Made by a program: the position numbers and the translations under genes
Shown: positions 1-64,000 of the stretch, piece after piece
How positions within the stretch are numbered: position 1 is the first letter of the stretch
How the letters are laid out: every line of letters starts with the position of its first letter
Assembly: GCA_947626365.1 (NCBI GenBank)
Contig: CANQRW010000008.1
Location: forward strand, 3,111 to 67,110
From: an uncultured Lachnospiraceae bacterium
Lineage (GTDB): Bacteria > Bacillota > Clostridia > Lachnospirales > Lachnospiraceae
Length of the DNA: 64,000 nt
Direction of reading: 5' to 3'
The notes under the pieces: generated by a model
Database searches by the model: none
What the model was told of the DNA's origin: nothing
The model's input: only the letters and a program-made list of their open reading frames with translations

Positions 1-420
1 GTTCTGCAGCCCCAAAAGCGTCTGCCGTTCCGCCCCGCTGAACAGCTCATTGATCAGCGAAGGCGCGATCGGGGCCGTCATTCCGATACCTATGCCCAGA
101 AACGCGGCCCACACGAATAAGATCGCAAGGCTTCCATGGAAAAGACACGCCAGAACGCCGCCCGCCGATACAATGGACAGACCGGCCAGGGCAAGGGTCT
201 TCTTTGGCAGCCGGTTTGACAGCAGCGCGGCAAGCATGGTAAATATCACACAGAAAATACTTGGAAACGTCATCAGAAACTGGATCGTGGAGGACGATGC
301 TGACGGAAATTCTGCGGCGATCTGCGCGAGAATCGGCGCGATACCATTAGTTCCCATCTGAACAAACGACATGGTAAGGATCGCGCATTTTAATATCCCT
401 GTATCCTTTCTCTCAGTCAT
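1..420 (-). CDS. MFS transporter, 5' part (runs off the window start)
   Basis: Manual translation from ATG at 420: MTERKDTGILKCAILTMSFVQMGTNGIAPILAQIAAEFPSASSSTIQFLMTFPSIF... It has serial hydrophobic helices typical of an MFS N-terminus and is not in the ORF track because it is truncated. Confidence 0.75.
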   Translation of the reverse strand, partial: MTERKDTGILKCAILTMSFVQMGTNGIAPILAQIAAEFPSASSSTIQFLMTFPSIFCVIFTMLAALLSNRLPKKTLALAGLSIVSAGGVLACLFHGSLAILFVWAAFLGIGIGMTAPIAPSLINELFSGAERQTLLGLQN

Positions 421-547
421 ATAATTCTCCCTTCATCCTGCGGTGAATACTGCATTTTATCTGTTATCGTCTGCTCCTGCTGCGATAACACGCTGGCTCA
501 TTCTTATTTATATCCTCTTCTGTTCAGTCTTTCTTAAAAACCATATC

Positions 548-937
548 TCAGAACCTTTGTCCGCACTTGGGACAAAACTCAAAATCCTCCGTGGTCTCGT
601 AACCGCAGTTCGGACAGCGTTTCACCGTAGTCTGCCAGGCAGCCCTGTCGTTTCCGGAGCGCGCAAACGTCAGCATATCCGGAGTGATCAAGATCTGCTC
701 TCCTCTGGCCAGACGTCTTCCCACATCCGGATTCAGCTCATAGACAGCGCCGCAGCAGCTGGTCTTCACATAATACCGCCGGTTCCATTTGAATGTGGGA
801 ATAAAAAACAGCGACAGGCACATGTAAGTCATAAAAATCTGATACCTGCCGTAGCGGCCGCATTTGTCACAGATCATCAGCGCGCCGCTATACGGAATCT
901 CTTTGGATACCGGGGTCACTCCCATAATGAAAAACAT
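548..937 (-). CDS. Zinc-ribbon domain protein
   Basis: CxxC pairs (CDKC, CPNC, CPKC) plus an FFIP hydrophobic patch. Start moved to ATG 937 (MFFIMG), which has GGAG upstream. Confidence 0.75.
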   Translation of the reverse strand: MFFIMGVTPVSKEIPYSGALMICDKCGRYGRYQIFMTYMCLSLFFIPTFKWNRRYYVKTSCCGAVYELNPDVGRRLARGEQILITPDMLTFARSGNDRAAWQTTVKRCPNCGYETTEDFEFCPKCGQRF

Positions 938-1027
938 TTTCTGCTCCTTTCCGTTCCTCAGACGATACGTCCTTCGGAATCTTTCGATGAACTTCACCTG
1001 TACTTACCCGTGCCGAAACGCAGTCCT

Positions 1028-4000
1028 TCAGACGGCGATTTCCCTTTGCAGCGCCAGAGAATAGATGATTCTCTCCTTCACTTTGCAGCCGGTCATCTGC
1101 GCCAGAGCCTTCTGATAATAATCCAGCTGGACTTTGTAGCGCTTTGCAAGATGGTCCTCTTCGCCCTGGCGGATCCTGTCCGTCTTATAGTCCACGATCA
1201 CCAGACCGTCTTCCTCCTGAAAATATCCGTCGATGATTCCCTGTATCAAAACCAGTTCATCGGAGTCTGCCAGTTTCATCTCTCTGGCAGGAATTCCCAT
1301 GACAAACTGCTGTTCCCGGTGAAGATTCCCCTTCTCCTGGGCCGCCTTCATCCGCTGCCCCAGGGGTGAAGATACCAGCCGCCAGATGATATCGGGCCGC
1401 ACCAGTTTCCTGGTCTCTTCCGTAATCCTGTGAGCTTTCAGGAGATGATCCATCTGCCGCTCCACATCGGTTCTCAGCTGTCCGTCCGTAAAATCCAGAA
1501 GCTCCAGAACGCGGTGATAGGCAGTTCCTCTTCGGGCAGCGCGTTCCATGGCCTCCTTCATCTCCCGAAACTGCTCCGGATCCGTCTTCCGCAGATCCGG
1601 CGGTTCCGTTTGCTCCGCAGCCCCCTCCCGCTGCCGCTGCGCATTCCTTTCCGGTTCTGAAAGAAGATAGTCCGCCTGCCTGGGCTGATAAGGTCCGCGG
1701 AAATCGTCGATTTCCTGCCCCAGCTTTTTCAGCTCGGACACAGTCATCTTCGTATGAAGGCCTACGTCCGCCCCATAAGGATATCTGTAGGCAAATCGGC
1801 GCTCCATATCCTTTCTCAGGTCCTCGTCATACACAAAATTTCGATCAAGACTGCGCAGATCCTCTTTGGTGACCTTCTTTTCCATCTGGCGAACCACTTC
1901 CCCGCCGATCAAGGTCTCCACAGGAACCTGACAGAACTGATAACAGGGATGCTCCAAAATCCGGGCCATCAGAAACCAGTCCAGGCAGGAGCCGGCCGAC
2001 GCCAGCACCGTAAACGGAATCTTATGGGGAAGCCCGGACCATTTCTCCAGTTTCTTCTCCAGAGAACGGTCGGTTCCGGTTATGATCAGTTTTTCCTTTG
2101 CCCTGGTCATGGCCACATAAAGGATCCGAAGCTCCTCTCCCAGATTATCCAGATCGATTTTCCGCTTCAGGACCTGTTTCTTCAGGGTGCAGGTTTTGGT
2201 GCGGTTTTCAAGGTCCAGGTAATCGGTTCCGATTCCCAAGTCCGCATCCAGAATCAGCTTCCCGCGGATATCCTGACGGTTAAACTGTTTCCCCGTACCG
2301 GCCAGGATCACAATCGGAAATTCCAGGCCCTTGCTCTTGTGGATGCTCATGACGCGGACCATGCCGTCATAACGTCCGGAGGGAGATGCCTCACCGAAAT
2401 CCGTGTCGTATTTTTTCAGAAGATTGATATAGCGGATAAACTGGAACAGGCCCTTATAGCTGGTCTTCTCATAATCTGACGACTTCTCTGCCAGCATGTC
2501 CAGATTCGCTCTGCGGACTTCCCCCGCCGGCATGGCGGATACATAGTCGTAATATCCGGTCTGCGCATAGATCTCATAAATCAGCTGATGAATCGGAAGA
2601 TAGAGCGCCTGACCGCGCAGCCTTTCCAAAAGCTGCTCAAAGCATCTCAGCTTTTCCATCATGTCCGGACTGTCGTTTTCGTCTTCCCGGTCTTCCAGCA
2701 TATAGCGGAAAGCTCCGTAGATTCCGCGGTCCTGACGAGGCGCGGCAGATTTCCTGTACTCCGCCATCATCAAAGCCAGTTCTTCTTCCGTCATTCCCGC
2801 TACCGGCGATCTCAGCACCGCGGCCAGGGGGATATCCTGCATAGGATTGTCGATCACTGCCAGCAGGGCAAGAACTGTCTCCACCTCGATCGTATTAAAA
2901 TACCCTGTCCCTGTCTCCGCGCAGGCCGGAATCCCCTCTCTGGACAGCACCTGGATAAACACCTCGCTCCAGCCTGTCATGCTTCTGAGAAGGATTACAA
3001 TATCCCCGTACCCGGCCCGCCGGTATTCTTCCTTCTCTTTATCCCAGACCAGAAGCCCGGTTTCCGGATCCGTCAGCCGGCGGATCCTGTCCGCCGCAAG
3101 TTTGGCTTCCAGTTCTCTGGCTGTATAGTCTGCCGTCTCCGGATCCAGAACTCCCATGGAGTCCTTTCCGGTATCAATAAGAAGCAGCTCCGTGGGAGAA
3201 GCCTCCGCCCCATCCGCAAACACGGCCCCCGGATTCAGGGCGGTCTCCGCCGTATACTCTACGCCTCCCAGTTTCCTGGTCATAATCCGATCAAACAGTT
3301 CATTCACGCTTTCCAGGACCTGCGCCCTGCTGCGGAAATTCTGCTGAAGCTCAATTTTCTGCCTGGGACTCTCTTTTGCGGTATAGGTATCATATTTCTC
3401 CATGAACAGTTCCGGCCTCGCCTGACGGAACCGATAAATGCTCTGCTTCACATCGCCCACCATGAATACGTTGGGCCGCCCAAACCGCTCGCCCGAAAGG
3501 CTTTGAATCAGCATCTCCTGGACATAGTTGCTGTCCTGGTACTCATCCACCAGAATTTCCCGGAACCGGCTTCCGATTTCGTCTGCCGTCTCGGTAAAGC
3601 GGATCCGGCCATCCGAATGCTCCGCCAGTATCTGAAGGGCATAATGCTCCAGGTCGTTGAAATCAACCAGATTTTTATCTTTTTTGGCCTCCTGATACCG
3701 TTTTGAAAATTCTTCCGCCAGCTCCAGAAGCTTTATGACCACATCTTTCGTTCCCAGAATATCAGCCGCGGCTTCCTCCGGAGATACCTGTCCATAGGCT
3801 TTGTACAGATCCTTTACCTGCTTTTTCACGCGGTCCCTGCATTCCGTCACCTGATTCTTCAGACCGGGATCTACGCTTTTGCTCCGGGCAGCCGGCAGCC
3901 TCCCGAAATCGATCGTCTGAAGCTTTTCATAAAGCTCCCCGCAGTCCTTCGCCCGCAAAAGCCTCCCAAACATCTCCAGCTCATCTTCCAGAACCGGAAG

Positions 4001-4735
4001 ATATACCTCCGGGCCTCCTGCTCTGCGGCAGACGGCCATAGCCGCCTCATACTGCTCCGCAAACTCCGAAAGCTGCAGCTTAACGTCGTTCATCATAAAC
4101 TGAACCCAGCGGGTCTCCATAAGACTTCCTGTTTCCGTCAGTTCCAGTTCGCGGCGGCACCGGGCAAACCAGTCCTCCGGGAAGGGATTGCTCTGGGCAA
4201 ATTCGTAAACCTGCATAATATATTCTTCGATGCCGCTGTCGGACTTTCCGGAGGCATAGGTATCCACAAACCTTTCAAAATCCCTGTCGCCTTTTTCATA
4301 ATACGCTTCCAGAAGCTGTTCCATCACGTCCGCCCGAAGAAGCGTCAGTTCCCCCTCGTCTCCCACCCGGAAGGATGGATCAATATCCAGCCGGTTAAAA
4401 TGTTCCCGGATCAAGTCCAGACAGAAGCTGTCGATGGTAGTAATATGGGCATAGGGAACCAGGGCCGCCTGTACCTGCAGATGGCTGTTGTCCGGCTGTT
4501 CCGCCAGTTTTTTCTCGATGGCCAGTCCGATCCGCTCCTTCATCTCCGCAGCCGCCGCTTTGGTAAATGTCATCACCAGAAGCCGGTCAATATCCGCCGG
4601 ATCGTCATCGCTGCTGATCATCTGAAGAATTCGTTCTACCAGCACCGCCGTCTTGCCGCTTCCTGCGGCCGCGGACACCAGCAGGTTCCTTCCTCTTGTC
4701 TCAATGACCTGAAGCTGCTTATCCGTCCATTTCAT
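1028..4735 (-). CDS. addA: ATP-dependent helicase/nuclease subunit A
   Basis: AAAGSGKT Walker A, LVDEYQD, VGDVKQSIYRFR, SIHKSKGLEF, YVAMTRA and a C-terminal nuclease motif (QGIID..IVDYKT). GGAGG precedes ATG 4735. Confidence 0.96.
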   Translation of the reverse strand: MKWTDKQLQVIETRGRNLLVSAAAGSGKTAVLVERILQMISSDDDPADIDRLLVMTFTKAAAAEMKERIGLAIEKKLAEQPDNSHLQVQAALVPYAHITTIDSFCLDLIREHFNRLDIDPSFRVGDEGELTLLRADVMEQLLEAYYEKGDRDFERFVDTYASGKSDSGIEEYIMQVYEFAQSNPFPEDWFARCRRELELTETGSLMETRWVQFMMNDVKLQLSEFAEQYEAAMAVCRRAGGPEVYLPVLEDELEMFGRLLRAKDCGELYEKLQTIDFGRLPAARSKSVDPGLKNQVTECRDRVKKQVKDLYKAYGQVSPEEAAADILGTKDVVIKLLELAEEFSKRYQEAKKDKNLVDFNDLEHYALQILAEHSDGRIRFTETADEIGSRFREILVDEYQDSNYVQEMLIQSLSGERFGRPNVFMVGDVKQSIYRFRQARPELFMEKYDTYTAKESPRQKIELQQNFRSRAQVLESVNELFDRIMTRKLGGVEYTAETALNPGAVFADGAEASPTELLLIDTGKDSMGVLDPETADYTARELEAKLAADRIRRLTDPETGLLVWDKEKEEYRRAGYGDIVILLRSMTGWSEVFIQVLSREGIPACAETGTGYFNTIEVETVLALLAVIDNPMQDIPLAAVLRSPVAGMTEEELALMMAEYRKSAAPRQDRGIYGAFRYMLEDREDENDSPDMMEKLRCFEQLLERLRGQALYLPIHQLIYEIYAQTGYYDYVSAMPAGEVRRANLDMLAEKSSDYEKTSYKGLFQFIRYINLLKKYDTDFGEASPSGRYDGMVRVMSIHKSKGLEFPIVILAGTGKQFNRQDIRGKLILDADLGIGTDYLDLENRTKTCTLKKQVLKRKIDLDNLGEELRILYVAMTRAKEKLIITGTDRSLEKKLEKWSGLPHKIPFTVLASAGSCLDWFLMARILEHPCYQFCQVPVETLIGGEVVRQMEKKVTKEDLRSLDRNFVYDEDLRKDMERRFAYRYPYGADVGLHTKMTVSELKKLGQEIDDFRGPYQPRQADYLLSEPERNAQRQREGAAEQTEPPDLRKTDPEQFREMKEAMERAARRGTAYHRVLELLDFTDGQLRTDVERQMDHLLKAHRITEETRKLVRPDIIWRLVSSPLGQRMKAAQEKGNLHREQQFVMGIPAREMKLADSDELVLIQGIIDGYFQEEDGLVIVDYKTDRIRQGEEDHLAKRYKVQLDYYQKALAQMTGCKVKERIIYSLALQREIAV

Positions 4736-7700
4736 CAGCGGCACCTCCCTTCCCGGCGATTATCTCCGCCCAGATCTGCTCCGGCTCCGCTGACGGAAAT
4801 CTCCGGAACCGGTATCCGGAAATCCGGGTATCGAACCCGCACACGCCATGGTACGGACAGTAGTCGCAGGCTGTACGGTTTCCTTTCTTATGGGGAAGCG
4901 CCTGAATCCGGCCTTCCAGAATCTCTCTGCCATCCTGGGCAATCTTCCCCCTGACGTATCGGCGCAGCGCATCGAATCTTCTGCTGTCAGCCGCGGAAGA
5001 TCTGGACGGCTGCACCGCGCCATCCTTCAGAATTACCGGTATCATATCGGATTTCTCCTGAATTTCCCTGTCCAGATGGCGGATAGCTTCCATATCACTG
5101 TTGACGAGACCGCTCATCTTCAGCTCCCTGAAAATCTGTTCCTCAATATCCTCCGGAGTCTGCCCCTGTTCCCGCTCGACCAGAGGATCCTTGATATGAT
5201 AATAAAAGATTCCTGCCGGGACGACTTCCCTGCCCGGATTCTTCCGCTCCGTCAGTTCCATCACCGCATCCATATAGACTGCCAGCTGCAGCTGCAGCCC
5301 GTAATACACCGCCGCCAGATCAAACTCCGTGCTGCCGGATTTGTAATCAATAATCTTCACATAAATATGGGTTTTGTCGCGGCACAAATCCAGACGGTCG
5401 ATCCGTCCCCGCAGGTGCAGCGCCTCCTCATCAGACAACTTGATTTTCATGGCCTTCAGATTATCGACAGCCGAGAATGCCACCTCGAAGCCGGCAGGCT
5501 CAAAATCACCTCTCCTCAGCTGTTCCGTAAGGGCCCATATGGTACGCTCCGTCATCCTGCCGATCCGGTCTGCAAGATACTGATTGCGGGCCGAACTCTG
5601 CAGAATGGTATTGCCGTACTCTGCCGTCACCTGGTCTACGGAACGTCTCACCAGCGCATTTCTTTCCTGATCCGTCATGTTCACCAGGGACACTCCCTGT
5701 TCTTCCGCCGTCTTAAAGCACAGATCGATGGCCGAGTGGAACAGATTGCCCATATCCGCCGCCTGGATTCGGTATTCCTGGCGCTCTTCCAGCTCAAGAC
5801 CATAGCTGAGAAAATGGGCGTAAGCGCAGGCCGCGTATCGTTCCAGCCTGGTAACGCTGCCCTGAAGAACCACACCGTAAAGGGCTCTGGCCGCCGCTTT
5901 GCTGATTCCTTTCCTCTCATAGGAATAAAAGGCGGCCTCCGTCAGCTGCCTCACCGCCTTGGCATACTCCGGCTGATCGGAAAACCAATGATAAAGTTCC
6001 AAAAACCGGCGCGCTTCCCTGTCTTCCGCTTTCTTGACAGCCTCCGGCGTATCCTTTTTCATGTCTTCTGATGCCCCCGAACCCATCATACCCTGCTCCG
6101 CGCTTTCCGACGTTCCCGAATTCATCACGCCCTGCTCCGCATCTTCCGGTATTTTCCACTTTCCGGAGGCGTAAGTCCTCAGCCCCTGGATCAGTCTCTC
6201 CTTCCCGCCGTTGACCGACACGGCAGACGTCTCCTGTTCCTCCATATCCACCGCTGAAAGCCGTGGGAACATCCTCTGCAGCTCCCCGATCAGCTGTGAC
6301 GGACGGCGGCTTTTTCCGGCCTGGTCATAGAGAGAGCAGGACAGGATCAGCCGTTCTGATGGCTTCGTAAGGGTCAGGTACAGATAGTACCTCTGAATAA
6401 AGCTGTCTTCCCGGGATGTGGGCGCCAGTTCCATCTGGTAGCTCCGGAATACCTCCCGGTCCGTATCGGTCAGCAGGCTCTGGCTGTCTTTTCTCCCCGG
6501 AACGATACCCTCGTTCACGCCCACGAAAAACAGCACCCGAATCTTGTCCAGCCTGGTTCTGGTAATATCACCGGCCACCACACGGTCCACCGTGGCCGGG
6601 ATCACTCCCAGCTGAATCTCCCCCAGACCAGCATCCAGTATCTCGTTGTATTCTTTTAAACTGACCTTCTCATCTCCCAGAAGCTCTCTCAGGCGGTCAA
6701 ACAGTTCCATAACCCGGTCATATACCTGCCCGTACTCCCTGGCAAGGCTGTACTGCCCTTCTGCCTCGAATTTCTCCCGAAACCATTCCATCTTTTCCTG
6801 AATCCGGCAGTCCTCCATACAGCGGATCACCGCCTGAGTCATGGTCCCGACGGTTCTGTCCGTATCACGCAGGGCCCGGCGAAGCTCCGCAAGAGGAGCC
6901 AGTACCTGGGCGCGGAACTCGTTGAGCCGGTCCATATTCAGGTCCCTGCCGCTCCTGCAGACATATTCCCAGGTCTCGTTCCACCGGTCAAATCCCCGGA
7001 TTCCAAGGGCCAGGCAGTAGTTTTCCAGCCGGTCCATCTCCTCCCGGTCATCCGCCGCCAGGCCTGTCTTAAGGAAGCGGAACATACTCTCATAGTCAAA
7101 GTCTCTCCGCACGGCCTCCAGGGCCGCCCGGATAAATTCGATCATGGCATTCTCAAGAATGCTCTTTTTATCATCAATAAAACACGGAATCTTCTCCGCC
7201 TGAAAACGATTGGCTATTTCATTGCGGTAGCCCGGCAGATCTCCTGTAATCACCGCGATCTCCCGATAGCGGATGCCTTCCTCCTGCACCAGCCTGTGAA
7301 TGCGGTCCGCCGTGCAGGCAATCTCCTGGGCGGGGGATTGGGCCTTTAAAATCTCGATCTCCTCCGGCTCCCAGTCTGCCGCCTGTCCGTATCGGTACAA
7401 ATGGCTTTCCACATAACGGATCGACGGCGCCGGCGCGAAACGGCCGTTCATGATCACATCACGGTCACGGTCCACTCCATTTTTGGCCGCCAAATCCGTA
7501 AGACGGCAGATCATTTCCTTTCCCATATAGAACAGATCCTGTATTTTCCCTCGCCGGTACGGCTCCGCTGCCGGGTCCGCCGTCACAGTCACGATCACCT
7601 GCTTCGCGTGGATCATCATCAGTTCCAGCAGCCGGTACTGAACCGGAGTAAAGCCGGTATATCCGTCCAGCGTAATGACGCTTTCCCGAATCAGTTCGGA

Positions 7701-8267
7701 ATCGGGAAGCACGCGGCACAGCACATCCAGAATTTCTTCCGCCGTAATAAACCTGTCCTTTATCTCTTTCTGAAAAGCTCTGTAAATCAGCGCCAGATCG
7801 CCGCATTTGGCCTTCAGAAGGGCGCTTTTCGTATCATTTTTCACCCTGTCCAGATCTTCCGGATGAATTCCGTACTGGTACAGCTCCGAAAGCATGGATT
7901 TCATCTGGCTGATAAATCCGGTCTGGTTCAGATGGCCGGCATACAGGGATAAATTTTGTCTCTGCTCCGAGGCCACTTTACGGAGGACCATGGATTTCCC
8001 CATATCGTCCAGAACCGCCGGATGCTCCACGGCCAGCTCTTCAAACACCCGGTATGCCAGCCGGTTGAAGCTGACGATATCGATATTCATGGTTCCGTGA
8101 GCCGGATGAAGGCATACGATCTCCTTCTGGGTCTGCATGGTGAACTGCTCCGGCACAATGGCAATGAACGAAGAATAGGGTTCCTCCAGGGAACGCCCGA
8201 TCAGATTGTCGTACAGGTATCTGGTTTTTCCGGAACCGGCGCTGCCGATAATAAATTGAAGTGACAT
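4719..8267 (-). CDS. addB: ATP-dependent helicase/deoxyribonuclease subunit B
   Basis: GSAGSGKT, IVPEQFT, CAYAHF Fe-S Cys, GRIDRLD..IIDYKSG and a C-terminal CDYCPYHGVC motif. Overlaps the addA start. Confidence 0.96.
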   Translation of the reverse strand: MSLQFIIGSAGSGKTRYLYDNLIGRSLEEPYSSFIAIVPEQFTMQTQKEIVCLHPAHGTMNIDIVSFNRLAYRVFEELAVEHPAVLDDMGKSMVLRKVASEQRQNLSLYAGHLNQTGFISQMKSMLSELYQYGIHPEDLDRVKNDTKSALLKAKCGDLALIYRAFQKEIKDRFITAEEILDVLCRVLPDSELIRESVITLDGYTGFTPVQYRLLELMMIHAKQVIVTVTADPAAEPYRRGKIQDLFYMGKEMICRLTDLAAKNGVDRDRDVIMNGRFAPAPSIRYVESHLYRYGQAADWEPEEIEILKAQSPAQEIACTADRIHRLVQEEGIRYREIAVITGDLPGYRNEIANRFQAEKIPCFIDDKKSILENAMIEFIRAALEAVRRDFDYESMFRFLKTGLAADDREEMDRLENYCLALGIRGFDRWNETWEYVCRSGRDLNMDRLNEFRAQVLAPLAELRRALRDTDRTVGTMTQAVIRCMEDCRIQEKMEWFREKFEAEGQYSLAREYGQVYDRVMELFDRLRELLGDEKVSLKEYNEILDAGLGEIQLGVIPATVDRVVAGDITRTRLDKIRVLFFVGVNEGIVPGRKDSQSLLTDTDREVFRSYQMELAPTSREDSFIQRYYLYLTLTKPSERLILSCSLYDQAGKSRRPSQLIGELQRMFPRLSAVDMEEQETSAVSVNGGKERLIQGLRTYASGKWKIPEDAEQGVMNSGTSESAEQGMMGSGASEDMKKDTPEAVKKAEDREARRFLELYHWFSDQPEYAKAVRQLTEAAFYSYERKGISKAAARALYGVVLQGSVTRLERYAACAYAHFLSYGLELEERQEYRIQAADMGNLFHSAIDLCFKTAEEQGVSLVNMTDQERNALVRRSVDQVTAEYGNTILQSSARNQYLADRIGRMTERTIWALTEQLRRGDFEPAGFEVAFSAVDNLKAMKIKLSDEEALHLRGRIDRLDLCRDKTHIYVKIIDYKSGSTEFDLAAVYYGLQLQLAVYMDAVMELTERKNPGREVVPAGIFYYHIKDPLVEREQGQTPEDIEEQIFRELKMSGLVNSDMEAIRHLDREIQEKSDMIPVILKDGAVQPSRSSAADSRRFDALRRYVRGKIAQDGREILEGRIQALPHKKGNRTACDYCPYHGVCGFDTRISGYRFRRFPSAEPEQIWAEIIAGKGGAADEMDG

Positions 8268-8330
8268 GACTCCTCCTGGTCCCCGCCCCGGCGGGCTGCG
8301 GTATTCTGAAACTGACTCTATTATACACCT

Positions 8331-8433
8331 GCCGCCCTGCCTTCGCCATTACTTTTTTCGGCCGCCCTGTCTGCGCCATTGCTTTTGCGGTCGTCCCGCC
8401 TGCGCCATTGCTTTTTACGGCCGCCCTGCCTGC
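8331..8433. repeat. Tandem ~30-bp degenerate repeat, about 3.5 copies
   Basis: Units GCCGCCCTGCCTTCGCCATTACTTTTTTCG-like start at 8331, 8361, 8390 and 8420. Confidence 0.85.
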
Positions 8434-8513
8434 TTCCTTCCAGTTCTTTTCCTGCATAATTTTCCCGGCCATATAATAGACTTTATTAAATTCATTCCCC
8501 CGGAGGGCTTACT

Positions 8514-8948
8514 ATGAGCTCCAAAACCAAAATCGTAGTCCTGAAAATGAAGGAAATCATCTACACCGCCATCTTCATCGGCCTCGCCATACTGCTGGTC
8601 ACTCTGTTTCTGATCATGTTCCGGCCGGGCAGAGGATCCTCGGATTCCGTTCAGACATCCGCCTATGTTCCCGGAGTCTATACCTCCTCCCTGACCATAG
8701 GCAATCAGAATGTCAATGTAGAAGTCGCTGTGGACGCTGAGCAGATCAATTCCATCTCTTTCGTCTCCCTGGACGAATCCATCACCACCATGTATCCTCT
8801 GATGCAGCCTGTGATGGACGACTTAAAGGAGCAGATTTTAAGCACCCAGTCCCTGGAAAACCTCTCCTACTCCATGGAGACCCGATACACCTCCCAGGCT
8901 ATTCTGGGCGCTATTCAGAACGCCCTGGATAAAGCCGTCAATGACTGA
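8514..8948 (+). CDS. Conserved membrane-anchored hypothetical protein (FMN-binding-like C-terminal domain)
   Basis: GGAGG RBS, N-terminal TM helix, then YVPGVYTSS..VEVAVDAEQI..TSQAILGAIQNAL, which resembles FMN_bind domains. Confidence 0.65.
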   Translation: MSSKTKIVVLKMKEIIYTAIFIGLAILLVTLFLIMFRPGRGSSDSVQTSAYVPGVYTSSLTIGNQNVNVEVAVDAEQINSISFVSLDESITTMYPLMQPVMDDLKEQILSTQSLENLSYSMETRYTSQAILGAIQNALDKAVND

Positions 8949-9049
8949 CAAAACAACATATATTTATGATTGTATTCTCCTCCGTCTTATGTTATAGTGC
9001 CCTTGTAGCAGTCAATATACATAACTGACATAAGAAACGGAGATGTACC

Positions 9050-10444
9050 ATGCTTCAGTCACAGATAAAACGGCACGGTCCCGGCAGCAGGAATCTTTCC
9101 GGCCATGCCTCCTTTTCCGCTCGGAATCAGATTACAGAGGGAGTTATCTGGCAGCAGCTTCTTCTGTTTTTCTTTCCCATTTTATTCGGCACCTTTTTCC
9201 AGCAGCTCTACAACACGGTAGATGCTGTCATCGTCGGCCAGTTCGTGGGAAAAGAAGCGCTCGCTGCCGTAGGCGGGCCTACCGGCACCATCATCAATCT
9301 GCTGGTAGGCTTTTTCGTGGGTATCTCTTCCGGCGCTACGGTCATCATCTCTCAGTATTACGGCGCTGGAAAAGCGGATATGGTAGATTACGCGGTCCAT
9401 ACTTCCGCCGCGTTCTCACTGATCTGCGGCGCTGTCATCACCGCGGCCGGATTTCTGGCCGCCCCCACAGTCCTGCGCCTCATGGATACGCCTGCCGACA
9501 TTATGGACTACTCCATTACTTATATCCGCATTTTCTTTCTGGGAAGCATCTCCAACATGATCTACAATGTGGGCTCCGGCGTCCTGCGGGCCGTAGGCGA
9601 TTCCAGAAGGCCTCTGTATTTTCTTATCGCCTGCTGCGTCTCCAACATTGTGCTGGATCTTCTTTTCGTGGTAGTGATTCCCCTGGGCGTGGCCGGCGCT
9701 GCCCTGGCGACCATCCTGTCACAGACCATCAGCGCTTTTCTGGTAGTCTTCGTCCTGGTCCGCACCAGGGAAATGTACCGCCTGATTCTCACGCGTATCC
9801 GGCTGGATATGCGCATGCTTCACCGGATCATTCAGATCGGGCTTCCGGCAGGCCTTCAGTCCACCATGTACGGCCTGTCCAACCTGATCATACAGGCCAG
9901 CATCAACACTCTGGGCACCGACATTGTAGCCGCCTGGACCGCCTACTCCAAGGTGGACGTACTGTTCTGGATGATCCTCAACGCCTTCGGCATCTCCATC
10001 ACTACCTTCATCGGCCAGAATTTCGGAGCCGGCAAACTGGAGCGCGCCCGGAAAGGTCTGCGGATCTGCCTGGGCATGTCCGCGTGCGCCTGCCTCCTGC
10101 TTTCCGTCACCTACTACACGACTGCTCCCGTGCTTCTCAGGATATTCACTACCGACTCGGCCGTACTGGCCCAGGGCGTGCTTATCCTGCGCTTCATGGC
10201 GCCTACCTACATCACTTATGTGATCATCGAAATCTACTCAGGAGCCCTAAGAGGCGTAAGCGACACCTGGCGCCCCATGATCATCACTCTTTTGGGCATC
10301 TGTGTCCTGCGGGTAGTCTGGGTCTTTGCGGCCGTTCCGCTGCGGCGGGATATTACCACGGTCATATTCAGCTATCCCCTGACCTGGGTCGTGACATCCG
10401 CCGTGTTATTCATCTATCTGCACCGGTTCAGCAGATTGAGATAG
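9050..10444 (+). CDS. MATE family efflux transporter
   Basis: QQLYNTVDAVIVGQF, GDSRRPL and NIVLDLLFV MATE motifs with about 12 TM segments. Confidence 0.93.
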   Translation: MLQSQIKRHGPGSRNLSGHASFSARNQITEGVIWQQLLLFFFPILFGTFFQQLYNTVDAVIVGQFVGKEALAAVGGPTGTIINLLVGFFVGISSGATVIISQYYGAGKADMVDYAVHTSAAFSLICGAVITAAGFLAAPTVLRLMDTPADIMDYSITYIRIFFLGSISNMIYNVGSGVLRAVGDSRRPLYFLIACCVSNIVLDLLFVVVIPLGVAGAALATILSQTISAFLVVFVLVRTREMYRLILTRIRLDMRMLHRIIQIGLPAGLQSTMYGLSNLIIQASINTLGTDIVAAWTAYSKVDVLFWMILNAFGISITTFIGQNFGAGKLERARKGLRICLGMSACACLLLSVTYYTTAPVLLRIFTTDSAVLAQGVLILRFMAPTYITYVIIEIYSGALRGVSDTWRPMIITLLGICVLRVVWVFAAVPLRRDITTVIFSYPLTWVVTSAVLFIYLHRFSRLR

Positions 10445-10502
10445 CGGCGGAGGTGAAATTTACTTTTGCAAGTGAGTGGCCAAAATTTTTTTGAAAAAAC
10501 TG

Positions 10503-10531
10503 TTGACAGAAAAGTTTTTGTAGTATATAAT
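10503..10531 (+). promoter_or_regulatory. Consensus sigma-A promoter for tRNA-Leu
   Basis: TTGACA (10503-08), 17 bp, TATAAT (10526-31), located 13 bp before the tRNA. Confidence 0.9.
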
Positions 10532-10544
10532 CCCTATTGTTCGT

Positions 10545-10628
10545 GCAGAAGTGGCGGAATTGGCAGACGCGCACGGTTCAGGTCCGTGTGGTAGTAATAC
10601 CTTGTGGGTTCGACTCCCATCTTCTGCA
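10545..10628 (+). tRNA. tRNA-Leu (anticodon CAG)
   Basis: Acceptor GCAGAAG/CTTCTGC, D-arm GGAATTGGCAGAC, anticodon arm CACGG-TTCAGGT-CCGTG, long variable arm and GGTTCGACTCC T-arm. CCA is not encoded. Confidence 0.96.
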
Positions 10629-10632
10629 GATG

Positions 10633-10664
10633 AAAAGTCCCGAAAGTTCGGGACTTTTTCTTTT
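10633..10664 (+). terminator. Rho-independent terminator
   Basis: AAAAGTCCCGAAAGTTCGGGACTTTTTCTTTT hairpin with a T-tract. Confidence 0.85.
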
Positions 10665-10714
10665 ACGTCATACTGCAAAAAACGCGCCGGTGACGCGTTT
10701 TTTGTATTACGTCA
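10663..10714 (-). repeat. 44-bp palindromic REP-like element, copy A
   Basis: Reverse complement reads TGACGTAA-TACAAAAAACGCGTCACCGGCGCGTTTTTTGCAGTA-TGACGTAA. Homologous to the copies at 23.8 kb and 61.9 kb. Confidence 0.85.
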
Positions 10715-10741
10715 TGCTGCGTATATCAAAGATCCAGATTT

Positions 10742-11536
10742 TTACTCGTCTTCCATCAGATCGTCCATCAGGATCTGGGTGCCGTTCTCGTCCACCTCCA
10801 CCGCCATCAGAAGAGTCCTGGCATCATCCACTTCATAACTGCAGGTGATCAGCGTGTACAGGGCCTTCAGGGGATACTCTACGGCAGCGGCGTAATCACA
10901 GCGGCGGATCATGGCCTGGGCATACCGGTCGAAGTCCTCCTGTCCCTTAAAATAAGGCTGCCGCAGCTCATAGCTGTTGGGAGACCAGAACGCCGCCACA
11001 GCCTTCAGGCGAATCTCCCGCTCCGGCGTATAGATGGAAAAATACTGGTGTTCCCTGAAAAAGTCCTCTTCCTTATAGCGCACCACATCCTTGAACATGG
11101 AACCGTCCTTCATCCGATGCCCGTAGATCACATTATGCCGGCTTCCAAACTTTCCGTCGCTCTCAAAATCCAGATAGATGGTCCCATAGACGCTCTCCCG
11201 GCCCTGGAAATCATGATGCAGGTAATAGTCATAGTCATTGCGGTATACAATGGGATAATCGATGTGAGTGCCGTCGATGCGGATCCAGCCGATTACCTCC
11301 GGATTCACCGCCGCCAGGGCTTCAAAATCAACCGGCGGCTCGTAGGCTTCCGTCTCCGGTTCCGGTTCTTCCGGAAGAATCACGGGCTTTACCGGTCCGA
11401 TCTCCGCCTCCGCCGCAGTCTCCTCTTCCGCCGCAGAGGGCTGTTCCACCCTCAGACGGTCCGCCAGAAGGACCGCGCCCGCTGCCAGAACCAACAGAAC
11501 CGCCGCCCCGGCAATGATTTTTCGTCTTCGCGTCAT
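10742..11536 (-). CDS. srtB: Class B sortase
   Basis: N-terminal anchor, NPEVIGWIRIDGTHIDYP, NDYDYYLHHD, IYGHRMKDGSMF and catalytic TLITC..R. Confidence 0.92.
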   Translation of the reverse strand: MTRRRKIIAGAAVLLVLAAGAVLLADRLRVEQPSAAEEETAAEAEIGPVKPVILPEEPEPETEAYEPPVDFEALAAVNPEVIGWIRIDGTHIDYPIVYRNDYDYYLHHDFQGRESVYGTIYLDFESDGKFGSRHNVIYGHRMKDGSMFKDVVRYKEEDFFREHQYFSIYTPEREIRLKAVAAFWSPNSYELRQPYFKGQEDFDRYAQAMIRRCDYAAAVEYPLKALYTLITCSYEVDDARTLLMAVEVDENGTQILMDDLMEDE

Positions 11537-11664
11537 GGAATCTCCCTCCCTTCAGCACTGCAGCCATTATAGCATATATTTTCCCCGATACAATCTGGTT
11601 CAGGGAAAATATTTTCAAAAAACTGTTGCGGTTCCTCCAAATCTATGCTATACTATCTGAGTTC

Positions 11665-11748
11665 GCGGGAGTGCTGGAATTGGCAGACAGGCAAGACTAA
11701 GGATCTTGTGGGTGTATGCTCGTGTGGGTTCAAGTCCCATCTCCCGCA
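11665..11748 (+). tRNA. tRNA-Leu (anticodon AAG)
   Basis: Acceptor GCGGGAG/CTCCCGC, anticodon arm CAAGA-CTAAGGA-TCTTG (AAG at 11699-11701), long variable arm and GGTTCAAGTCC T-arm. Confidence 0.93.
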
Positions 11749-11756
11749 TTTGAGGA

Positions 11757-11782
11757 AGAGAGCGCCGCTGGCGCTCTTTTTG
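11757..11782 (+). terminator. Rho-independent terminator
   Basis: AAGAGAGCGCCGCTGGCGCTCTTTTT hairpin after the tRNA. Confidence 0.8.
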
Positions 11783-11924
11783 TGCTGCATCAGTATGCAG
11801 GGGCTGTCCGCTCCTCTCAACTCTTTCTGGACATTCTTTCGCTGCCCTGCTATAATATTGCTATAATAGTAGAAACAAAATGTATTTTTCTGAATAAATC
11901 ACAGAAAGCAGTCTATCAGCAAAG

Positions 11925-12117
11925 GGGGGGACCGTATCCTTTCCGCGGACGGCACGATCACCGATCTGGAGAGTCTGCCTGATAACCTCAATGTGAACAA
12001 TATCTACAACAGGCACGCTTACGTCTGCATCATTGATACGAGATCCGCTCCATCGTGGGAGACAGCATGCCCATCATTATCCTCACCACCGTTCTGAAAG
12101 AATGCGCGGGCAAATAA
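11925..12117 (+). pseudogene. Possible fragment of a hybrid sensor kinase/response-regulator gene
   Basis: 12040-12117 translates as EIRSIVGDSMPIIILTTVLKECAGK*, resembling the receiver-domain IR...PIIILT segment. The upstream frame differs and there is no start. Confidence 0.35.
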
Positions 12118-12176
12118 AATGCTGTACTGACTTAAAATGACCTGGCTTCGAAAAATAAAATCAAAAAACGAAAGAG

Positions 12177-15100
12177 GTGTTGACTGTGAGCGAGATGAAT
12201 GAGAATCTGGAATATTTCAGGAACGTGATCCAAAACCCGGATGCGGATACCCTGCCGCTGCCTGACGCTCAGGCACGGGAAGAGGATTTCGACGAGGCGA
12301 TTCTGCGCCGCCCCCTGCCGGACGGCCTTAAGCAGGATCTTGAGGCTTTCGCGGGGCAAACGGGAATTGACCTGACCGCCCTGTATGAGGCGGCTGCCAT
12401 GCTCCTGCTGGCAAAATTCAGCGGCAGTTCAGACGCGCTCTGCGCCCTTGTCCGCGCGGAAAAGCGATTCCCCGTCTACTGCGATTTTCATAAAGAAACA
12501 TCATTTACCGGCTGCTGCCGCGCCGTAAATGCGCAGGCGGATGAGGCGGCGCGGCGCATCGACACTGTGGGTTTTGACGCGCTCTGCGCGGAGCTTGAGC
12601 TGTCTGCCATGCCGGTGCTGACGGAGGATGAAGGATTTTTCAATGATTTCGCGCTCACAGGTTCCGGACCGGCTACCGCGCTGTGCCTGCTTCTTGACGC
12701 GGGAAACGACAGCCTGGGCGCTAAGTACAACGCCGCGCGCTATGGCGAGGACATGATCGGCCGTCTGCTGGATTCGCTGACGGTGGTACTGCAGGCCATC
12801 GCGGCAGGCGAGGACGATACCGGCGCAATCGACATACTTTCCGACGCGCAGCGCGCCGAGTTGGACGGGTTCAACGAGACTGACGCGCCCATGGACGCCG
12901 CGGAGACGCTGATCGACCGTATTGACCGGGCGGCGGAGCGCTTCCCGGACAATATCGCCGTCGTTTATAAGGATAAGCGCTATACTTACCGGGCGTTTTC
13001 CGATCTTACGGACCGGATCGCCGCTTATCTGCGCCGAGCTGGGTTAGGCCGGGAGGACGTAGTCTCCATCCTGATCCCCCGGTGCGAATATATGCCCATC
13101 TGCGCCGTGGGCGTTCTGAAATCCGGCGCGGCTTATCAGCCCCTGGATCCCAGCTATCCGCCGGAACGGCTTGCCTTCATGATGCAGGACGCAGGCGCGA
13201 AGTTCCTCATTGCGGACAAAACGCTTCTTTCCCTTGTGCCGGAGTACGACGGTCCGGTGCTGACGCTGGACGAGATTCCCGCTCTTCCCGCCTGCGAAGA
13301 GATTCTTCCCCGCCCGAAGCCGGAGAATCTGTTCATCCTGCTCTACACCTCAGGCTCCACAGGCACACCCAAAGGCGTCATGCTGGAGCACGGCAATCTG
13401 GCGGCCTTCTGCTGCTGGTTCACAAAGTATTACGAGATGGACGAGAACAGCCGGGCGGCGGCCTACGCGTCCTTCGGCTTTGACGCCTGCATGATGGATA
13501 TGTACCCGACGCTGTCCAGCGGCGCGCAGCTGCACATCATCGCCGAGGACATCCGTCTGGATTTGATCGCCATTCATCAATATTTAACGGAAAACCAGGT
13601 TACGCATATCTTCATGACCACCCAGGTGGGCAGGCAGTACGCGGAACTGTTCCCGGACGGCGACTATCCCAAATATCTGTCCCTGGGCGGAGAGACCCTG
13701 GTACCCGTGCAGCCGCCCAGCTATCGGTTCTCTAACGCCTACGGCCCCACGGAGTGTACCATTTTTACCACGGTTTTCCCCGTGGACAGGCTCTACCGCA
13801 ATGTGCCCATCGGCAAACCCTTAAGCAATGTCAGGCTGTATATCCTTGACGCCCAGGGCCGGCGCGTCCCTGTAGGCGTGCCGGGAGAACTGTGCATCTC
13901 CGGGCCCCAGGTGTCCCGCGGATATCTGAACCGCCCGGAACAGACTGCGCAGGCCTTCGTGAAAAATCCCTTCTGCGGCGACCCGCGCTTTGCGCGGATG
14001 TACCGCACAGGCGACATCGTCCGCTTCCTGCCGGACGGCAGCGTGGAATTTATCGGGCGGCGGGATTCCCAGGTGAAGATCCGCGGCTTCCGCATTGAAC
14101 TGAGCGAGGTGGAAGGCGTTATCCGCCAGTTCGAGGGCATCAAGGACGCCACGGTGGTGGCCTACGACGAGGCCGGCGGCGGCAAGTATGTGGCGGCTTA
14201 CGTGGTGGCGGACGAGCCGGTAGATATAGAGGCGCTCAACCGCTTTATCCGGGAGACCAAGCCGCCCTATATGGTGCCTGCCGTCACCATGCAGATTGAC
14301 CGAATCCCCCTGAACCAGAACCAGAAGGTGAATAAGCGGGCTCTTCCCAAACCGGAACGGCACGCCGCGGCTTACGCGGCCCCTGCGACCGACGCGCAGA
14401 AGAAGATCTGCGAACTGCTGGCAGGCGTGGTCGGACATACGTCCTTTGGCGCGGACACAGACTTTTTTGAGGCGGGACTGACCTCCGTCGGCTCCATCAA
14501 ATTCCTCGTGCTGCTGACCAATGCCTTCGGCGCCGCCGTCTCCTCCAAGACCCTGCGGGAATACAATACGGCGCAGAAGCTGGAGGGCTATCTTAACACG
14601 GCGGAAAAGACCGCCGCCTCCGTCCGGCGCGACCGCTATCCTCTTACCCAGACGCAGATGGGCATCTATGTGGAATGTATGAAGCATCCCGAAGCTGTTT
14701 TCTATAACCTGCCAGGCGTTTTCCCGCTCAGCAGAGACACAGACATAGAGAAGCTGCGTGACGCCGTGGCCCGCGTCGTGGACGCCCACCCTGCTGTGAA
14801 ATGCGCCGTCCGCGCGGACGAGGAAGGCCAGGTATGCATGTTCCCCCAGGACGACCGCTCCGTGGACGTGGATGTCGTCCGGGGTACCGAGGAGGAGTAC
14901 GAGGCGTTCTTCAAGGGATTTGCCAGGCCCTTCGACTTTGAACACGGCCCCCTGTACCGTTTCGCCGTCTTCGTCACCGACGAGCACGTCTATCTTGTCC
15001 TGGACTTTCACCATATCATCAGCGACGGTTCCTCCATCGCGGTGTTCGCCCAGGAACTGGACCGGGCCCTGAGGGGCCAGGAGCTGTTAGGCGAACCCTA

Positions 15101-18100
15101 CTCTCAGTTTGATCTGGCGGCCGACGAGGAGAAGGCGCGGAAGGGCGAGTCATACCGAAGCGCCAAAAACTACTATGACGGCGTATTCAAAGGCGTTTCC
15201 GGCTGCACGACGCCGGAGCGGGACATTTACGAAGAGCAGGAACGCTGCGGTTTCGTCCGCGTCTTCAGCGACAGGCTTTCGCCGGAGCGCGTAGAAGCCT
15301 TCTGCCGCGAGAAACGGATCACGCCCAACGTGTTCTTCCTCTCGCTGATGAGCTTTGTCCTGGGCCGGTATGAACACACGGAAGAGGTCTGCCTGACGAC
15401 AATTTATAATGGCCGCAGCGACGGGCGGACCGCCGCTACCATGGGCATGCTTGTCAAGACGCTGCCGGTGTACGCGGAACCGACGGACAACCGCGGCGTC
15501 GCGGACTATTTAAACGCCATGCAGGAGCAGATCCTCTCCTCCATGAGCAACGATATCTATTCTTTTGCGGAAATCAGTCATGCTTACGGCATCCAGAGCG
15601 ACGTCATGTTCGTCTATCAGGGAGATGATTTCGTCGAATTCGACCTGGGCGGCCAGAAGACGGTGTTCGCCGAGGGCGTGCCCGACGTGGCCAAGTCCCA
15701 GCTGTCCATCGATCTGTTTGTGGAAAAGGGCAGATACCGCTTTGAGTTTGAGTACCGCGCGGACATGTACAGCCCCGCGTTTATCGACCGGCTGACCCAC
15801 GTGCTGGAGGAGGCTGCCATCAGCTTCCTCACTGCCAGAACCCTGGGGGATGTGAACCTTACGCCGGCGGATGAGCTGGAGCGCATCGAGGGCTTTAACG
15901 ACACGGACTATCCCGTGGAGCTGGTCAGCGTGAACCGGCTGTTCGAGGGACAGGCCGCCGCCCACCCTGACCGGCTGGCGCTGATCGCGGCAGGGGAAAA
16001 ATTGACTTATGACGCCCTGAACCGGGCGGCGAACCGGGTGGCCCGCGCGCTGATCGCCCTTGGCGTAGGGAAGGACCAGATCATCGGCCTTATCCTTGAA
16101 CGTGACAAATATGATTATATTGTAAATCTGGGCATCCTGAAGGCGGGCGCGGCGTTTCTGCCCATGACGCCCTCCTATCCTGACGAGCGCATCGAATACT
16201 GCCTCACCGACGCCCAGAGCCCCTTCGTCATTACCACAGAGTCCATCCGCACCCAGCGAAGCGCCCTGTGGGAAGGCAAGCCTTACCGGGTATTGACTGT
16301 CGAGACGCTGCTTGCGGCGGAGGAGGAAGAAAATCCTGACCGGACGATTGATGTGGACGCCCTGGCCTACTGTCTGTATACCTCCGGCTCCACGGGCAAG
16401 CCCAAGGGCGTTATGATTGAACACCGGAACCTGTGCAATTTCGTGAACGCCAACCCGCGCAATATCGAGATTACTAACTACACGAACCACGCTTCCGTGT
16501 CCCTGGCGCTGGCGGCCATCACCTTCGACGTCTCGGTGATGGAGGAATTTATCCCCCTGTGCAACGGCCTGACGGTCTGCATGGCCACGGAGGAAGAAAT
16601 CCACAACCCGGTGGCGCTTGCCAAACTCATGGAAGAAAACAGGGTAGATTTCATGACCTGCACGCCCTCATTTTTATCCAATGTGATCGACCTGGAACAG
16701 ATGCGCGGCGCTATCGCGTATCTGAAGGCCTTCGATTTCGGAGCGGAGGCGTTCCCGCCGGCGCTCTACGGCAAGATCCGCGCCATCAACCCGACGGCCT
16801 TTATCGCCAACGGCTACGGCCCGACGGAGTGTACCGTCAGCTGCTCCACGAAATTCTTAAACGACACAGACAAGATCACCATCGGCGTGCCGCTGTCCAA
16901 CGTTAAGTTCTATGTGATGGATTCCGGAAAACATGTGCTGCCTGTGGGCTTTAAGGGCGAACTGGTCATCTGCGGCGCCGGCGTAGGCCGGGGCTACGTA
17001 AATCTGCCCGACAAGACCCGGGAGGCCTTCTTCCATATGAAGGGCCTGAAGGCGTACCACAGCGGCGACCTGGCCAGATGGACGGAAAAGGGAGAGATCG
17101 ATTTCCTGGGCCGCCTGGACAATCAGGTGAAGCTGCGGGGCCTGCGGGTGGAGCTGGATGAGATTGAAAGCGCCATCAACGCTTACGAGGGCGTCCGCAT
17201 GAGCAAGGTGATCGTGCGCAATAACGGCAGCGAAGACTATCTGGCAGGCTACTTCACCGCCGACAGAACCGTCGATCTGGCTGATCTGACGGCGCGGCTG
17301 CGGGAGACTCTGACGGCCTACATGGTGCCCGGCGCCCTGATGCAGCTGGACGAAATGCCCCTCACCCCCAATGGCAAGACTGACAAAAAGCTCCTGCCCG
17401 ACATCCAGTACGCCGCGGCGCAGCGGGAGTATGTGGCGCCTTCCAGCGAGCTGGAGGCGGAGTTCTGCGAACAGTTTGCCAAAATCCTCGGGCTGGAGCG
17501 GGTCGGAGCCACCGACGACTTCTTTGAGATCGGCGGCACGTCTCTCAGCGCCACCCGGATCGCCATGTACGCGCTGAACAAGGGTTATCCCATTGCCTAC
17601 AAGGATGTATTCGCCTGCCCCACCCCCGCGATGCTGGCCGGGCTGGCAGCCAAGGGCCGCGGCGGCAGTCAGCAGGCAGAGGACACGAATGTGAACGCAT
17701 ACGATCACGCGGCTGCCGGCGGACGGCCTGAGAAGAACGCTGAGACACAGGCAGACAGCGTAGGCAGACACGGCTATGCGGCTGTCAGCGGGCGGCTTAG
17801 GAAGAATGCTGAGACGCAGGCAGACGGCGCGGACACCTATGATTACACAGCCATCAACGAGCTGCTTGAGAAGAACGCGGAAACGCGGCTTGCGGAGGTT
17901 CTGCCCGGCCGCCTGGGCAATATCCTGCTGACCGGCGCGACAGGTTTTCTCGGCATCCATGTGCTGCGGGAGTTCCTGAACAACTATACAGGCAAGGTGT
18001 ACTGTCTTATGCGCAGGGGCCGCCACGCGGCCTGTGAAAAACGCCTGATGTCCATGCTCGACTACTACTTCAGCGATCCCTGCGAGGAGGCCTTCCGGGA

Positions 18101-19025
18101 CCGCATTGTCTGCGTGGAAGGCGACATTACCGACCGCGAGGCTGTGGCAGCCCTTGCGGACCTGGACTGTTCCGTAGTCATCAACTGCGCGGCCTGCGTC
18201 AAGCACTTCGTCAGCGACGACTCGCTGGACCGTATCAATGTAGGCGGCGTTGAAAACCTTGTGGCAATGTGCAGGGCGTCCGGAAAGCGTTTTGTACAGA
18301 TTTCCACTACGTCTGTCGCAGGCGAGGGGGATGAGCGCACGTCCCTTGCTGACAAACGGATGGGCGAGAACGAGCTGTACTTCGGCCAGATCTTGGACAA
18401 CGCCTATGTCCATTCCAAATTCCTCGCGGAGCGTACAGTACTTGAAGCGTGCGCGCAGGGCGGTCTGGACGGACGGATCCTGCGGGTCGGCAACCTGATG
18501 AGCCGCCGCTCCGACGGAGAGTTCCAGATCAATTTCGTCACAAACGGCTTCATGCGCACCCTCAAGGCCTATAAGGCCCTGGGACAGTTCCCCATGGGCG
18601 CAATGCACGTTCCGGCGGAGTTTTCGCCCATCGACTCCACGGCGGCAGCGGTTCTGACCCTGGCGGCCTGCGAGGGCGGCTTCACCGTCTTCCATGCGTA
18701 CAACAGCCATTCCCTCTATATGTCCGACGTGATCTACGCTATGCGCGCCTACGGCTTCGCCATCGATATTGTTCCGGATGAAGTCTTTGCCGCGACACTG
18801 CGTGAAGCCTCCGAACATGCGGAACTCAGCGGAACGGTACTGGGCCTGATCGCTTATGACAGCGGCGACGGTTCGGCGCGATACGAGATTCCCGCGGTCA
18901 ACGACTTTACCGCCAGGGCGCTTTACCGTCTGAATTACAAATGGCCCATCACGGACGACGCCTACCTGGAAAATGCCATCCGCGCCCTGGATACGCTGGG
19001 ATTTTTCGATAATCCGAGGGTATGA
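12177..19025 (+). CDS. Two-module NRPS with terminal thioester reductase: (partial C)-A-T-C-A-T-R
   Basis: A1 YTSGSTGTPKG, T1 FFEAGLTS, C HHIISDG, A2 YTSGSTGKPKG, T2 FFEIGGTSL, R TGATGFLG and YVHSK. The true start could be a few codons downstream. Confidence 0.95.
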   Translation: MLTVSEMNENLEYFRNVIQNPDADTLPLPDAQAREEDFDEAILRRPLPDGLKQDLEAFAGQTGIDLTALYEAAAMLLLAKFSGSSDALCALVRAEKRFPVYCDFHKETSFTGCCRAVNAQADEAARRIDTVGFDALCAELELSAMPVLTEDEGFFNDFALTGSGPATALCLLLDAGNDSLGAKYNAARYGEDMIGRLLDSLTVVLQAIAAGEDDTGAIDILSDAQRAELDGFNETDAPMDAAETLIDRIDRAAERFPDNIAVVYKDKRYTYRAFSDLTDRIAAYLRRAGLGREDVVSILIPRCEYMPICAVGVLKSGAAYQPLDPSYPPERLAFMMQDAGAKFLIADKTLLSLVPEYDGPVLTLDEIPALPACEEILPRPKPENLFILLYTSGSTGTPKGVMLEHGNLAAFCCWFTKYYEMDENSRAAAYASFGFDACMMDMYPTLSSGAQLHIIAEDIRLDLIAIHQYLTENQVTHIFMTTQVGRQYAELFPDGDYPKYLSLGGETLVPVQPPSYRFSNAYGPTECTIFTTVFPVDRLYRNVPIGKPLSNVRLYILDAQGRRVPVGVPGELCISGPQVSRGYLNRPEQTAQAFVKNPFCGDPRFARMYRTGDIVRFLPDGSVEFIGRRDSQVKIRGFRIELSEVEGVIRQFEGIKDATVVAYDEAGGGKYVAAYVVADEPVDIEALNRFIRETKPPYMVPAVTMQIDRIPLNQNQKVNKRALPKPERHAAAYAAPATDAQKKICELLAGVVGHTSFGADTDFFEAGLTSVGSIKFLVLLTNAFGAAVSSKTLREYNTAQKLEGYLNTAEKTAASVRRDRYPLTQTQMGIYVECMKHPEAVFYNLPGVFPLSRDTDIEKLRDAVARVVDAHPAVKCAVRADEEGQVCMFPQDDRSVDVDVVRGTEEEYEAFFKGFARPFDFEHGPLYRFAVFVTDEHVYLVLDFHHIISDGSSIAVFAQELDRALRGQELLGEPYSQFDLAADEEKARKGESYRSAKNYYDGVFKGVSGCTTPERDIYEEQERCGFVRVFSDRLSPERVEAFCREKRITPNVFFLSLMSFVLGRYEHTEEVCLTTIYNGRSDGRTAATMGMLVKTLPVYAEPTDNRGVADYLNAMQEQILSSMSNDIYSFAEISHAYGIQSDVMFVYQGDDFVEFDLGGQKTVFAEGVPDVAKSQLSIDLFVEKGRYRFEFEYRADMYSPAFIDRLTHVLEEAAISFLTARTLGDVNLTPADELERIEGFNDTDYPVELVSVNRLFEGQAAAHPDRLALIAAGEKLTYDALNRAANRVARALIALGVGKDQIIGLILERDKYDYIVNLGILKAGAAFLPMTPSYPDERIEYCLTDAQSPFVITTESIRTQRSALWEGKPYRVLTVETLLAAEEEENPDRTIDVDALAYCLYTSGSTGKPKGVMIEHRNLCNFVNANPRNIEITNYTNHASVSLALAAITFDVSVMEEFIPLCNGLTVCMATEEEIHNPVALAKLMEENRVDFMTCTPSFLSNVIDLEQMRGAIAYLKAFDFGAEAFPPALYGKIRAINPTAFIANGYGPTECTVSCSTKFLNDTDKITIGVPLSNVKFYVMDSGKHVLPVGFKGELVICGAGVGRGYVNLPDKTREAFFHMKGLKAYHSGDLARWTEKGEIDFLGRLDNQVKLRGLRVELDEIESAINAYEGVRMSKVIVRNNGSEDYLAGYFTADRTVDLADLTARLRETLTAYMVPGALMQLDEMPLTPNGKTDKKLLPDIQYAAAQREYVAPSSELEAEFCEQFAKILGLERVGATDDFFEIGGTSLSATRIAMYALNKGYPIAYKDVFACPTPAMLAGLAAKGRGGSQQAEDTNVNAYDHAAAGGRPEKNAETQADSVGRHGYAAVSGRLRKNAETQADGADTYDYTAINELLEKNAETRLAEVLPGRLGNILLTGATGFLGIHVLREFLNNYTGKVYCLMRRGRHAACEKRLMSMLDYYFSDPCEEAFRDRIVCVEGDITDREAVAALADLDCSVVINCAACVKHFVSDDSLDRINVGGVENLVAMCRASGKRFVQISTTSVAGEGDERTSLADKRMGENELYFGQILDNAYVHSKFLAERTVLEACAQGGLDGRILRVGNLMSRRSDGEFQINFVTNGFMRTLKAYKALGQFPMGAMHVPAEFSPIDSTAAAVLTLAACEGGFTVFHAYNSHSLYMSDVIYAMRAYGFAIDIVPDEVFAATLREASEHAELSGTVLGLIAYDSGDGSARYEIPAVNDFTARALYRLNYKWPITDDAYLENAIRALDTLGFFDNPRV

Positions 19026-20809
19026 ATATGCTGAAGAGAAATGAAAAACTGATCAAAACCAAGCTGTGGCAGTATCTGCTGCCCAGCGTAATGCTCACGG
19101 CGTCGCTGCAGATCGGCAATGTGGTGGACATCATGCTTGTGGGCAACATATTAGGCACGGACGCCATGTCCGCCGTCCAGATCGGCATGACGGCGGACAA
19201 CATCATGGAACTGCCGGGATATGTGCTGGCTGTCGGCGGCAGCATCGCGGCAGGCATGCTGCTGGGCCGCCGGCAGCGGGAGCAGGCGGACCGCGTGTTT
19301 TCCACCACATTTCTGGTAAGCGCGGCCTGCGGCGTGGTGTTTGCGCTGCTCTCGGTCTTTTCCCCGCTTTTTGCGCGGCTGCTCACCGGCGGCGGTCCGC
19401 TGGAAGGAGACGTAAGCGCCTTTGTGCGGGTGACGCTCTTAGGCGCGCCCGTCATCGGCGTCGTCCTGCAGTTTATCAACTACGTGGCCGTGGACAACTT
19501 CCCGAATATTGCCTCCGCCTACGTCATTGCCTCCAACGTCATCAACCTTACCCTGGACTATCTGCTACTTAAGTTTACAACCCTGGGTACGGCGGGAGCG
19601 GCGCTGTCCACCATATTGGGATACGCCCTGGCATCCGTTGTGCTTATCCCGTATCTGCGCTCGTCCAAGCGCATGCTGCATTTTATCGCGCCGAAGAAGG
19701 AGCTGCCGGCGTCGCTTAAGCTGGCCCTTGGCATGGGGCTGCCTACGCTGATGTACATGATTTTCGACACGGTGCGCAGTCTTGCCCTCAATACGATGAT
19801 CATGCGCGCCATGGGCAGCGACGCCATGGCGGTGTTTACCATCTGCGACAACATTGTGCTGATCGTAGAGATGCTTGCCGGCGGCATCATCGGCACTCTC
19901 TCATCCATCGGCGGCGTGATCTACGGCGAAAAGGACTACTTCGGAGTGCGCGTCCTTGCCAGAAACGTGCTTTGCTACAGCTATGGGGTACTGGCGGTAT
20001 TCATAGCGCTGCTGGCAATATTTACGCGGCAGGCGGCAGGCTTTTTCGGTATCACAGACGATCCCCTGCTTGGCATGGCGGTATCGTCCCTGCGCATTTT
20101 TCTCTTCAGCCTGCCCTTCTATCTGTTCAACAGTTTTCTGATGAACTATTACCAGAGTACGGAGAAGGGAAATCTGGCCTCGCTGGTAACATCCCTTCGC
20201 AGCTGCGTGGCCGTGCTGCCCCTGGCGTTTCTGCTGGTTTTCCTGGCCGGTCCGGGGGAGGCCGGGCGGCTGCGCGCGCTGATGATCGCGCTGATCCTTG
20301 GCGAGGCGGTGACCGTACTTGCCGTCACGGTCTTTCGCCGGTGCCGGTATCACAGCCGGGATCTTTTCCTGCTGCCCGCTGCCCAGGACGAACATGTCCT
20401 GGACCTTTCCATCGATCCGGTCATTGAGGAAACAGCCCGCGTGCCCAGCGAAATCACCGCGTTCTGCGAAAACTGCGGCGTCGATCCGCTGAAAGCGAAC
20501 CTGATCGCCATCGCCGCGGAGGAAATGGCAGTCAATATCATTCAGTACGGCGGCCGGCACGTCCACTCCATCGACATCAACCTGAGCATCACGCCGGACT
20601 CGCTGATCCTGCGTACCCGTGACAATGGTATCCCCTTCGATCCCACTCATTACACGGCGGATTCGGATGCGTTCGATATACACGGAATCGAACTGGTCAA
20701 GCGCATATCGGACAAGGTGCAGTATATGCGTGTCCTCGATCTGAACAACACGACTGTGGAGGTCTCGCTGAAGCGGCAGTTGAAACAGCAGGAGGCCGAC
20801 CATGGTTGA
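19022..20809 (+). CDS. MATE transporter fused to a C-terminal HATPase_c (RsbW/anti-sigma-like) domain
   Basis: MATE motifs over about 450 aa, then AAEEMAVNIIQYG (N-box), LRTRDNGIPFDP (G1) and HGIELVKR (G2). Overlaps the NRPS stop. Confidence 0.85.
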   Translation: MNMLKRNEKLIKTKLWQYLLPSVMLTASLQIGNVVDIMLVGNILGTDAMSAVQIGMTADNIMELPGYVLAVGGSIAAGMLLGRRQREQADRVFSTTFLVSAACGVVFALLSVFSPLFARLLTGGGPLEGDVSAFVRVTLLGAPVIGVVLQFINYVAVDNFPNIASAYVIASNVINLTLDYLLLKFTTLGTAGAALSTILGYALASVVLIPYLRSSKRMLHFIAPKKELPASLKLALGMGLPTLMYMIFDTVRSLALNTMIMRAMGSDAMAVFTICDNIVLIVEMLAGGIIGTLSSIGGVIYGEKDYFGVRVLARNVLCYSYGVLAVFIALLAIFTRQAAGFFGITDDPLLGMAVSSLRIFLFSLPFYLFNSFLMNYYQSTEKGNLASLVTSLRSCVAVLPLAFLLVFLAGPGEAGRLRALMIALILGEAVTVLAVTVFRRCRYHSRDLFLLPAAQDEHVLDLSIDPVIEETARVPSEITAFCENCGVDPLKANLIAIAAEEMAVNIIQYGGRHVHSIDINLSITPDSLILRTRDNGIPFDPTHYTADSDAFDIHGIELVKRISDKVQYMRVLDLNNTTVEVSLKRQLKQQEADHG

Positions 20810-21566
20810 GTACGCGCTTTCGGACGTTTCATCCCTTCCCGATCCTTTGACGAACGCCTCTGCCCTCACAGGCATTCCAGCCTGGCGTCAGGCTTATATC
20901 CTGCGCTATCGGCGCCCGGAGGACCGCAGGCGCAGCCTTGGCGTCTGGCGGCTGATGGAAAATATGCTGGCCGCGCGCGGCTTTCAGGCGCAGGACGTCA
21001 TCGCGGACAGCCGCGGCAAACTCTGCTGCGACGGTATTTTTTTCAGCCTGTCCCACGCAGGCGACCTGGCCCTGTGCGCCGTGAGCGGCGTGCCGGTAGG
21101 CTGCGACATCGAGCTGGTCAAAGACGCGCCCTTAGAGATCGCGCCGCGCATCTTTTGCCCGGGCGAACGCGCATATCTGCGCAATGCCCGGGACGACAAA
21201 GAGGCCCAGAGGCGTTTTTTCACGCTCTGGACCCTCAAAGAAAGCTATATGAAAATGACCGGCGAAGGCCTCGGCCTCGCGCCGGAACGGCTGGAAATCC
21301 GCATGGCCGCCTCTGGCCCCGCACCGGAACAGCCGGAGATCCGCATGGCCGCACCTGGCCCCGCGCCGGAATGGCCGGAAATCCGCATGGCCGCCTCTGG
21401 CCCCGCGCCGGAACAGCTTGGAACGCAGACATCTGCCCTCACCCTGCTCCGTGACGGCGTAACGCAGTCATGCACGCTCTTTCACACCGCTTACGGCGAG
21501 TATGAACTCTCCCTGTGTGTATCTAATCTTCACCCGCAATTCGCGCTTCGTCAGCCCTCTGCGTAG
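20802..21566 (+). CDS. Sfp-type 4'-phosphopantetheinyl transferase
   Basis: FSLSHAG, PVGCDIE and FFTLWTLKESYMKMTGEGL motifs. Overlaps the upstream gene. Confidence 0.92.
   Translation: MVEYALSDVSSLPDPLTNASALTGIPAWRQAYILRYRRPEDRRRSLGVWRLMENMLAARGFQAQDVIADSRGKLCCDGIFFSLSHAGDLALCAVSGVPVGCDIELVKDAPLEIAPRIFCPGERAYLRNARDDKEAQRRFFTLWTLKESYMKMTGEGLGLAPERLEIRMAASGPAPEQPEIRMAAPGPAPEWPEIRMAASGPAPEQLGTQTSALTLLRDGVTQSCTLFHTAYGEYELSLCVSNLHPQFALRQPSA
21282..21419 (+). repeat. In-frame 42-bp tandem repeat x3 in the PPTase
   Basis: CCGGAACGGCTGGAAATCCGCATGGCCGCCTCTGGCCCCGCA-like units encode PExxEIRMAAxGPA three times. Confidence 0.9.
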
Positions 21567-22588
21567 TCTCCCCGCTCCCCCACCAGCTGAAATCCCGCCG
21601 ATGCCACTCTCCGCTCCAGGCAGCCGCGGCACTCCGCCGCCTCTTCGCCGGTACAGATCTTATTGTCGTACAGATCATACTGTTTACGATTCTTCACCGG
21701 GGACAGATTGGGCATGACCACGTTGGCTCCCATGGCAAGGCCTTTCTCCCTTCCTCTGGGATCCAGCGTACCCAGAGCCGTGGTCGCCGGGAGAAGCACC
21801 CTGGGGAACAGAATTCGGAGAACCGCCAGAAGGAACAGAGTCAGTTCCACACTGCCTGCCGGCTGATCCGCGAACCTGGTCTCATGGTGCGGAATAAAGG
21901 GCCCAATCCCAATCATCTGCGGATTCAGTTCCTGAAGAAATACCAAGTCCTCCGCCAGGGTTTCCCTGGTCTGTCCCGGGCTTCCTACCATGAATCCCGC
22001 GCCCACCTGAAAACCAAGGGATTTCAGATCGTACAGGCACTGCTTCCGCGCCGCCAGGCTCATGGTCTCCGGATGAAGAGACCGGTAATGGGCGTCGTCG
22101 GCCGTCTCATGGCGCAGAAGATACCGGTCGGCTCCCGCCTCCCGGAACCGCCGGTAGGTCTCATAGGATTTCTCACCGATGGACAGGGTCAGGGCGCAGT
22201 CCGGATACCGGCCTTTGATCTTCTCTATGATCTCAACCATCCGGTCGTCGGTATAATAGGGATCCTCTCCTCCCTGGAGGACAAAGGTGCGGAACCCCAG
22301 CTCATAGCCGTTGTCGCAGCAGTCCAGAATCTCCTCCGCGGTCAGCCGGTAGCGGACCGCGTTTTTATTGTCCCGGCGGATCCCGCAGTAATAACAGTTA
22401 TTCTTACAGTAATTGGTAAACTCGATCAGGCCCCTGGTGTAGACCTTGTCGCCGTAATACATCCGGCGAAGCTTAAGGGCCTCCGCCCCAAGCCGCTCCG
22501 TAGCTTCCGCATCGCCCGTATATGCCAACAGTTCCACCGCCTCAGAAAAAGAGAGACGGTGGAACTGAATCAGTTTGTCTATGACCAT
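21551..22588 (-). CDS. hydE: [FeFe]-hydrogenase maturase, radical SAM
   Basis: RGLIEFTNYCKNNCYYCG (CxxxCxxC), YLLRHET, GIGPFIPHHET, GANVVMPNLSP and C-terminal Cx7Cx2C. Confidence 0.9.
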   Translation of the reverse strand: MVIDKLIQFHRLSFSEAVELLAYTGDAEATERLGAEALKLRRMYYGDKVYTRGLIEFTNYCKNNCYYCGIRRDNKNAVRYRLTAEEILDCCDNGYELGFRTFVLQGGEDPYYTDDRMVEIIEKIKGRYPDCALTLSIGEKSYETYRRFREAGADRYLLRHETADDAHYRSLHPETMSLAARKQCLYDLKSLGFQVGAGFMVGSPGQTRETLAEDLVFLQELNPQMIGIGPFIPHHETRFADQPAGSVELTLFLLAVLRILFPRVLLPATTALGTLDPRGREKGLAMGANVVMPNLSPVKNRKQYDLYDNKICTGEEAAECRGCLERRVASAGFQLVGERGDYAEG

Positions 22589-22595
22589 TCTTCGA

Positions 22596-22952
22596 TTATG
22601 CCAGATTGCTCTTGGCCAGTTCGGCCAGCTTGGTGAAGCCTTCCGCGTCGTTGATCGCCATATCGGACAGAACCTTGCGGTTCAGCTCAACGCCGGCTTT
22701 CTTCAGGCCGTACATGAACCTGCTGTAGGAAAGACCGTTGAGACGCGCGCCTGCATTGATACGGGCAATCCACAGGCTGCGGAACTCTCTCTTTCTCTGC
22801 TTTCTTCCTGCATAGGAGCTGGCCAGCGCTCTCATCACAGACTGCTTGGCCACACGATACTGTTTGGAACGGGCGCCTCTGTAACCCTTAGCCAGCTTTA
22901 ATACTCTATTATGTCTTTTCTTAGCGTTTAATCCGCCTTTTACTCTTGCCAT
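22596..22952 (-). CDS. rplT: 50S ribosomal protein L20
   Basis: [24 protein letters not shown]. Confidence 0.99.
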
Positions 22953-22984
22953 CGGTTATTTCCCTCCTTGTCGAATCCGAAATC

Positions 22985-23182
22985 TTATAAGTATGGTAAA
23001 ATCTTCTTCATTACTTTTGCGTTGGTCGCATCCGTCACGATATCTTTTCTAAGATTTCTCTTTCTCTTGGTGGATTTCTTCGTAAGGATGTGGGATTTGT
23101 AAGCTTTGTTCCTCACCAGTTTCCCGGTTCCCGTCACTTTGAAACGCTTTGCAGCCGCTCTGCTGGTCTTCATTTTAGGCAT
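22985..23182 (-). CDS. rpmI: 50S ribosomal protein L35
   Basis: [29 protein letters not shown]. Confidence 0.99.
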
Positions 23183-23204
23183 GATTGATTTCCTCCTTCT
23201 ATTG

Positions 23205-23717
23205 TCATTTCGATGGTTTTGCAGATAAAAACATCACCATGCTTCTTCCTTCCACCTTGGATGGCTTGTCAACGACAGCGATGTCAGACAATGCCTGTGC
23301 GAAATCATCCAGAATGTACTTGGATTTCGACATGTGGGCCATCTCACGGCCCCGGAAACGCAGGGTCACCTTCACCTTGTCGCCCTTCTCCAGAAACTTC
23401 CTGGCGGCGTTCGTCTTGGTATTCAGGTCGTTGGTGTCAATATTCGGGGTGAGACGCACTTCCTTCACCTCGATCACCTTCTGCTTCTTCCTGGCTTCCT
23501 TTTCTTTTCTGGCCTGCTCATAACGGTATTTGCCGTAATCGATGATCTTGCAGACCGGCGGTTTCGCACCGGGAGCAATCTTCACAAGGTCAAGATCAGC
23601 CTGCTGGGCCAGCTGCAGCGCTTCCCTGGGCGACATGATACCTAACTGCTCTCCATTCTCGCCGATCAGACGAATCTCTTTGTCCCTGATTTGCTCATTG
23701 ATCATTAACTCGCTAAT
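23205..23717 (-). CDS. infC: Translation initiation factor IF-3 (probable ATT start)
   Basis: [27 protein letters not shown] and FRGRE motifs. GGAGGTG lies 7 nt before an in-frame ATT at 23717. Confidence 0.97.
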
Positions 23718-23807
23718 TGTCGTACACCTCCGCATCTTTTTAATATTGGAATCGCATTTTGACCGGGCAGCCCGCAAGATCCGCCCGTTTCGTTATGTTA
23801 TATACTT

Positions 23808-23903
23808 CGATACAATACAAACAAAGCGTCACTGGCGCTTTGCTTGCATACTGACGTAATACAAGCAAAGCGTCACTGGTACCCTGTTTGCGTATTGACG
23901 TAA
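23808..23903 (+). repeat. 44-bp palindromic REP-like element, tandem copies B1/B2
   Basis: TACAAACAAAGCGTCACTGGCGCTTTGCTTGCATAC-TGACGTAA-TACAAGCAAAGCGTCACTGGTACCCTGTTTGCGTAT-TGACGTAA, with a period of 44. Confidence 0.88.
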
Positions 23904-23904
23904 C

Positions 23905-24045
23905 AGAAAAGTGGATAGCATAAATCTATCCACCAAGATAATCCCATGGAATCCAAACCATGTCTCCTGTCTATGAACCAGGGTCACTTACTCGTGCCGA
24001 GGTGAGGTGGATAACCTACTTTCCTGTGCGTTGCTCACATAACTT
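23905..24045 (-). ncRNA. Probable L20 leader (ribosomal-protein autoregulatory attenuator)
   Basis: Upstream of infC-rpmI-rplT. AAGTAGGTTATCCACCTCACC can pair with GGTGGATAG, which also forms the terminator GTGGATAG..CTATCCACTTTT. Confidence 0.7.
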
Positions 24046-24050
24046 TAGAC

Positions 24051-24079
24051 ACTATAACATGGTTTGGATAAAATGTCAA
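24051..24079 (-). promoter_or_regulatory. Sigma-A promoter of the infC operon
   Basis: TTGACA-17 bp-TATAGT on the minus strand. Confidence 0.8.
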
Positions 24080-24160
24080 CCGGTTTTTTCAGCTTTTGCG
24101 CCGTTGAAGCGCCGTGTTTCAGCCGAGTGAAGCGCGCCGTTCTGCCCGGCGCGGCCTCAT

Positions 24161-24775
24161 TTACAGTTTCAGCACCGCCGTCTGTCTGGGCATGCCTTTT
24201 GTGATCTCCAGGCTGTTTCCCTCGTACTCCGCCACATCATCGCAGAGCGCCGTAAACTCATCCAGGGTTCCCAGGACTTCAAAGCCGAAGCTGCCGCTCC
24301 GATAATGCATGGGAATCGTCACAACGGGCTGAATCTGATTTACCACAGCCTTCGCCTGCTTCGCGTCGATGGTAAAGAACCCTCCCACAGGAATCAGAAG
24401 GGCATCCACGCCCTTAAGGATCTGAACCTGCTCTTCCGTAAGGCCGCAGCCCAGATCTCCCAGATGGGCTACGCGGCAGGTGCCGTCGTCCAGAATGTGA
24501 ATGATGTTGGGGCCTCTCTTGGCTCCCTGCACATCGTCATGGTAGGTGGAAATGGTCTGAATCATAAAGGGAGACACACCGCCCTCCTTTATCGCAACCA
24601 CGTGAACCGCCCCATGGTCGCCGTGGCCGTGGCTGCACAGCACCTCATTGGCCTCCGTCCTCAGGGGTTTAAGTCCCGGCACATAACCGTCCTCGTAAGG
24701 ATCCAGCACTATAGCGTATCCCTCCGACTCAATCCTGAAACAGGAATGTCCCAACCATGTAATTTTCATGCGCAA
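24161..24775 (-). CDS. MBL-fold metallo-hydrolase
   Basis: WLGHSCF, SHGHGDH, AHLGDLG, PVGG and IPMHY motifs. Confidence 0.9.
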   Translation of the reverse strand: MRMKITWLGHSCFRIESEGYAIVLDPYEDGYVPGLKPLRTEANEVLCSHGHGDHGAVHVVAIKEGGVSPFMIQTISTYHDDVQGAKRGPNIIHILDDGTCRVAHLGDLGCGLTEEQVQILKGVDALLIPVGGFFTIDAKQAKAVVNQIQPVVTIPMHYRSGSFGFEVLGTLDEFTALCDDVAEYEGNSLEITKGMPRQTAVLKL

Positions 24776-24844
24776 TACTCCTTTCTCCGCGGTATCCGCG
24801 GTCCTGACAACAGCCCGTTTCCATTTTTTCTCAGGGCCGTTTAC

Positions 24845-26044
24845 TCACTCTTCCACCGGAATCCTTCCTCCCGGCAGGGATTTTTCCTCATAGCACCGGC
24901 TGAAAATATTCTCCAGGTCCCTGATCCGATAAAACGTATCTCCGTTCTTTTCCTCCAGAATCAGCGCCTCTTCGCTGACTGGATAGACCGGCATCTCCGA
25001 CAGCCAGAGGACCGTCCGCAGGTGGGACATAGCCGCCTGCACCGTACAGACCGGATGTCCGCCGTTTCTGGCACATTCAATGGCGTCCTCCAGCTTCTGC
25101 ATGCTCCACGCCGTGGGAACGGGGCCGTAATCATGCACCGTCCCGTCCTTCCACTCGGCCACATAATCCATAAGAGGGCCCTGGCCGTAATCCTTTCCCA
25201 GATATACCACCGCGTTTTCAAAACAGAACTCGGACATGGGGCCCCACTGATCCGCCTCCATGTTGTGGGTCGTATAGTAATAGACCGGCACATCTTCGGC
25301 AGTGGTCACCTTCAAAGCCGCCGTATCAAAATTCTCCACATAGCTGCCGGCCCGGTAAAGCTCTGCCTCCACCGCCTTCACTTCGGCGGCGCGATCCATG
25401 GCGTCCCCCAGAAGGAACAGCATGTTCTGGAACTGGTGAGCGCTGGAGTTGTTGACCGGGCTGTCGTTCACCGGACAGCCGTCCACTATCCGCTTTCCGG
25501 CCCAATTATTCCGATGATAATAATTGTATCCTCTCTTAAACGCCTGAAGAGCCTTCATACAGACCGGTTTCCCCAGCTTTCCCGACAGGATATCCCGCTT
25601 CAGGGCATTTAAGTTCCGGTCATAGTTGAGCTGATACCCTACAGCCACAAAATGCCCTGTCTCCTGCTCCCACCGAAGCATATCCTCCGCCTCTGAGAGC
25701 ACCGCGCAGACCGGCTTCTCCACCAGCACATTGGAATGGGCGATACATGCCTTCACATGGGGATGGTGCAGATGGATGGGCGTGGAGATGATGGCCAGGT
25801 CTGCCTGATGCTGGGCGTAAAACTCTTCCGGACTCTTATAGATCGGTATCTGCCTCTCCCGAATTATGGGAAAACGCTCCTCCATGCCGGGCATCAGTTC
25901 ACAGATTCCCTCAATCACTACATCCTTGTCCTTCCAGTCTGACAGTGCATTGACATAGAAGGAACCATAGCCTCCGATTCCAAATAAAAAGATTTTTACC
26001 TGCTTCATACGCTGCCCCTCCCTTCCCTTTTCATCATATGACAA
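24845..26044 (-). CDS. Gfo/Idh/MocA family oxidoreductase
   Basis: GIGGYG, IISTPIHLH, VLVEKP and NSSAHQF motifs. The true start is probably the MKQVK ATG. Confidence 0.88.
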   Translation of the reverse strand: MSYDEKGREGQRMKQVKIFLFGIGGYGSFYVNALSDWKDKDVVIEGICELMPGMEERFPIIRERQIPIYKSPEEFYAQHQADLAIISTPIHLHHPHVKACIAHSNVLVEKPVCAVLSEAEDMLRWEQETGHFVAVGYQLNYDRNLNALKRDILSGKLGKPVCMKALQAFKRGYNYYHRNNWAGKRIVDGCPVNDSPVNNSSAHQFQNMLFLLGDAMDRAAEVKAVEAELYRAGSYVENFDTAALKVTTAEDVPVYYYTTHNMEADQWGPMSEFCFENAVVYLGKDYGQGPLMDYVAEWKDGTVHDYGPVPTAWSMQKLEDAIECARNGGHPVCTVQAAMSHLRTVLWLSEMPVYPVSEEALILEEKNGDTFYRIRDLENIFSRCYEEKSLPGGRIPVEE

Positions 26045-26127
26045 GCCGAAAACCCCGTCAACCGCTTTTCCGCGGATTTTTCACCTTTTTCACAAAATTT
26101 GCCGCCCGCTCTTCGCCCTGCTGACCT

Positions 26128-27534
26128 TTACGAATTCTGTCCGCCACTCTTTAACACCGGCCTGCCGAAATATTTCAGGGCAATGGGCAGGGCCACCAGA
26201 AATGTAAGGGCATCCGCCAGGGGACCTGCCGCCTGGACGCCCAGAAGGCCGATGAGCCTGGGCAGGATCAGCAGGATCGGTATGTAGAAGAACAGCTGCC
26301 GGCTGAACACCAGGATACTGCTGTTAAGAGGCTGGCCGATTACCTGCAGAAGGGTGCTGGCGGCCGCCATAAAGGTGGCGAACGGCATGCCGAAACAGAT
26401 CAGCCGCAGGGCCAGCGCCCCGATGCGGATGACCTCCGGATCGTCGCGGAAAATTCCGATCAGCTGGGGCGCAAAGATGTATCCGATGGCGCCAAAGAAG
26501 CACATGCTCAGGATTCCAATCTTCACTGTCACCCAGAACGCTTCGCCCACCCGCTTCTTGTTGCCTGCCCCATGGGCATAACCGATGACCGGCTGGGCCC
26601 CCTGGCCGATTCCGTTGGACACCGAGTTGGACAGATACAGAATCCGGCCGGCCACGCTCATGGCCGCGATAGCCGCGTCGCCCCAGCCTCCTGCTACCCA
26701 GTTCAGCACCACGTTGGACAGCATGTTGGTGCCGTGGCGGCACAGGCTGGGAAATCCGGTGATAAACAGTTTTCGGTATTCCATGCCGGTTCTGGCCATA
26801 TTGCGTATGGAAATCCGAACCTGAGTAATGCCCCTCAGATAATAGCTGAGCAGAATGCCCCAGGCAATGATCTGGCTTAAAGCGGTAGCTATGGCCGCGC
26901 CCTTGATCCCAAGATGAAAGACAAAGATGAACAGCGGATCCAGAATCATATTAAGCACGCCGCCGCTGACCTGACCGATCATGCACTGGCGGCTCAGGCC
27001 CTCTCCTCTCAGGCACTGGGCCAGCGTCAGGGTGCTGGCCGCAAAAGGCCCGCCGATAAAAATGTATCTGCCATAATCCATGGCGTAGGGCAGAATCGTG
27101 TCCGTGGCCCCCAGAAGGCGCATCAGGGAGCTGCCGGTGATAAATCCCACCAAAGCTACGGCTATGCCGAAGGAAAAGCCCAGGAAAAAGCCGGTGCTGA
27201 CCACCGTATCGGCCTCCTTCTGCTTCTTTGCCCCCAGAAACTGAGACAGCAGGCTGGAAGCGCCGGTTCCCACCAGAAATCCCAGGGCGTTTAATACCAT
27301 GGGAATGGAAAATACCACGCCTACCGCCGCCGTGGCGCTGGTTCCCAGGCGGCCTACAAAAAAGGTATCCGCCAGATTATAAATACTGGAAATCAAAAGC
27401 GTCATTATCGCCGGAAGACCTAAAGACATCACCAGCGGCCCTACCGGAGCCGTAGTCATTCGGATATAATGTTTCTGACTGTCAACATCAGATGCTTTCA
27501 TACATACCTCCCGGCACAGACGCAGTACGCTCAA
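26128..27534 (-). CDS. MATE family efflux transporter
   Basis: SIYNLADTFFV, LRGEG and NMILDPLFIF motifs. Confidence 0.92.
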   Translation of the reverse strand: MSVLRLCREVCMKASDVDSQKHYIRMTTAPVGPLVMSLGLPAIMTLLISSIYNLADTFFVGRLGTSATAAVGVVFSIPMVLNALGFLVGTGASSLLSQFLGAKKQKEADTVVSTGFFLGFSFGIAVALVGFITGSSLMRLLGATDTILPYAMDYGRYIFIGGPFAASTLTLAQCLRGEGLSRQCMIGQVSGGVLNMILDPLFIFVFHLGIKGAAIATALSQIIAWGILLSYYLRGITQVRISIRNMARTGMEYRKLFITGFPSLCRHGTNMLSNVVLNWVAGGWGDAAIAAMSVAGRILYLSNSVSNGIGQGAQPVIGYAHGAGNKKRVGEAFWVTVKIGILSMCFFGAIGYIFAPQLIGIFRDDPEVIRIGALALRLICFGMPFATFMAAASTLLQVIGQPLNSSILVFSRQLFFYIPILLILPRLIGLLGVQAAGPLADALTFLVALPIALKYFGRPVLKSGGQNS

Positions 27535-27576
27535 TCACTGCGTCAGCGCGCGTCCGTGCCTCCATATATTTCTTCT

Positions 27577-29541
27577 TTAGTCCAGTTCCGTCATGCCGGT
27601 GTAAAGCTCATAGTACCGGCCTTTCATGGCAAGCAGCTCGTCATGGTCGCCCCGCTCAATGATCTGCCCCTTCTCCAGCACCATGATGGCGTTGGCGTTG
27701 CGGACCGTGGACAGACGGTGAGCGATGACGAAGGTGGTGCGGTCCTTCATCAGCCGGTCCATACCGTGTTCGATGTGCCGCTCCGTCCTGGTATCCACGG
27801 AGCTGGTGGCCTCGTCCAGGATCAGCACCGGCGCCTTAGAGATGGCGGCCCTGGCAATGTTGAGAAGCTGCCTCTGACCCTGGCTTAAGTTGGCTCCGTC
27901 CCCTTTCAGCATAGTGTCATAGCCCTTGGGCAGACGCATGATAAAGGAGTGGGCGGAGGCCGTCTTGGCCGCCTGGATTACCTCCTCGTCGGTGGCGTCC
28001 AGCCTGCCGTAGCGGATATTCTCCCGGACGGTCCCTGTAAACAGGTGGGTATCCTGAAGAACCATGGCGATATTCTGCCGCAGGTTATCCATCTTCAGAT
28101 GGCGGATATCCACGCCGTCAATGGTAATGGAACCGGACTGGATATCATAAAACCGGTTGATCAGGTTGGTGATGGTAGTCTTGCCCGCACCGGTGGAGCC
28201 TACGAAAGCAATCTTCTGGCCCGGCTTGGCGTAAAGGCTGATATTCTTAAGGATTACCTTATCCGGATTGTATCCGAAGGTTACGTCGTCCAGCACCACA
28301 TGACCCTGCATGGGATCGAGGACCACCGCGTCCGGATCGTCCGCAGGCTCCGGCTGCTCATCCATCACCGCGAAGACACGCTCCGCGCCGGCGATGGCCG
28401 AGAACACCTGGCTCACCTGCATGGAAATCTCATTGACCGGGCGGCTGAACTGTCTGGAGAAATTCAAAAATACCGTCAGGCCGCCTACGTCAAAGTTCTG
28501 GAACACGCACAGCAGGCCGCCTACGCAGGCCGTCAGGGAATAATTCACCTGGCTTAAGCAGTTCATGACCGGCCCCATGATTCCGCCGAAGAACTGGGCC
28601 CGGATCTGATTTTCCCGCAGATCCTTATTTAATATGGAAAACTCCTCTTTGGCAATGTCCTCATGGCAGAATACCTTCACTACCTTCTGGCCGCTGACCG
28701 TTTCCTCCACATAGCCGTTGACCGCGCCCAGAGACGCCTGGAGGGCGGAGAAATATTTCCGGCTCCGCTTGGCCACGGCTCCGCCTGCCTTCAGCATGAC
28801 CGGGATCATGACCAGAGTGACCACCGTCAGGTAGATATTGGTGTAGATCATCAGCACCAGGGTCCCCACGATGCTCAGGGCGCCGGAGAACAGCTGCACC
28901 AGGGTTCCGGACAGCATCTGTCCCAGCACATCCACATCATTGGTAAAACGGCTCATCAGATCGCCGTTATTGTTGTTGTCGTAAAACCGCACCGGCAGCT
29001 CCTGCATCTTGGCGAACAGGTCGTTTCGGATCCGCTGCAGGGCGTTCTGGGCGATGGTCAGCATGGTTTTCGCCTGAATGTAGTTGGCCGCCACTCCGGC
29101 CGCGTAGACCGCCGCCATCACAAACAGGGCCCCCAGAAGTCCCCTGGCGTCGCCCCGGCTGCCGTCCGCAGGCGCGATATAGGTGTTGATAATGGGCCGC
29201 AGCATATAGGAGCCGGCCAGGTTGGTCACAGTGCTGACCAGCACACACAGAAAGGCCGTCATCATCTTCAGCTTATCTTCTTCCAGATAACCGAAGATTC
29301 TTTTGATGGTTTTCCCCGTATTCTTGGGCTTCACCTTGGGCAGGTTCTGGGCGCCTCTCCGGCCCGGGCCTCCCGGTCCCCTGCCGGGACCTCCCATTCC
29401 CATAGAGGACGGCGCGTGCTTTCCGTAGCGGCGCTTCAGGCTTTCCACGCGGGCGGCGTTGTCGGTTCCGGTCACGGCTCTCGTTCCGACCGCCCCACGG
29501 CTCTCCTTTTTCCTGTTCATTTCGTTCATTCCGCTCATCAC
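27577..29541 (-). CDS. ABC exporter, fused TMD-NBD (consensus-site half)
   Basis: GSTGAGKT, LSQGQRQ and LILDEATS motifs. Confidence 0.93.
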   Translation of the reverse strand: MMSGMNEMNRKKESRGAVGTRAVTGTDNAARVESLKRRYGKHAPSSMGMGGPGRGPGGPGRRGAQNLPKVKPKNTGKTIKRIFGYLEEDKLKMMTAFLCVLVSTVTNLAGSYMLRPIINTYIAPADGSRGDARGLLGALFVMAAVYAAGVAANYIQAKTMLTIAQNALQRIRNDLFAKMQELPVRFYDNNNNGDLMSRFTNDVDVLGQMLSGTLVQLFSGALSIVGTLVLMIYTNIYLTVVTLVMIPVMLKAGGAVAKRSRKYFSALQASLGAVNGYVEETVSGQKVVKVFCHEDIAKEEFSILNKDLRENQIRAQFFGGIMGPVMNCLSQVNYSLTACVGGLLCVFQNFDVGGLTVFLNFSRQFSRPVNEISMQVSQVFSAIAGAERVFAVMDEQPEPADDPDAVVLDPMQGHVVLDDVTFGYNPDKVILKNISLYAKPGQKIAFVGSTGAGKTTITNLINRFYDIQSGSITIDGVDIRHLKMDNLRQNIAMVLQDTHLFTGTVRENIRYGRLDATDEEVIQAAKTASAHSFIMRLPKGYDTMLKGDGANLSQGQRQLLNIARAAISKAPVLILDEATSSVDTRTERHIEHGMDRLMKDRTTFVIAHRLSTVRNANAIMVLEKGQIIERGDHDELLAMKGRYYELYTGMTELD

Positions 29542-31277
29542 GCGCTCACCTGCCTTTCCTGGTCTCTCTGGGAGTAATAGATATCCTGGTAAGCCTCGCA
29601 GGAGGCAAGCAGTTCCTCATGGGTCCCCATGCCGATGATCTTTCCGTCGTCCATGACCAGAATCTGATCCGCCTCCTCCACGGAACCGATCCTCTGGGCG
29701 ATGATGATCTTGGTGGTATCCTTCAGGGTGGTGTGGAATGCCTCCCGGATCTTCGCCTCCGTAGCCGTATCCACAGCGCTGGTGCTGTCGTCCAGGATCA
29801 GGATCTTGGGCCGCTTTAACAGGGCCCTGGCGATACACAGCCTCTGCTTCTGTCCGCCGGACACATTGGTGCCGCCCTGCTCGATCTCCGTCTGATAGCC
29901 GTCCGCGAAGGACTGGACGAACTCGTCTGCCTGGGCGCTTTCGGCCATCTTCCGAACTTCCTCCATGGAAGCCTGCTCATCGCCCCACCGCAGATTTTCC
30001 TCAATGGTTCCGGAGAACAGCTCGTTCTTCTGGAGAACCATGCCTACGCCGTTGCGGAGATTTCTCAGGGAATAATCCCGCACGTCCACGCCGTCCACCA
30101 GGACCCGGCCTTCCGTTACGTCGTATAGCCTGGGAATCAGCTGCACCAGGGTGGTCTTGCCGCTTCCGGTGGTGCCGATGATGCCCACGATCTTCCCCGG
30201 CTCTACCGTAAAGCTGATATGCTCCAGCACCTTCTCGTCGGCGTCGGCGCTGTAGCTGAAGCTGACATCCTGAAACTCTATCCGGCCTTTCTGCACCTGC
30301 AGATCCTTCCGGGAAGCGTTCTCGTCTGTCAGATCGATCTGGGTATCCATGACCTCATTGATACGCTTCACGGAAGCCATGGCGCGGGCGCCGTTTAAGA
30401 ATACCATGGACAGCATCATAAGAGAGGACAGGATCTGGACAATGTAGGTAGTGAAGGCCGTCAGGTCTCCCACAGGCATATCGCCGGCAATGATCAGGTT
30501 GCCGCCGTTCCAGACCACCACCAGAGTGGTGATATTCATGGCCAGCATCATCACAGGCATAGTGGCGATGACAATATTCATGGCCTTTAAGCTGCTCTCC
30601 TTCAAATCCAGGTTCATGGCCCGGAATTTATCTTTCTCAAAGTCCTCGCGGACAAAAGATTTCACCACACGCACATTGGTCAGGGCTTCCTGAATGCCGG
30701 AATTCAGCCGGTCGATCTTCTGCTGCATGATGCCGAACAGCGGGTAGGCCGTGATCATCAGAAAGGCGATAGCCGCCGACAGCAGGGGAATCACCACCAG
30801 GATCACGACTGCCAGCCTGGCGTTCATGGTCAGAGCCATGATCAGAGCCCCCACAAACATGCCGGGAGAACGGAAGGCCATCCGCAAAAACATCATGACT
30901 ACCATCTGAATCTGCTGAAGGTCGTTGGTCAGCCGGGTCACCAGGGAGCCGGTGCTGAACTGGTCGATGTTATTGAAAGAGAACTCCTGCACCTTGGCAA
31001 AGAGGTCGTCTCTTAAATCACTGGTAAAACAGATGGACGCCTTGGAGGAAAAATAGGCTCCTCCCACGCCGCCGATGATCATCACCAGGGCCATGCCGAT
31101 CATGCACAGTCCCACGGCGATAATATAGCCTGTATCATGGTTTGCCACGCCGTTGTTGATGATGAGGGACATAAGCCTGGGCAGGGCCACCTCGCCCACC
31201 ACCTCCGACAGCATCAGGACCGGCGCCAGGATAAAGGACGCCAGATAGGGCATAATGTATTTTTTGTACCGTTTCAA
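29538..31277 (-). CDS. ABC exporter, fused TMD-NBD (degenerate-site half)
   Basis: GTTGSGKT, VSGGQKQ and ILDDSTS (D instead of catalytic E), indicating a heterodimer with the neighbour. Confidence 0.93.
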   Translation of the reverse strand: MKRYKKYIMPYLASFILAPVLMLSEVVGEVALPRLMSLIINNGVANHDTGYIIAVGLCMIGMALVMIIGGVGGAYFSSKASICFTSDLRDDLFAKVQEFSFNNIDQFSTGSLVTRLTNDLQQIQMVVMMFLRMAFRSPGMFVGALIMALTMNARLAVVILVVIPLLSAAIAFLMITAYPLFGIMQQKIDRLNSGIQEALTNVRVVKSFVREDFEKDKFRAMNLDLKESSLKAMNIVIATMPVMMLAMNITTLVVVWNGGNLIIAGDMPVGDLTAFTTYIVQILSSLMMLSMVFLNGARAMASVKRINEVMDTQIDLTDENASRKDLQVQKGRIEFQDVSFSYSADADEKVLEHISFTVEPGKIVGIIGTTGSGKTTLVQLIPRLYDVTEGRVLVDGVDVRDYSLRNLRNGVGMVLQKNELFSGTIEENLRWGDEQASMEEVRKMAESAQADEFVQSFADGYQTEIEQGGTNVSGGQKQRLCIARALLKRPKILILDDSTSAVDTATEAKIREAFHTTLKDTTKIIIAQRIGSVEEADQILVMDDGKIIGMGTHEELLASCEAYQDIYYSQRDQERQVSA

Positions 31278-31332
31278 ACCTTATTACCTCGCTTTCCTTT
31301 CTGTCATATGATCCAAGACCGGTTTCCCCGGT

Positions 31333-31848
31333 TCATCCGGTCTGCCCTGGGGCAGGTCCGGAACCTGAACCCGCGTCCCCCCGGCACCTGTCCGGGTCGA
31401 TGGAATTCAGATTCTCCAGGATCCGGTCAAACAAGACCAGCATGATCTCGAAGTCTTCCTTCGCAAATCCCTGAAACATGGTGGTCTCGACCTCCTGAAA
31501 GATCCGGCGGCTCTCCTTCACCACCTGTTCGCCCTTCTCCGTGAGAAGAATCTGATTGTACCGTTTATCGGACTCATCCACCGCCCGGCAGATATAGCCG
31601 CCCTTCTCCAGCTTGCTCAAAGTCACCGCTATGGTAGCCGCCGTCACATCATTTAACTGGGCTAATTCCGTCTGGGAAATATTGGGATGATCTGAGATGC
31701 ACATGAGAATCCGGTGCTGGCTCCGGTAAACACCTGTCGAATTCAGGCACCTCTCCAGCACCGACCGGTGGCAGCGGCCCACTTTCATATACTTGTGAAG
31801 CATCTTCTCCTCTGCCGTCGCTGATTCCCGTTTTCTGCCTTCGTCCAC
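31333..31848 (-). CDS. MarR family transcriptional regulator
   Basis: QTELAQ..VTAATIAVTLSKLEKGGYICR..DKR wHTH. First gene of the efflux operon. Confidence 0.9.
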   Translation of the reverse strand: MDEGRKRESATAEEKMLHKYMKVGRCHRSVLERCLNSTGVYRSQHRILMCISDHPNISQTELAQLNDVTAATIAVTLSKLEKGGYICRAVDESDKRYNQILLTEKGEQVVKESRRIFQEVETTMFQGFAKEDFEIMLVLFDRILENLNSIDPDRCRGDAGSGSGPAPGQTG

Positions 31849-32000
31849 TGCGCTTCACCTCCTGTACATCAGCCATGCAGTTAGTTGGCTGATAGTTAGT
31901 TATTTAACCGTTAGGTAGTATACTACGCCGTTTCGGAAAATGCAACCGGAATTTCAAATTTTTATCATTTTCTTAAGTTTTATCATGGAACAATATTAAT

Positions 32001-32017
32001 TTATCGAATTTCGATAA
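32001..32017. promoter_or_regulatory. Palindromic operator TTATCGAATTTCGATAA
   Basis: 8-bp inverted repeat just upstream of a TTGATT-17-TAGGAT promoter-like sequence for the DUF2975 operon. Confidence 0.6.
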
Positions 32018-32133
32018 AATTCTATTGATTTTTGATAATCCATGTGCTAGGATGGCAAGTAGCCGCGTGTTAGGATTGTGAAAAGGCGGACCGAAAGGAC
32101 TCAAACTGCCGCACAGAAAACGGAGGGATTTTC

Positions 32134-32580
32134 ATGGATCAGCGACTTACACGATTTACCAAACTGCTTCTGGATGTCATGTTCTGGCTGGGCATCCTGG
32201 TAACCCTGTCACTACCGCTGCTTTTCAAGTTGGTGGGAACTTATATCAAGGAGTTTCGCGCCTTCTATCTGCCCCTGACGGTTCTCTACCTGCTGTCCGG
32301 CGTCATGAGCCTGCTGATCGTCCGGCAGCTGCGGCGGATGTTTGACACGGTGCTGGCTGACGACGCCTTCGTCACCGCCAACGCCGTTTCTCTCAGAAAG
32401 ATGGCCGGATACAGCTTCGTCATCGCCATTCTGTCCCTGGCGCGGCTCTTTTTCATGCCCACCCCCGCTACCGCCGTTATCATCATCGTCTTCTCCATCG
32501 CCGGACTGTTCAGCCTGGTCCTGTGCCAGGTCTTTGAAAAAGCCATCCGGTACAAGGAAGAAAACGACCTGACCATATAG
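32134..32580 (+). CDS. DUF2975-like membrane protein
   Basis: Four TM helices and the ending VFEKAIRYKEENDLTI, next to a Cro/C1 HTH gene. Confidence 0.85.
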   Translation: MDQRLTRFTKLLLDVMFWLGILVTLSLPLLFKLVGTYIKEFRAFYLPLTVLYLLSGVMSLLIVRQLRRMFDTVLADDAFVTANAVSLRKMAGYSFVIAILSLARLFFMPTPATAVIIIVFSIAGLFSLVLCQVFEKAIRYKEENDLTI

Positions 32581-32591
32581 AGGAGGCGTCT

Positions 32592-32798
32592 ATGGGAATC
32601 ATTATCGATCTGGATGTGGTCATGGCACAGAGAAAGATAGGACTTACGGAGCTGTCTCAGAAAGTGGATATCACCATGGCCAACCTGTCCATTCTGAAGA
32701 ATAACAAGGCAAAAGCCATTCGTTTCTCCACCCTGGAGGCCCTGTGCAGGGCGCTGGACTGCCAGCCGGGAGACATCATAAGATATGAGAAAGATTAA
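32592..32798 (+). CDS. Cro/C1-type HTH regulator (YozG-like)
   Basis: LDVVMAQRKIGLTELS..ANLSILKNNKAKAIRFSTL..LDCQPGDI. Confidence 0.92.
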   Translation: MGIIIDLDVVMAQRKIGLTELSQKVDITMANLSILKNNKAKAIRFSTLEALCRALDCQPGDIIRYEKD

Positions 32799-32812
32799 CG
32801 GAGGTGTTAGTT

Positions 32813-34435
32813 ATGAACATGAATGAGAACATCCTGATTCCGGGAGAACCGGATATTCCGGAGACGGCACAAGCATCGACTGCAGAACATCCAGCCGGGG
32901 CGGCCCTTCTGCCTGCGGATGAGCCGCTGAAAAACCGGCGTCTGGAGCCTGTCCGACTAAACTTTTCCTACTTTGCCGGCCTGAGCCTGGCCTTCGGCCT
33001 CATTTACGCATTCTGCCTGTATAAGAATCCGGGCGGAATCACCTACCCTCTGTTCGTGGCGGCAGCCTGTCTCTGCGGGGTTCTGGCCTGCCGGAAACTG
33101 GGCCGGCCCGTCAAACGGGGAAGCTGGTTTCTGCTTGGCTCCGCCATCCTTCTGGGTATAGGCACCTGCCGGACTGCCGAGTGGGCCCTGATCGCTGCCA
33201 ACGGCCTGGCTCTGGTGCTTCTGGGCTGTGTCTTCGGCATCCACCAGTTCTATGAAGACGCCGGCTGGAATATAGGCAAATATTTCTCTTCTATCCTTCT
33301 GTACCTGTTACACGCCCTGGGACAGCTCCCCCTTCCTTTCCGGCACCTGAAATCGTTCCTGAAACAGCAGGAAAACCGGAAAATACGCCGCGCTGCCGCG
33401 TTCCTCGCGGGAATTCTGGCCGCGGTTCCGGCCCTCTTTATCCTGACCGGCCTTTTAAGCCGGGCCGATGTGGTGTTCTCCGGTTTTGTCCATGAGATCA
33501 TCCTGAACTGGATGCGTCCCATAACCGCGTTTCATATTCTTTTCATGGTCTGCTTCGGCTTTTTTGCCATGTACTGCCTCATCTGCTGCTGTCAGGCACA
33601 GCCTCTGACGCCGGAAGTGAAAGACCGCAGGTTCGGGGAACCTCTGGCGGCTCTGGCCTTCATGGGCAGCATCACTCTGGTCTACGCAGTCTTCTGCGCC
33701 ATCCAGATCTACTGCCTGTTTCTGGGAAAAGGCAGCCTGCCGGAGGGATACACCTACTCCTCCTATGCCAGACAGGGATTCTTCCAGCTGCTGTTCGTGG
33801 CCTTTCTCAACCTGGTCATGGTGCTGTGCTGCCTGAAATATATCCGCGCCAGCCGAATCCTGAACGTGCTTCTGACCGTCATCTGCGGCTGCACCGCCAT
33901 CATGCTGGCCTCGGCTGTCTACCGGATGATGCTCTACGTCAGCACCTACCATCTGACCTACCTACGTCTGATAGTGCTGTGGTTCCTGGCCATGCTGGCC
34001 GTGCTGCTGCCGGGCGTCGCCCTCATTATCTGGAAACCCCGCTTTCCTCTGTTCCGGTTCAGCCTGACCGTGGTAACCGTCTTCTACCTGGCCCTGGTGT
34101 GGGGCAAACCGGGTTCCGTCATAGGATGGGATTACGTCTCCCACCTGAACCGGGAGACCATCAGCGAATCCGACGTCCGGTTTCTGATCCGTGGTCTCAG
34201 CGCGGATGCCGCGCCGGCCATCGCCTCCCTGGATCTGACCTGGGAAGAAGTAAAGGCCGTGCTGCCTTTCTCCGCCACCAATGAGGCGCAAATCACGGAC
34301 AGCGCCCTTGCCCGCCCCAACAGCTGGTTTTCGGCCTACTACGCCCTTCACGCCGGAAACAATTACCGGAATATGGGGATCCGAAACTATAATTTCGCGC
34401 TGGCGAAGGTGAAGGGACTGATGAATGCGGAATAG
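32813..34435 (+). CDS. DUF4153/DUF4173-type membrane protein
   Basis: Multiple TM helices with YSSYARQGFFQLLFV and RMMLYVSTYHLTYLR motifs. Confidence 0.82.
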   Translation: MNMNENILIPGEPDIPETAQASTAEHPAGAALLPADEPLKNRRLEPVRLNFSYFAGLSLAFGLIYAFCLYKNPGGITYPLFVAAACLCGVLACRKLGRPVKRGSWFLLGSAILLGIGTCRTAEWALIAANGLALVLLGCVFGIHQFYEDAGWNIGKYFSSILLYLLHALGQLPLPFRHLKSFLKQQENRKIRRAAAFLAGILAAVPALFILTGLLSRADVVFSGFVHEIILNWMRPITAFHILFMVCFGFFAMYCLICCCQAQPLTPEVKDRRFGEPLAALAFMGSITLVYAVFCAIQIYCLFLGKGSLPEGYTYSSYARQGFFQLLFVAFLNLVMVLCCLKYIRASRILNVLLTVICGCTAIMLASAVYRMMLYVSTYHLTYLRLIVLWFLAMLAVLLPGVALIIWKPRFPLFRFSLTVVTVFYLALVWGKPGSVIGWDYVSHLNRETISESDVRFLIRGLSADAAPAIASLDLTWEEVKAVLPFSATNEAQITDSALARPNSWFSAYYALHAGNNYRNMGIRNYNFALAKVKGLMNAE

Positions 34436-34539
34436 CCCTGCTTTTCCGGCAATTCATTCCGCTGATACGCCATTGCCGGACATGACAGAGAACTGCAAAT
34501 CTGCAGCTTATTAACAAAACATAAATGGAGGCTGAGAAT

Positions 34540-35796
34540 ATGGAGCACTTTGAACATCTGTATGATAAAAACTGTTTTTCAGATTTATTTGGCGTCACCC
34601 ATAAGGTGGAGAAAACGCTGTCCTTCCAGACTCTCCGCTCAGGGACGGTTCTGCCCTATAAGATCGTCGGCGGATGTGCCGGCGGCGGTATCGTGACCCG
34701 GGAAGGAACGTATATCGAAAGCACGGCCCTGCATACCAAAAGCGGCGCAGCCTATCCGGTGGAAGAAGCCCAGATTACGGACAGTCCGGAAAAAGTCATT
34801 TATATCGGCATGTTTCACAAAATATGGGGACACTGCATCACAGATAATCTTCGCAGAATGTGGTTTCTCCTCTCGGACGTCTGCCGCGAGCAATTCCGAG
34901 ATTACAAGATCGTCTTTATTCCCCAGGACGGCTTCTCTTTTGGAAACAACTTCCGCCAGCTGCTGAGCATGCTGGGAATCAATCCGGACGCCTTCTTTCC
35001 TGTCACCCGGCCCACCCGCTTTCAGGAAATCATTCTTCCGGACGAATGCTTTTACACTCCGGACGGGGAGGTGCGTTATTTCACTCAGGAATATGCAGAT
35101 TTAATCGAGAAGATCAAGGACTATGGACGCCGGCATTTCCGCAGTCTTGATTTCGATAAAGTGTATTTCACCTATGCCAGATGCTCCGGCGCCAAGCAGA
35201 TCGGCGAACAGAAGCTGGAGCGCTTCTTCCGCCGGCAGGGTTACCGGATCATCGCCCCGGAGCGCTTCTCCTTTGCCGAACAGCTGAACATTCTTCTGAA
35301 CTGCCGGTCCCTGGCTTCCACCATTGGTTCCTGCTCCCATAACGTTATGTTTATGAATGCAGGTTCTCAGGCGATCCTGATTCCCAGAGCCAATTATCTG
35401 ACCGGATATCAGCTTGCCGTCAATGAAGTGACCGATCTTGATATCCACTGGATACAATCCGACCTTTCTGTTATGGTCAGCCGGCAGCATCCCTGGGACG
35501 GTCCATTCTACTACTATGTCAGCAGACAGCTGGCCGATTTCTTCCACTGTGAGGACGTACACTCTCCGTTCACCCGCGAGGATTATCGGGAGTTCAAGCT
35601 ATACCTGCGGCTGGGCGCGGCAAGGGCCTCGAATCTGGCAGAATGCAAGGCTCCCGCCTACTACCGGAAAATCCTTTCGCAGTGCCTGCGCAATTATCCC
35701 TCCGCCTCTGCCCTTCACCGCCCCATAAAAAAGAGCAGTCTGGTACAGCCGTATGTCCTGATCCGAAACAAACTTCTGAACCTGATTGCCCGATAA
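34540..35796 (+). CDS. Glycosyltransferase family 61 (DUF563)-like protein
   Basis: WGHCITDNL, VYFT, and PERFSFAEQLNIL..GSCSHNVMF motifs. Confidence 0.78.
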   Translation: MEHFEHLYDKNCFSDLFGVTHKVEKTLSFQTLRSGTVLPYKIVGGCAGGGIVTREGTYIESTALHTKSGAAYPVEEAQITDSPEKVIYIGMFHKIWGHCITDNLRRMWFLLSDVCREQFRDYKIVFIPQDGFSFGNNFRQLLSMLGINPDAFFPVTRPTRFQEIILPDECFYTPDGEVRYFTQEYADLIEKIKDYGRRHFRSLDFDKVYFTYARCSGAKQIGEQKLERFFRRQGYRIIAPERFSFAEQLNILLNCRSLASTIGSCSHNVMFMNAGSQAILIPRANYLTGYQLAVNEVTDLDIHWIQSDLSVMVSRQHPWDGPFYYYVSRQLADFFHCEDVHSPFTREDYREFKLYLRLGAARASNLAECKAPAYYRKILSQCLRNYPSASALHRPIKKSSLVQPYVLIRNKLLNLIAR

Positions 35797-35808
35797 CCCC
35801 GGTTCTCC

Positions 35809-35865
35809 TTGACAACTTATTCCAGTTATATTATAGTAATCGTATAATTACTAATTATACGATTA
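35809..35865 (+). promoter_or_regulatory. Promoter with an overlapping perfect 14-bp inverted-repeat operator
   Basis: TTGACA (35809)-17-TATAGT (35832), then TAATCGTATAATTA-C-TAATTATACGATTA (35837-35865). Confidence 0.75.
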
Positions 35866-35905
35866 GTAATTTGTCTATCAATTGTCAGACAGGAGGAATC
35901 CATTT

Positions 35906-37300
35906 ATGTTTGTCGGACGCGACCGGGAACTTCAGAAACTGGAAAAAGCCTATAATGGGGATTCTTTTGAATTTGCTGTCTTCTACGGCCGAAGGCGGGT
36001 TGGAAAAACCACCTTGATTCGTCAGTTCCTTCGCGGAAAAGACTCCATCTATTATGTAGCTATCGAAGGAACTGCCCAGGATAACCTGGAGGGTCTGTCC
36101 AAAGCGCTTCTGATACAGACAGCTCCGGGCATTACTGCGCCGGTATTCCGCGATTTTGAAGCGCTGTTGGATTATATAGACCAGATCTGCCAGACCAGGC
36201 GGTTGATACTGGTCATCGACGAATACCCATACCTGGCCGCTTCCTGCCCCGCCATCTCTTCCATGCTGCAGAGCCATATTGACCAATGCTGGAAGGACAG
36301 CCGGCTATTCCTGATTCTGTGCGGTTCCTCCATGAGCTTCATGGAGAACCAGGTATTAGGCTATAAAAGTCCCCTGTACGGCAGGAGAACTTCTCAATTC
36401 AGGATCCAGCCCTTCACATATTTTGAATCCAGGGCCATGCTTTCCGGATTTTCGGACATAGAACAGGCTGTTCTCTATGGCGTAACCGGCGGGGTGCCGG
36501 AATATCTATCAAGAATCCGGCCAGACAGATCACTGGATGACAATATTGTCCAGCTGTTTTTCGACGAAAACGGACGGCTTTTTGAAGAGCCGTCCAACCT
36601 CTTAAAACAGGAACTGCGGGAACCGGCCACTTACCAGTCCATTATTTCAGCCATCGCCGGCGGGGCCAGCCGCCTGAATGAAATCGCCGCAAGAACCGGT
36701 CTGGAAACCAGCGGCTGCAGCAATCAGCTGTCGTCCCTGATTTCCATAGGTCTTGTCCGCAAAGAGACCCCCGTCACCGAAAGTCCATCCAGCCGCCGCA
36801 CTCTGTACCGGCTGACTGATAACATGTTCCTGTTCTGGTATCGTTTTGTTCGGCCAAATTTAAACGCTATCGTCAGCGGTATGGGAGAACCTCTTTATGA
36901 TACGGCTGTCAAACCTGCGCTTGACAACTTCATGGGCGGCATATTTGAGGAAATATGCCGGCAATATCTGTATCTTCCCCGCATCTATCCGTCCCTTCCC
37001 TTCTCTTTAGGCAATATCAGACGCTGGTGGGGAACCAATCCCACGAAAAAATGCCAGGAAGAGATCGACCTGATGTCCGTACAGGGCCACTCCGCTCTGT
37101 TCTGTGAATGCAAATGGCGAAACGAAGCGGTTGGTTCCGACACCGTGGAAAAACTTCTGGAGCGCAGCGAACTGTTCTCCTATCCGGACAAATGGCACAT
37201 CCTTTTCTCAAAATCCGGATTCCAGGACGCCGTATATCACCGCTATGGAGAGAATCCCCATATTCGCCTGATTTCTTTTGAGGAAATGAACGAGGAATAA
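35906..37300 (+). CDS. AAA/archaeal-type ATPase with wHTH and DUF234 PD-(D/E)xK-like domain
   Basis: MFVGRDREL, YGRRRVGKT, VIDEYPYL, TGGVPEYL and EEIDL..FCECKW. AGGAGG precedes ATG 35906. Confidence 0.88.
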   Translation: MFVGRDRELQKLEKAYNGDSFEFAVFYGRRRVGKTTLIRQFLRGKDSIYYVAIEGTAQDNLEGLSKALLIQTAPGITAPVFRDFEALLDYIDQICQTRRLILVIDEYPYLAASCPAISSMLQSHIDQCWKDSRLFLILCGSSMSFMENQVLGYKSPLYGRRTSQFRIQPFTYFESRAMLSGFSDIEQAVLYGVTGGVPEYLSRIRPDRSLDDNIVQLFFDENGRLFEEPSNLLKQELREPATYQSIISAIAGGASRLNEIAARTGLETSGCSNQLSSLISIGLVRKETPVTESPSSRRTLYRLTDNMFLFWYRFVRPNLNAIVSGMGEPLYDTAVKPALDNFMGGIFEEICRQYLYLPRIYPSLPFSLGNIRRWWGTNPTKKCQEEIDLMSVQGHSALFCECKWRNEAVGSDTVEKLLERSELFSYPDKWHILFSKSGFQDAVYHRYGENPHIRLISFEEMNEE

Positions 37301-37332
37301 CTTTAGCAGGTGCTGAATAGATTCCCCTGATC

Positions 37333-38985
37333 TTAGCCGGCGCTTATCGGATTCGTGTCCGCTCCCCTGGGAACCGCCAGACTCCACTGGGTGTCCGGCC
37401 GGTAGATATCATATCCCGCGGCCTGCAGTTCTCTGAGGGTCAGTACCTGGCCGGTGGCGGAATCCCCTACCAGGATATCATCGATGGACAGCGTCTCCAG
37501 TACAGCTGTTTTCTTCAGGCCTACCGCCACGACCGAGTGTCCGCCGCACCGCAGCACAACCGGCATCCCGTTGGCTACCCGGTAATAGGTCTCCCTGAGC
37601 CTGCGGTCTGCAGACCACGGCTTGCTGCCGGCAATGGTCGATGTGTACGCCCATTTCGCTCCGTTCGCACCCCAGATTGTATCGGATATGCCGTCAAATT
37701 CCACATCCTTTCCAATCTGTCCCGAAATCTTGCCTACCAGCATGTCAGAATATGCTGTACAGGTAACGCTGTTCTTCTGCCGCCTGACATCGCTGGCGTC
37801 AAAACCATTTACCACCGCAAAATCCGAATAAGCGTTTCCGTGATAATTCTTTCCCATGTCATTGGAAACAAAGGATTTCGTCCCTTTGCGCACGGCTGCC
37901 CCGTCCCCGCTGATCTGATAGGTGATCTTATCAACCGTCACCTCTGTATTGGAAAGCATGCGTCCCGCATCGTCAAAACAGTAAAGATTTCCGTTGATGG
38001 CCTTGACCATCCCCCGGGCCATGGCGCCGTTTCCTTCTTTTTCCTCAAAATAATAGTAAGCGCCGTCAATAATTTGCCAGCCTATATCCATCTGGCCATT
38101 GGTATTAAAGTGGTACCTCTGTCCATCCACATCCCAGAAACAGGTATGGCACATACTTGTGTCGTCTTTAAAATAATAGTAATAACCGTCAATCCATTTC
38201 CACCCGGTAACCCTGGCATTGTTCTCATAATAGCGCCAGGCGCCGTCCTCAAACTGCCATCCGCTCTTGACTTCCTTGACTTCCGCAGTTCCTGTCCCGG
38301 AACCGTTATTGACGGCCTCAATGTGATCGATCAGGGCCATAATGTCGGCGAGGGAAACCGAAACACCGGCAGTATCTCCATCAACAAAATATCCATATCC
38401 CATTTCCAGATAACCCAGCCAGTCATCTCCCCATGAGTTCCACGCCTCTATCTGGAAATGGGAATCCGGATGCAGGATAAGCTGCCTCTCCTCCTGAATC
38501 ACTGCATTCACATAATTCTTCCACTCTTCCGTCTGATAATACTGTTTCAGGATCTCATTCTTTTTTCGATTTCCCGCATCGGAATTGCCATATTGCCTAT
38601 CCAATTCAGAAATATCCGGAGCCCCTGCCGGTTCCGGGACATTCGACCTGAAATTGATCCATTCATCGCCATAGATTCCCAGATACAGCCCAGGCCTTGC
38701 CACAACGCCCTGGCTCTCTACTGCCAGAGCATGTTCCCATTCCAGGCCGTATTTCTGCAGACTGTCCAGGATGTCCCCATAAGTGCAGCTCTGTCCCATA
38801 CCGATAAACAGTTCCCCGCAGGTAGTATCATAATCCCCCTGCGTTATTCCATAGACGCTTTCCGCTCCCCTGCGCAGCACCTCCGGATTCAGCTTCAGAT
38901 CCGCCGCCCGGACAGTCAGCGGGGAACATAGAGCCGCCGCCAGAAACAGCGCAACCGCCGTCATGTGTCTTGCCAATGCTTTCAT
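37333..38985 (-). CDS. Secreted cell-wall-binding-repeat protein with putative C-terminal papain-like (C39-like) domain
   Basis: Signal peptide (TVRA), choline/CW-binding repeats (GWKWIDGYYYYF, GWQIIDGAYYYF) and a C-terminal VTCTAYS...GMPVVL..GGHSVVAVG segment. Confidence 0.7.
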   Translation of the reverse strand: MKALARHMTAVALFLAAALCSPLTVRAADLKLNPEVLRRGAESVYGITQGDYDTTCGELFIGMGQSCTYGDILDSLQKYGLEWEHALAVESQGVVARPGLYLGIYGDEWINFRSNVPEPAGAPDISELDRQYGNSDAGNRKKNEILKQYYQTEEWKNYVNAVIQEERQLILHPDSHFQIEAWNSWGDDWLGYLEMGYGYFVDGDTAGVSVSLADIMALIDHIEAVNNGSGTGTAEVKEVKSGWQFEDGAWRYYENNARVTGWKWIDGYYYYFKDDTSMCHTCFWDVDGQRYHFNTNGQMDIGWQIIDGAYYYFEEKEGNGAMARGMVKAINGNLYCFDDAGRMLSNTEVTVDKITYQISGDGAAVRKGTKSFVSNDMGKNYHGNAYSDFAVVNGFDASDVRRQKNSVTCTAYSDMLVGKISGQIGKDVEFDGISDTIWGANGAKWAYTSTIAGSKPWSADRRLRETYYRVANGMPVVLRCGGHSVVAVGLKKTAVLETLSIDDILVGDSATGQVLTLRELQAAGYDIYRPDTQWSLAVPRGADTNPISAG

Positions 38986-39125
38986 CAGATAACCTCCTTC
39001 TTCTCGTTGATATTGATTTCTATTATATCCGCTGAATCTCTTATTGTCAATTTATAATATCAATTTGATAATGAAATATCATCTTGACCAATATAATATA
39101 TTGGTTAGATGGAGGGATTATCTGT

Positions 39126-39422
39126 ATGATAGCAGAGCGGATCAAACTCTTACGTGAAAAGAACAAGATGACGCAGAGTATGCTGGCCAAAAAACTGAAT
39201 GTCACAAGAAGTTCCGTGAATGCATGGGAAATGGGAGTATCCGTTCCCTCTACCGCTCTGATCATCGAGCTTGCCAGATATTTTAAGGTCTCAACCGACT
39301 ATCTGCTGGGCCTTCAGGATACCGCCACCCTGGATATTTCCTCGCTGAATGAACGCGAAATCGCAATCCTCTATGAGTTGATCCAGTATTTCAATTCTAC
39401 CAGAAACAAAACTTCTCATTAA
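39126..39422 (+). CDS. XRE family HTH regulator
   Basis: IKLLRE..MTQSMLAKKL.VTRSSVNAWEMG..VSTDYLLG. Confidence 0.9.
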   Translation: MIAERIKLLREKNKMTQSMLAKKLNVTRSSVNAWEMGVSVPSTALIIELARYFKVSTDYLLGLQDTATLDISSLNEREIAILYELIQYFNSTRNKTSH

Positions 39423-39433
39423 AAGGGGCTGTG

Positions 39434-40069
39434 TCACCTCAGAATCTCTCTGATCACCGGCGCCAGCGCTTCCGCCAGCCTTCTGTGGCTCTCACCATCC
39501 ATATGAAGCTGATCGGAACCGGGGCCGGCTACCTTTGCCGCGTCCAGGAACTCACAGCCGGTCTGGGCAGCCAGGTTCTCATAGAGGGCCGCCAGCTGCT
39601 TCACCTTCTCCGCCGATTCTTCATTGAAAGTCTCAAAAATGCTGTTGGCTACGTCCGGCCCCATATGAATGGGCGAGATCAGAAGGATCCGGGGCACCTG
39701 GCCTCCAGGGCCGTAATCAAACCGCTTCACAATATCCACCAGCACGCTCATGCCCCGGGTGATGGTCCGGGGACTGGCGCTGAAAATGCTTTTGCAGTCG
39801 TTAGTTCCCAGCGACAGGATTACCAGATCCAGGGGCCGATGGGTGCGCAGCGCCGCCGGCAGAAAATCCTTGCCGCAGCGGTCGGGCTCCAGCGGGTCGT
39901 CCCATACCGTGGTCCTGCCTCCCAGCCCCTCCTCTATCACATAGTAATCTTCTCCCAAAAGCCGCTGCAGCCTGCCGGGCCACCGTACCTCATAAGGGTG
40001 ACGGGGCGGAACCTTGTCCGGGTTGCTGCCGTTGGTATTGGAATCTCCGAAACACAGAATGGTCTTCAT
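39434..40069 (-). CDS. SGNH/GDSL hydrolase
   Basis: CFGDSNT, EEGLGGRTT, LGTND and DQLH motifs. Confidence 0.92.
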   Translation of the reverse strand: MKTILCFGDSNTNGSNPDKVPPRHPYEVRWPGRLQRLLGEDYYVIEEGLGGRTTVWDDPLEPDRCGKDFLPAALRTHRPLDLVILSLGTNDCKSIFSASPRTITRGMSVLVDIVKRFDYGPGGQVPRILLISPIHMGPDVANSIFETFNEESAEKVKQLAALYENLAAQTGCEFLDAAKVAGPGSDQLHMDGESHRRLAEALAPVIREILR

Positions 40070-40085
40070 TGTCTTTCCTCCTCTA

Positions 40086-40682
40086 CTATCTATCGATCAG
40101 TTCTTCCATCCGAATCTTCAGTTCAGGAAACAGATGAAAATTTACTTCCTCATCAAATCCGTACTGACAATTCTGGCTTTCGTTCTCAAACCAGAATACG
40201 GTTATATTTTCTCTCACAGGATCAATAATCCAGTATTCCCGCACTCCTGCGGTACGATATTTCAATACTTTTATACCGAAATCCCGCTGTTTGGCGGATT
40301 TTGACACCACTTCAACAACCAGATCCGGAGCACCGTAACAGGCATCCTCACGAATCTTTTCGGAATCACAGATAACGAAAATATCCGGCTCGACACGAGT
40401 CTTATCATCCCGATTCAGATAGATATCCAACGGTGCCTGAAATACCTTGCAATTCCCGCCATTCTCCTTAATAAAAGAGCGAATCTCAAAAAACAATTCA
40501 CCTGTTATTTTTTGATGTATGACTCGCGGCGACGCAAACAGATATATCTGTCCGTCGATGATCTCTGCCCTTGTATCCTCCGGAAGCGCGTCAACATCTA
40601 TTACCGTATAATCTTTTCTTTCTGCTAATGCCATATTCTTTTTAATGATTTCTTCCTCTCCGACAGGCTCGCAGAAACACAT
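40086..40682 (-). CDS. Uma2 family PD-(D/E)xK nuclease-fold protein
   Basis: AEIIDGQI, VEPDIFV, APDLVVEVVS and GVREYWIID motifs. Confidence 0.9.
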   Translation of the reverse strand: MCFCEPVGEEEIIKKNMALAERKDYTVIDVDALPEDTRAEIIDGQIYLFASPRVIHQKITGELFFEIRSFIKENGGNCKVFQAPLDIYLNRDDKTRVEPDIFVICDSEKIREDACYGAPDLVVEVVSKSAKQRDFGIKVLKYRTAGVREYWIIDPVRENITVFWFENESQNCQYGFDEEVNFHLFPELKIRMEELIDR

Positions 40683-40855
40683 ACCCAGGCTCCTCCTTTC
40701 CGTCATTTACCTTCAGTATACATAAATAATTAATATAAATAATCTATAAAATATTTATAAAATTCTGCGGCGGGGTTTTAGTGCCATGCTTTTCTCCCGC
40801 CGCAGTACTCTTATTTATGTTTCAAATTGCCGAAATTTACAGCGTTATTCCCCCC

Positions 40856-41509
40856 CTACTCTCCAAATACCGCCAGATAGTCTTTCTTAAACTTCTCGAT
40901 TCCCTGGTCGGTCAGCGGATGCTTCACCATCTGCATCAGAACTTTGTAGGGAACAGTGGCGATGTCGGCTCCTGCCCTGGCACACTCGATCACATGAATC
41001 GTGTGGCGGATACTGGCGGCGATGATCTGGGTCTCGATGTCGTGGAGCGCGAAAATATCCGCGATATCCTCGATCAGCTCAATACCCGGCGTGGAGATAT
41101 CGTCCAGCCTTCCCAGGAAGGGGGACACAAACGCGGCTCCGGCACGGGCGGCCAGAAGGGCCTGGGCCGTGGTAAACACCAGCGTCACATTGGTCCGGAT
41201 TCCCTCGGCGCTGAGAACCTTCACCGCCTTAAGGCCTTCCGCGGTCATGGGAATCTTTACCACCATGTTGGGATGGATGGCCGCAATCTCCCGGCCCTCC
41301 CTGATCATACCCGCCGCGTCGGTGGTAGTTGCCTTTACTTCGCCGCTGATGGGGCCGTCCACAATAGAGGCAATCTCCGCGATTACCTGGTTAAAATCCC
41401 TGCCTTCCTTGGCGATAAGGGACGGGTTGGTGGTCACGCCGCAGATGATCCCCATGTCGTTGGCTTCCCGAATCTCGTCCACATTGGCCGTATCAATAAA
41501 AAATTTCAT
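40856..41509 (-). CDS. fsa: Transaldolase / fructose-6-phosphate aldolase family
   Basis: [24 protein letters not shown] and SPFLGRLDD motifs. Confidence 0.95.
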
Positions 41510-41569
41510 AAATACAATCCTCCTTTTTCAATCATAATCGTATAAGCAGGCCGCCATAATCGGGACCGC

Positions 41570-41672
41570 TGTAATTAAAGCTATTGTAATCAGAGCCGCT
41601 GTAATCAGAGCCGCTGTAATCAGAGCCGCTGTAATCAGAGCCGCTGTAATGGGGCAGACCCGGGTCTGCCCC
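41570..41672. repeat. 15-bp tandem repeat (TGTAATCAGAGCCGC x4 plus degenerate copies) next to a perfect 10-bp-stem hairpin
   Basis: Exact units at 41585, 41600, 41615 and 41630, followed by GGGGCAGACC-CG-GGTCTGCCCC at 41651-41672. Confidence 0.92.
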
Positions 41673-41692
41673 GCTGCTGATGATTATAATGA

Positions 41693-43675
41693 TTACAACG
41701 ATTTCACCGTCTTCACTACATTATCCACCGTGAATCCGAAATGCTCAAACAATTTCGCGTAAGGACCGCTGGTTCCAAAGCCTTTCATGGTCACGCAGGC
41801 TCCGTCCAGTCCCACGTATTTTCCCCAGCCGAAATCGCTGAGCGCTTCGATCGCCACACGCCTGCGGACGCTCTTTGGCAGAACCGATTCCTGATATTCC
41901 GCGCTCTGTTCCTCGAAAATATCCATGCAGGGCATGGAGACCACACGGACCTTCATGCCTTCCTCTGCCAGAACCGCCTTGGCCTTCACCGCCAGACTCA
42001 CCTCGGAGCCGCTGGCCATGAGAATCACATCCGGCGTTCCCTCGCAGTCGTCAAGGACATAACCGCCCCGCAGGGCCTCTTTTCCGGTGCCTGCCACCGG
42101 GTCCAGATTCTGTCTGGTGAGAATCAGCGCTGTGGGGGTTCTTGTGGAGGTCATAGCGCTGTACCAGGCAGCCGCCGTCTCCACGCTGTCACATGGGCGG
42201 AACGCATGGAAGTTCGGCATGGAACGCAGCATGGCCATCTGTTCCACCGGCTCATGGGTAGGGCCGTCCTCGCCCACGCCGATGCCGTCGTGACTGAATA
42301 CGAAAGTCAGCGGCAGCTGCATAATGGAAGAAAGTCTCGCCATGGGCTTCGTATAATCGCTGAACACAAAGAATGTAGCCACGTAGGGCTTCAAACCGCC
42401 GTGAAGAGCCAGGCCGTTGCCGATAGCGGTCATGGCCTGCTCCCTCACTCCGAAATGGAGGTTTCTTCCCTCGGGAGTCTGTCTGGAGAAGTCCCCGATC
42501 CCGGACATGGCGGTCTTGTTGGACGGACTCAGATCAGCGGAACCGCCGATCATGTTGGGCAGCTTATCCTTTATATAATTGATCAGCCGGCCGGATATGG
42601 CCCTGGTAGCCTCCGGCTTTTCAGACGGTTTCCAGAACTCCTCGTCATCCCAGAGGATCTCGGCCTCATGTTCATCATGATACTGATTCCACAGGGCCTC
42701 CATCTCCGGATATTCCTCACAGTAAGCCGCAAACATCACATTCCACGCGGCGCACTGGTCTGCCTTCTCCAACGCGATCTGATGGTAATGTTCATAGACC
42801 TCCTGCGGCACATAGAAAGGCTCCTGAGACGGCCATTCCAGGAATTCCTTCATGGCGCGGATATTGTCCTCGCCCAGCGGCTCTCCATGGGCGCTGGCTT
42901 TGCCCTGCTTGGCCGGACAGCCGTAGCCGATCTGCGTCTTAACCGTGATGAAGGAAGGCCTGGACAGATCAGACTTGGCCAGTTCAATGGCTGCCCCGAT
43001 GGCCTCCAGATCATTGCCGTCCTCCACGGTGATGGTCTGGAATCCGAAGGCCTTCACTCTCTCCTGCACATTCTCGGTAAAGGCGATATCCGTACTTCCT
43101 TCAATGGAGATTCCGTTGGAATCATAGAGAACGATCAGTTTTCCCAGTCCCAGGGTACCGGCCAGAGAGAGCGCCTCCGAGGAAATGCCTTCCATCATAC
43201 AGCCGTCGCCGGCCAGCACAAAGGTATAGTGATCCACAACGGGATAATTTTCTTTATTAAATACTGCCGCCAGATGGGCTTCTGCCATAGCCATTCCCAC
43301 TGCCATGCCGAGCCCCTGTCCCAGGGGACCAGTCGTCGCTTCTACGCCCACGGTATGACGGTATTCCGGATGTCCCGGCGTCATGGAACCGAGCTGACGG
43401 AAATTCATAATGTCCTCTCTTGACAGATTTCCGTATCCGTACAAATGCAAAAGGGAATACAGAAGCATCGACCCGTGGCCGCCTGACAGTACAAAGCGGT
43501 CCCTGTCCGGCCAGTCCGGTTCCGCCGGGTTATGATTCATATGATTGGCCCAGAGCTCATAGGCCATAGGCGCAGCTCCCAGGGGAAGTCCCGGATGTCC
43601 GGATTTGGCCTTCTGAATCGCATCCGCTGAAAGGATTCGGATAGCGTTTACGGCATTTTCCTGTATTGTTTTCAT
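41693..43675 (-). CDS. tkt: Transketolase
   Basis: [23 protein letters not shown] and GEDGPTH motifs. Confidence 0.97.
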
Positions 43676-43693
43676 AGATTGTCTCTCCTCTTC

Positions 43694-44392
43694 TCATTTT
43701 GCCTGCCCATAATAGGCATTCGCACCGTGTTTTCTGTAATAATGTTTGTCCTGCAGTTCCTGCGGCGCAGGCTTGTTATCCGGATTCAGCCACTCGCATC
43801 GGGCGGCCATTTTGGCTACTTCTTCCAATACTACCGCGTTGTGAACCGCCGTGTGGGCGTCCCTGCCCCAGGTAAAGGGGCCGTGGTTTTTACACAGCAC
43901 TGCGGGCATAGCCTCATAATCCAGATGGTTCTTTTCAAAATACTCTGCAATAAGGATTCCCGTATTTTTCTCGTAATCCTGCTCAATCTCTTCCTTTGTC
44001 AGGTTCCTCACGCAGGGAACCTCCCCGTACAGATAATCCGCGTGAGTGGTTCCGTAGCAGGGAATCCCTCTCCCCGCCTGAGCCCAGCTTGTGGCCCAGG
44101 ATGAATGGGTATGCACTACGCCTCCGATATCAGGAAAACAGTTGTACAGCACCACATGGGTCGGCGTGTCCGATGAAGGATTCAGCTTTCCTTCCACCCG
44201 ATTTCCCTTCAGGTCCATCACCACCATGTCATCCGGCGTCAGCTTGTCATAATCCACGCCGCTGGGCTTGATGACGAAAAGCCCTTTTTCCCGGTCAATC
44301 CCGCTTGCGTTCCCCCAGGTAAATGTCACCAGACCATACCGGGGAAGCAGCATATTGGCCTCATATACTTCCTTCTTCAGCTGTTCCAGCAC
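43694..44392 (-). CDS. araD: L-ribulose-5-phosphate 4-epimerase
   Basis: [22 protein letters not shown] and HGANAYYGQ motifs. GTG start at 44392 after GGAGGA. Confidence 0.95.
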
Positions 44393-44439
44393 AGACAATC
44401 TCCTCCTTTTCTCAAGCCGTTCGTCTCCCTGCCTGATCA

Positions 44440-44567
44440 TCTCCTGCCAGGCGGCTTCATCTGCCGTTTCATCGCCTGTCAGGCAGCTTCATCCGCCATT
44501 TCGTCTCCTGTCAGGCGGCTTCATCCGCTGCTTCGTCTCCTGCCAGGCGGCTTCACCCGCTGCCATC
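44440..44567. repeat. 32-bp tandem repeat x4, intergenic
   Basis: TCTCCTGYCAGGCGGCTTCATCCGCYRYTTCR-like units at 44440, 44472, 44504 and 44536. Confidence 0.9.
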
Positions 44568-46161
44568 AGCTCAGATAGTCAAGAGCCGCCTGCTCGATGG
44601 GAATCCCCTTCTTATATCTCTCGATAAATTTCTCAAAGCCTGCCGCCATAGCCGCATCCGGCTTCATCTCTTCGCCTGCGGCGCCTGCAAACACCTTCTC
44701 GGACAGATAATGCCCCAGGCTCTCTCCTTCCTCCTTGCGCAGCATATAGGATGCCAGCAGAGCCATGCCCCAAGGGCCGCCCTCGCCGGCCGTCTCCATC
44801 ACCGTCACCGGCGCATTGATGGCGGCAGCCAGGATTCCCTGACCTACGCCTTTGGTCTTAAACAGTCCGCCATGTCCCAGAATGGAATCGATTTTCACCT
44901 GCTCCTCTTTCAGGAGAATGTCCATACCCACCTTCAGAGCACCCAGCGCCGTATACAGGTGGACCCTCATGAAATTGGCCAGATTAAAGCTGCTCTCCGG
45001 GGACCTGACAAACAGCGGCCGCCCTTCGCTGACCCCGGTAATATTCTCACCGGACAGATACCCGTAGGACAGAAGTCCTCCGCAGTCCGCATCGCCTTCC
45101 AGGGCTTTCCGGTACAGAGTACCGTACAGCTGGTTCATATCCGCCTTCACGCCAAAGCTCTCCGCAAACTCCCGGAAAAGCCCTACCCAGGCATTCAGAT
45201 CGGAAGTGCAGTTGTTGGCATGAACCATTCCTACCAGATTCCCGTCGGGGGTCGTCACCAGATCGATCTCCGGATGCACCTTTTTCAGTTCCTTTTCCAG
45301 CACGATCATAGCAAATACGGAAGTTCCGGCCGACACATTGCCGGTGCGCACGGCCACGCTGTTGGTGGCGGCCATTCCGGTTCCGGCGTCTCCCTCCGGC
45401 GGGCAGACCGGCACGCCTGGCTCAAGGAGACCGCTTTCATCCAGAAGCCTGGCCCCCTCTTCCGTCAGGACTCCCGCCGGCTCCCCGGCAGTGAGAATCT
45501 CAGGAAGAATATCCCCAAGTTTCCAGGGATAATTCCTGTCTGCCACCAGACGGTCAAACTGCTCCATCATGGAAACATCATAGCTGCCCGTCTTCCGGTC
45601 GATGGGAAACATTCCTGAGGCGTCGCCGACTCCCAGAACCTTTCTGCCGGTCAGTTTCCAGTGGATATAGCCTGCCAGCGTGGTGAAAAACGCCACATGC
45701 TCCACATGCTCCTCCCCATTGAGAATCGCCTGGTACAGATGGGCGATGCTCCACCTCTGGGGGATATTGTAATGAAACAGCTCCGTAAGGGCCTCCGATG
45801 CCGGACCGGTTATGCCGTTTCTCCAGGTACGGAAGGGCACCAGGAGATTGTCCTCCTTATCAAAGGCCATGTAGCCGTGCATCATGGCGGAAAATCCCAT
45901 GGCTCCGATCCGGGTCAGCTTCACGCCGTACTTCTCCTCCACATCCGCCGCCAGACGGCTGTAACAGTCCCGAAGTCCCGTCCAGATATCCTCCAGGCTG
46001 TAGGTCCAGATTCCATTCTCCAGCCGGTTCTCCCATTCATGATCACCGGAAGCAATGGGGGTGTGGGTCTCGTCAACCAGAACCGCCTTGATCCTGGTGG
46101 AGCCAAATTCAAGTCCCAGCACCGTCCTTCCTTCCGTGATTGCCTCTCTGCGTCCGTCCAT
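44566..46161 (-). CDS. FGGY-family pentulose kinase (probable L-ribulokinase)
   Basis: [28 protein letters not shown] and GEGGPWG motifs. Directly upstream of araD. Confidence 0.85.
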
Positions 46162-46203
46162 ATCCTTTTTCCCCTCCAAACAACATTCTATGATTTTCTC
46201 TTG

Positions 46204-46219
46204 AATTGTCCGTTCAAAT
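46204..46219 (-). promoter_or_regulatory. Putative AraR-like operator
   Basis: The minus strand reads ATTTGAACGGACAATT, 13/16 matches to the B. subtilis AraR box ATTTGTACGTACAAAT, about 45 bp upstream of the kinase start. Confidence 0.5.
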
Positions 46220-46286
46220 TATCCTGCCCTGCCGCAGAGGACACCCAGGAAACACCCGGGAAACATCTCCGCGGCAGGAAAACCGA

Positions 46287-47762
46287 TCATTCCGCGGCCG
46301 CCCCGGAACAAAATCCCTCGTAATCCTCCAGGTACAGCTCACGGCTCCGCTTCAGATGAACCGCCGCCTCGCCGTCACGGAATCCAAACTCCATCCACAA
46401 AACTCCAGGCTCCTCATCCAGCAGCTCCACCCGGAGCAGCAGCTGATTGGCAGGACCGATCCACGCCTGAGCCATGGCCGGCGTGTCCTCCCGGTTCTCC
46501 AGCAGGAACCGCTCTCCCTGCGCAAAGGAACGGTTGTCGGCAGGCTGGTCCGTCACAACAAATGGAATCTCCCAGTTTCCCCTGCGGTTCTCATACCGCA
46601 GGCTGCCGCGGGCTTTGCCCTGCAGCGGAGGCTCCGAACCATCCTCCTTCGCAGGATTACTCACATCTTCATTTATCTCCAGCCGGAAGGATTTCCAGCC
46701 CGCCGGATTCTCCTGAAGCACGTAGGTCCGTCCGAGACCGTCTCGAACCGCCTCCGTCCCGGCAAAAAGAAAGCTTCTCCGGTAATCCGCCTGGGTCCAT
46801 GCCTTGTGGGCCGGGCCGGTGCTTCTCTTCACGATCTCCGGATAAATGTACTCATAAAATGCATCATAGATGCTCTGCTGCCCCGCCGGGTCTCCATGGG
46901 TGTAGGCCGTAGTCACAAACACAGCATCGTACTCCGGGAAGCACATGACCAGCTGGCCTCCCATACCGTACAGGACAAAACCGCCTTTCCGGTTCAGCCA
47001 GAACTGGTAACCGTACCCTTTCCGCTCATCTACCACGCCCTGAAGCCCGGTTCCCGTCTGATAATTCAGCGCCCGCAGAAGATAATTTTCCGGAAGCAGC
47101 TGCTTCCCCTGCCAGTTCCCCAGATGGTTTAGCAGGTGTCCCAAGCGCGCCAGGTCTTCGGTGGTGCCCATCAGGCCGGAACCGCCGTTGGAAACTCCGT
47201 CCGGCGTCTCGGACACATAGGCATCCTGAAAGATTCCCACTGCGTCAAATACCTTTTCCCGCAGATAATCCAGAAGCTTCCGCCCGCTCAGCTTCTCTGC
47301 CAGGGCGGTCATCACTATGCTGGCAGACGTATCGTAGGAAAATACGGTACCCGGGCAGTGATTCGGCTTCACCCGGAAAAAGGATTCCACCCACCGGTCC
47401 GTGGCGATCTGCTTGTACGTGGTCATGCTGTGGCAACTTTCCATGCGAAGCATATCCACGATCCGGCATTCCTTAAGCCAGGGAGAGATTTCTCCGTCTT
47501 CCGGCGCAAACTCCGGGAAATACTGGCAGATACTGTCCGTAAGGCAAAGCTTCCCCTCTTCCTCCAAAAATCCTATGGCCAGGGAGGTCAGGCTCTTGGT
47601 GATAGAAAACATCCGGTGTCTGGTCTCGCGGCCGTAAGGCGGACGATACCATTGGGCCGTGATCCGGCCCCCTTCCATCAGAAGAAAACTGTGAAGGTTC
47701 ACTTCCCGTTCCAGTATTTTCTCCTGAAACCGCTCAATCGACTCTGTCATAATACATTCCAT
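46287..47762 (-). CDS. Serine hydrolase (beta-lactamase class C/esterase-like fold)
   Basis: FSITKSL (SxxK), PGTVFSYD, YGYQFW and GMGGQ motifs, with no signal peptide. Confidence 0.85.
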   Translation of the reverse strand: MECIMTESIERFQEKILEREVNLHSFLLMEGGRITAQWYRPPYGRETRHRMFSITKSLTSLAIGFLEEEGKLCLTDSICQYFPEFAPEDGEISPWLKECRIVDMLRMESCHSMTTYKQIATDRWVESFFRVKPNHCPGTVFSYDTSASIVMTALAEKLSGRKLLDYLREKVFDAVGIFQDAYVSETPDGVSNGGSGLMGTTEDLARLGHLLNHLGNWQGKQLLPENYLLRALNYQTGTGLQGVVDERKGYGYQFWLNRKGGFVLYGMGGQLVMCFPEYDAVFVTTAYTHGDPAGQQSIYDAFYEYIYPEIVKRSTGPAHKAWTQADYRRSFLFAGTEAVRDGLGRTYVLQENPAGWKSFRLEINEDVSNPAKEDGSEPPLQGKARGSLRYENRRGNWEIPFVVTDQPADNRSFAQGERFLLENREDTPAMAQAWIGPANQLLLRVELLDEEPGVLWMEFGFRDGEAAVHLKRSRELYLEDYEGFCSGAAAE

Positions 47763-47911
47763 CTTCCTTTCTCCGGTCTCCTTTCGGCTTCATGACGTCA
47801 TAAACCGCCTGTGATATACCGTCATAACGCCGCGGGCCCCGGAATTCAGAAAAAGGGGCTGCCGCAAAACGCCTTTTCGCCTCCGTCTGCGGCAGCTCCT
47901 TCACAGCAGAT

Positions 47912-49393
47912 TTATTTCGCAAATGGATTCTCTGACGGATACAGCATCCCCTTGGGCTGGTTAAATCCGATGCTCTCCGCGCCCAAATACTTAAATACCT
48001 CAAACAAAGCCTTGCCGTAATGGCCGAAGGCCACTGCGCCGTGGTGGGGGAATCCGCCCTCGATCAGCACATGACGATAGAAACGTCCCATCTCCGGAAT
48101 GGCGAAAACGCCTACGCCGCCGAAGGACTTGGTAGCTACCGGCAGAACCTCGCCCTGAGCTACGTAAGCTCTCAGATGGTTGTCCGCCGTGCTCTGGAGA
48201 CGGTAGAAGGTGATCTCGCCGGGCACAATATCTCCCTCCAGGGTACCCTGGGTTACCTCCTCCGGAAGGGACCTGGCCATGATCAGCTGATATTTCATAG
48301 AGCAGCTGGTCAGCTTCTTGGAACAGGTGTTGCCGCAGTGGAAGCCCATGAAAGTGTCCTTGTGGGTATAATCGTATTTCCCCTTGATATCGGTCTCATA
48401 CATATCGTCCGGAACCGTGTTGTTAATGTCAAGCAAGGTCACGATGTCGCCGCTGACACAGGCGCCGATATACTCGCTGAGGGCGCCGTAGATATCCACC
48501 TCGCAGGACACAGGGATTCCCCGGCCCGTAAGGCGGCTGTTGACGTAGCAGGGCACAAAGCCGAACTGGGTCTGGAAAGCGGGCCAGCATTTTCCAGCGA
48601 TAGCCACGTACTTGCGGTAGCCCTTGTGGTCCTCGATCCAGTCGAGAAGAGTCAGCTCATACTGGGCCAGCTTGGGCAGGATCTCCGGCTTTTTGTTGCC
48701 CGTTCCAAGCTCCGCCGCCATATCCGCCACTACATCCGGAATTCTGGGATCGCCGGCGTGCTTATTGAAAGCCTCGAACAGATCCAGCTCTGAGTTCTCC
48801 TCGATCTCCACACCCATGTTGTACAGCTGCTTGATGGGCGCGTTGCAGGCCAGGAAATTGAGGGGTCTGGGACCAAAGCTGATGATCTTCAGCTGGGACA
48901 GTCCCACCAGGGCCCTTGCGATGGGAACAAACTCCTCGATCATGTCGGCGCACTCTTCGGCGGTGCCTACGGGATACTCCGGAATATAAGCCTTAATGTT
49001 GCGCAGCTTTAAGTTATAGCTGGCGTTCAGCATGCCGCAGTAGGCGTCGCCCCTGCCCTGGATCAGGCTGTCGCCGCTCTCCTCCGCCGCCGCGATGAAC
49101 ATGACCGGCCCGTCAAAATGTTTGGCCAGAAGAGTCTCGGAAATCTCCGGACCAAAGTTGCCCAGATACACCACCAAAGCGTTGCAGCCGGCGGCTTTCA
49201 CATCCTCCAGGGCCTGGACCATATGGATCTCGCTCTCCACGATACAGATGGGGCATTCATAAATGTTGGCCTTGTCATATTTGGCTGCGTAGGCGTCGAT
49301 CAAGGCCTTGCGGCGGTTCACTGACAAAGACTCCGGGAAACAGTCGCGGCTGACTGCCACGATTCCGATTTTTACTGCTGGTACGTTGCTCAT
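47912..49393 (-). CDS. L-fucose-isomerase-family pentose isomerase (XylA-II-like)
   Basis: KIGIVAVSRDCF, RGDAYCGMLNAS, SCEVDIYG, GFHCGN and FPHHGAV motifs. Lies next to xylB and DUF4867. Confidence 0.82.
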   Translation of the reverse strand: MSNVPAVKIGIVAVSRDCFPESLSVNRRKALIDAYAAKYDKANIYECPICIVESEIHMVQALEDVKAAGCNALVVYLGNFGPEISETLLAKHFDGPVMFIAAAEESGDSLIQGRGDAYCGMLNASYNLKLRNIKAYIPEYPVGTAEECADMIEEFVPIARALVGLSQLKIISFGPRPLNFLACNAPIKQLYNMGVEIEENSELDLFEAFNKHAGDPRIPDVVADMAAELGTGNKKPEILPKLAQYELTLLDWIEDHKGYRKYVAIAGKCWPAFQTQFGFVPCYVNSRLTGRGIPVSCEVDIYGALSEYIGACVSGDIVTLLDINNTVPDDMYETDIKGKYDYTHKDTFMGFHCGNTCSKKLTSCSMKYQLIMARSLPEEVTQGTLEGDIVPGEITFYRLQSTADNHLRAYVAQGEVLPVATKSFGGVGVFAIPEMGRFYRHVLIEGGFPHHGAVAFGHYGKALFEVFKYLGAESIGFNQPKGMLYPSENPFAK

Positions 49394-49526
49394 GTTCATA
49401 TCCTCCATTTATCATCATTATTTTGCATTATTTATTTTGCACCATTTATTTTGCGGGCCGCAGTCCGCAGCCCTCGATACCCTTCGCGCCGCTGGGGACA
49501 TCCCCGGGTTTACCGGCGCTGCCCCG

Positions 49527-50144
49527 TTATATAGACAGATTCTCGCCCTTTAATCCAATGAAGGCGTTCTCCGGCAGGCCGCCTTCCGCATGGCCAATGA
49601 GCCATTTGTTCTTCGCGAACAGAAGCCTGTCCTCACCGAACACTTCCTCCACCGGCTCCATATCCGTGTTGGTGTCCTTCGGCAGGATCACCACACAGCG
49701 GAATCCGCCTTCCTCCATGTTGCAGGGGGCATAGTGAAGGGTGGTGGCGTAGACCTCGATTACCGTCCCGGCCGGAACCAGATAGGCCTCTGCCTTCGAC
49801 GTATCATAAGTATAATCCGCCTCGATGTCCTGCTGCCTTCCGATGAGAAGCACCAGATCATCGCAGGCCACGTTGATCTCCGAGGTTCTGTGATATTCCA
49901 AGGCGTTCAGCTTCTTGTTATGGCCGTTGCAGTAGCCCACCTGAATGGGAATCTGGCCGTACAGGTTCTTCGCCATCTTCTGACACACGGGAAGGGCCTC
50001 CAGCTCCGGATCCGACGGAACATAGACCGTATCCGCCGGAAGCGGCGTCTTCTCCATGGCTGCCAGCAGTTCCCCGCAGTCATAACCGGTAATCACTTTC
50101 CCGTAGACCCCAAAAGACGGATCCGTGACTTTCTTAATGTTCAT
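49527..50144 (-). CDS. DUF4867-like cupin-type protein
   Basis: QVGYCNGHNKKLNALEYHRTSEIN, TTLHYAPC and KNKWLIGH motifs. Confidence 0.75.
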   Translation of the reverse strand: MNIKKVTDPSFGVYGKVITGYDCGELLAAMEKTPLPADTVYVPSDPELEALPVCQKMAKNLYGQIPIQVGYCNGHNKKLNALEYHRTSEINVACDDLVLLIGRQQDIEADYTYDTSKAEAYLVPAGTVIEVYATTLHYAPCNMEEGGFRCVVILPKDTNTDMEPVEEVFGEDRLLFAKNKWLIGHAEGGLPENAFIGLKGENLSI

Positions 50145-50266
50145 AACGATACAACACCTTCTTTCTCTATTCTTGCGGCAAACAGGCCGCTAAAAATCCG
50201 AATATCCGCAGCCTCCGACTGCCAACCGCCGGTCTAGGCTCGCTGCCGGCCGCCGGTTCCAGGCCG

Positions 50267-51790
50267 TTACAGCGCCGCCAGTTCCTTATAGCTGTCCTTC
50301 AGATTGGCATAAAGCTTCTTGTAAAGCTCATGGTATTTCGCGTACTGCTCCGCATCTTTCTCCACCGGATTGCTGCATTTGTCGGCGGAAATCAGCTCAT
50401 CGCAGGCCTCCTCCACGCTTCCGTAGATTCCGCATCCGACACCGGCCAGGATAGCGACGCCGAGAGCCGGTCCCTCCGACTGATGAACGGTCTTCACCTG
50501 ACAGCGGTACAGATCCGCCAGCATCTGCCGCCAGACCGGGCTTTTGCCGCCTCCGCCGCAGGCCATCATCTGATCCACGGCGACGCCCATCTCTGTCAGA
50601 ATGTCATTGCAGTCCGCCAGGGAATAGGACACGCCCTCCATCACCGCCCGAAGCAGATGGGCCTTGGTGTGAATGGCGGACAGCCCGAAGAATACGCCTC
50701 GGCAGTTCGGATCCAGATGAGGAGTCCTCTCCCCCATCAGGTAAGGCAGATAGATCAGCCGGTCGCTTCCCACAGGAATCTTATCGATATCCCGGTTGAT
50801 CAGATCGTAGACATCCACGCCCTCCTTCTCCGCCTCAGCCACATAGTCCTGACAGAAATTATCCTTAAACCACTTAAGGGAAAGGCCCGCTCCCTGGGTC
50901 ACGCCCATGATGTGCCATGCACCCGGCACAGCGCAGCAGCAGGTATGTACTCTCCCCTTGGGGTCGATGGTCACCTGGCTGGAATGGGCAAACACCACGC
51001 CGGAAGAACCGATGGTAGTAAACGCCCTTCCGTCCCGAACCACGCCCGTTCCCACAGCGGCAGCCGCATTGTCTCCGGCTCCGCCCACCACCTTCGTATC
51101 CGCGGACAACCCGACAGCATGGGCAATCTCAGGCAGAAGCCGTCCCGTCACCTGGCAGGATTCGTAGACCTTGCCCAGCCATTCAGCCGGAATATCCAGG
51201 GTTCTCAGCACTTCTTCCGACCAGCACCGTCCCGGCACGTCCAGAAGCTGCATGCCGCTGGCGTCCGACACCTCCGTGGCAAATACGCCGGTCAGCACAT
51301 AGCGGATATAGTCCTTGGGCAGAAGGATATGGCGGCACCGGGCATAGTTGTCCGGCTCATTCTTGCGGACCCACAGAATCTTAGCCGCCGTCCAGCCGGT
51401 CAGAGGCGGATTGGCCGTAATCTCAATCCACCGCTCCCTGGGCATCAGCTTCAGCATGTCCTCCACTTCCGCCCCCGTTCTCTGGTCGCACCAGATGATA
51501 GAAGGACGGATCACTTCCCCGGCCTCATCCAGCATCACCAGGCCGTGCATCTGGCCGGAAATGCCGATTCCCTTAATATCCTCCGCCGATACTTTAGACT
51601 GCTCTTTCACCGTCTTGAGAGTGGCAAGCACTGCCGCCTTCCAGTCCTCCGGCTTCTGTTCCGCCCAGCCGTTGTGGGGCTGGTACAGCGGATATTCATA
51701 TGAGGAGGACGCGATAACAGCGCCGTTCTCATCAAACAATACGGTCTTGGTAGCCGATGTACCTACATCAATACCGATTAAATAATTCAT
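50267..51790 (-). CDS. xylB: Xylulokinase
   Basis: GIDVGTSATK, SGQMHG, IIWCDQRT, GGAGDNAAA and LPYLMGERTP motifs. Confidence 0.93.
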   Translation of the reverse strand: MNYLIGIDVGTSATKTVLFDENGAVIASSSYEYPLYQPHNGWAEQKPEDWKAAVLATLKTVKEQSKVSAEDIKGIGISGQMHGLVMLDEAGEVIRPSIIWCDQRTGAEVEDMLKLMPRERWIEITANPPLTGWTAAKILWVRKNEPDNYARCRHILLPKDYIRYVLTGVFATEVSDASGMQLLDVPGRCWSEEVLRTLDIPAEWLGKVYESCQVTGRLLPEIAHAVGLSADTKVVGGAGDNAAAAVGTGVVRDGRAFTTIGSSGVVFAHSSQVTIDPKGRVHTCCCAVPGAWHIMGVTQGAGLSLKWFKDNFCQDYVAEAEKEGVDVYDLINRDIDKIPVGSDRLIYLPYLMGERTPHLDPNCRGVFFGLSAIHTKAHLLRAVMEGVSYSLADCNDILTEMGVAVDQMMACGGGGKSPVWRQMLADLYRCQVKTVHQSEGPALGVAILAGVGCGIYGSVEEACDELISADKCSNPVEKDAEQYAKYHELYKKLYANLKDSYKELAAL

Positions 51791-52016
51791 AAACCCCCGC
51801 CTCCCATCTGATTTACCAGAATTGTACCACAAATCAGCTTAAAAGGAAAGAAAAAACAAGACAAAAGAGACCGCCGCAAAAGATTCTTCCTTTTTGCAGC
51901 AGTCTCCCCATACAAACAAACGGCTTATCATATTTCAAGGCGGTCTTCAGCCGGTCACAAGCGCTCCGCTCCAAGCCCCTTTCATCCAGCCGCCAAAGTT
52001 CCGTTCAGAATACTTT

Positions 52017-53024
52017 TTAACCGGTTATCAGCGCTCCGCTGCCGTCGAAGGTATAATCTGCGCCATCGATGTTCTTCGTAACGCCGCAGGCCATCTTGCC
52101 GTCCGGCTCCAGATAATAGGTCTTATCCCCCAGAGTCAGCCAACCGGTCTTGATCCGATAGTCCTTCACATAATACCAGGTATTGTCCGCCAGTTTCCAG
52201 CCCTCCGCCGGAATCAGGGCCCCGTAATCCACAAAGGCGTACTCAATCGCTACATTGCCGGCGATTCCGTTTACCGTCCCGCTGTCTGTACACTGCCAGA
52301 TGGTCCGGTTGGGACACGTGCTGTCGGAGCCGTAGCGGGCGAACCAGATATCATAGGGTTCGCCGGAATCGGATACCAGCTTCGACACGTCCAGATAGCT
52401 GTCCAGCCAGTTCTTGTTGGTATAGACCATAGGCCGGTACCCTGCCTGCCGGATAATATCGCAGAAAATCTTCGCGTGACTGGTGATCTGCTCCCTGGTC
52501 AGGCCGTTGTCCAGCAGATACTGGGATTCCACGTCATAGGCCACCGGATAGGAAATCGGATAATCCTTAATCTGGCTCAGGACAAAATTCGCTTCCTCAG
52601 CCACTGCCTCATCGGTCAAAGCCTGAGTGTAGAAGAACACGCCGGTTTTGATCCCGGCCGCCGACGCCCCCGTCATATTCTGCTGGAAATAAGGGTCCAG
52701 ATCGTTCAGATAGCCAAGACGCACCATGGCAAAACTGACGCCGGAATTCCTCACCTGCTGCCAGTCGATGCCTCCCTGGCTCTCGCTGGCCCGGTTCTGA
52801 TATTTGCTGACGGAGATTCCCTTCGCCACTGCGCCCTCGACCACATTGCCGCTGCCGTCCACAAAGGCGACAGGGCCGGAAAACATGGGCATCGTCGATA
52901 TGCCTGGCCCACCCGGTCCGTCTGCCCAGGCCGTCAAAGGCGCCGCAAGGCTGACCGCAGTGATCAAAGCCGCCAGAGCAGCTGTCTTTCCGGAATTTTT
53001 TCTCCCCCATCCGCATTTTCTCAT
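52017..53024 (-). CDS. GH25 lysozyme/autolysin with C-terminal cell-wall-binding repeats
   Basis: Signal peptide, GISVSKYQ..IDWQQV, PVAYDVE, IWQCTDSG and CW repeats. Confidence 0.88.
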   Translation of the reverse strand: MRKCGWGRKNSGKTAALAALITAVSLAAPLTAWADGPGGPGISTMPMFSGPVAFVDGSGNVVEGAVAKGISVSKYQNRASESQGGIDWQQVRNSGVSFAMVRLGYLNDLDPYFQQNMTGASAAGIKTGVFFYTQALTDEAVAEEANFVLSQIKDYPISYPVAYDVESQYLLDNGLTREQITSHAKIFCDIIRQAGYRPMVYTNKNWLDSYLDVSKLVSDSGEPYDIWFARYGSDSTCPNRTIWQCTDSGTVNGIAGNVAIEYAFVDYGALIPAEGWKLADNTWYYVKDYRIKTGWLTLGDKTYYLEPDGKMACGVTKNIDGADYTFDGSGALITG

Positions 53025-53109
53025 AATATCTGCCTCCTTTTCCATCCGAAGCGAAACCGGTTCGCTCCGATTGGTACGTCATTTATTCTCTCTGATCCGT
53101 CCCGGGAAA

Positions 53110-56100
53110 TCACTCCAGCAGTTTCAGAATCTCCTCATAGCTTAGGCTTCCCAGTGAAATCTCATCGCCGGCGATCACCTGCTCCGCCAACCGCTCCTTT
53201 GCCCTCTGCAGGTTCAGAATATTCTCCTCGATAGTCCCCTTGGAAATCAGCTGGACCACCGTGACCGTCTTCGTCTGTCCGATGCGGTGGGTCCGGTCCG
53301 TGGCCTGATTCTGGGCCGCCACGTTCCACCAGGGATCGTAATGGATCACCATATCCGCCGCCGTCAGGTTCAGTCCCGTACCTCCCGCTTTCAGGGAAAT
53401 GAGAAACACCGGCGTGTCATCCTTCTGAAAGGCATTTACCAGGCGGATCCTCTCCTCCTTGGGCGTCTGGCCCGTCAGCATATAATATCCAATTTCCTCC
53501 CTGGCCAACCGCTCCGCGATCCGGTCCAGCATGGAGGTGAACTGGGAGAACAGAAGAATCTTGTAGCCGGAATCCACCGCTGAGCGCACTACCTCCATAC
53601 ATGTCTCCAGTTTGGCGGAACCGTCGGCATAATCCTCATATACCAGGCCGGGATCGCAGCACAGCTGCCGCAGGCGGGTCAGGGCTGCCAGAATCTGAAT
53701 CTTATTCTCGTCCCCGCCCTGCTCCAGCTGCCGCTTCAGCTTCCAGGCGCTTGCCGTATACAGCTCCTTCTGGCGCCCTTCCATCTGAGAATACACCACG
53801 GTATTCAGTTTCTCCGGCAGCTCCTTAAGCACCTGGCCTTTCAGGCGGCGCAGAATGAACGGACCTGTCATCCGCCGCAGAAGCTCCAGCGCCTCCTTGT
53901 TATCCTCCCGGACAATGGGAGACTCAAATGTGTTCTTAAACCGCTGATAAGAATACAGAAATCCCGGCATCAGATAATCAAAAATACTCCACAGCTCGCT
54001 GAGCCGGTTCTCAATGGGAGTTCCCGTCAGGGCGTATTTTGTCACCGCGCGGACGGCCTTCACCGCCTGAGCGCTCCGGGTCGATGGGTTTTTAATATAC
54101 TGGGCCTCGTCAATGATCTGGAAACGGAACTCTGTCTTCTGATAAAAATCCAGATCCCGCCTCAGCAGGTCGTAGGAGGTGATCACCACCTGGTACTCCG
54201 TTATACGGCGCAGCTTCTCTTCCCGCTCCGCCGCCGTTCCCACAATCAGAAGCGTCCTTAAGGACGGAGTAAATTTCTGGATTTCATATTCCCAATTATA
54301 TACCAGAGATGCAGGGCAGACAATTAAGGAAGTTTGAAGATTTCCTTTCAATCCTTCATCATAGAGAACGGACAGGACCTGCAGCGTCTTTCCCAGCCCC
54401 ATATCGTCTGCCAGGATCCCGCCGAAGCCATAGAAATCCAGGGTCCTCAGCCAGCGGAATCCCGCTTTCTGATACCCCCGCAGCACCTTCTCAAATCCTG
54501 GCGGAATCTCAAAATCGCTGTCCTCCACCGATTTCATACCGCGGACAATGGCCTTGAACCTCTGATTCCGTTCCAGACGGATATCTCTCCGGTCCCGATA
54601 CAGGCTGTCCAGAAAGAGGGCCCTGTACCTGGGAACCCGGATCCGGTTCTTCTGAATATCCGGCCCGGACACGGCAAGACCGTCCATCATCCTGGATACG
54701 GTCATCAGACCGTTGTCCTCCAGCCGGAGAAATTCTCCTGATTTCAGCCGGTAATAAGACCGTTTCTCGTGGTAAGCCTCCAGCACCCGGACCAGCTCCT
54801 CGCCGCTTAGATTTCCCGCTTCTACCGTCAGTTCCAGCCAGTTTCCCTCTGCCTGGATACCCACAGACACATTTCCGGCAGGAAGAACCTTCAGGCGGCT
54901 TATATTTTCCGGAATCACCACTTCTCCCAGGGCTTTCAGCTCCTCGATTCCCTCCGTGAGGAGACGGTAGACCGCAGCCTCATCATCCCGGATGACCAGG
55001 TCCCCGGTCCGGGAATCCCGATATTTAAAATACCGCGTCAGCGCCTGGCTGATCCGAAATTCTCCCGGCACGTCACGGCAGATACTTCCGGGCACACGTT
55101 CATCATCCAGCGGATGAAAGGAATAGGAGCCGTAGCTTAACGTGGGATGAAGGATTACCTGCCCGGCGTCCGGACTTTCCAGAAGAAATCTGGCCGTCAG
55201 CTCCGCCGGCCGATACCGGTCCAGTTCCACGCCGTCCACATCCAGTATGCCGAAATCCTCCAGTTTTCTCAGCACCCTCTCATAAAACAGCGGTATGTCC
55301 TTTTCATTCACCGTCACCTCATAGGGCGCTCCGTAACCCTGGGTCATCAGCCGGAAAAATACTTCCATCCCGCGGCTGAAAGCCTCGTCGCAGAGATATA
55401 GCCGGCCGCCTCGGATAATATAAAGAAGGGACTCCCCGTTAAAACTGGTAATCTCCTTGTCCAGAAATACCCGGATTCCTTTCGCGCCGGCTTTCCTCAC
55501 ATGAATCTCCAGCTCCGGATTCTCCCGGACTACCAGAAGCTTCTGTTTCTCGCCCAGGTGATTTTCCGTCTCTATCTCCTGCCCCGTAAGCAGCCGGAAG
55601 AACCGGTCCCTGCGGATCCGGCTCAGATTCAGCTGGCGCAGAGCCGGCACCGCCGCGTAAAGGCTTTTCTTAAATTCGATAAAATGTTCCCGGAACGACT
55701 CGGAAAGTTCCAGCACCATGTCAAGCATCTGCCGGGAACCCTCAGAGAACGCCTCACGGCTGTGATAAAATGCCAGTTCCCTTCCGTACTCCACCAGACT
55801 GCCCTTCGCCACGGCCTCGGAGAACGCCACCAGATCCTTTACCAGGTACAGCCGTTTTCTCCCCACACGGAATTCCACCCGGATTTCCTGACGGCCGAAC
55901 AGCAGGCGGGGCACCAGTTCCACCGGTTCCTCTTCCTCCTTCTCCGCGATCGCCGCCACTTCCCGGTTGGTATATTCCCGGATCATGTTCCGTACCTGGA
56001 GTGAAGTGGACACCTGCCGTTCCGGCTCCCCTTCCGCTTTCCTCCTGTAGAAATCAAACATGGCTTTCTCATGGGGACAAAGCCCCTTATAAGACGTTCC

Positions 56101-56247
56101 CTGATCACACGAACAAGAGCAGCTGTTGATATTGCTGCCCTTGATCTCCAGTCGGACCCGGTATTCACGACCGCCATCCTGTACCAGGCCCTCCACTCCG
56201 ACTTCCCCTTTCCAGAAAGTCTTTATTTCCATTTTTGAAACCCGCAT
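53110..56247 (-). CDS. SNF2-family helicase with N-terminal SWIM zinc finger
   Basis: CSCSC..CPH, LADDMGLGKT, IIDEAQ, LTGTPIENR, SLKAGGTGLNL and QATDRTHRIGQ. Start moved to ATG 56247 (GGAGGTG RBS). Confidence 0.93.
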   Translation of the reverse strand: MRVSKMEIKTFWKGEVGVEGLVQDGGREYRVRLEIKGSNINSCSCSCDQGTSYKGLCPHEKAMFDFYRRKAEGEPERQVSTSLQVRNMIREYTNREVAAIAEKEEEEPVELVPRLLFGRQEIRVEFRVGRKRLYLVKDLVAFSEAVAKGSLVEYGRELAFYHSREAFSEGSRQMLDMVLELSESFREHFIEFKKSLYAAVPALRQLNLSRIRRDRFFRLLTGQEIETENHLGEKQKLLVVRENPELEIHVRKAGAKGIRVFLDKEITSFNGESLLYIIRGGRLYLCDEAFSRGMEVFFRLMTQGYGAPYEVTVNEKDIPLFYERVLRKLEDFGILDVDGVELDRYRPAELTARFLLESPDAGQVILHPTLSYGSYSFHPLDDERVPGSICRDVPGEFRISQALTRYFKYRDSRTGDLVIRDDEAAVYRLLTEGIEELKALGEVVIPENISRLKVLPAGNVSVGIQAEGNWLELTVEAGNLSGEELVRVLEAYHEKRSYYRLKSGEFLRLEDNGLMTVSRMMDGLAVSGPDIQKNRIRVPRYRALFLDSLYRDRRDIRLERNQRFKAIVRGMKSVEDSDFEIPPGFEKVLRGYQKAGFRWLRTLDFYGFGGILADDMGLGKTLQVLSVLYDEGLKGNLQTSLIVCPASLVYNWEYEIQKFTPSLRTLLIVGTAAEREEKLRRITEYQVVITSYDLLRRDLDFYQKTEFRFQIIDEAQYIKNPSTRSAQAVKAVRAVTKYALTGTPIENRLSELWSIFDYLMPGFLYSYQRFKNTFESPIVREDNKEALELLRRMTGPFILRRLKGQVLKELPEKLNTVVYSQMEGRQKELYTASAWKLKRQLEQGGDENKIQILAALTRLRQLCCDPGLVYEDYADGSAKLETCMEVVRSAVDSGYKILLFSQFTSMLDRIAERLAREEIGYYMLTGQTPKEERIRLVNAFQKDDTPVFLISLKAGGTGLNLTAADMVIHYDPWWNVAAQNQATDRTHRIGQTKTVTVVQLISKGTIEENILNLQRAKERLAEQVIAGDEISLGSLSYEEILKLLE

Positions 56248-56271
56248 GGACACCTCCGTCTCCATGGAAAC

Positions 56272-56660
56272 ACTCGCGCAAGCTCTATTCGCAAAATCGC
56301 CTCTTCGGGGCTTTCCGCTGCTTCGCAGCTCCTTTTTGCTCATATTCTTGCGCTTGAGCCCGCCTGCATTCCACGCACCAGTTCACTCGCGCAAGCTCTA
56401 TTCGCAAAATCGCCCCTGCGGGGCTCTCCGCTGCTTCGCAGCTCCCTTTTGCTCATATTCTTGCGCTTAAACTCGCTCGTATCTTGCACACCAGTTCACT
56501 CGCGCAAGCTTTATTCGCAAAATCGCCCCTGCGGGGCTTTCCGCTGCTTCGCAGCTCCCTTTTGCTCATATTCTTGCGCTCCCTTCGCCGTCATCTGTCC
56601 GGGCAAATCTCTATGCGAGCATAGATTTGCCCGGACAGATGACGGCGAGTGAACTGGTGC
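56272..56660. repeat. Inverted-repeat-bounded element: three ~113-bp tandem units plus a long hairpin
   Basis: An 83-bp core starts at 56272, 56385 and 56498. (G)CACCAGTTCACTCGC occurs at the unit junctions and its reverse complement GCGAGTGAACTGGTGC at 56645-56660. A hairpin of about 30 bp lies at 56585-56649. Confidence 0.93.
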
Positions 56661-56661
56661 T

Positions 56662-58584
56662 TTACATCCGTTCCGGCGCCTCAAATCCCAGAAGATGAAT
56701 GCAGGTTTCCAGCACTTCCCTGGTGAGAGTGATCAGCTGAATGTAGCCTGCCTTCTTCGTCTCGTCTTCCTCTTTCAGAATCATGGTCGTATTGTAAAAG
56801 CTGCCGAAGGCATCGGACAGTTCATAGATAAACTGGCAGATCTTGTGAGGAGCCGTCTCCGCAAAAGCAGTCTCCACCACCTCGTTGTAGGCGGACAGCT
56901 TTAACATCAGGTTCTTGGCCTCCGCCGAATCCGCGGGAAGGATTCCCACAGACGCCGGCGTGATCCCGGTGCCGGAGCCTCCGCTCTGTTCCGGAACCAT
57001 TTTCCCGTAAGCCCCGCCGGGCGCAGAAACCGCTCCGTCTGCGCCTTCCCCGGCCTTTCGGCCTTCCTCATATTTGGCAAGAATGGATTTGATCCGCACA
57101 ATGGTATACAGGACATAGGGCCCTGTATTGCCCTCGAAGGAGGTGAACCGGTCAATATCAAACACATAGTCCTTGGACACCTGATTGGACAGATCGCCGT
57201 ACTTTAAGGCTGCCAGGCCGATGATCCGGGAAGTCTCTTCCGCCTCCGCCTGATCCATGGTCCGGTTCTCCATAATCCGGTCGTACACCGCGTCGTCGAT
57301 CTCTTTCACCAGCTTCTCAAGACGCATGACGCCGCCCTCTCTGGTCTTGAAGGGCTTTCCGTCCTTTCCGTTCATAGTGCCGCACATCATATGGATCATC
57401 TTTGTCTCCGGCTTCACGTAGCCGGCCTTCTTGGCTACCCGGAACACCTGAATGAAATGCAGTTCCTGCCGCTTGTCCGTAATATAGATATACTGAGTGG
57501 GCTGATAATCCTTCTCCCTCTCAATGATAGTTCCCAGATCGGAGGTGGCATAGAGAGCCGCGCCGTCGGATTTGCGGATAATGCAGGGCGGCAGTTCCTT
57601 GGGATCTCCCTCCTGGGCGATATCCACCACCAGGGCCCCTTCGCTCTCGTAAGCCAGCCCCTTGTCCTGCAGGTCCTGAATCAGCCACGGAATGTAGGGC
57701 TGGGCGTCGCTCTCGCCCTTCCACAGATCAAAGGTCACTTCCAGGCTTCCGTAATTCTTCTTCAGATCCGCCAGAGACACGTTCATGATATGACGCCAGA
57801 TCGCCCGGAATGGCTCATAGCCGTTCTGCAGCTTAAAGGTCGCTTCCTGGGCCCTGGCCCGAAACGCCTCATCCTCCTTGGATCTGGCGCTGGCAGCCGG
57901 ATAAATCTCTTCCAGCTCGCTTATGGTAAAGGGCGCTTCCTTCGGATATTCGCCTTTATAGTTCTCGTCAAAGTAAGGCAGATTCGGCTGTCTGTCCCGC
58001 AGCTCCTCAATGATCAGCCCCATCTGCAGTCCCCAGTCCCCCAGATGGACGTCTCCGATCATATGGTATCCCAGGAAATTGCCCAGCCGCTTGATGCACT
58101 CCCCGATAATGGCGGTCCGCAGATGGCCTACGTGGAGAGGTTTGGCCACATTGGCCCCGCCGTAATCCACGATCACCGTCTTATTCTGTCCCACGTTCTC
58201 CGCGCCCAGCTTGTCCGCCGCCTTCATCCGGTTCAGATATCCGGCCAGATACTCGCCGCTCAGCTTCAGATTGATAAATCCCGGCATGACCGCGCTGATA
58301 TCGGAAAACATTGCCTCACACTCTGCAGGGCCGTCTTCCGCGCATACGGCCGCATCCGTCTGACACGCTCCCTTGCCCTTCAGGTAATTTACCACATCCG
58401 CGGCAATATCGATGGGCTTTTTGTGGTACGCCTTCGCCGCCGCCATGGCTCCGTTGCACTGGTACTCGCACAGATCCGGCCGGTTGGAAAGCGTCACTTT
58501 ACCATAAGACGCATCATATCCGCAGGCGGCAAACGCCGCCCTCATCTCTTCCGCAATACAATCAAGAATCTTCTTCAATGTCAC
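56662..58584 (-). CDS. argS: Arginine--tRNA ligase
   Basis: DYGGANVAKPLHVGHLR (HIGH), KSDGAALY, KTREG and GNTGPY motifs. Confidence 0.97.
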   Translation of the reverse strand: MTLKKILDCIAEEMRAAFAACGYDASYGKVTLSNRPDLCEYQCNGAMAAAKAYHKKPIDIAADVVNYLKGKGACQTDAAVCAEDGPAECEAMFSDISAVMPGFINLKLSGEYLAGYLNRMKAADKLGAENVGQNKTVIVDYGGANVAKPLHVGHLRTAIIGECIKRLGNFLGYHMIGDVHLGDWGLQMGLIIEELRDRQPNLPYFDENYKGEYPKEAPFTISELEEIYPAASARSKEDEAFRARAQEATFKLQNGYEPFRAIWRHIMNVSLADLKKNYGSLEVTFDLWKGESDAQPYIPWLIQDLQDKGLAYESEGALVVDIAQEGDPKELPPCIIRKSDGAALYATSDLGTIIEREKDYQPTQYIYITDKRQELHFIQVFRVAKKAGYVKPETKMIHMMCGTMNGKDGKPFKTREGGVMRLEKLVKEIDDAVYDRIMENRTMDQAEAEETSRIIGLAALKYGDLSNQVSKDYVFDIDRFTSFEGNTGPYVLYTIVRIKSILAKYEEGRKAGEGADGAVSAPGGAYGKMVPEQSGGSGTGITPASVGILPADSAEAKNLMLKLSAYNEVVETAFAETAPHKICQFIYELSDAFGSFYNTTMILKEEDETKKAGYIQLITLTREVLETCIHLLGFEAPERM

Positions 58585-58659
58585 CGATCTCCTTACTTTA
58601 TATATAGCTGTTCTCTCCGATGTTGTATATTATGACGCCAGGGTTTATCCGGCTGAGTC

Positions 58660-60174
58660 TTACTGGATCCACGCGCCGTCCGCGCCGACTTGATAGCCGT
58701 CGGGCGTTGTGGTGTTCACCAGAAGAGATCCGAGCGGTCCGCCCTCTGCCTCGCTGAAATAATACCACTTTCCATCGATCTCATGCCATCCGGTATACAT
58801 ATATCCCTGTGTGCCGTCCGGCTTATCATGCAGGAAGTACCGGTTCCCGTCCGCATCCGTAAGCCATCCGCTTGTCATGTAGCCACCCGCATCAAAGTAA
58901 TACCAGCTGGTCTTGCCCTGCCACTCAAGCAGATTCCAGCCGTTTGACGGGTAAGTGCCGTCCTTATAACGGTACCACCAGCCCTTTTCCCCGGCTTCCC
59001 AACTGCCGAAGGATTCAGGCGTGGATGGCGGCGCGCTGTAGCTGTCGTCCTCGTCGGAGGAAGAACTGCTGCCGCCGCTATAAGGGGCGGCGACCACCTC
59101 GACCCAGAAAGGATGCTTAGATTCCAACCCGCCATTTAATTCGCGAACCAGATAGAACTCTGCAGATGCTCCCTCGGTGGATTTTTTGCCGGTAATGATC
59201 ATAGAATCGCCATCCGGCCCCATTTTACAGTCCAGATATCCGCTGACTGTCGGGCCGATCTCGAACCCATCGAACGGATAGCCGTTAAAGGACACCCTGA
59301 CAGACTCTCCCACTGGCAGACTCTTGACTCCCACCCAACGGTCATTGCCTTCTTCATCCTGATAATATTTGTGTTCAAAAATCTCATATTGGGAAGGAAC
59401 GATAAGGGCTTCACCAAAGCCGCCGAAATCATCGGACACCGGAACCCGCTGGCTGGAATAAGCATAGTACGAAAGCCAATAGTAAAGCTCGCCGCGAGTC
59501 ACATATACTCCTTCTGCTCCGATACCTGGGTCAATATAGTCTGCCGGAATCGCAAGCGTGATCTCATGTCTTTCACCCATCTGATAGCTGCAGTCGAGAT
59601 CCTTTGTGCTTACCGGGGAATCGTCCTTGAATCCGTGCGCCTTAGGAACAACAGAATACAGGACGCATTGAACGTAGCGGCCGCCGTCCTCCATCTCGAC
59701 CTGCTCAAGTTTCACCTCTACGAAAACCTCTATCTTATCGACGTCCCCGCCATCAAAAAGCTGCGCGATTTCATTTCCGTGCTGCTCAGCGATCGTTTTC
59801 GCCACATCGGCCAGGACGGTTTTGTTCTTGTCTGATTCCAGCAGAGCTTTAAACTTGCTTATCATCTCTGCGTCCAGCCCTTGGGGGAAGACGATTTTGC
59901 CATCCGCTGATATGATTTCTGCGGCATCGGAACCGTCCTTGTTTCCGGACTCCCTATCGGCATCACTCGGACTTGCCACACGGTAACTGCTCTCGTTTTT
60001 GACCTTCTTACTGGCATTACTTGGACTTGCCACAGGGTGACCGTCGGGAGTTCCCGCCGCAGCGCCTGTATCCGCAAATCCCGTAACAGATATGTTTGCC
60101 GCCAACAGAGCCGCTATAAGCGCGACGGCAGTGATTTTTTTCAGTTTCATCCTCATAATTCTCTTCCATCTCAT
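58660..60174 (-). CDS. Secreted surface protein with C-terminal cell-wall-binding repeats
   Basis: Signal peptide, ASPSNA/ASPSDA motifs, a Ser-rich linker and WYYFD..GYM..GW repeats ending TPDGYQVGADGAWIQ. Confidence 0.85.
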   Translation of the reverse strand: MRWKRIMRMKLKKITAVALIAALLAANISVTGFADTGAAAGTPDGHPVASPSNASKKVKNESSYRVASPSDADRESGNKDGSDAAEIISADGKIVFPQGLDAEMISKFKALLESDKNKTVLADVAKTIAEQHGNEIAQLFDGGDVDKIEVFVEVKLEQVEMEDGGRYVQCVLYSVVPKAHGFKDDSPVSTKDLDCSYQMGERHEITLAIPADYIDPGIGAEGVYVTRGELYYWLSYYAYSSQRVPVSDDFGGFGEALIVPSQYEIFEHKYYQDEEGNDRWVGVKSLPVGESVRVSFNGYPFDGFEIGPTVSGYLDCKMGPDGDSMIITGKKSTEGASAEFYLVRELNGGLESKHPFWVEVVAAPYSGGSSSSSDEDDSYSAPPSTPESFGSWEAGEKGWWYRYKDGTYPSNGWNLLEWQGKTSWYYFDAGGYMTSGWLTDADGNRYFLHDKPDGTQGYMYTGWHEIDGKWYYFSEAEGGPLGSLLVNTTTPDGYQVGADGAWIQ

Positions 60175-60425
60175 CTACGTTGGTTGATAGTTACCTTCAG
60201 GCCCCGCAAATCCTTGATTGGAAAGGCGGTGATATTATATTATACAGGAAATATCCGGCAAATGCAACCGCTGCGTTATCGACTTTGTTTCTGACTTTCG
60301 GTATTCGCTTACATCATTCAGCGCTGCATCATGACGGATTTCGTTGACTGCGATGTGGAAAATATCTTATAATTATGAAATAGAGATCCATCTTCCGATT
60401 CAGGAACGATAAGGAGGTTCTGACA

Positions 60426-61022
60426 ATGTGCGGCAGATATTATGTGTCAGGAGAAATGACGGCGGAACTCCGCCGGGTCGCGAAACAGTTCCACACTGAT
60501 ATTGGCTGCGGCCGCATGGATATATATCCGTCACAGGAAGCCGCAGTACTCGCCGGCAGAGACCATGACAGAGGCCATGAACTGGCCGCTGTTCCTATGC
60601 TCTGGGGCTTTCCCCGGCACACGGGAAACGGCTTACTCATTAACGCCAGGGCGGAAACTGCCCTGGACAAACCAATGTTCCGGGACAGCCTGCTCAAACG
60701 CCGGTGTGTCATACCGGCCGGCGGATTCTATGAGTGGAACCGCTCAAAAGAGAAGGTTGACTTTTACAGATCCGGCATGCCGGTCCTCTATATGGCCGGG
60801 TTTTACAATATCTTTCAGGAAACGCCCAGATTCGTGATCCTGACCACCTCTGCCAACGCTTCCGTTTCCCCGGTCCATGATCGGATGCCGCTGATTTTGG
60901 AGGCGGACGCGCTGGAATCCTGGATATTTGATGACACATTCTTGCGCCGGATCCTGCAGCAGACGCCGCTGCCGCTGGAACACCGGCAGGATTACGAACA
61001 GCAGACCCTTCCGTTTCTCTGA
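60426..61022 (+). CDS. SRAP (SOS response-associated peptidase / abasic-site processing) family protein
   Basis: N-terminal MCGRY, INARAET, RCVIPAGGFYEW and HDRMPLIL motifs. Confidence 0.93.
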   Translation: MCGRYYVSGEMTAELRRVAKQFHTDIGCGRMDIYPSQEAAVLAGRDHDRGHELAAVPMLWGFPRHTGNGLLINARAETALDKPMFRDSLLKRRCVIPAGGFYEWNRSKEKVDFYRSGMPVLYMAGFYNIFQETPRFVILTTSANASVSPVHDRMPLILEADALESWIFDDTFLRRILQQTPLPLEHRQDYEQQTLPFL

Positions 61023-61181
61023 CGTAATACAAACGGATATAGTCTGACAATCGTTTAACCATATCCGGCTATATGAGGATGGCAATATCCGGAAATATGG
61101 CAAAACATGCTATGATATTTTCATCAGGAACAGGCTTCGTCCCCAAAACCGCTCCCGGCAGCCCCGGCAAATCACAGACAA

Positions 61182-61544
61182 TCAAAAGAAGAAATAATCA
61201 TCCGGGTCAAGACCGGCTTCCTCAAGAGCCTCACGTCTCTCATCGTCATCCATGTATTCCAGATCTTCCACATCGATACCCGCATCCTCCAGTTCATCCA
61301 ACTGGTATTCATCGATTCCCAGAGCCTCGCAGAGACGGGCAGTCTCATCCTCATCCTCCTCATCCTCGTCATCCTCATCCTCGTCCTCATCCTCGTCTGC
61401 GTCTTCCTCATCCTCTTCGCAGCTGTCGGTATCCTCTGATTCTTCCTCCATACTCGCAAACGCCAGACTGTCCATTGCCTTTTCCAGAGGATCCAGTTCG
61501 CCGTCATGGTTCAGGTCAAAGAAATCCCCAAAAAATCCTTTCAT
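61182..61544 (-). CDS. Very acidic hypothetical protein
   Basis: AAGGAG RBS, DLNHDGELDPLE motif, long D/E tract and repeated LEDAGID/LEEAGLD. Confidence 0.75.
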   Translation of the reverse strand: MKGFFGDFFDLNHDGELDPLEKAMDSLAFASMEEESEDTDSCEEDEEDADEDEDEDEDDEDEEDEDETARLCEALGIDEYQLDELEDAGIDVEDLEYMDDDERREALEEAGLDPDDYFFF

Positions 61545-61719
61545 TTCTCAAATCTCCTTTCCAAGCTGAATATTCAGGCACTGCCTTCATTACTTATATC
61601 ATTTTACTACATATTCCGGAAGCCTGCAATATGCGTCCTATAAAGAAGGGAAGCGTGCAGCTCCTGATTTTATCTTTCACCAACTTTCGGGATATTTCTC
61701 CGACAACCAGCGGAAAATA

Positions 61720-61940
61720 TTCCGACAATCATCAGAATTACTGCGATGCAGTGATTCGCTCTGATATTAACCGGACAGACAATATGCAGAAGAACCCGGA
61801 AAGAGTCCGGCGCCTTATGCGTTCTTTTGCGAGGAACCAGGGCGGACAGGTCCCGAATACCGTTCTGGCCCAGGATACCGCGGCAAATGATGAGATGCCG
61901 ATTAACGAAGAAACGGCTGCTTCTTACGTCAATGCCCAGC
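61720..61940 (+). pseudogene. Internal fragment of an AAA+ ATPase (DUF4143-type) gene
   Basis: The frame reads YCDAVIRSDINRTDNMQKNPERVRRLMRSFARNQGGQVPNTVLAQD..INEETAASYVNA, with no start or Walker A. It stops at the repeat element. Confidence 0.6.
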
Positions 61941-61942
61941 GT

Positions 61943-61994
61943 TACGGCAACACAAAAAACGCGTCACTGGCGCGTTTTCTGCATACTGACGTAA
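61943..61994 (+). repeat. 44-bp palindromic REP-like element, copy D
   Basis: CACAAAAAACGCGTCACTGGCGCGTTTTCTGCATAC-TGACGTAA. Confidence 0.85.
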
Positions 61995-62037
61995 GAAAAA
62001 AGGGAGCCCCAACGGACTTTGGGGACACCCTTGTATG

Positions 62038-62928
62038 TCAGTCTTTAAAAACGCCGTACTCCGGCAGCTCCTGTTTCTTTATAATTCTGACGGAAAGCAC
62101 GATCATTGGAATATATAACAGAAAATATACCAGATATACCACACTCAGGCCAACTCCTTCCGTGCCGGATCCCACATAATTGCCAAGAGAAGCGCTGCCT
62201 ATTATAGCAGCCTGCATGGGGAAGAAATCATTCAGTCCATGAACAAGAGTGATCATCCATATGTTTTTATTCTTCATATAAAGCGCCGCCAGGAGAAAGC
62301 CCAGCGCTCCAGACTGCAGGATCTTTAATACGGCCTGTACGCAGCCGACCAGATCATAGCTGCCGCCAAACACATAATTCTCCACATGTATAAATCCAAA
62401 GATCAGCGAAGAGAGAAGCACGGCTCCCAGAATTCCCTTTTGGGTACTGCCCATCTTTCTCAGCAGACCGCTGAATAGAACCCCGCGGAACAAAGACTCC
62501 TCAAACAATCCGATGGATGCGCAGAGAACGAGATACTTTATCTCTTTCGCCGCCAATCCCTCTGTATTCACATTATTTCCGAAAACTGCCGCCATTACCA
62601 TCAAACCTCCCACAAGGAAGGCCAGAATCAGGGGGTAGACGGATTTACGCAGCGTATCTGCCGCTCCTTCCCTGACGCGAAGCAGGCTGCCGCCCCCGCC
62701 CATTACCGTTATCACCCCGAACAAAATAGCAGTCATGACAAAGCGCACAACTGACAGCCCCGGAATACTATATACCGGCAGCTTAATCGCTACGATACCG
62801 ATTCCCAGGCATACCAGCGCAACCAGGATCGGCTGTTTTCTCATAAATTCTTTCATCCTATCAATCTCCTTTCTATCGTCGCGCAGGCAAAGTTCAGCCG
62901 AAATCAGCACGCAACATTCTCTTTTCAT
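62038..62928 (-). CDS. CPBP (CAAX/Abi) family intramembrane metalloprotease
   Basis: GLFEESLFRG, FGFIH and VHGLND motifs with multiple TM helices. Confidence 0.9.
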   Translation of the reverse strand: MKRECCVLISAELCLRDDRKEIDRMKEFMRKQPILVALVCLGIGIVAIKLPVYSIPGLSVVRFVMTAILFGVITVMGGGGSLLRVREGAADTLRKSVYPLILAFLVGGLMVMAAVFGNNVNTEGLAAKEIKYLVLCASIGLFEESLFRGVLFSGLLRKMGSTQKGILGAVLLSSLIFGFIHVENYVFGGSYDLVGCVQAVLKILQSGALGFLLAALYMKNKNIWMITLVHGLNDFFPMQAAIIGSASLGNYVGSGTEGVGLSVVYLVYFLLYIPMIVLSVRIIKKQELPEYGVFKD

Positions 62929-63332
62929 GGCAGAACCGCATAAAACAAATGTTCCTATAAGAATTATAACATAACTCCGCTGTTTTTCCGATACGGCGGC
63001 AATGATCTTTCTGTAATCAAATCTGACTTTTACGCAGTCGCGGCGGCATCAGTCCGCCGGCTTCCACTCTGACAGGCTCCTTTTTTCTGCTTGTAAGCGC
63101 GTTTCAATCTGTTTCCTCCGTTTTCCGGTAAACTCGCTCAATCTCTAACAGGTATTAAAACTGATTTCCAGAGATTTTGTTTTTAAAGTCCCATACTCTC
63201 ATAATATTCATGTTCTACTAGGTTTTCCTCAAAAGTATTATAACAATAAACGCAAGCCGCTACAACTCATTTTGGGAATTATTCACCACATCATACTGAA
63301 ACAAAACACCATCCTATTCTGATGACCGAGGT

Positions 63333-63536
63333 TCATTTACGCACGGCTTCGCAGATATCTCCTATGTCACAGTTCAGATAGTCACAAATCCTCAACAAGA
63401 TGGAAAGGGAAACCTCATCATTCCTGTTCAGCTTTGTATATGTCCCGGCAGACAGTCCAAGCTCTTTTCGAAAAGAAGCTTTGTTTATCTCGCGCTCCAC
63501 CAGCATTAACCAAAGTTTCTTATAGCTGATTTTCAT
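63333..63536 (-). CDS. Cro/C1-type HTH regulator
   Basis: MKISYKKLW..VSLSILLRICDYLNCDIGDI. GGAGGGG RBS. Confidence 0.88.
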   Translation of the reverse strand: MKISYKKLWLMLVEREINKASFRKELGLSAGTYTKLNRNDEVSLSILLRICDYLNCDIGDICEAVRK

Positions 63537-63709
63537 ATTCACCCCTCCATTTCTGCAATCAATAATCCTGCGATCAATAACGGTCCCTAACATTATACAC
63601 GATTTGCGTCATGCCTTCAACGGATATCGCCAAGAATCAAAAGAAAAACATCAACATCTCGAATCTTTCCATCGTCATCTTTCGTAAAGAAAACGCTCAC
63701 CGTTCCAGT

Positions 63710-63970
63710 TTAAGAAATGGTGAGCTTCTTGGTCGTGCAACAGTGGTCCATACTGTCATAACCATGGTCATACATCCTATAACAGAGGTACCGGAGCAGT
63801 TGGGCATACCGGTCCTGGATGATCTCCGTATCCGAATCCGTGCCAAGCCGCTCATTGATCCGGGCTACCGCATCGTATATCTCGCTGTAGAGACAGTCGC
63901 AGAAACTGCCTTCCCTGAACTCGTTTTCAATGGGCATGCCGTACTGCCCTTCCTTCATGTGCCCGCACAT
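63710..63970 (-). CDS. Hypothetical protein (start uncertain, near the window edge)
   Basis: Open frame with IYDAVARINERLG..LLRYLCYRMYDHG and plausible composition. Confidence 0.55.
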   Translation of the reverse strand: MCGHMKEGQYGMPIENEFREGSFCDCLYSEIYDAVARINERLGTDSDTEIIQDRYAQLLRYLCYRMYDHGYDSMDHCCTTKKLTIS

Positions 63971-64000
63971 CAGATCATAGACCAGTTCCCTGGTCCTCTC

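Follow-up and report, generated by a model that had tools for sequence, protein, structure and literature searches.

A REP-like family of 44-nt hairpin repeats beside terminators in one genus of uncultured gut Lachnospiraceae, a proposed miniature mobile element

REP elements are mobilized by RAYTs, which are Y1 HUH transposases. To our knowledge, REP-type elements and RAYTs are known chiefly from Proteobacteria, and hardly any equivalents have been described in the Clostridia, which dominate gut communities. Two other kinds of element choose comparable sites: IS608 inserts 3' of TTAC, and class C group II introns enter immediately 3' of the hairpins of intrinsic terminators, in a single orientation. 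Among the small repeats BOX, RUP, Correia/NEMIS, ERIC, and MIRU, we know of none reported as a 44-nt hairpin module abutting terminators. RAYT classes have been reported mainly outside the Clostridia (PMC6006769).

The window analyzed here is a 64,000-nt stretch of DNA from an uncultured Lachnospiraceae bacterium. An initial annotation had described four homologous units and a partial box at 61020 overlapping the stop codon of an SRAP gene and had tentatively assigned them to a dispersed, REP-like or non-autonomous mobile family. We found all of these copies (Table 1). They are real, although the start given for unit D (61943) was six bases too far to the left. The window contains 7 copies of the 8-mer TGACGTAA, with which the units end, where 0.6 would be expected, and none of 100 shuffles contained 7 or more. 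Genome-wide it occurs 208 times and its one-letter neighbors 20 to 73 times each, making it 3 to 10 times commoner than they are, and its same-strand spacings peak at 43 and 44 bp. In a profile search of the 3.5-Mb genome, 239 units without overlap were recovered, of which 218 reached E<1e-3; the density is ~60 per Mb. Thus, the window copies are not the only ones, and the proposed dispersed family is supported by some 218 to 239 units. The 218 units form 177 arrays (140 single, 33 double, and 4 triple), which are direct head-to-tail repeats with a 43- to 44-bp period.

Table 1. Units and neighboring features in the 64-kb window
Feature	Position	Strand	Description
tRNA-Leu(CAG) intrinsic terminator	10634..10662	+	Hairpin GTCCCGAAAGTTCGGGAC and T-run; the T-run adjoins the TTACGTCA end of unit A
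Unit A, 46 nt	10663..10708	-	AATAC-AAAAAACGCG-TCACCGG-CGCGTTTTTT-GCAGTA-TGACGTAA; variant tail GCAGTA; profile match
Extra TGACGTAA box	10707..10714	-	Immediately before unit A, at a distance of exactly 44 bp from the 10663 box
Unit B1, 46 nt	23814..23859	+	Subtype AAACAAAGCG / CGCTTTGCTT
Unit B2, 46 nt	23858..23903	+	Tandem, 44 bp downstream of B1; tail GCGTAT-TGACGTAA
Terminator-type hairpin	23911..23933	-	GTGGATAG-CATAAAT-CTATCCAC; downstream of metallo-beta-lactamase-fold gene 24161-24775(-)
Solitary box TGACGTAATACAAA	61020..61033	+	Tail and first unit bases, without hairpin
Unit D, 46 nt	61949..61994	+	AACAC-AAAAAACGCG-TCACTGG-CGCGTTTTCT-GCATAC-TGACGTAA
Terminator-type hairpin	~62002..62031	-	After Rce1-like gene 62038-62928(-); A/T-run adjoins the TGACGTAA end of unit D

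The hairpin core AAACGCGTCACYGGCGCGTTT has exact matches in units A and D, and the extra box beside unit A is what remains of the tail of a preceding unit that has been lost. Units B1 and B2 are situated between the adjacent hairpin and the infC (IF-3) gene at 23205-23777(-). B2 is degenerate: its 3' arm TACCCTGTTT is unpaired, which breaks the stem. The SRAP gene at 60426-61022 (PF02586) takes its stop codon, TGA, from the solitary box. Unit D starts where a DUF4143-like gene fragment loses likeness to its relatives. The stretch ending there resembles a DUF4143 (ATPase-family) protein (35% identity, E 4e-6), and so the truncated ATPase gene previously suggested at this copy is plausible. One further 8-mer, at 61924-61931(-), is an unrelated chance copy within the gene fragment.

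A unit reads, in order, AATAC, a 10-nt arm, the loop TCACTGG, a second 10-nt arm, and GCATAC-TGACGTAA, with AATAC and GCATAC-TGACGTAA as the conserved 5' and 3' flanks of the hairpin. The 44-nt module is made up of a 35-nt hairpin (ATAC, arm, TCACTGG, arm, and GCAT) and the 9-nt linker ACTGACGTA. The window units are 46 nt each, and neighboring units share their terminal AA, which accounts for the 44-bp period. Both ends are complete in 174 of the 218 units (80%), and they are exactly the same two ends. A further 14 copies are 5' truncated, one of them at a site that is empty in a sister species; such copies fit a copying process better than pure cut-and-paste. There is also a short-linker variant, GCAT-GGAA-ATAC, that lacks the 8-mer. 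Among the contexts listed, most of the excess 8-mers are embedded in the 46-nt unit.

We observed that the unit hairpin folds as single-stranded DNA at -13 to -15.7 kcal/mol (z of about -5). The loop and tail are nearly invariant (at least 90% identity), whereas the arms vary with compensatory changes and fall into at least seven perfectly paired subtypes. Both-sided changes occur at 7 of 13 stem pairs, in 98 cells compared with 35 in shuffles, and none of 500 shuffles reached 98. Many copies are degenerate, however, and the perfect 10-bp stem is present in 57 of 168. The T-run of the unit forms the 3' arm of the stem and is followed by GCATAC/GTATT. Because the T-run is consumed in the stem, the unit fails as a canonical intrinsic terminator, which has a GC-rich stem and a free U-tract.

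In several respects the units resemble the REP/REPIN sequences of Proteobacteria, which are also short extragenic imperfect palindromes in hundreds of copies, with conserved flanking bases and compensated stems. These too form families specific to a lineage, are often located behind genes, and are without terminal inverted repeats or target duplications. In two hallmarks, however, the units depart from REP elements: the 5' foot of the hairpin does not carry a GT[AG]G box, and the units stand in direct 44-bp tandem rather than in the inverted doublets of BIMEs and REPINs. Unlike REP elements, the units are also strictly and orientedly tied to the 3' side of terminators.

Approximately 92% of the arrays are intergenic, and units are nearly absent from coding sequence. 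Of the 157 intergenic arrays with a neighbor that could be scored, 130 (~83%) have the 8-mer end directed toward the stop codon of a converging gene. The 50 nt beyond this end fold at a mean of -17.2 kcal/mol; the corresponding values are -7.3 for the opposite side of the unit and -9.6 for random 50-mers. In 143 of the 177 arrays (81%), this region holds a hairpin at least as stable as -12 kcal/mol, and the foot of the terminator-type hairpin is a median of 4 nt from the unit. On the unit strand, an A-run precedes the adjacent hairpin in 51% and a T-run follows it in 24%. The description of the units as parked beside terminators holds as far as adjacency is concerned, since every full copy in the window has such a hairpin next to it (Table 1). 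However, the units lie past the converging gene's terminator in a fixed orientation, the 8-mer end facing the stop codon with the hairpin just beyond, and are thus outside that gene's 3' UTR.

The flank 3' of the 8-mer has the consensus TA(C/A)AAAA, the same as the unit start, and no conserved flank was seen on the promoter side. In the few inverted pairs, the two units point at each other with a terminator in between. Of 132 arrays, 108 have TTACGTCA on the G-rich strand (leading-strand sequence), a bias confounded with gene direction (discordant classes of 9 and 13 arrays). Genes flanked by units include a HIT-domain protein, DUF5662, and PDDEXK_2 paralogues according to Pfam; others were read from translations only. 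We rejected the idea that such genes are special: those inspected follow the ordinary rule of a unit after each terminator.

Comparisons with sister species revealed empty orthologous positions, the alleles that the initial annotation had proposed to look for. In a census against the sister genome, of which 1.36 Mb was retrieved, the two genomes have 12 of 45 orthologous sites in common; the other 33 are lineage specific (24 occupied only in this genome and 9 only in the sister). Clean empty sites differ by 44 to 46 nt, or by 86 nt for a double insertion, whose empty site carries TACACAAAAAC. At about eight clean sites, with 1 to 2 nt of ambiguity, the junction falls after the last T of the terminator T-run (TTTGT^, GAT^, TTTTA^). 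In contrast to DDE-type MITEs, the empty and filled alignments show neither terminal inverted repeats nor a consistent target duplication. We also found different stem subtypes in the two species at the same orthologous position, one chimera produced by a loop-to-loop deletion, and tail-only remnants. No polymorphism was seen within the species: two exact-protein look-ups gave assemblies that were identical at copy A or broken inside a unit, and a third found nothing.

The family is confined to some species of one genus, all of them rabbit-gut MAGs. Strict matches number 70, 34, 11, 5, 4, and 1 in six genomes and 0 in 18 others of the same genus, and units are absent from 16 other families of the order. 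Three further genera of the Lachnospiraceae carry low-copy look-alikes that share the TCACTGG loop and the GCATAC tail; in the one look-alike inspected, the T-run of the adjacent terminator is on the unit's strand. Plasmid, phage, IMG/VR, and JGI metagenome collections contained no unit matches. An Rfam scan of the window at gathering scores passed only two tRNAs, a permissive scan around copy B gave only below-threshold palindromic miRNA models, and a literature search by unit sequence returned unrelated primer matches only. Thus, the family is apparently undescribed, as had been suspected. It shares with BOX, RUP, Correia/NEMIS, ERIC, and MIRU the character of a small, non-coding intergenic repeat with lineage-restricted expansion. 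Those repeats are larger, however, at 100 to 150 bp or more, and the units have neither the terminal inverted repeats and target duplications of Correia and RUP nor the operon-internal tandem arrangement of MIRU.

The link to a RAYT that the initial annotation had drawn did not hold. The sole intact Y1 protein in the genome is an IS200/IS605 equivalog (161 bits) that scores 39.6 bits against the RAYT model, where the cut-off is 80; no RAYT was found in the genome, and units do not flank the Y1 gene in RAYT style. Nor is the gene inherited together with the units: it is missing from the unit-rich sister and other unit-bearing genomes and present in some unit-free ones. We therefore rejected a RAYT origin, and this lone Y1 transposase is probably not the mobilizer of the units. 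All genomes are MAGs, and so repeated or plasmid-borne genes may be missing from them.

IS200/IS605 elements of the IS608 "peel and paste" type and their palindrome-associated derivatives nonetheless resemble the units in having a hairpin-defined end and in lacking inverted repeats and duplications. Those elements also insert 3' of a short motif and are biased toward one strand relative to replication; in the units, the junctions carry 1 to 2 nt of ambiguity and the strand bias is confounded with gene direction. The resident element even inserts in the same niche, at TTAC following a hairpin and T-run, with one copy at the TTAC of a unit and another after a terminator beside a unit. However, its hairpins, GGGCTTTAGCCC and CCACCCGTTTTACGGGTGG, are unlike the unit hairpin with its TCACTGG loop, the unit is a single 35-nt hairpin where the IS has distinct left and right ends, and the transposase does not track the presence of units. 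A TnpB/omega-RNA origin was rejected because the genome has no PF07282 match, and retro-copying was rejected because it has no RVT_1 (reverse transcriptase) match. The likeness to group IIC introns is in targeting only; the units have no intron RNA structure, and a reverse transcriptase was not found in the genome.

We propose, at about even confidence, that the units are a lineage-restricted, non-autonomous miniature mobile element, broadly REP-like, that inserts after terminators and is acted on in trans by an HUH/Y1-type enzyme. The unit would multiply by one-orientation insertion directly after the T-run of intrinsic terminators, so that the sense strand of the terminated gene would read terminator hairpin, T-run, and T|TACGTCAGTATGC-hairpin-GTAT. 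An inserted unit has a hairpin and TTTGTAT at its own end and would thus re-create the target, and this re-creation by each unit would lead to head-to-tail arrays with an exact 44-bp period. The folded single-stranded hairpin would be recognized by a structure- and sequence-specific nuclease or transferase of the HUH/Y1 kind. The earlier suggestion that the 8-mer is the junction site agrees with the empty sites, which place the probable junction at or next to TGACGTA|A (T|TACGTCA). Recombination between the invariant loops and tails would afterward delete units, build chimeras, and swap subtypes. We suggest, more tentatively, that a 44-nt single-hairpin module, targeted 3' of terminators and regenerating its own target, is moved by something other than a RAYT or the resident IS200 transposase. 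The machinery could be an unrecognized hairpin-specific enzyme or a host replication or repair process that recognizes the TCACTGG loop and the ACTGACGTA linker.

Spread without any dedicated enzyme, through replication template switching or ectopic gene conversion, seems unlikely to us. A nascent strand stalled at a terminator hairpin would pair its T-run end with the A-rich 5' arm (TACAAAAA...) of a distant unit, copy one or more 44-nt modules, and return. The match of the 3' flank consensus to the unit start, the TACACAAAAAC at the empty site of the double insertion, the truncated, tail-only, and chimeric copies, and the failure to find a dedicated enzyme in the genome would all suit this route. 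However, it sits poorly with the identical ends of 80% of the units, and the invariant loop and tail with compensated arms point to a specific recognizing factor. We also found no signal that arms are copied from the local flank, a unit's own flank being no more similar than others (permutation p=0.35), and A-runs before terminators are universal, yet the family is restricted to few species.

We consider it about equally improbable that the units are a host-useful cis element maintained by selection, such as a back-up or bidirectional terminator, an insulator, or a site for a hairpin-binding protein. Their constant placement between a terminator and the next gene, the 12 of 45 sites kept in both species, and the look-alikes in three other genera favor such a role. 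In opposition to it, most species of the same genus have none, sites turn over rapidly, only a third or so of the scored stems (57/168) are perfect, the T-run lies inside the stem, and some copies cut genes short (SRAP and the DUF4143 fragment). Much less probable still is a structured RNA, whether a motif in a 3' UTR or a small RNA that ends at the terminator next to the unit. The covarying stem and conserved loop are RNA-like, and the one inspected look-alike has its T-run on the unit's strand. However, ~83% of units lie beyond the converging gene's terminator and antisense to that gene, A-runs before the hairpin outnumber T-runs after it on the unit strand, and the units have neither a conserved promoter-side flank nor an Rfam family. 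That TGACGTAA is merely an over-represented transcription-factor or uptake-signal site, as its excess over one-letter neighbors might suggest, is scarcely credible given that most excess copies in the contexts listed sit inside the unit, that units occur at ~60 per Mb and are nearly absent from coding sequence, and that the short-linker variant lacks the 8-mer entirely.

Taken together, the units make up a REP-like family of miniature hairpin elements that is restricted to one lineage and targeted to terminators. The family is very small in unit size, sharply defined, strictly tied to terminators, and dynamic between sister species, and no cognate transposase was found for it. The units can truncate genes, and they break short-read assemblies, in that contigs of other runs end within units. 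They could also be of use in telling strains of these uncultured gut bacteria apart, and the mobilizing factor, once found, could bring to light a new mechanism by which hairpin DNA is moved.

In the window, we located all four copies of the repeat claimed by the initial annotation, together with the 8-bp boundary box, internal hairpin, and exact 44-bp period described there. The window has 7 copies of the box, TGACGTAA, versus 0.6 expected from shuffles; the hairpin core is identical to copies A and D; and the period is exact because neighboring units share a terminal AA. The repeat also breaks short-read assemblies: contigs that were assembled from further runs on this organism (loci L090, L094, and L095) end inside units A and D. 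Across the 3.50-Mb assembly (144 contigs), in which the window lies at C8:3111-67110, TGACGTAA is found 208 times, compared with 20 to 73 times for its one-letter variants, and same-strand neighbors are spaced by 43 bp (8 times) or 44 bp (12 times). A profile made from 114 units gave 239 non-overlapping matches, 218 of them at E<1e-3. These 218 units group into 177 arrays (140 single, 33 double, and 4 triple). Both ends are complete in 174 units, 14 have lost the 5' part but kept the tail, and 11 are without the tail, most of these carrying a short alternative linker, GCAT-GGAA-ATAC.

In register, the 46-nt unit consists of AATAC, a 10-nt arm, the loop TCACTGG, a second 10-nt arm, GCATAC, and TGACGTAA. 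As single-stranded DNA it folds into a 12- to 14-bp hairpin of -13 to -15.7 kcal/mol (z about -5). Conservation is at least 90% in the loop and tail, and five positions of the arms vary in step. The main arm subtypes are AAAAAACGCG, AAACAAAGCG, GAGCAGAGCG, AAATAAAGCG, AACAAACGCG, AAAAAGAGCG, and AACCAAAGCG, all of which pair perfectly with their partner arms; mixed units, with two arms drawn from different subtypes, are also present. Among 76 distinct units, 7 of 13 pairs had both-sided changes, and we counted 98 covarying cells versus 35 in shuffles, a count that none of 500 shuffles reached. Because units entered this alignment only if at least 9 of their 10 positions paired, the percentage paired is inflated; these covariation counts are not. 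The signal was lost once partner columns were slid by 1 to 3. The paired arms of free sequence, the invariant loop and linker, and the uniform ends argue for recognition of the folded single strand by a specific protein.

Adjacency to terminators, claimed for the window copies, was borne out. Copy A lies just beyond the terminator downstream of a tRNA-Leu gene, B1 and B2 lie between a metallo-beta-lactamase-fold gene and infC, and D follows an Rce1-like gene. Just downstream of two tRNA-Leu genes is a 2,282-amino-acid NRPS-like gene (window 12177-19025), for which the matching contigs from other assemblies show AMP-binding, PP-binding, condensation, and reductase domains. A DUF4143-like (AAA-ATPase-associated) gene fragment at window 61690-61948 has no Pfam match of its own but shows 35% identity (E 4e-6) to a Bacteroides plasmid gene, and its likeness to relatives ceases at the start of unit D. 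The stop codon of a SRAP gene (PF02586, window 60426-61022) is the TGA of a solitary TGACGTAATACAAA box at 61020. This box may have shortened the gene, since only profile positions 1-182 of 214 are matched.

Genome-wide, using genes from our own codon-usage caller (2,826 genes, 87% coding; calls approximate), 162 of the 177 arrays are intergenic. The TGACGTAA end points toward the stop codon of a converging gene in 130 of 157 intergenic arrays with a scored neighbor, at a median distance of 70 nt. The 50 nt beyond this end fold at a mean of -17.2 kcal/mol, versus -7.3 for the opposite flank and -9.6 for 50-mers taken at random. Beside 143 of the 177 arrays there is a hairpin of -12 kcal/mol or lower, its foot a median of 4 nt from the unit; on the unit strand, an A-run precedes this hairpin in 51% of these arrays, and a T-run follows it in only 24%. 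Along the terminated gene's sense strand, the stop codon is followed by the terminator hairpin, the T-run, and then TTACGTCAGTATGC-hairpin-GTATT. Therefore, units sit just past the end point of transcription. Inverted pairs are few; in these, a single terminator lies between two units that face each other. A second repeated hairpin family, GGGGCTGCTGCAGAA...(CAGTGAA)...TTCTGCAGCAGCCCC (40 to 80 nt; e.g., C4:28000, C12:6016, C19:25314, and C1:171422, C denoting contigs of this genome), is often the terminator beside a unit, sometimes with a TTTGCATACTGACGTAA tail directly after it. A PD-(D/E)XK "transposase" gene (PF12784, Rpn-like) is present as four near-identical tandem paralogues on C91:319-2458 and C118:2356-4379, with units in most gaps between and beside them.

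GC skew is concordant with gene direction for 83% of genes, and in 108 of 132 arrays the G-rich strand is the one carrying TTACGTCA, the discordant classes being small (9 and 13 arrays). IS200/IS605 elements are described as inserting into the lagging-strand template. The strand bias of the units fits such insertion and gene-direction targeting equally well.

We compared this genome with loci of other MAGs (L-numbers) and with 1.36 Mb of its closest sister genome, G041 (83 to 94% identical). Empty sites, the proposed sign of mobility, were located: in comparisons with the sister and other MAGs, orthologous sites showed clean presence/absence of 44 to 46 nt or 86 nt.

Coordinates of window units and of sites with clean presence/absence
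Feature	Position	Strand	Empty site	Size (nt)	Remark
Unit A	10708..10663	-			remnant TGACGTAA box at 10714..10707
Unit B1	23814-23859	+			
Unit B2	23858-23903	+			degenerate
Unit D	61949-61994	+			
Site	C4:89396		L049	46	
Site	C26:37446		L074	44	flanks 95-100% identical
Site	C40:1917		L076		
Site	C1:179088		L165:4890	46	
Site	C15:40682		L128:10522	86	two units

Against the sister, 12 orthologous sites were filled in both genomes, 9 in the sister only, and 24 in this genome only; this genome has 62 units per Mb, and the sampled part of the sister has 28. Shared sites have 91 to 95% flank identity, yet the unit subtype can differ (C1:136490, C18:45150, and C4:52909). At C56:19248 the unit is a chimera of the sister's two tandem units, joined within the loop; one site (C65:15985 and L110) holds a full unit in one species and a tail-only remnant in the other; and C46:523 carries a 5'-truncated unit where the sister site is empty. 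In several cases (e.g., L030, L051, and L066) the unit and adjacent hairpin are jointly absent. About eight clean empty sites all fit a module [ATAC ... TGACGTA], or on the other strand T^[ TACGTCAG ... GTAT ], immediately following the final T of the terminator T-run. No consistent target duplication was found at these junctions.

The initial annotation had linked the family to a RAYT enzyme, and this link was not upheld. A PF01797 search of the genome found fragments and one intact Y1 gene (C11:58545-58901), whose protein is an IS200/IS605 equivalog (161 bits) and scores 39.6 on the RAYT model, against a cut-off of 80. We rejected RAYT as the enzyme of the units. No TnpB or reverse transcriptase was found in the genome, and the unit-flanked genes that we inspected were ordinary. 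In a survey of prokaryotic HUH enzymes, Clostridia are named as one of the phyla in which the IS200-type subclass abounds and are absent from the list of groups where RAYT-type subclasses tend to co-occur (PMC6006769). The IS200/IS605 element (C11:58270-59146, locus L001; also L096:1240-2160 and L089:1400-1800) encodes a 153-amino-acid transposase and runs from TTAC|GGGCTTTAGCCC... to ...CCACCCGTTTTACGGGTGGCGGCGACT| (right end also given as ...GGCGGCGACT|), with end hairpins dissimilar to that of the unit. The C11 copy is inserted at TTAC, exactly at a unit's GTATTAC; another MAG has a copy of the element with 93% identity (97% for the transposase), which follows a terminator's GTTGTTTTAC beside a unit; and a decayed copy in G002, another unit-rich species of the genus, directly follows a unit's TTACGTCAG. 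Thus, the IS element and the units occupy the same niche, and TTAC inside the 8-mer serves the IS as a target. Presence of the Y1 IS does not track the units: no Y1 gene was found in the sister and three other unit-carrying genomes, and four unit-free genomes of the genus have one.

All genomes compared were MAGs. A strict pattern gave 70 matches in this genome; five congeneric species had 34, 11, 5, 4, and 1, and 18 further species of the genus had none, as did 16 other families of the order. In a scan of 185,579 species genomes, all 73 returned loci were from "Lapin" (rabbit gut) uncultured Lachnospiraceae MAGs. A covariance model run on 100 other genera, with one genome apiece, gave only weak matches, in three genera, with a TCACTGG loop and GCATAC-like tail in common with the unit. 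In another genus of the family, locus L102 (G057:C76:18450-18950) holds a 230-bp direct repeat with a unit-like hairpin, CATCAAAACTG-TCACTGG-CAGTTTTGATG-CATACTAAGG, downstream of an apparent 11-codon leader ORF on the opposite strand. No match was found in plasmids, phages, IMG/VR, or JGI metagenomes, no Rfam family matched the unit, and literature searches by sequence returned no paper containing it.

Of the proposal of a REP-like non-autonomous mobile family, the hairpin element at terminators and its empty sites stand; membership in the REP/RAYT family does not, as three of its four defining features are lacking. Rival explanations are spread by template switching, a cis element useful to the host, a structured RNA, and a simple protein-binding site. 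By analogy with known precedent, we infer that the unit may move by an HUH/Y1 mechanism. On the best-supported reading, the units are copies of a non-autonomous hairpin element with insertion sites beside terminators. Such an element would re-create its insertion target with each insertion beside a terminator, and recombination between its invariant parts would then reshuffle the copies.

Follow-up and report, generated by a model that had tools for sequence, protein, structure and literature searches.

Nonribosomal peptide synthetase (NRPS) clusters for dipeptide aldehydes and pyrazinones have reportedly been found in gut Clostridia by Guo et al. in 2017 (Cell 168:517), and Schneider & Balskus are said to have described the ruminopeptin (rup) cluster of Ruminococcus bromii in 2018. 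These small gut-bacterial clusters are built around a reductase-terminated NRPS, and their aldehydes inhibit proteases or cyclise. The AusAB (PznAB) system of Staphylococcus aureus pairs an NRPS of A-T-C-A-T-R order (adenylation, carrier, condensation, adenylation, carrier and reductase domains) with a dedicated Sfp-type 4'-phosphopantetheinyl transferase (PPTase). AusA-type reductive release is followed by spontaneous cyclisation, and dipeptide aldehydes from the gut have also been described (PMC8210680, PMC12327764). In Methanobrevibacter ruminantium, Leahy et al. (2010) noted an NRPS that has serine phosphatases, an anti-sigma-factor antagonist and a MatE pump on its flanks.

The cluster analysed here lies at 12177-21566 (+) of the window, a 64,000-nt stretch of DNA from an uncultured Lachnospiraceae bacterium, and consists of three genes in translational overlap that encode an NRPS, a MATE exporter and an Sfp-type PPTase. 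It is a further, ordinary member of a family known from hundreds of gut genomes and is unusual mainly for missing the STAS and phosphatase switch genes of that family. Based on sequence, we predict that it is a self-contained, horizontally acquired operon that most likely makes a free-amine dipeptide aldehyde, which would go on to a dihydropyrazinone or pyrazinone, and we give this reading a probability of about 0.72.

Similar to AusAB, the window cluster combines an A-T-C-A-T-R NRPS with a PPTase of its own. The reductase (R) domain shows homology to AusA-R (structure 4F6C; E 1.5e-40), its Thr/Tyr/Lys catalytic triad aligns with those of 4F6C and 6VTJ, and a free N-terminus would permit pyrazinone cyclisation in both systems. 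AusA (NCBIfam NF047350) was the best curated match to the NRPS, but the score of 1050 bits is below the equivalog cut-off of 2500, and the pocket codes differ. The window cluster also differs from AusAB in its MATE::HATPase_c_2 exporter and in its host, which belongs to an anaerobic gut Clostridia lineage. Taken together, these comparisons suggest that the NRPS works like AusA, yet is not an AusA orthologue.

The resemblance to the rup cluster and the other gut clusters lies in the small size of this gut Clostridia cluster, with its exporter and PPTase. In contrast to them (a comparison made by description), the window NRPS has no N-acylating starter condensation (C) domain. Further, it belongs to a separate clade, so far from rabbit-gut MAGs, to which even the nearest named relatives are only ~60% identical. 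Closest to the NRPS are proteins from rabbit-gut MAGs (74-87% identity), followed by Lachnospiraceae at ~60%. Outside the rabbit clade identity does not exceed 62%, and these relatives come from gut and rumen MAGs and a few isolates; overall, the relatives are gut and rumen Lachnospiraceae, Ruminococcus and Oscillospiraceae. With regard to the M. ruminantium M1 loci (Mru_0068/Mru_0351), the PCP-R structure of Mru_0351 (6VTJ) was the best solved homologue of the R domain (E 1e-73), and the parts list of mru0066-0071 is the same across the family of the window NRPS. The window differs from these loci in having neither STAS nor phosphatase genes; of the cassette of NRPS, STAS, PP2C and MATE/HATPase_c_2, it has the NRPS-adjacent MATE with a fused RsbW-like domain. 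A literature search for links between STAS, MATE and NRPS yielded Leahy et al. 2010 as the only relevant paper.

An intact accessory operon under purifying selection

An earlier note on this DNA had described an NRPS, a transporter and a PPTase that overlap, follow a tRNA and converge on hydE, and every one of these elements was found. The NRPS gene (12177..19025, +) is a single open frame of 2282 aa; candidate starts are GTG 12177, GTG 12186 (the 2279-aa form on record) and ATG 12192, which aligns with relatives. Its stop shares an ATGA overlap with the start of the transporter gene (19022..20809, +), which in turn overlaps the PPTase gene (20802..21566, +) by 8 nt. The PPTase gene and hydE (21551..22588, -; HydE, TIGR03956, 573 bits) are convergent, with 3' ends overlapping by 16 nt. 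The tRNA-Leu(AAG) gene (11665-11748) sits upstream of the operon, with 428 nt between it and the first possible NRPS start. The three reading frames are unbroken with every catalytic motif present, and pairwise dN/dS was 0.09-0.25 for the NRPS, transporter and PPTase, values in which the window's own branch is not separable.

The A-T-C-A-T-R order that had been claimed for one polypeptide was borne out by Pfam/NCBIfam domains together with core motifs. Matches were AMP-binding at residues 250-717, PP-binding at 743-806, Condensation at 818-1215, a second adenylation domain at ~1250-1741, a second PP-binding domain around 1782-1792 and NAD_binding_4/Epimerase at 1916-2158. On the forward strand, the first adenylation domain (A1; 12924..14345, +), placed by domain search, motifs and pocket code, is followed by carrier T1 (14403..14594, +), with its serine in the GLTS of FFEAGLTS, and by the condensation domain (14628..15821, +), with HHIISDG at 15009-15029. 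The second adenylation domain (A2; 15924..17399, +), placed by domain search and pocket code, precedes carrier T2 (17490..17650, +), with its serine in the GGTS of FFEIGGTS (17520-17552), and the thioester reductase domain (17922..19022, +), which has the GATGFLG Rossmann motif, the catalytic Thr (ISTTSV) and YVHSK. The full set of core motifs is intact (SGSTGxPKG twice, FD..., NxYGPTE twice, HHIISDG, GATGFLG and T...YVHSK). Ahead of A1, residues 1-245 (12177..12911, +) match Pfam Condensation only at profile positions 190-275 (E 4e-8). Since this stretch is a condensation C-terminal lobe without HHxxxDG, the full order is C*-A1-T1-C-A2-T2-R, in which C* is a remnant and no working starter C is present; relatives keep the remnant.

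The PPTase has the ACPS fold (PF01648, 59 bits) and is also matched by the AusB model, and its Mg-binding GxDxE and W/FxxKE motifs are present as GCDIE and WTLKESYMK. An in-frame tandem repeat (42-bp x 3.6; 21268..21417, +) forms a 42-aa insertion after motif 3 that was seen only in this genome among the relatives compared. The linker between T2 and R is also expanded, by three KNAET(Q/R) repeats (17730..17894, +), and ~50 aa of it are specific to this genome and missing in relatives. Upstream of the operon, a promoter-like site (TGGACA-17-TATAAT with an extended TG; 11828..11856, +) matches the consensus at 11/12 positions and would place a ~320-nt leader ahead of the NRPS. The region 11749-12176 showed no likeness to any related locus. 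A riboswitch or T-box in the leader was considered and rejected: Rfam matches were tRNAs only, and the leader is not conserved.

That the cluster is accessory, as the earlier note had proposed, was confirmed by several lines of evidence. An NRPS orthologue was found in only 1 of 24 same-genus genomes, GC content is 60.0% as compared to 51.8% for the genome (top 0.24% of genome windows), and relatives hold the same module in unrelated flanks. In these relatives the NRPS, MATE::HATPase and PPTase travel as one unit, and the GC content of related clusters is above that of their flanks in low-GC hosts and close to it in high-GC hosts. These patterns suggest that the operon was most likely acquired horizontally. 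An empty-site comparison gave no clean insertion junction, as the surroundings of hydE in other genomes of the genus are not syntenic with the window.

Exporter fusion and absent switch genes

The transporter is a MATE exporter (residues 1-445) joined to a 150-aa HATPase_c_2 domain (Pfam/NCBIfam), with the RsbW/SpoIIAB-like tail at residues 470-578. In every Firmicute relative the fusion gene follows immediately after the NRPS gene, and throughout the family the G2 box of the tail is degenerate and reads HGIELVK, with a single Gly. The tail is of the type known from the RsbW-RsbV-RsbU and SpoIIAB-SpoIIAA-SpoIIE partner-switching systems of Bacillus, and in relatives the matching STAS and PP2C genes stand beside that of the pump. 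In contrast to the Bacillus systems, the domain is joined to a transporter, the G2 box is degenerate, no sigma factor was found in any cluster examined, and the tail in the window has no cognate STAS.

Among the related loci, a STAS gene adjoins the NRPS in at least 60 of 79, and a PP2C (SpoIIE) phosphatase gene, usually fused to a kinase domain, is present in ~55; the earlier note had overlooked this habit of the family. Both are carried by the closest relatives (L018, L001 and L002), and the clade members L003, L004 and L016 have no STAS. A cluster-encoded STAS is absent from the window and from its contig (C8), and other STAS genes of the genome are only 33% identical; a tblastn search of the NRPS leader for a decayed STAS found none. 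A cluster-encoded PP2C is likewise absent from the window, and the genome has only a distant copy on another contig (C29). As both genes are missing, regulation of this cluster, and perhaps its activity, may differ from that of the family. The RsbW-like tail of the pump, which most relatives encode along with a STAS protein and a sensor PP2C-kinase, is an orphan here, and any partner-switch control would be either lost or supplied in trans.

Predicted product and alternatives

From these features we infer the chemistry, substrates, export and regulation of the cluster. The Sfp-type PPTase would turn both carrier domains holo. A1 would charge T1 with a probably hydrophobic amino acid, A2, whose pocket has an uncompensated Asp, would charge T2 with a second one, and the single working C domain would condense both residues. 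The terminal SDR-type R domain, using NAD(P)H, would then free the dipeptidyl thioester as a dipeptide aldehyde. Because the N-terminal C is a catalytically dead remnant, the N-terminus is expected to be a free amine, and the aldehyde could thus cyclise unaided, giving a dihydropyrazinone and, on oxidation, a pyrazinone. The MATE pump would export the product. The earlier note had read the cluster as a source of a peptide aldehyde, and the domain order, the intact redox triad and the lack of a functional starter C appear to fit AusA/gut-Clostridia logic.

The pocket codes are DAMFSGAIF-K for A1 (residues 436, 437, 440, 479, 502, 504, 521, 529 and 530) and DVMTDGGVS-K for A2 (residues 1451, 1452, 1455, 1494, 1520, 1522, 1546, 1554 and 1555). 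A literature search for DAMFSGAIFK and DVMTDGGVSK found no match. The specific product had been called unknown, and this stands; neither pocket code matched any code found. A2 has Asp at Stachelhaus position 299, and among solved structures its pocket segment aligns best with DltA-type pockets, which confirms the positions but gives no substrate call. The A2 pocket of most family members reads DVMKDGSVS, with Lys278 paired with Asp299, and that of the rabbit-gut clade carries Gly at 322 and either Thr or Ser at 278 (DVMTDGGVS). The latter residues would make a roomier A2 pocket with an uncompensated Asp, which could select a cationic residue. With this in mind, we entertain as a rather unlikely speculation that the rabbit-gut clade has switched its second-residue specificity and that A2 selects Arg, Lys or Orn, in which case the minimal cassette would make a free-amine, leupeptin-like dipeptide aldehyde with a basic C-terminal warhead. 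To our knowledge, no such basic dipeptide aldehyde has been reported from gut Clostridia. If the speculation is true, the basic C-terminal aldehyde would be aimed at trypsin-like or cathepsin-B-type proteases.

Whether the endpoint of an NRPS R domain is an aldehyde or an alcohol is not readable from sequence. NRPS R domains of the same fold yield alcohols elsewhere, in MxaA and Mtb-R, and what decides between two- and four-electron reduction has yet to be worked out (PMC8024701). MxaA-R is a detectable homologue of the R domain studied here (E 1e-20), and a four-electron reduction on the same assembly line would release a dipeptide alcohol without a reactive warhead and give no pyrazinone. 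However, among characterised homologues the aldehyde-forming AusA-R scores highest, ahead of the alcohol formers, and the gut relatives that have been characterised reportedly make aldehydes or pyrazinones (PMC8210680, PMC12327764); release as an alcohol is thus quite improbable. On another reading, the cluster arrived without STAS/PP2C control, has a PPTase disrupted by the repeat expansion and is a silent or decaying passenger that makes little or no product in its host. Most of the family, the closest relatives included, has the switch genes that are missing here; the insertion in the PPTase and the linker expansion in the NRPS are unique to this genome; and these genes are frameshifted in some relatives. 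The three intact frames with every catalytic motif, the low pairwise dN/dS (subject to the limit on the window's own branch given above) and the strong promoter-like site upstream argue against decay. Further, the lack of STAS in three other clade members suggests that the STAS-less form persists in several species, and we regard the passenger explanation as doubtful.

The position of the operon downstream of a tRNA gene, its atypical composition and its patchy presence in the genus could also point to an island that a site-specific recombinase integrated at tRNA-Leu(AAG). However, neither integrase nor transposase was found in the flanks, and the tRNA 3' end has no direct repeat at the far border. 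When ten related loci were scanned, eight had no tRNA, and the other two had unrelated tRNAs downstream of the cluster. In the absence of an integrase, an att-like repeat or a tRNA conserved among relatives, targeting to the tRNA is largely refuted and very improbable, and the upstream tRNA-Leu(AAG) looks incidental. We favor a horizontally acquired operon for a self-cyclising dipeptide aldehyde.

Implications for the gut reductase-NRPS family

The reductase-terminated NRPSs of gut anaerobes are of interest for their reactive peptide aldehydes, which can act as inhibitors of host or microbial proteases. Because these clusters are difficult to activate, most of what they make is still unknown. 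The cluster in the window leaves the current understanding of the family unchanged, and adds to it a divergent clade, so far from rabbit-gut MAGs, with pocket codes unmatched in our search. As a natural minimal cassette, with an NRPS, a pump and its own PPTase and with no STAS or PP2C, it would be a convenient expression construct. The same minimal cassette offers a natural comparison for the role of the conserved, sigma-less partner-switch genes of the family.

Cluster architecture and integrity

Our analysis confirmed the overlapping NRPS, transporter and PPTase genes that the earlier note had placed at 12177-21566, which lie on the forward strand, with refinements concerning a remnant starter condensation (C) domain, an ambiguous start and a fused pump. 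The NRPS gene (12177..19025) is one uninterrupted reading frame of 2282 aa, and its stop codon shares ATGA (19022-19025) with the start of the pump gene (19022..20809), which in turn overlaps the PPTase gene (20802..21566) by 8 nt (20802-20809). The start may be GTG at 12177, GTG at 12186 (the 2279-aa form on record) or ATG at 12192, which aligns with relatives. Pfam and NCBIfam models place a first adenylation domain (A1, AMP-binding) at residues 250-717, a carrier domain (T1, PP-binding) at 743-806, Condensation at 818-1215, a second adenylation domain (A2) at about 1250-1741, a second carrier (T2) around 1782-1792 and a NAD_binding_4/Epimerase-type reductase (R) from 1916. All core motifs are intact: A1 and A2 each carry SGSTG(T/K)PKG, FD..., NxYGPTE, Y(R/H)(T/S)GD, GRxDxQVK(I/L)RG and the A10 lysine; the carrier serines lie in GLTS and GGTS; the C domain has HHIISDG; and the R domain has GATGFLG, ISTTSV and YVHSK. 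For residues 1-245 the sole match is to a condensation domain, and there to its C-terminal lobe (profile positions 190-275, E 4e-8); HHxxxDG is missing, so the NRPS has no working starter C domain. This remnant is common to relatives. Antisense ORFs of 364-653 aa within the NRPS gene (13821-15014, 15510-16604 and 16857-18818, all on the reverse strand) most likely arise from the high GC of the coding strand (GC3 0.76) and are not genes.

The second gene encodes a MATE exporter fused at its C terminus to an RsbW/SpoIIAB-type HATPase_c_2 domain; all Firmicute relatives, and an archaeon, carry this fusion directly 3′ of the NRPS. Across the family its tail keeps AAEEMxVN and RDNGIPFDPT and has a degenerate, single-glycine HGIE(L/V)VK at the G2-box position. 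The third gene encodes an Sfp-type PPTase (PF01648; HetI and AusB models also match). As the earlier note had claimed, it converges on hydE (TIGR03956, 573 bits; a bona fide hydE), the two 3′ ends overlapping by 16 nt.

Pairwise dN/dS against four relatives was 0.09-0.14 for the NRPS, 0.10-0.25 for the MATE::HATPase gene and 0.17-0.24 for the PPTase, which indicates purifying selection on all three. Two repeat insertions are found only in this genome. The T2-R linker (17730-17894), short in relatives, is about 50 aa longer here and contains three KNAET(Q/R) repeats. The PPTase gene carries an in-frame tandem repeat (21268-21417; 42 bp x 3.6) that inserts 42 aa directly after WTLKESYMK, with PEIRMAA(S/P)GPAPE(Q/W) three times; none of the six close relatives has it. 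The PPTase repeat may be a genuine VNTR or may stem from the assembly, and both insertion sites may tolerate insertions.

Substrate pockets and product release

Stachelhaus positions were taken from the core motifs, and their register was checked against an HMMER alignment of the A2 pocket segment to DltA structures. The A1 code is DAMFSGAIF-K. Since Met, Phe, Ile and Phe line this pocket, we infer that A1 takes a medium-to-large hydrophobic residue. Among 52 aligned proteins, almost all of them bimodular relatives, the A1 code is nearly invariant (DAMFSG[AGV][IV][FL]). The A2 code, DVMTDGGVS-K, has the same skeleton as the DltA pocket (DLMTLCTVA), from which it differs in Asp299, Gly301 and Gly322. 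The Lachnospiraceae clade mostly has DVMKDGSVS, with some DVLADGGVS, and the clade of rabbit-gut MAGs that includes this cluster has DV/IM(T/S)DGGVS; a Lys able to neutralise Asp299 is thus lost in the latter. A cationic second residue, suggested by these codes, is a lead and not a finding. No paper in the literature collection searched contains the A1 or A2 code.

Among solved structures, the R domain is best matched by the M. ruminantium Mru_0351 PCP-R (6VTJ, E 1e-73) and next by AusA-R (4F6C, E 1.5e-40), the aldehyde-forming reference from the S. aureus pyrazinone synthetase; MxaA-R is more distant. Its catalytic Thr, Tyr and Lys line up with those of 6VTJ and 4F6C. Non-redox R* domains, which perform Dieckmann cyclisation, typically lack the catalytic Tyr; unlike them, the present domain retains it. 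The dipeptide aldehyde released by AusA turns spontaneously into a cyclic pyrazinone, and protease-inhibiting dipeptide aldehydes have been reported from gut commensal relatives (PMC8210680, PMC12327764). Further reduction by the R domain would give an alcohol in place of the predicted aldehyde; this stays a minor rival, because the extent of reduction is not predictable from sequence (PMC8024701).

Accessory status and relatives

The earlier note had also called the cluster accessory, a view upheld by its patchy distribution in the genus, its atypical GC and the unrelated flanks of its relatives. Of 24 genomes assigned to the host's GTDB genus, only one holds an orthologue (G004, on the contig of locus L001; 87% identity). 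Cluster GC is 60.0% against 51.8% for the genome, 8 points over the mean, and only 0.24% of same-size genome windows reach this value. The six closest loci keep the NRPS, MATE::HATPase and PPTase unit and share none of the housekeeping flanks seen here (addAB, two tRNA-Leu genes, a class B sortase, hydE and infC). Together, these three lines point to horizontal acquisition. Within the rabbit-gut clade, the cluster lies 7-12 points above its flanks in the low-GC hosts of loci L001, L018 and L004, and in higher-GC hosts the gap is smaller (2 points in L016, 6-8 in L002 and L003). The narrowing gap suggests that the cluster spread from a donor of higher GC.

Nothing marked the nearby tRNA as a point of site-specific integration: the flanks held no integrase or transposase, the distal border no tRNA-end repeat and the ten related loci scanned no conserved tRNA. 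An empty insertion site could not be shown because hydE neighbourhoods lack synteny within the genus; HydE relatives bearing names belong to Lachnospiraceae, Pelethocola and Frisingicoccus, which makes the host a gut Clostridia lineage resembling Lachnospiraceae. At 11665-11748, ARAGORN and Rfam (49.9 bits) agree on a tRNA-Leu whose anticodon is AAG (A34), and a tRNA-Leu(CAG) lies at 10544-10629. Between addB and the latter is a 483-aa ORF (9043-10494, forward strand) with no Pfam/NCBIfam match, adjoining the sortase gene (10742-11536, reverse strand). About 5 kb past the cluster, 26128-31848 on the reverse strand encodes a second MATE, an ABC exporter pair of the fused TMD-NBD type and a MarR regulator, and looks like a separate efflux locus.

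NRPS homologues number in the thousands. The closest are from rabbit-gut ('Lapin') MAGs (74-87% identity), then a big Lachnospiraceae/Ruminococcus/Dorea clade (55-64%) and rumen Bacteroidales (~38%). A maximum-likelihood tree places the NRPS within the rabbit-gut clade, sister to L001 and L002. A related NRPS (39%) occurs in a methanogenic archaeon, Methanimicrococcus sp. (L047, JAJDHP010000034.1), with the MATE::HATPase_c_2 fusion directly 3′ and STAS, PP2C and PPTase genes nearby, an arrangement suggesting that the whole cassette passed from bacteria to archaea. In tblastn, the NRPS matches L016 and L018 in two frames near residues 450-570, and the PPTase matches L001 in two frames at residue 59; these may be MAG assembly-error frameshifts or pseudogenisation in those relatives. 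The source genome, a MAG (98.5% complete, 144 contigs), contains a second reductase-terminated NRPS fragment (contig C82:6360-11258, reverse strand) that runs off the contig end, a 1633-aa open frame 38-41% identical to the NRPS described here. In congeners, genes of similar C-A-T-R make-up (L084, L085) are preceded by a STAS gene.

Partner genes and comparison with known systems

A small STAS gene (…EYI(C/S)SSGLR…; PF01740) adjoins the NRPS in at least 60 of 79 related loci, among them those closest to this cluster (L018, L001, L002 and L010); in the Firmicute loci inspected it sits immediately upstream. About 55 related loci hold a gene for a sensor PP2C(SpoIIE)-HATPase_c_2 protein. Around a very abundant 2994-aa trimodular relative, the genes run in the order MatE, NRPS, STAS, HATPase_c_2, PPTase. 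Such a neighbourhood was remarked on at M. ruminantium mru0066-0071 (Leahy et al. 2010, PMC2812497). The present cluster differs from this usual cassette in having neither STAS nor PP2C; the fused pump is retained, and a PPTase is encoded in cis in addition. Upstream of the NRPS, 11749-12176 is unique sequence with a strong promoter-like site (11828-11856). The only STAS and PP2C-kinase genes of the source genome are distant from the cluster-type partners of relatives (~33% identity). On contig C29 (4153-7974, forward strand), a stand-alone STAS gene precedes one for a multi-TM sensor-PP2C-HATPase_c_2 protein (957 aa) whose G2 box, GGLGIF, is intact; weaker STAS matches lie on C10 and C15. The orphan pump tail may have its partner in trans in this C29 pair. 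L003, L004 and L016, from the rabbit clade, likewise lack STAS, so the STAS-less form persists in several species.

The cluster is real, intact, accessory and probably functional. Judged from sequence, the operon would follow the same working logic as AusAB and the dipeptide-aldehyde clusters of gut Clostridia. The NRPS is not an orthologue of AusA (1050 bits against a cut-off of 2500), and its nearest relatives bearing names are ~60% identical. The cluster belongs to an already known type of NRPS cluster, and its value is modest, lying in a divergent clade, pocket codes with no match in the papers searched and a naturally minimal gene set.

Follow-up and report, generated by a model that had tools for sequence, protein, structure and literature searches.

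A probable MITE copy, amplified in tandem, between argS and an SNF2-family helicase gene of a Lachnospiraceae bacterium

In the window (the whole 64,000-nt stretch of DNA analysed, from an uncultured Lachnospiraceae bacterium), argS and a gene for an SNF2-family helicase are separated on the minus strand by a structured block of about 400 bp with three similar units. The question raised by this locus is what kind of element the block represents and how it came to hold three units. A preliminary description offered two readings, a structured RNA family transcribed with the two genes and a non-autonomous, MITE/BIME-like element amplified in modules, and it remarked on a superficially array-like layout. 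The block is real, yet broadly an ordinary kind of repeat. It is likely to be a copy of a MITE family of about 160 nt found in Lachnospiraceae, one that has been inherited vertically, has lost its mobility and has been amplified locally. Features were placed as follows, in the reading direction of the two genes. Genomes are referred to by G numbers, G000 being that of the window.

56662..58584, minus strand: argS, arginyl-tRNA synthetase (Pfam tRNA-synt_1d, DALR_1, Arg_tRNA_synt_N)
56664-56662, minus strand: argS stop codon TAA, 1 nt (a single A at 56661) ahead of the element
56660-56645, minus strand: left end of the element, 5' strand of helix P1 and left inverted repeat, GCACCAGTTCACTCGC (from self-comparison)
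56585..56648, minus strand: long hairpin P2, with a perfect 26-bp stem, a 2-nt bulge and a 4-bp apical stem
56609-56497, minus strand: unit 1 (period 113)
56502..56580, minus strand: core 1, domain P3 (from sequence, fold and RF01699 alignment)
56489..56503, minus strand: right end, first copy, 3' strand of P1, GCGAGTGAACTGGTG, complementary to the left end
56496-56384, minus strand: unit 2 (period 113)
56469..56488, minus strand: linker 1 (L1), TGCAAGATACGAGCGAGTTT, homologous to the one linker present in sister species G048
56389..56468, minus strand: core 2, 98% identical to core 1
56375..56390, minus strand: right end, second copy, GCGAGTGAACTGGTGC, complementary to the left end
56383-56271, minus strand: unit 3 (period 113)
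56356..56374 (56375 with the C), minus strand: linker 2 (L2), (C)GTGGAATGCAGGCGGGCTC, matching the G048 linker at 14/21 positions
56271..56355, minus strand: core 3, 95% identical, with the shortened right end GCGAGTG (56277-56271)
56245..56257, minus strand: SNF2 ribosome-binding site GGAGG (56257-56253) and true ATG (56247-56245), from the N-terminus aligned to element-free relatives
53110..56247, minus strand: SNF2-family helicase gene (Pfam SNF2_assoc, SNF2-rel_dom, Helicase_C)

Repeat analysis and folding bore out the layout given in the preliminary description, namely a composite of about 400 bp with terminal inverted repeats 1 nt past the argS stop, a hairpin of about 30 bp with a 2-nt bulge, three structured cores each ending in GCGAGTG(AACTGGTG), and two unlike inter-core segments of about 20 bp. 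The left end was complementary at 16/16 positions to 56375-56390 (the end of unit 2) and at 15/15 positions to 56489-56503 (the end of unit 1). The arms of P2 were placed at 56648-56623 and 56610-56585, and its 4-bp apical stem encloses a CUCG loop (AUGC UCGC AU). Tandem Repeats Finder (TRF) reported 2.7 copies of period 113 in the block, with 91% matches and a score of 508. Each unit comprises a core of about 79 nt, then GCGAGTGAACTGGTG (GCGAGTG(AACTGGTG)), then a 20-nt linker, and the end of unit 3 is shortened to GCGAGTG. The two linkers (56488-56469 and 56375-56356) are unlike each other in sequence.

In the predicted fold, core 1 is closed by a base stem (GCGCAAG/CUUGCGC) and contains an AUGAGC/GCGAAU internal loop with tandem G-A, a stem GCAAAA/UUUUGC and two small hairpins (GCUGC-GAA-GCAGC and GCCCC-GCA-GGGGC). 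The cmscan alignment to the Rfam model RF01699 places an AUGAGCA...UGCGAAU stem on the same core. Core 3 carries one mismatch, located in the second small hairpin. The whole 425 nt were predicted to fold at -201.6 kcal/mol (z = -10.7 relative to shuffles), which is far beyond chance.

The block also disturbs gene calling. The mechanically called SNF2 open reading frame begins at the ATG of core 3 (56343-56341), which the preliminary description had noted as falsely extending the frame. The start at 56343 is indeed false. The real start was assigned to the ATG at 56247, behind GGAGG, because the N-terminal sequence MR(V/I)..M..(K/R)TFWKGE is kept in relatives with and without the element, and the gene model was corrected accordingly. 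The SNF2 N-terminus has a SWIM-like CxCxC..CPH pattern. On the other side, the C-terminal argS sequence LLGFEAPERM* is shared by relatives irrespective of whether they carry the element. A small open reading frame within the core (ATGAGCAAAA..., with GGGAG ahead) was considered and rejected, as it shows 1-4-nt indels just past its ATG and non-synonymous compensated changes in the hairpins.

The SNF2 gene is the conserved downstream neighbour of argS, with synteny throughout the genus. No promoter and no terminator were predicted on the sense strand of the element. Terminator-like sites (hairpin plus T-run) were found on the antisense strand only (5, against 1.4 expected). Since the sense strand has neither predicted signal, the SNF2 ribosome-binding site is kept and the ancestral spacers are operon-like, the element is probably transcribed within an argS-SNF2 mRNA.

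Comparison within the genus provided the empty site. The argS-SNF2 spacer measures 3-60 nt in most members, including close relatives that keep the synteny, and 21 nt in G051, the nearest element-free relative. An element stands at this position in seven species (G000, G048, G004, G054, G022, G009 and G050) and is of two sequence types. Decayed rear fragments adjoin the SNF2 start in four others (G002, G049, G013 and G021). Between the two types, helix P1 differs by two compensated pairs (GTTCACTCGC/GCGAGTGAAC to GCTCACCCGC/GCGGGTGAGC), and the stem of P2 is entirely different yet still paired.

The same cores occur as single copies at unrelated loci. A family covariance model, built from 50 non-redundant copies, matched 75/301 genomes (74/300 genera) of Lachnospiraceae at E <= 1e-5, and the window's element scored 148.7 bits against it and is thus a member of the family. 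Across these 301 genomes, copy number reached 9 or more per genome, with some copies identical. The invariant core word was found at more than 118 loci in public genomes, nearly all of Lachnospiraceae, in genera that include Acetatifactor, Gallintestinimicrobium, Dorea, Mediterraneibacter, Kineothrix and Roseburia. A typical copy is about 156-160 nt long and is bounded by GTAACAGTTCAG.../...CTGAACTGTTAC or by GTTACAGTTCAC.../...GTGAACTGTAAC. The window's genome holds only two family loci, the one at argS-SNF2 and one between grpE and dnaK on contig 13.

The family is predicted to fold into four stems, in which P1 is a helix that joins the two ends, P2 a long hairpin whose tip, UGCUYGCA, is conserved, and P3 a branched domain. 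The apex of P2 (xUGCUYGCAx) is kept both in the family and in RF01699, and its stem varies in sequence with compensating changes. In the 50-copy alignment, 87.6% of cells were paired under the proposed structure, compared with 72.7% in shuffles and 34-44% in slid-partner controls. Two-sided changes were present at 37/60 pairs. Covariation across these stems, and the relatedness of the interior to Rfam Clostridiales-1 (RF01699), uphold the fold part of the proposal that this is a structured RNA family. The sense strand folded better than the antisense strand in 49/60 copies. Despite this, the reading of the structure at RNA level is inseparable from that at DNA level, because the asymmetry between G:T and A:C mispairs in the column-based structure was weak and not significant (77 and 62, respectively). 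A likeness of the core to a hammerhead (AUGAG...CGAA) was examined informally, by eye against the hammerhead core, and was discarded because the CUG before AUGA is missing.

Mobility of the family was established in two genomes with abundant copies. G188 holds at least 16 paired copies; of nine examined, six were 100% identical, and eight or nine were flanked by perfect AT-rich 8-bp duplications. In G058 (Gallintestinimicrobium propionicum), 43 exact 13-mer ends were counted against none in the control, together with many 8-bp duplications and with deletion derivatives that retain both ends. Family copies carry 14-bp perfect inverted ends.

A transposase with matching ends was sought in several ways. 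Among the 118 loci, only pairs of MITEs flanking ordinary genes (GH2, ROK, GT4) were encountered. Matches to PF03050 in G000 and G058 were rejected as partners, as their elements have other ends. The partner insertion sequence (IS) was located through unpaired inverted-repeat ends at contig tips of G188. Contig C75 of that genome encodes a 487-aa protein with a PF03050 (DDE_Tnp_IS66) match of 73.5 bits, and the contig ends in GGCTGAACTGTTAC, the right end of the MITE. This protein scored 149.5 bits against NF033517 (NCBIfam IS66), below the cut-off of 180, so it is taken to represent a divergent IS66 branch. An intact 1,829-bp, single-ORF IS was then identified in G052, a member of the window's genus. 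Its transposase is 74% identical to that on C75. It has 26-bp inverted repeats beginning GTAACAGTTCAGCC and is flanked by a perfect 8-bp duplication, GCGGCCGG.

At its termini, the MITE family has the same 14 bases as the G052 IS. Duplications of 8 bp and ends beginning GTAA are a hallmark of IS66. Since the family shares both its 14-base ends and its 8-bp duplications with this intact IS, it is a MITE family of an IS66-type element. The interior of the MITE is not derived from the IS and is unrelated to it. The dispersed copies, inverted ends, duplications and identical copies bear out the MITE/BIME-like part of the original proposal. The expectation of a transposase with the same ends was borne out in G052 and G188 and failed in the window's own genome, where the best match had 32% identity. 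The window's copy is therefore stranded. Its left end matches the family and IS end (GTAACAGTTCAGCC) at 10/14 positions, and no target duplication is detectable around this old copy.

The conservation of this copy was compared with that of its neighbours. Among orthologous argS copies, divergence of the core was 0.02-0.16 compared with 0.16-0.53 at argS four-fold sites, and divergence of the head (P1 plus P2) was intermediate. Between G000 and G048, all four substitutions in the 26-bp stem form two compensated pairs. The head-less grpE-dnaK copy differs from that of G022 by 7/117 mismatches, against 0.53 at four-fold sites. Such strong conservation of orthologous copies is not expected of junk DNA. 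In one species pair, G054 and G022, a tract of 95-100% identity surrounds the element and includes the last ~110 nt of argS within flanks of about 80%; this tract could reflect recombination rather than selection. Template-switch (quasipalindrome) mutation can keep long palindromes perfect in the absence of selection. As far as comparison of sequences goes, the data argue for selection on the head and first core. Given this apparent constraint, the fold, whether as RNA or as single-stranded DNA, probably has a role in cis; it might, for example, stabilise the RNA or direct its processing.

The position of copies relative to genes was also recorded. For older, diverse copies, 22/32 co-directional upstream genes stop 0-6 nt before CAGTTCA, and in ten of those 22 the TAA of the element's own end is the stop codon of the gene. 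None of 25 convergent genes ends that near the other end of the element. The upstream genes that were checked, among them those for RuvA, SpoIVA, IspD, GtrA and a short-chain dehydrogenase, are intact, with Pfam matches that run to the end of each model. Fresh insertions in G188 stood at a stop codon in the sense orientation in 1/9 cases and in the antisense orientation in 2/9. Because these fresh insertions are unbiased, survivorship or a subfamily trait is likelier than homing as the origin of the sense-at-stop pattern. Inverted copies within operons would be polar, since antisense cores read as a hairpin plus T-run, and such polarity, if the terminator model applies, may be a simple reason for survivorship. 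This raises the question of why inherited copies at housekeeping operons are so conserved and sense-oriented at stops.

One answer would be that the element primarily serves the host, as a structured RNA that acts in cis within the argS-SNF2 (and grpE-dnaK) mRNAs, its mobile relatives being the delivery vehicle. Candidate roles would be a barrier that stabilises the 3' end, a site of RNase III processing by which the cistrons are uncoupled, or a platform for protein binding. This reading overlaps with the MITE explanation and does not exclude it. It would account for orthologous copies at two loci being 3-10 times better conserved than argS four-fold sites, and it is favoured by full compensation of both G000/G048 changes in the 26-bp stem, by the stop-codon placement of older copies behind intact genes (22/32 against 0/25) and by the better sense-strand fold (49/60). 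Against these points stand the non-significant mispair asymmetry, the ability of template switching to maintain perfect palindromes unaided, the decay or deletion of extra cores and heads in several species, the lack of the element in most members of the genus, and the lack of sense preference at stops among fresh G188 insertions. As the primary nature of the element, a host function is consequently a possibility that we regard as unlikely.

More tentatively still, the fold of this IS66-type MITE may function in its own right, as an RNA or single-stranded DNA module, and come under selection once it lies in the sense orientation directly behind a stop codon. We would not expect this speculative reading to hold, judging from sequence comparison. 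It would explain the conservation of the argS and dnaK copies, the restriction of stem changes to compensated ones and the hugging of stops in the sense orientation by old copies only. If it is true, Clostridiales-1-type motifs would constitute a mobile toolkit of 3'-UTR and intercistronic RNA elements in gut Firmicutes.

How a MITE copy came to have one head and three bodies was addressed by comparing unit number at the site. Three units are present in G000, about 1.5 in G048, and one full unit plus one or two partial ones in G004, G009 and G022. Partial extra copies in other species have different boundaries. In G048, the head and unit 1 are followed by one linker, the 5' half of which is like L1 and the 3' half like L2, and by an internally deleted core; the deletion in this second core spans GAGC...GAGC. 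The chimeric linker fixes the order of events: the three-unit array is older than the split between G000 and G048, and G048 lost one unit in register. One head followed by several bodies was found also at locus L067 of an unrelated genome, past the stop of another gene (4 x 117 nt), and further tandem forms were found at L044 (2.2 x 162) and in G072 (4 full copies). These forms indicate that amplification is a recurrent property of the family. Modular amplification, as first proposed, is thereby affirmed both by the variation among species at this site and by its recurrence elsewhere.

The three cores could instead derive from serial independent insertions of the MITE at the same stop-proximal site, older copies having then become head-less. 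The rear-half remnants by the SNF2 start in G021, G013, G002 and G049 are homologous to the partial second copy of G009 and G050, and several family copies are followed, after the target duplication, by the first 7-25 nt of another copy; both observations would fit serial insertion. Against it, no remnant of a left end or hairpin is seen in units 2 and 3, the units recur at exactly 113 nt, identity among the cores is 95-98% and the linkers are mutually homologous. Repeated precise deletion of heads would, moreover, be unparsimonious. Serial insertion is accordingly very unlikely.

Whether the count of three might be an artefact of a short-read draft assembly was also considered. The assembly comprises 144 contigs, and the units, at 113 nt and 91-98% identity, are near read length. 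On the other hand, fixed differences between units and distinct linkers anchor the assembly, the two-unit form of G048 with its L1/L2 chimeric linker requires a three-unit ancestor, and tandem forms recur in other assemblies. An assembly artefact is for these reasons highly improbable.

The linkers were examined separately. L2 and the G048 linker differ at 7/21 positions, and all differences are transitions. No exact match to either linker was found in 2.9 million viral contigs, and no second site was found in the window's genome with up to 3 mismatches. The preliminary suggestion that the linkers be compared with phage sequence thus yielded nothing. A comparison of the linkers with the 3' hairpin arm, which could have located the boundary of the original duplication, gave no significant homology (p = 0.09-0.86) and is suggestive for L1 (AGAT-ACG-GCGA); derivation of L1 from that arm is plausible, though not significant. 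Because the linkers are homologous to one another and have no phage match, they are best regarded as drifted duplicates rather than spacers. The appearance of conserved cores with variable linkers follows from tandem duplication and subsequent drift of a segment that has no pairing partner.

The hint of an array-like layout therefore did not hold. That the block is a true repeat-spacer array of an RNA-guided system, with the 20-nt linkers as guides and the SNF2 helicase as effector, is hardly credible. The likeness is superficial and confined to layout, with repeats of 93 nt in three copies, a pair of dissimilar 20-nt linkers and a helicase gene beside them. Against it, the linkers are homologous to each other and to that of G048, have no exact match in the 2.9 million viral contigs and no second site in the genome with up to 3 mismatches, most of the genus keeps argS and SNF2 together without the element, and the same cores stand singly at unrelated loci. 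CRISPR-like arrays differ correspondingly from the present block, in which the repeats are 93 nt long, the linkers are mutually homologous and the neighbours are housekeeping genes that keep their synteny without it. The locus serves as an example of a repeat and variable-linker layout that arises by plain tandem duplication.

For the amplified MITE copy that we favour, events at the site would have begun with a landing right behind the argS stop, in the spacer of the argS-SNF2 operon, in a forebear common to part of the genus. Comparison of species shows the next steps. A rear unit of 113 nt, made up of linker, P3 core and right end, was duplicated by slippage or unequal recombination, giving one head and three bodies, and the sister species lost one unit in register and part of another. 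The linkers have drifted from one ancestral segment without a pairing partner and are not acquired spacers. The extra cores are decaying by-products, as indicated by the mispair in core 3, by the internal deletion of the second core in G048 and by the presence of fragments only in other species.

Genome-wide core searches and covariance modelling, both proposed in the preliminary description, thus placed the block in a dispersed family (a second locus in its own genome and more than 118 public loci). Modular MITEs with an RNA-like fold are a known kind of element; the present family and its IS66-type partner were not found in the literature searched, nor was any paper on MITEs of Lachnospiraceae or on the function of Clostridiales-1.

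Four known systems invite comparison. With single-ORF IS66 elements (PF03050; NF033517) the family has in common its 14 terminal bases and 8-bp target duplications. The window's element is distinct from them in being non-coding, in having an unrelated interior and in its drifted ends (10/14).

The REP/BIME, ERIC and Correia elements of Proteobacteria are likewise small, structured, co-transcribed intergenic repeats that follow genes in operons, and they likewise form mosaics or tandems with variable linkers. Unlike REP, the present family has neither a 35-nt REP-type unit nor a GTAG tag, and no connection with a RAYT transposase was observed; its partner is a DDE (IS66-type) transposase, with 8-bp duplications.

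The BOX elements of pneumococci have the modular structure boxA-(boxB)n-boxC (Croucher et al. 2011, PMC3049150), and they encode the stop codon of 36 genes (PMC3049150). Both BOX and the present family are modular, MITE-like intergenic repeats whose ends are complementary and whose RNA is predicted to fold stably. In each, the tandem number of an internal module varies through slippage or unequal crossover, stop codons of intact genes are often provided by the element or lie directly against it, and spurious open reading frames are created. They differ in that the amplified module here includes the right end (one head and N bodies), whereas the BOX module lies between two fixed ends, and in that a partner IS has been identified here by identical ends and duplication length. 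The likeness is one of analogy only, and a sequence relationship is not expected.

The closest comparison is with Clostridiales-1 (RF01699), which was listed as a probable RNA of Clostridiales and the human gut, not cis-regulatory (Weinberg et al. 2010, PMC2864571). In a permissive cmscan search, model positions 1-166 aligned to 56655-56493 with 37.5 bits (E = 2e-6), below the gathering threshold of 48 bits. None of 18 loci with typical relatives reached this threshold; only a different, neighbouring element of Dorea hominis did (76 bits). Because the window's element and its typical relatives score below the Rfam threshold, the family is considered to stand beside Clostridiales-1 as a sister family rather than within it. 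The 33-nt 3' hairpin of RF01699 is absent from the window's element (3 nt in the alignment), and the P3 interior of the latter has two additional small hairpins. A hairpin of this 33-nt type occurs elsewhere in the window's genome as a separate short repeat of about 12 copies. The two families occur in the same taxa (Clostridiales and gut bacteria) and share a common plan, kept in the 50-sequence alignment, of a helix that closes the structure, a long hairpin with GCUUGC at its tip and an AUGAGCA...UGCGAAU internal-loop stem. A Clostridiales-1-like fold, cousin of a 16-year-old orphan Rfam motif, is hereby tied to the life cycle of a mobile element with an identified partner transposase, which is of relevance to annotators of "sRNA" matches in gut Firmicutes.

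The element copy on the minus strand between the argS stop and the SNF2-family helicase gene was compared between two other species that carry it at this site (G054, locus L162; G022, locus L163). Identity was 95-100% across the element and the final ~110 nt of argS, a tract extending from about -113 to +127 relative to the argS stop, versus ~80% in the flanks and a 46% difference at four-fold sites. Either recombination over this tract or constraint of unusual strength could account for the pattern.

On the antisense strand, every core of the window copy contains GCUGCUUCGCAGC followed by UCCCUUUUGC, resembling an intrinsic terminator, at the following positions:

56317-56329, plus strand, terminator-like site in a core
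56430-56442, plus strand, terminator-like site in a core
56543-56555, plus strand, terminator-like site in a core

Five such sites were seen on the plus strand of window positions 55800-57200, compared with 1.4 expected from shuffles. They could block transcription that is antisense or of inverted copies.

The outer neighbours of the argS-SNF2 pair both encode choline-binding (cell-wall-binding) repeats, and one of the two is a GH25 lysozyme-type enzyme. These genes and the tandem repeats found elsewhere in the window are as follows:

52017-53045, minus strand, choline-binding repeats
58660-60174, minus strand, choline-binding repeats
8331-8433, tandem repeat, 30 nt x 3.5
21268-21417, tandem repeat, 42 nt x 3.6
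41543-41654, tandem repeat, 15/45 nt
44437-44560, tandem repeat, 32 nt x 3.9

The second copy in the window's own genome (G000) is head-less and lies in the grpE-dnaK spacer (G000:C13:43096-43236; locus L004, about 1300-1740). Its 3' strand contains a 45-nt additional hairpin. Direct repeats of ~39 nt (GCCGTGAGGCGAAGCATGAGGTTAGTCGAGCGGAACAAG) lie on both sides of this copy, which is also bracketed by more copies of the TTAGCGAAYGCGAGCC motif. The same site holds a full element copy in G002. In G022 the element is present with its 5' part deleted, and the grpE stop TGA consequently falls inside a AUGAGCAAAA motif.

In several MITE copies from Gallintestinimicrobium propionicum (G058) and a human-gut MAG (L191, L206, L106, L145, L185:2100-2300), the 8-bp duplication is followed by the initial 7-25 nt of the left end of a further copy (GTTACAG...), which suggests either that elements inserted beside pre-existing ends or that tandem dimers have collapsed.

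Outside the window, G000 also contains ~12 copies of a short repeat that consists of AGGATTGCGGGAGCGCAAAGCGCGGAGCAATCCGTGCATCA and then TAGGGGTCAAAATAC (loci L014-L026; for example C11:2475-2626, C35:30668-30824, C25:12633-12707 and C15:36525-36599). It matches the 3' hairpin and closing strand of the Clostridiales-1 model (Rfam RF01699) at 27-45 bits, all below the 48-bit gathering threshold, and looks like a separate dispersed repeat of module size.

A bona fide Clostridiales-1 match (76 bits) was found in Dorea hominis NSJ-36 (L070:124-381, match at 187-316), flanked on each side by a core of the window's family. At this single locus the two related module sets are interleaved.
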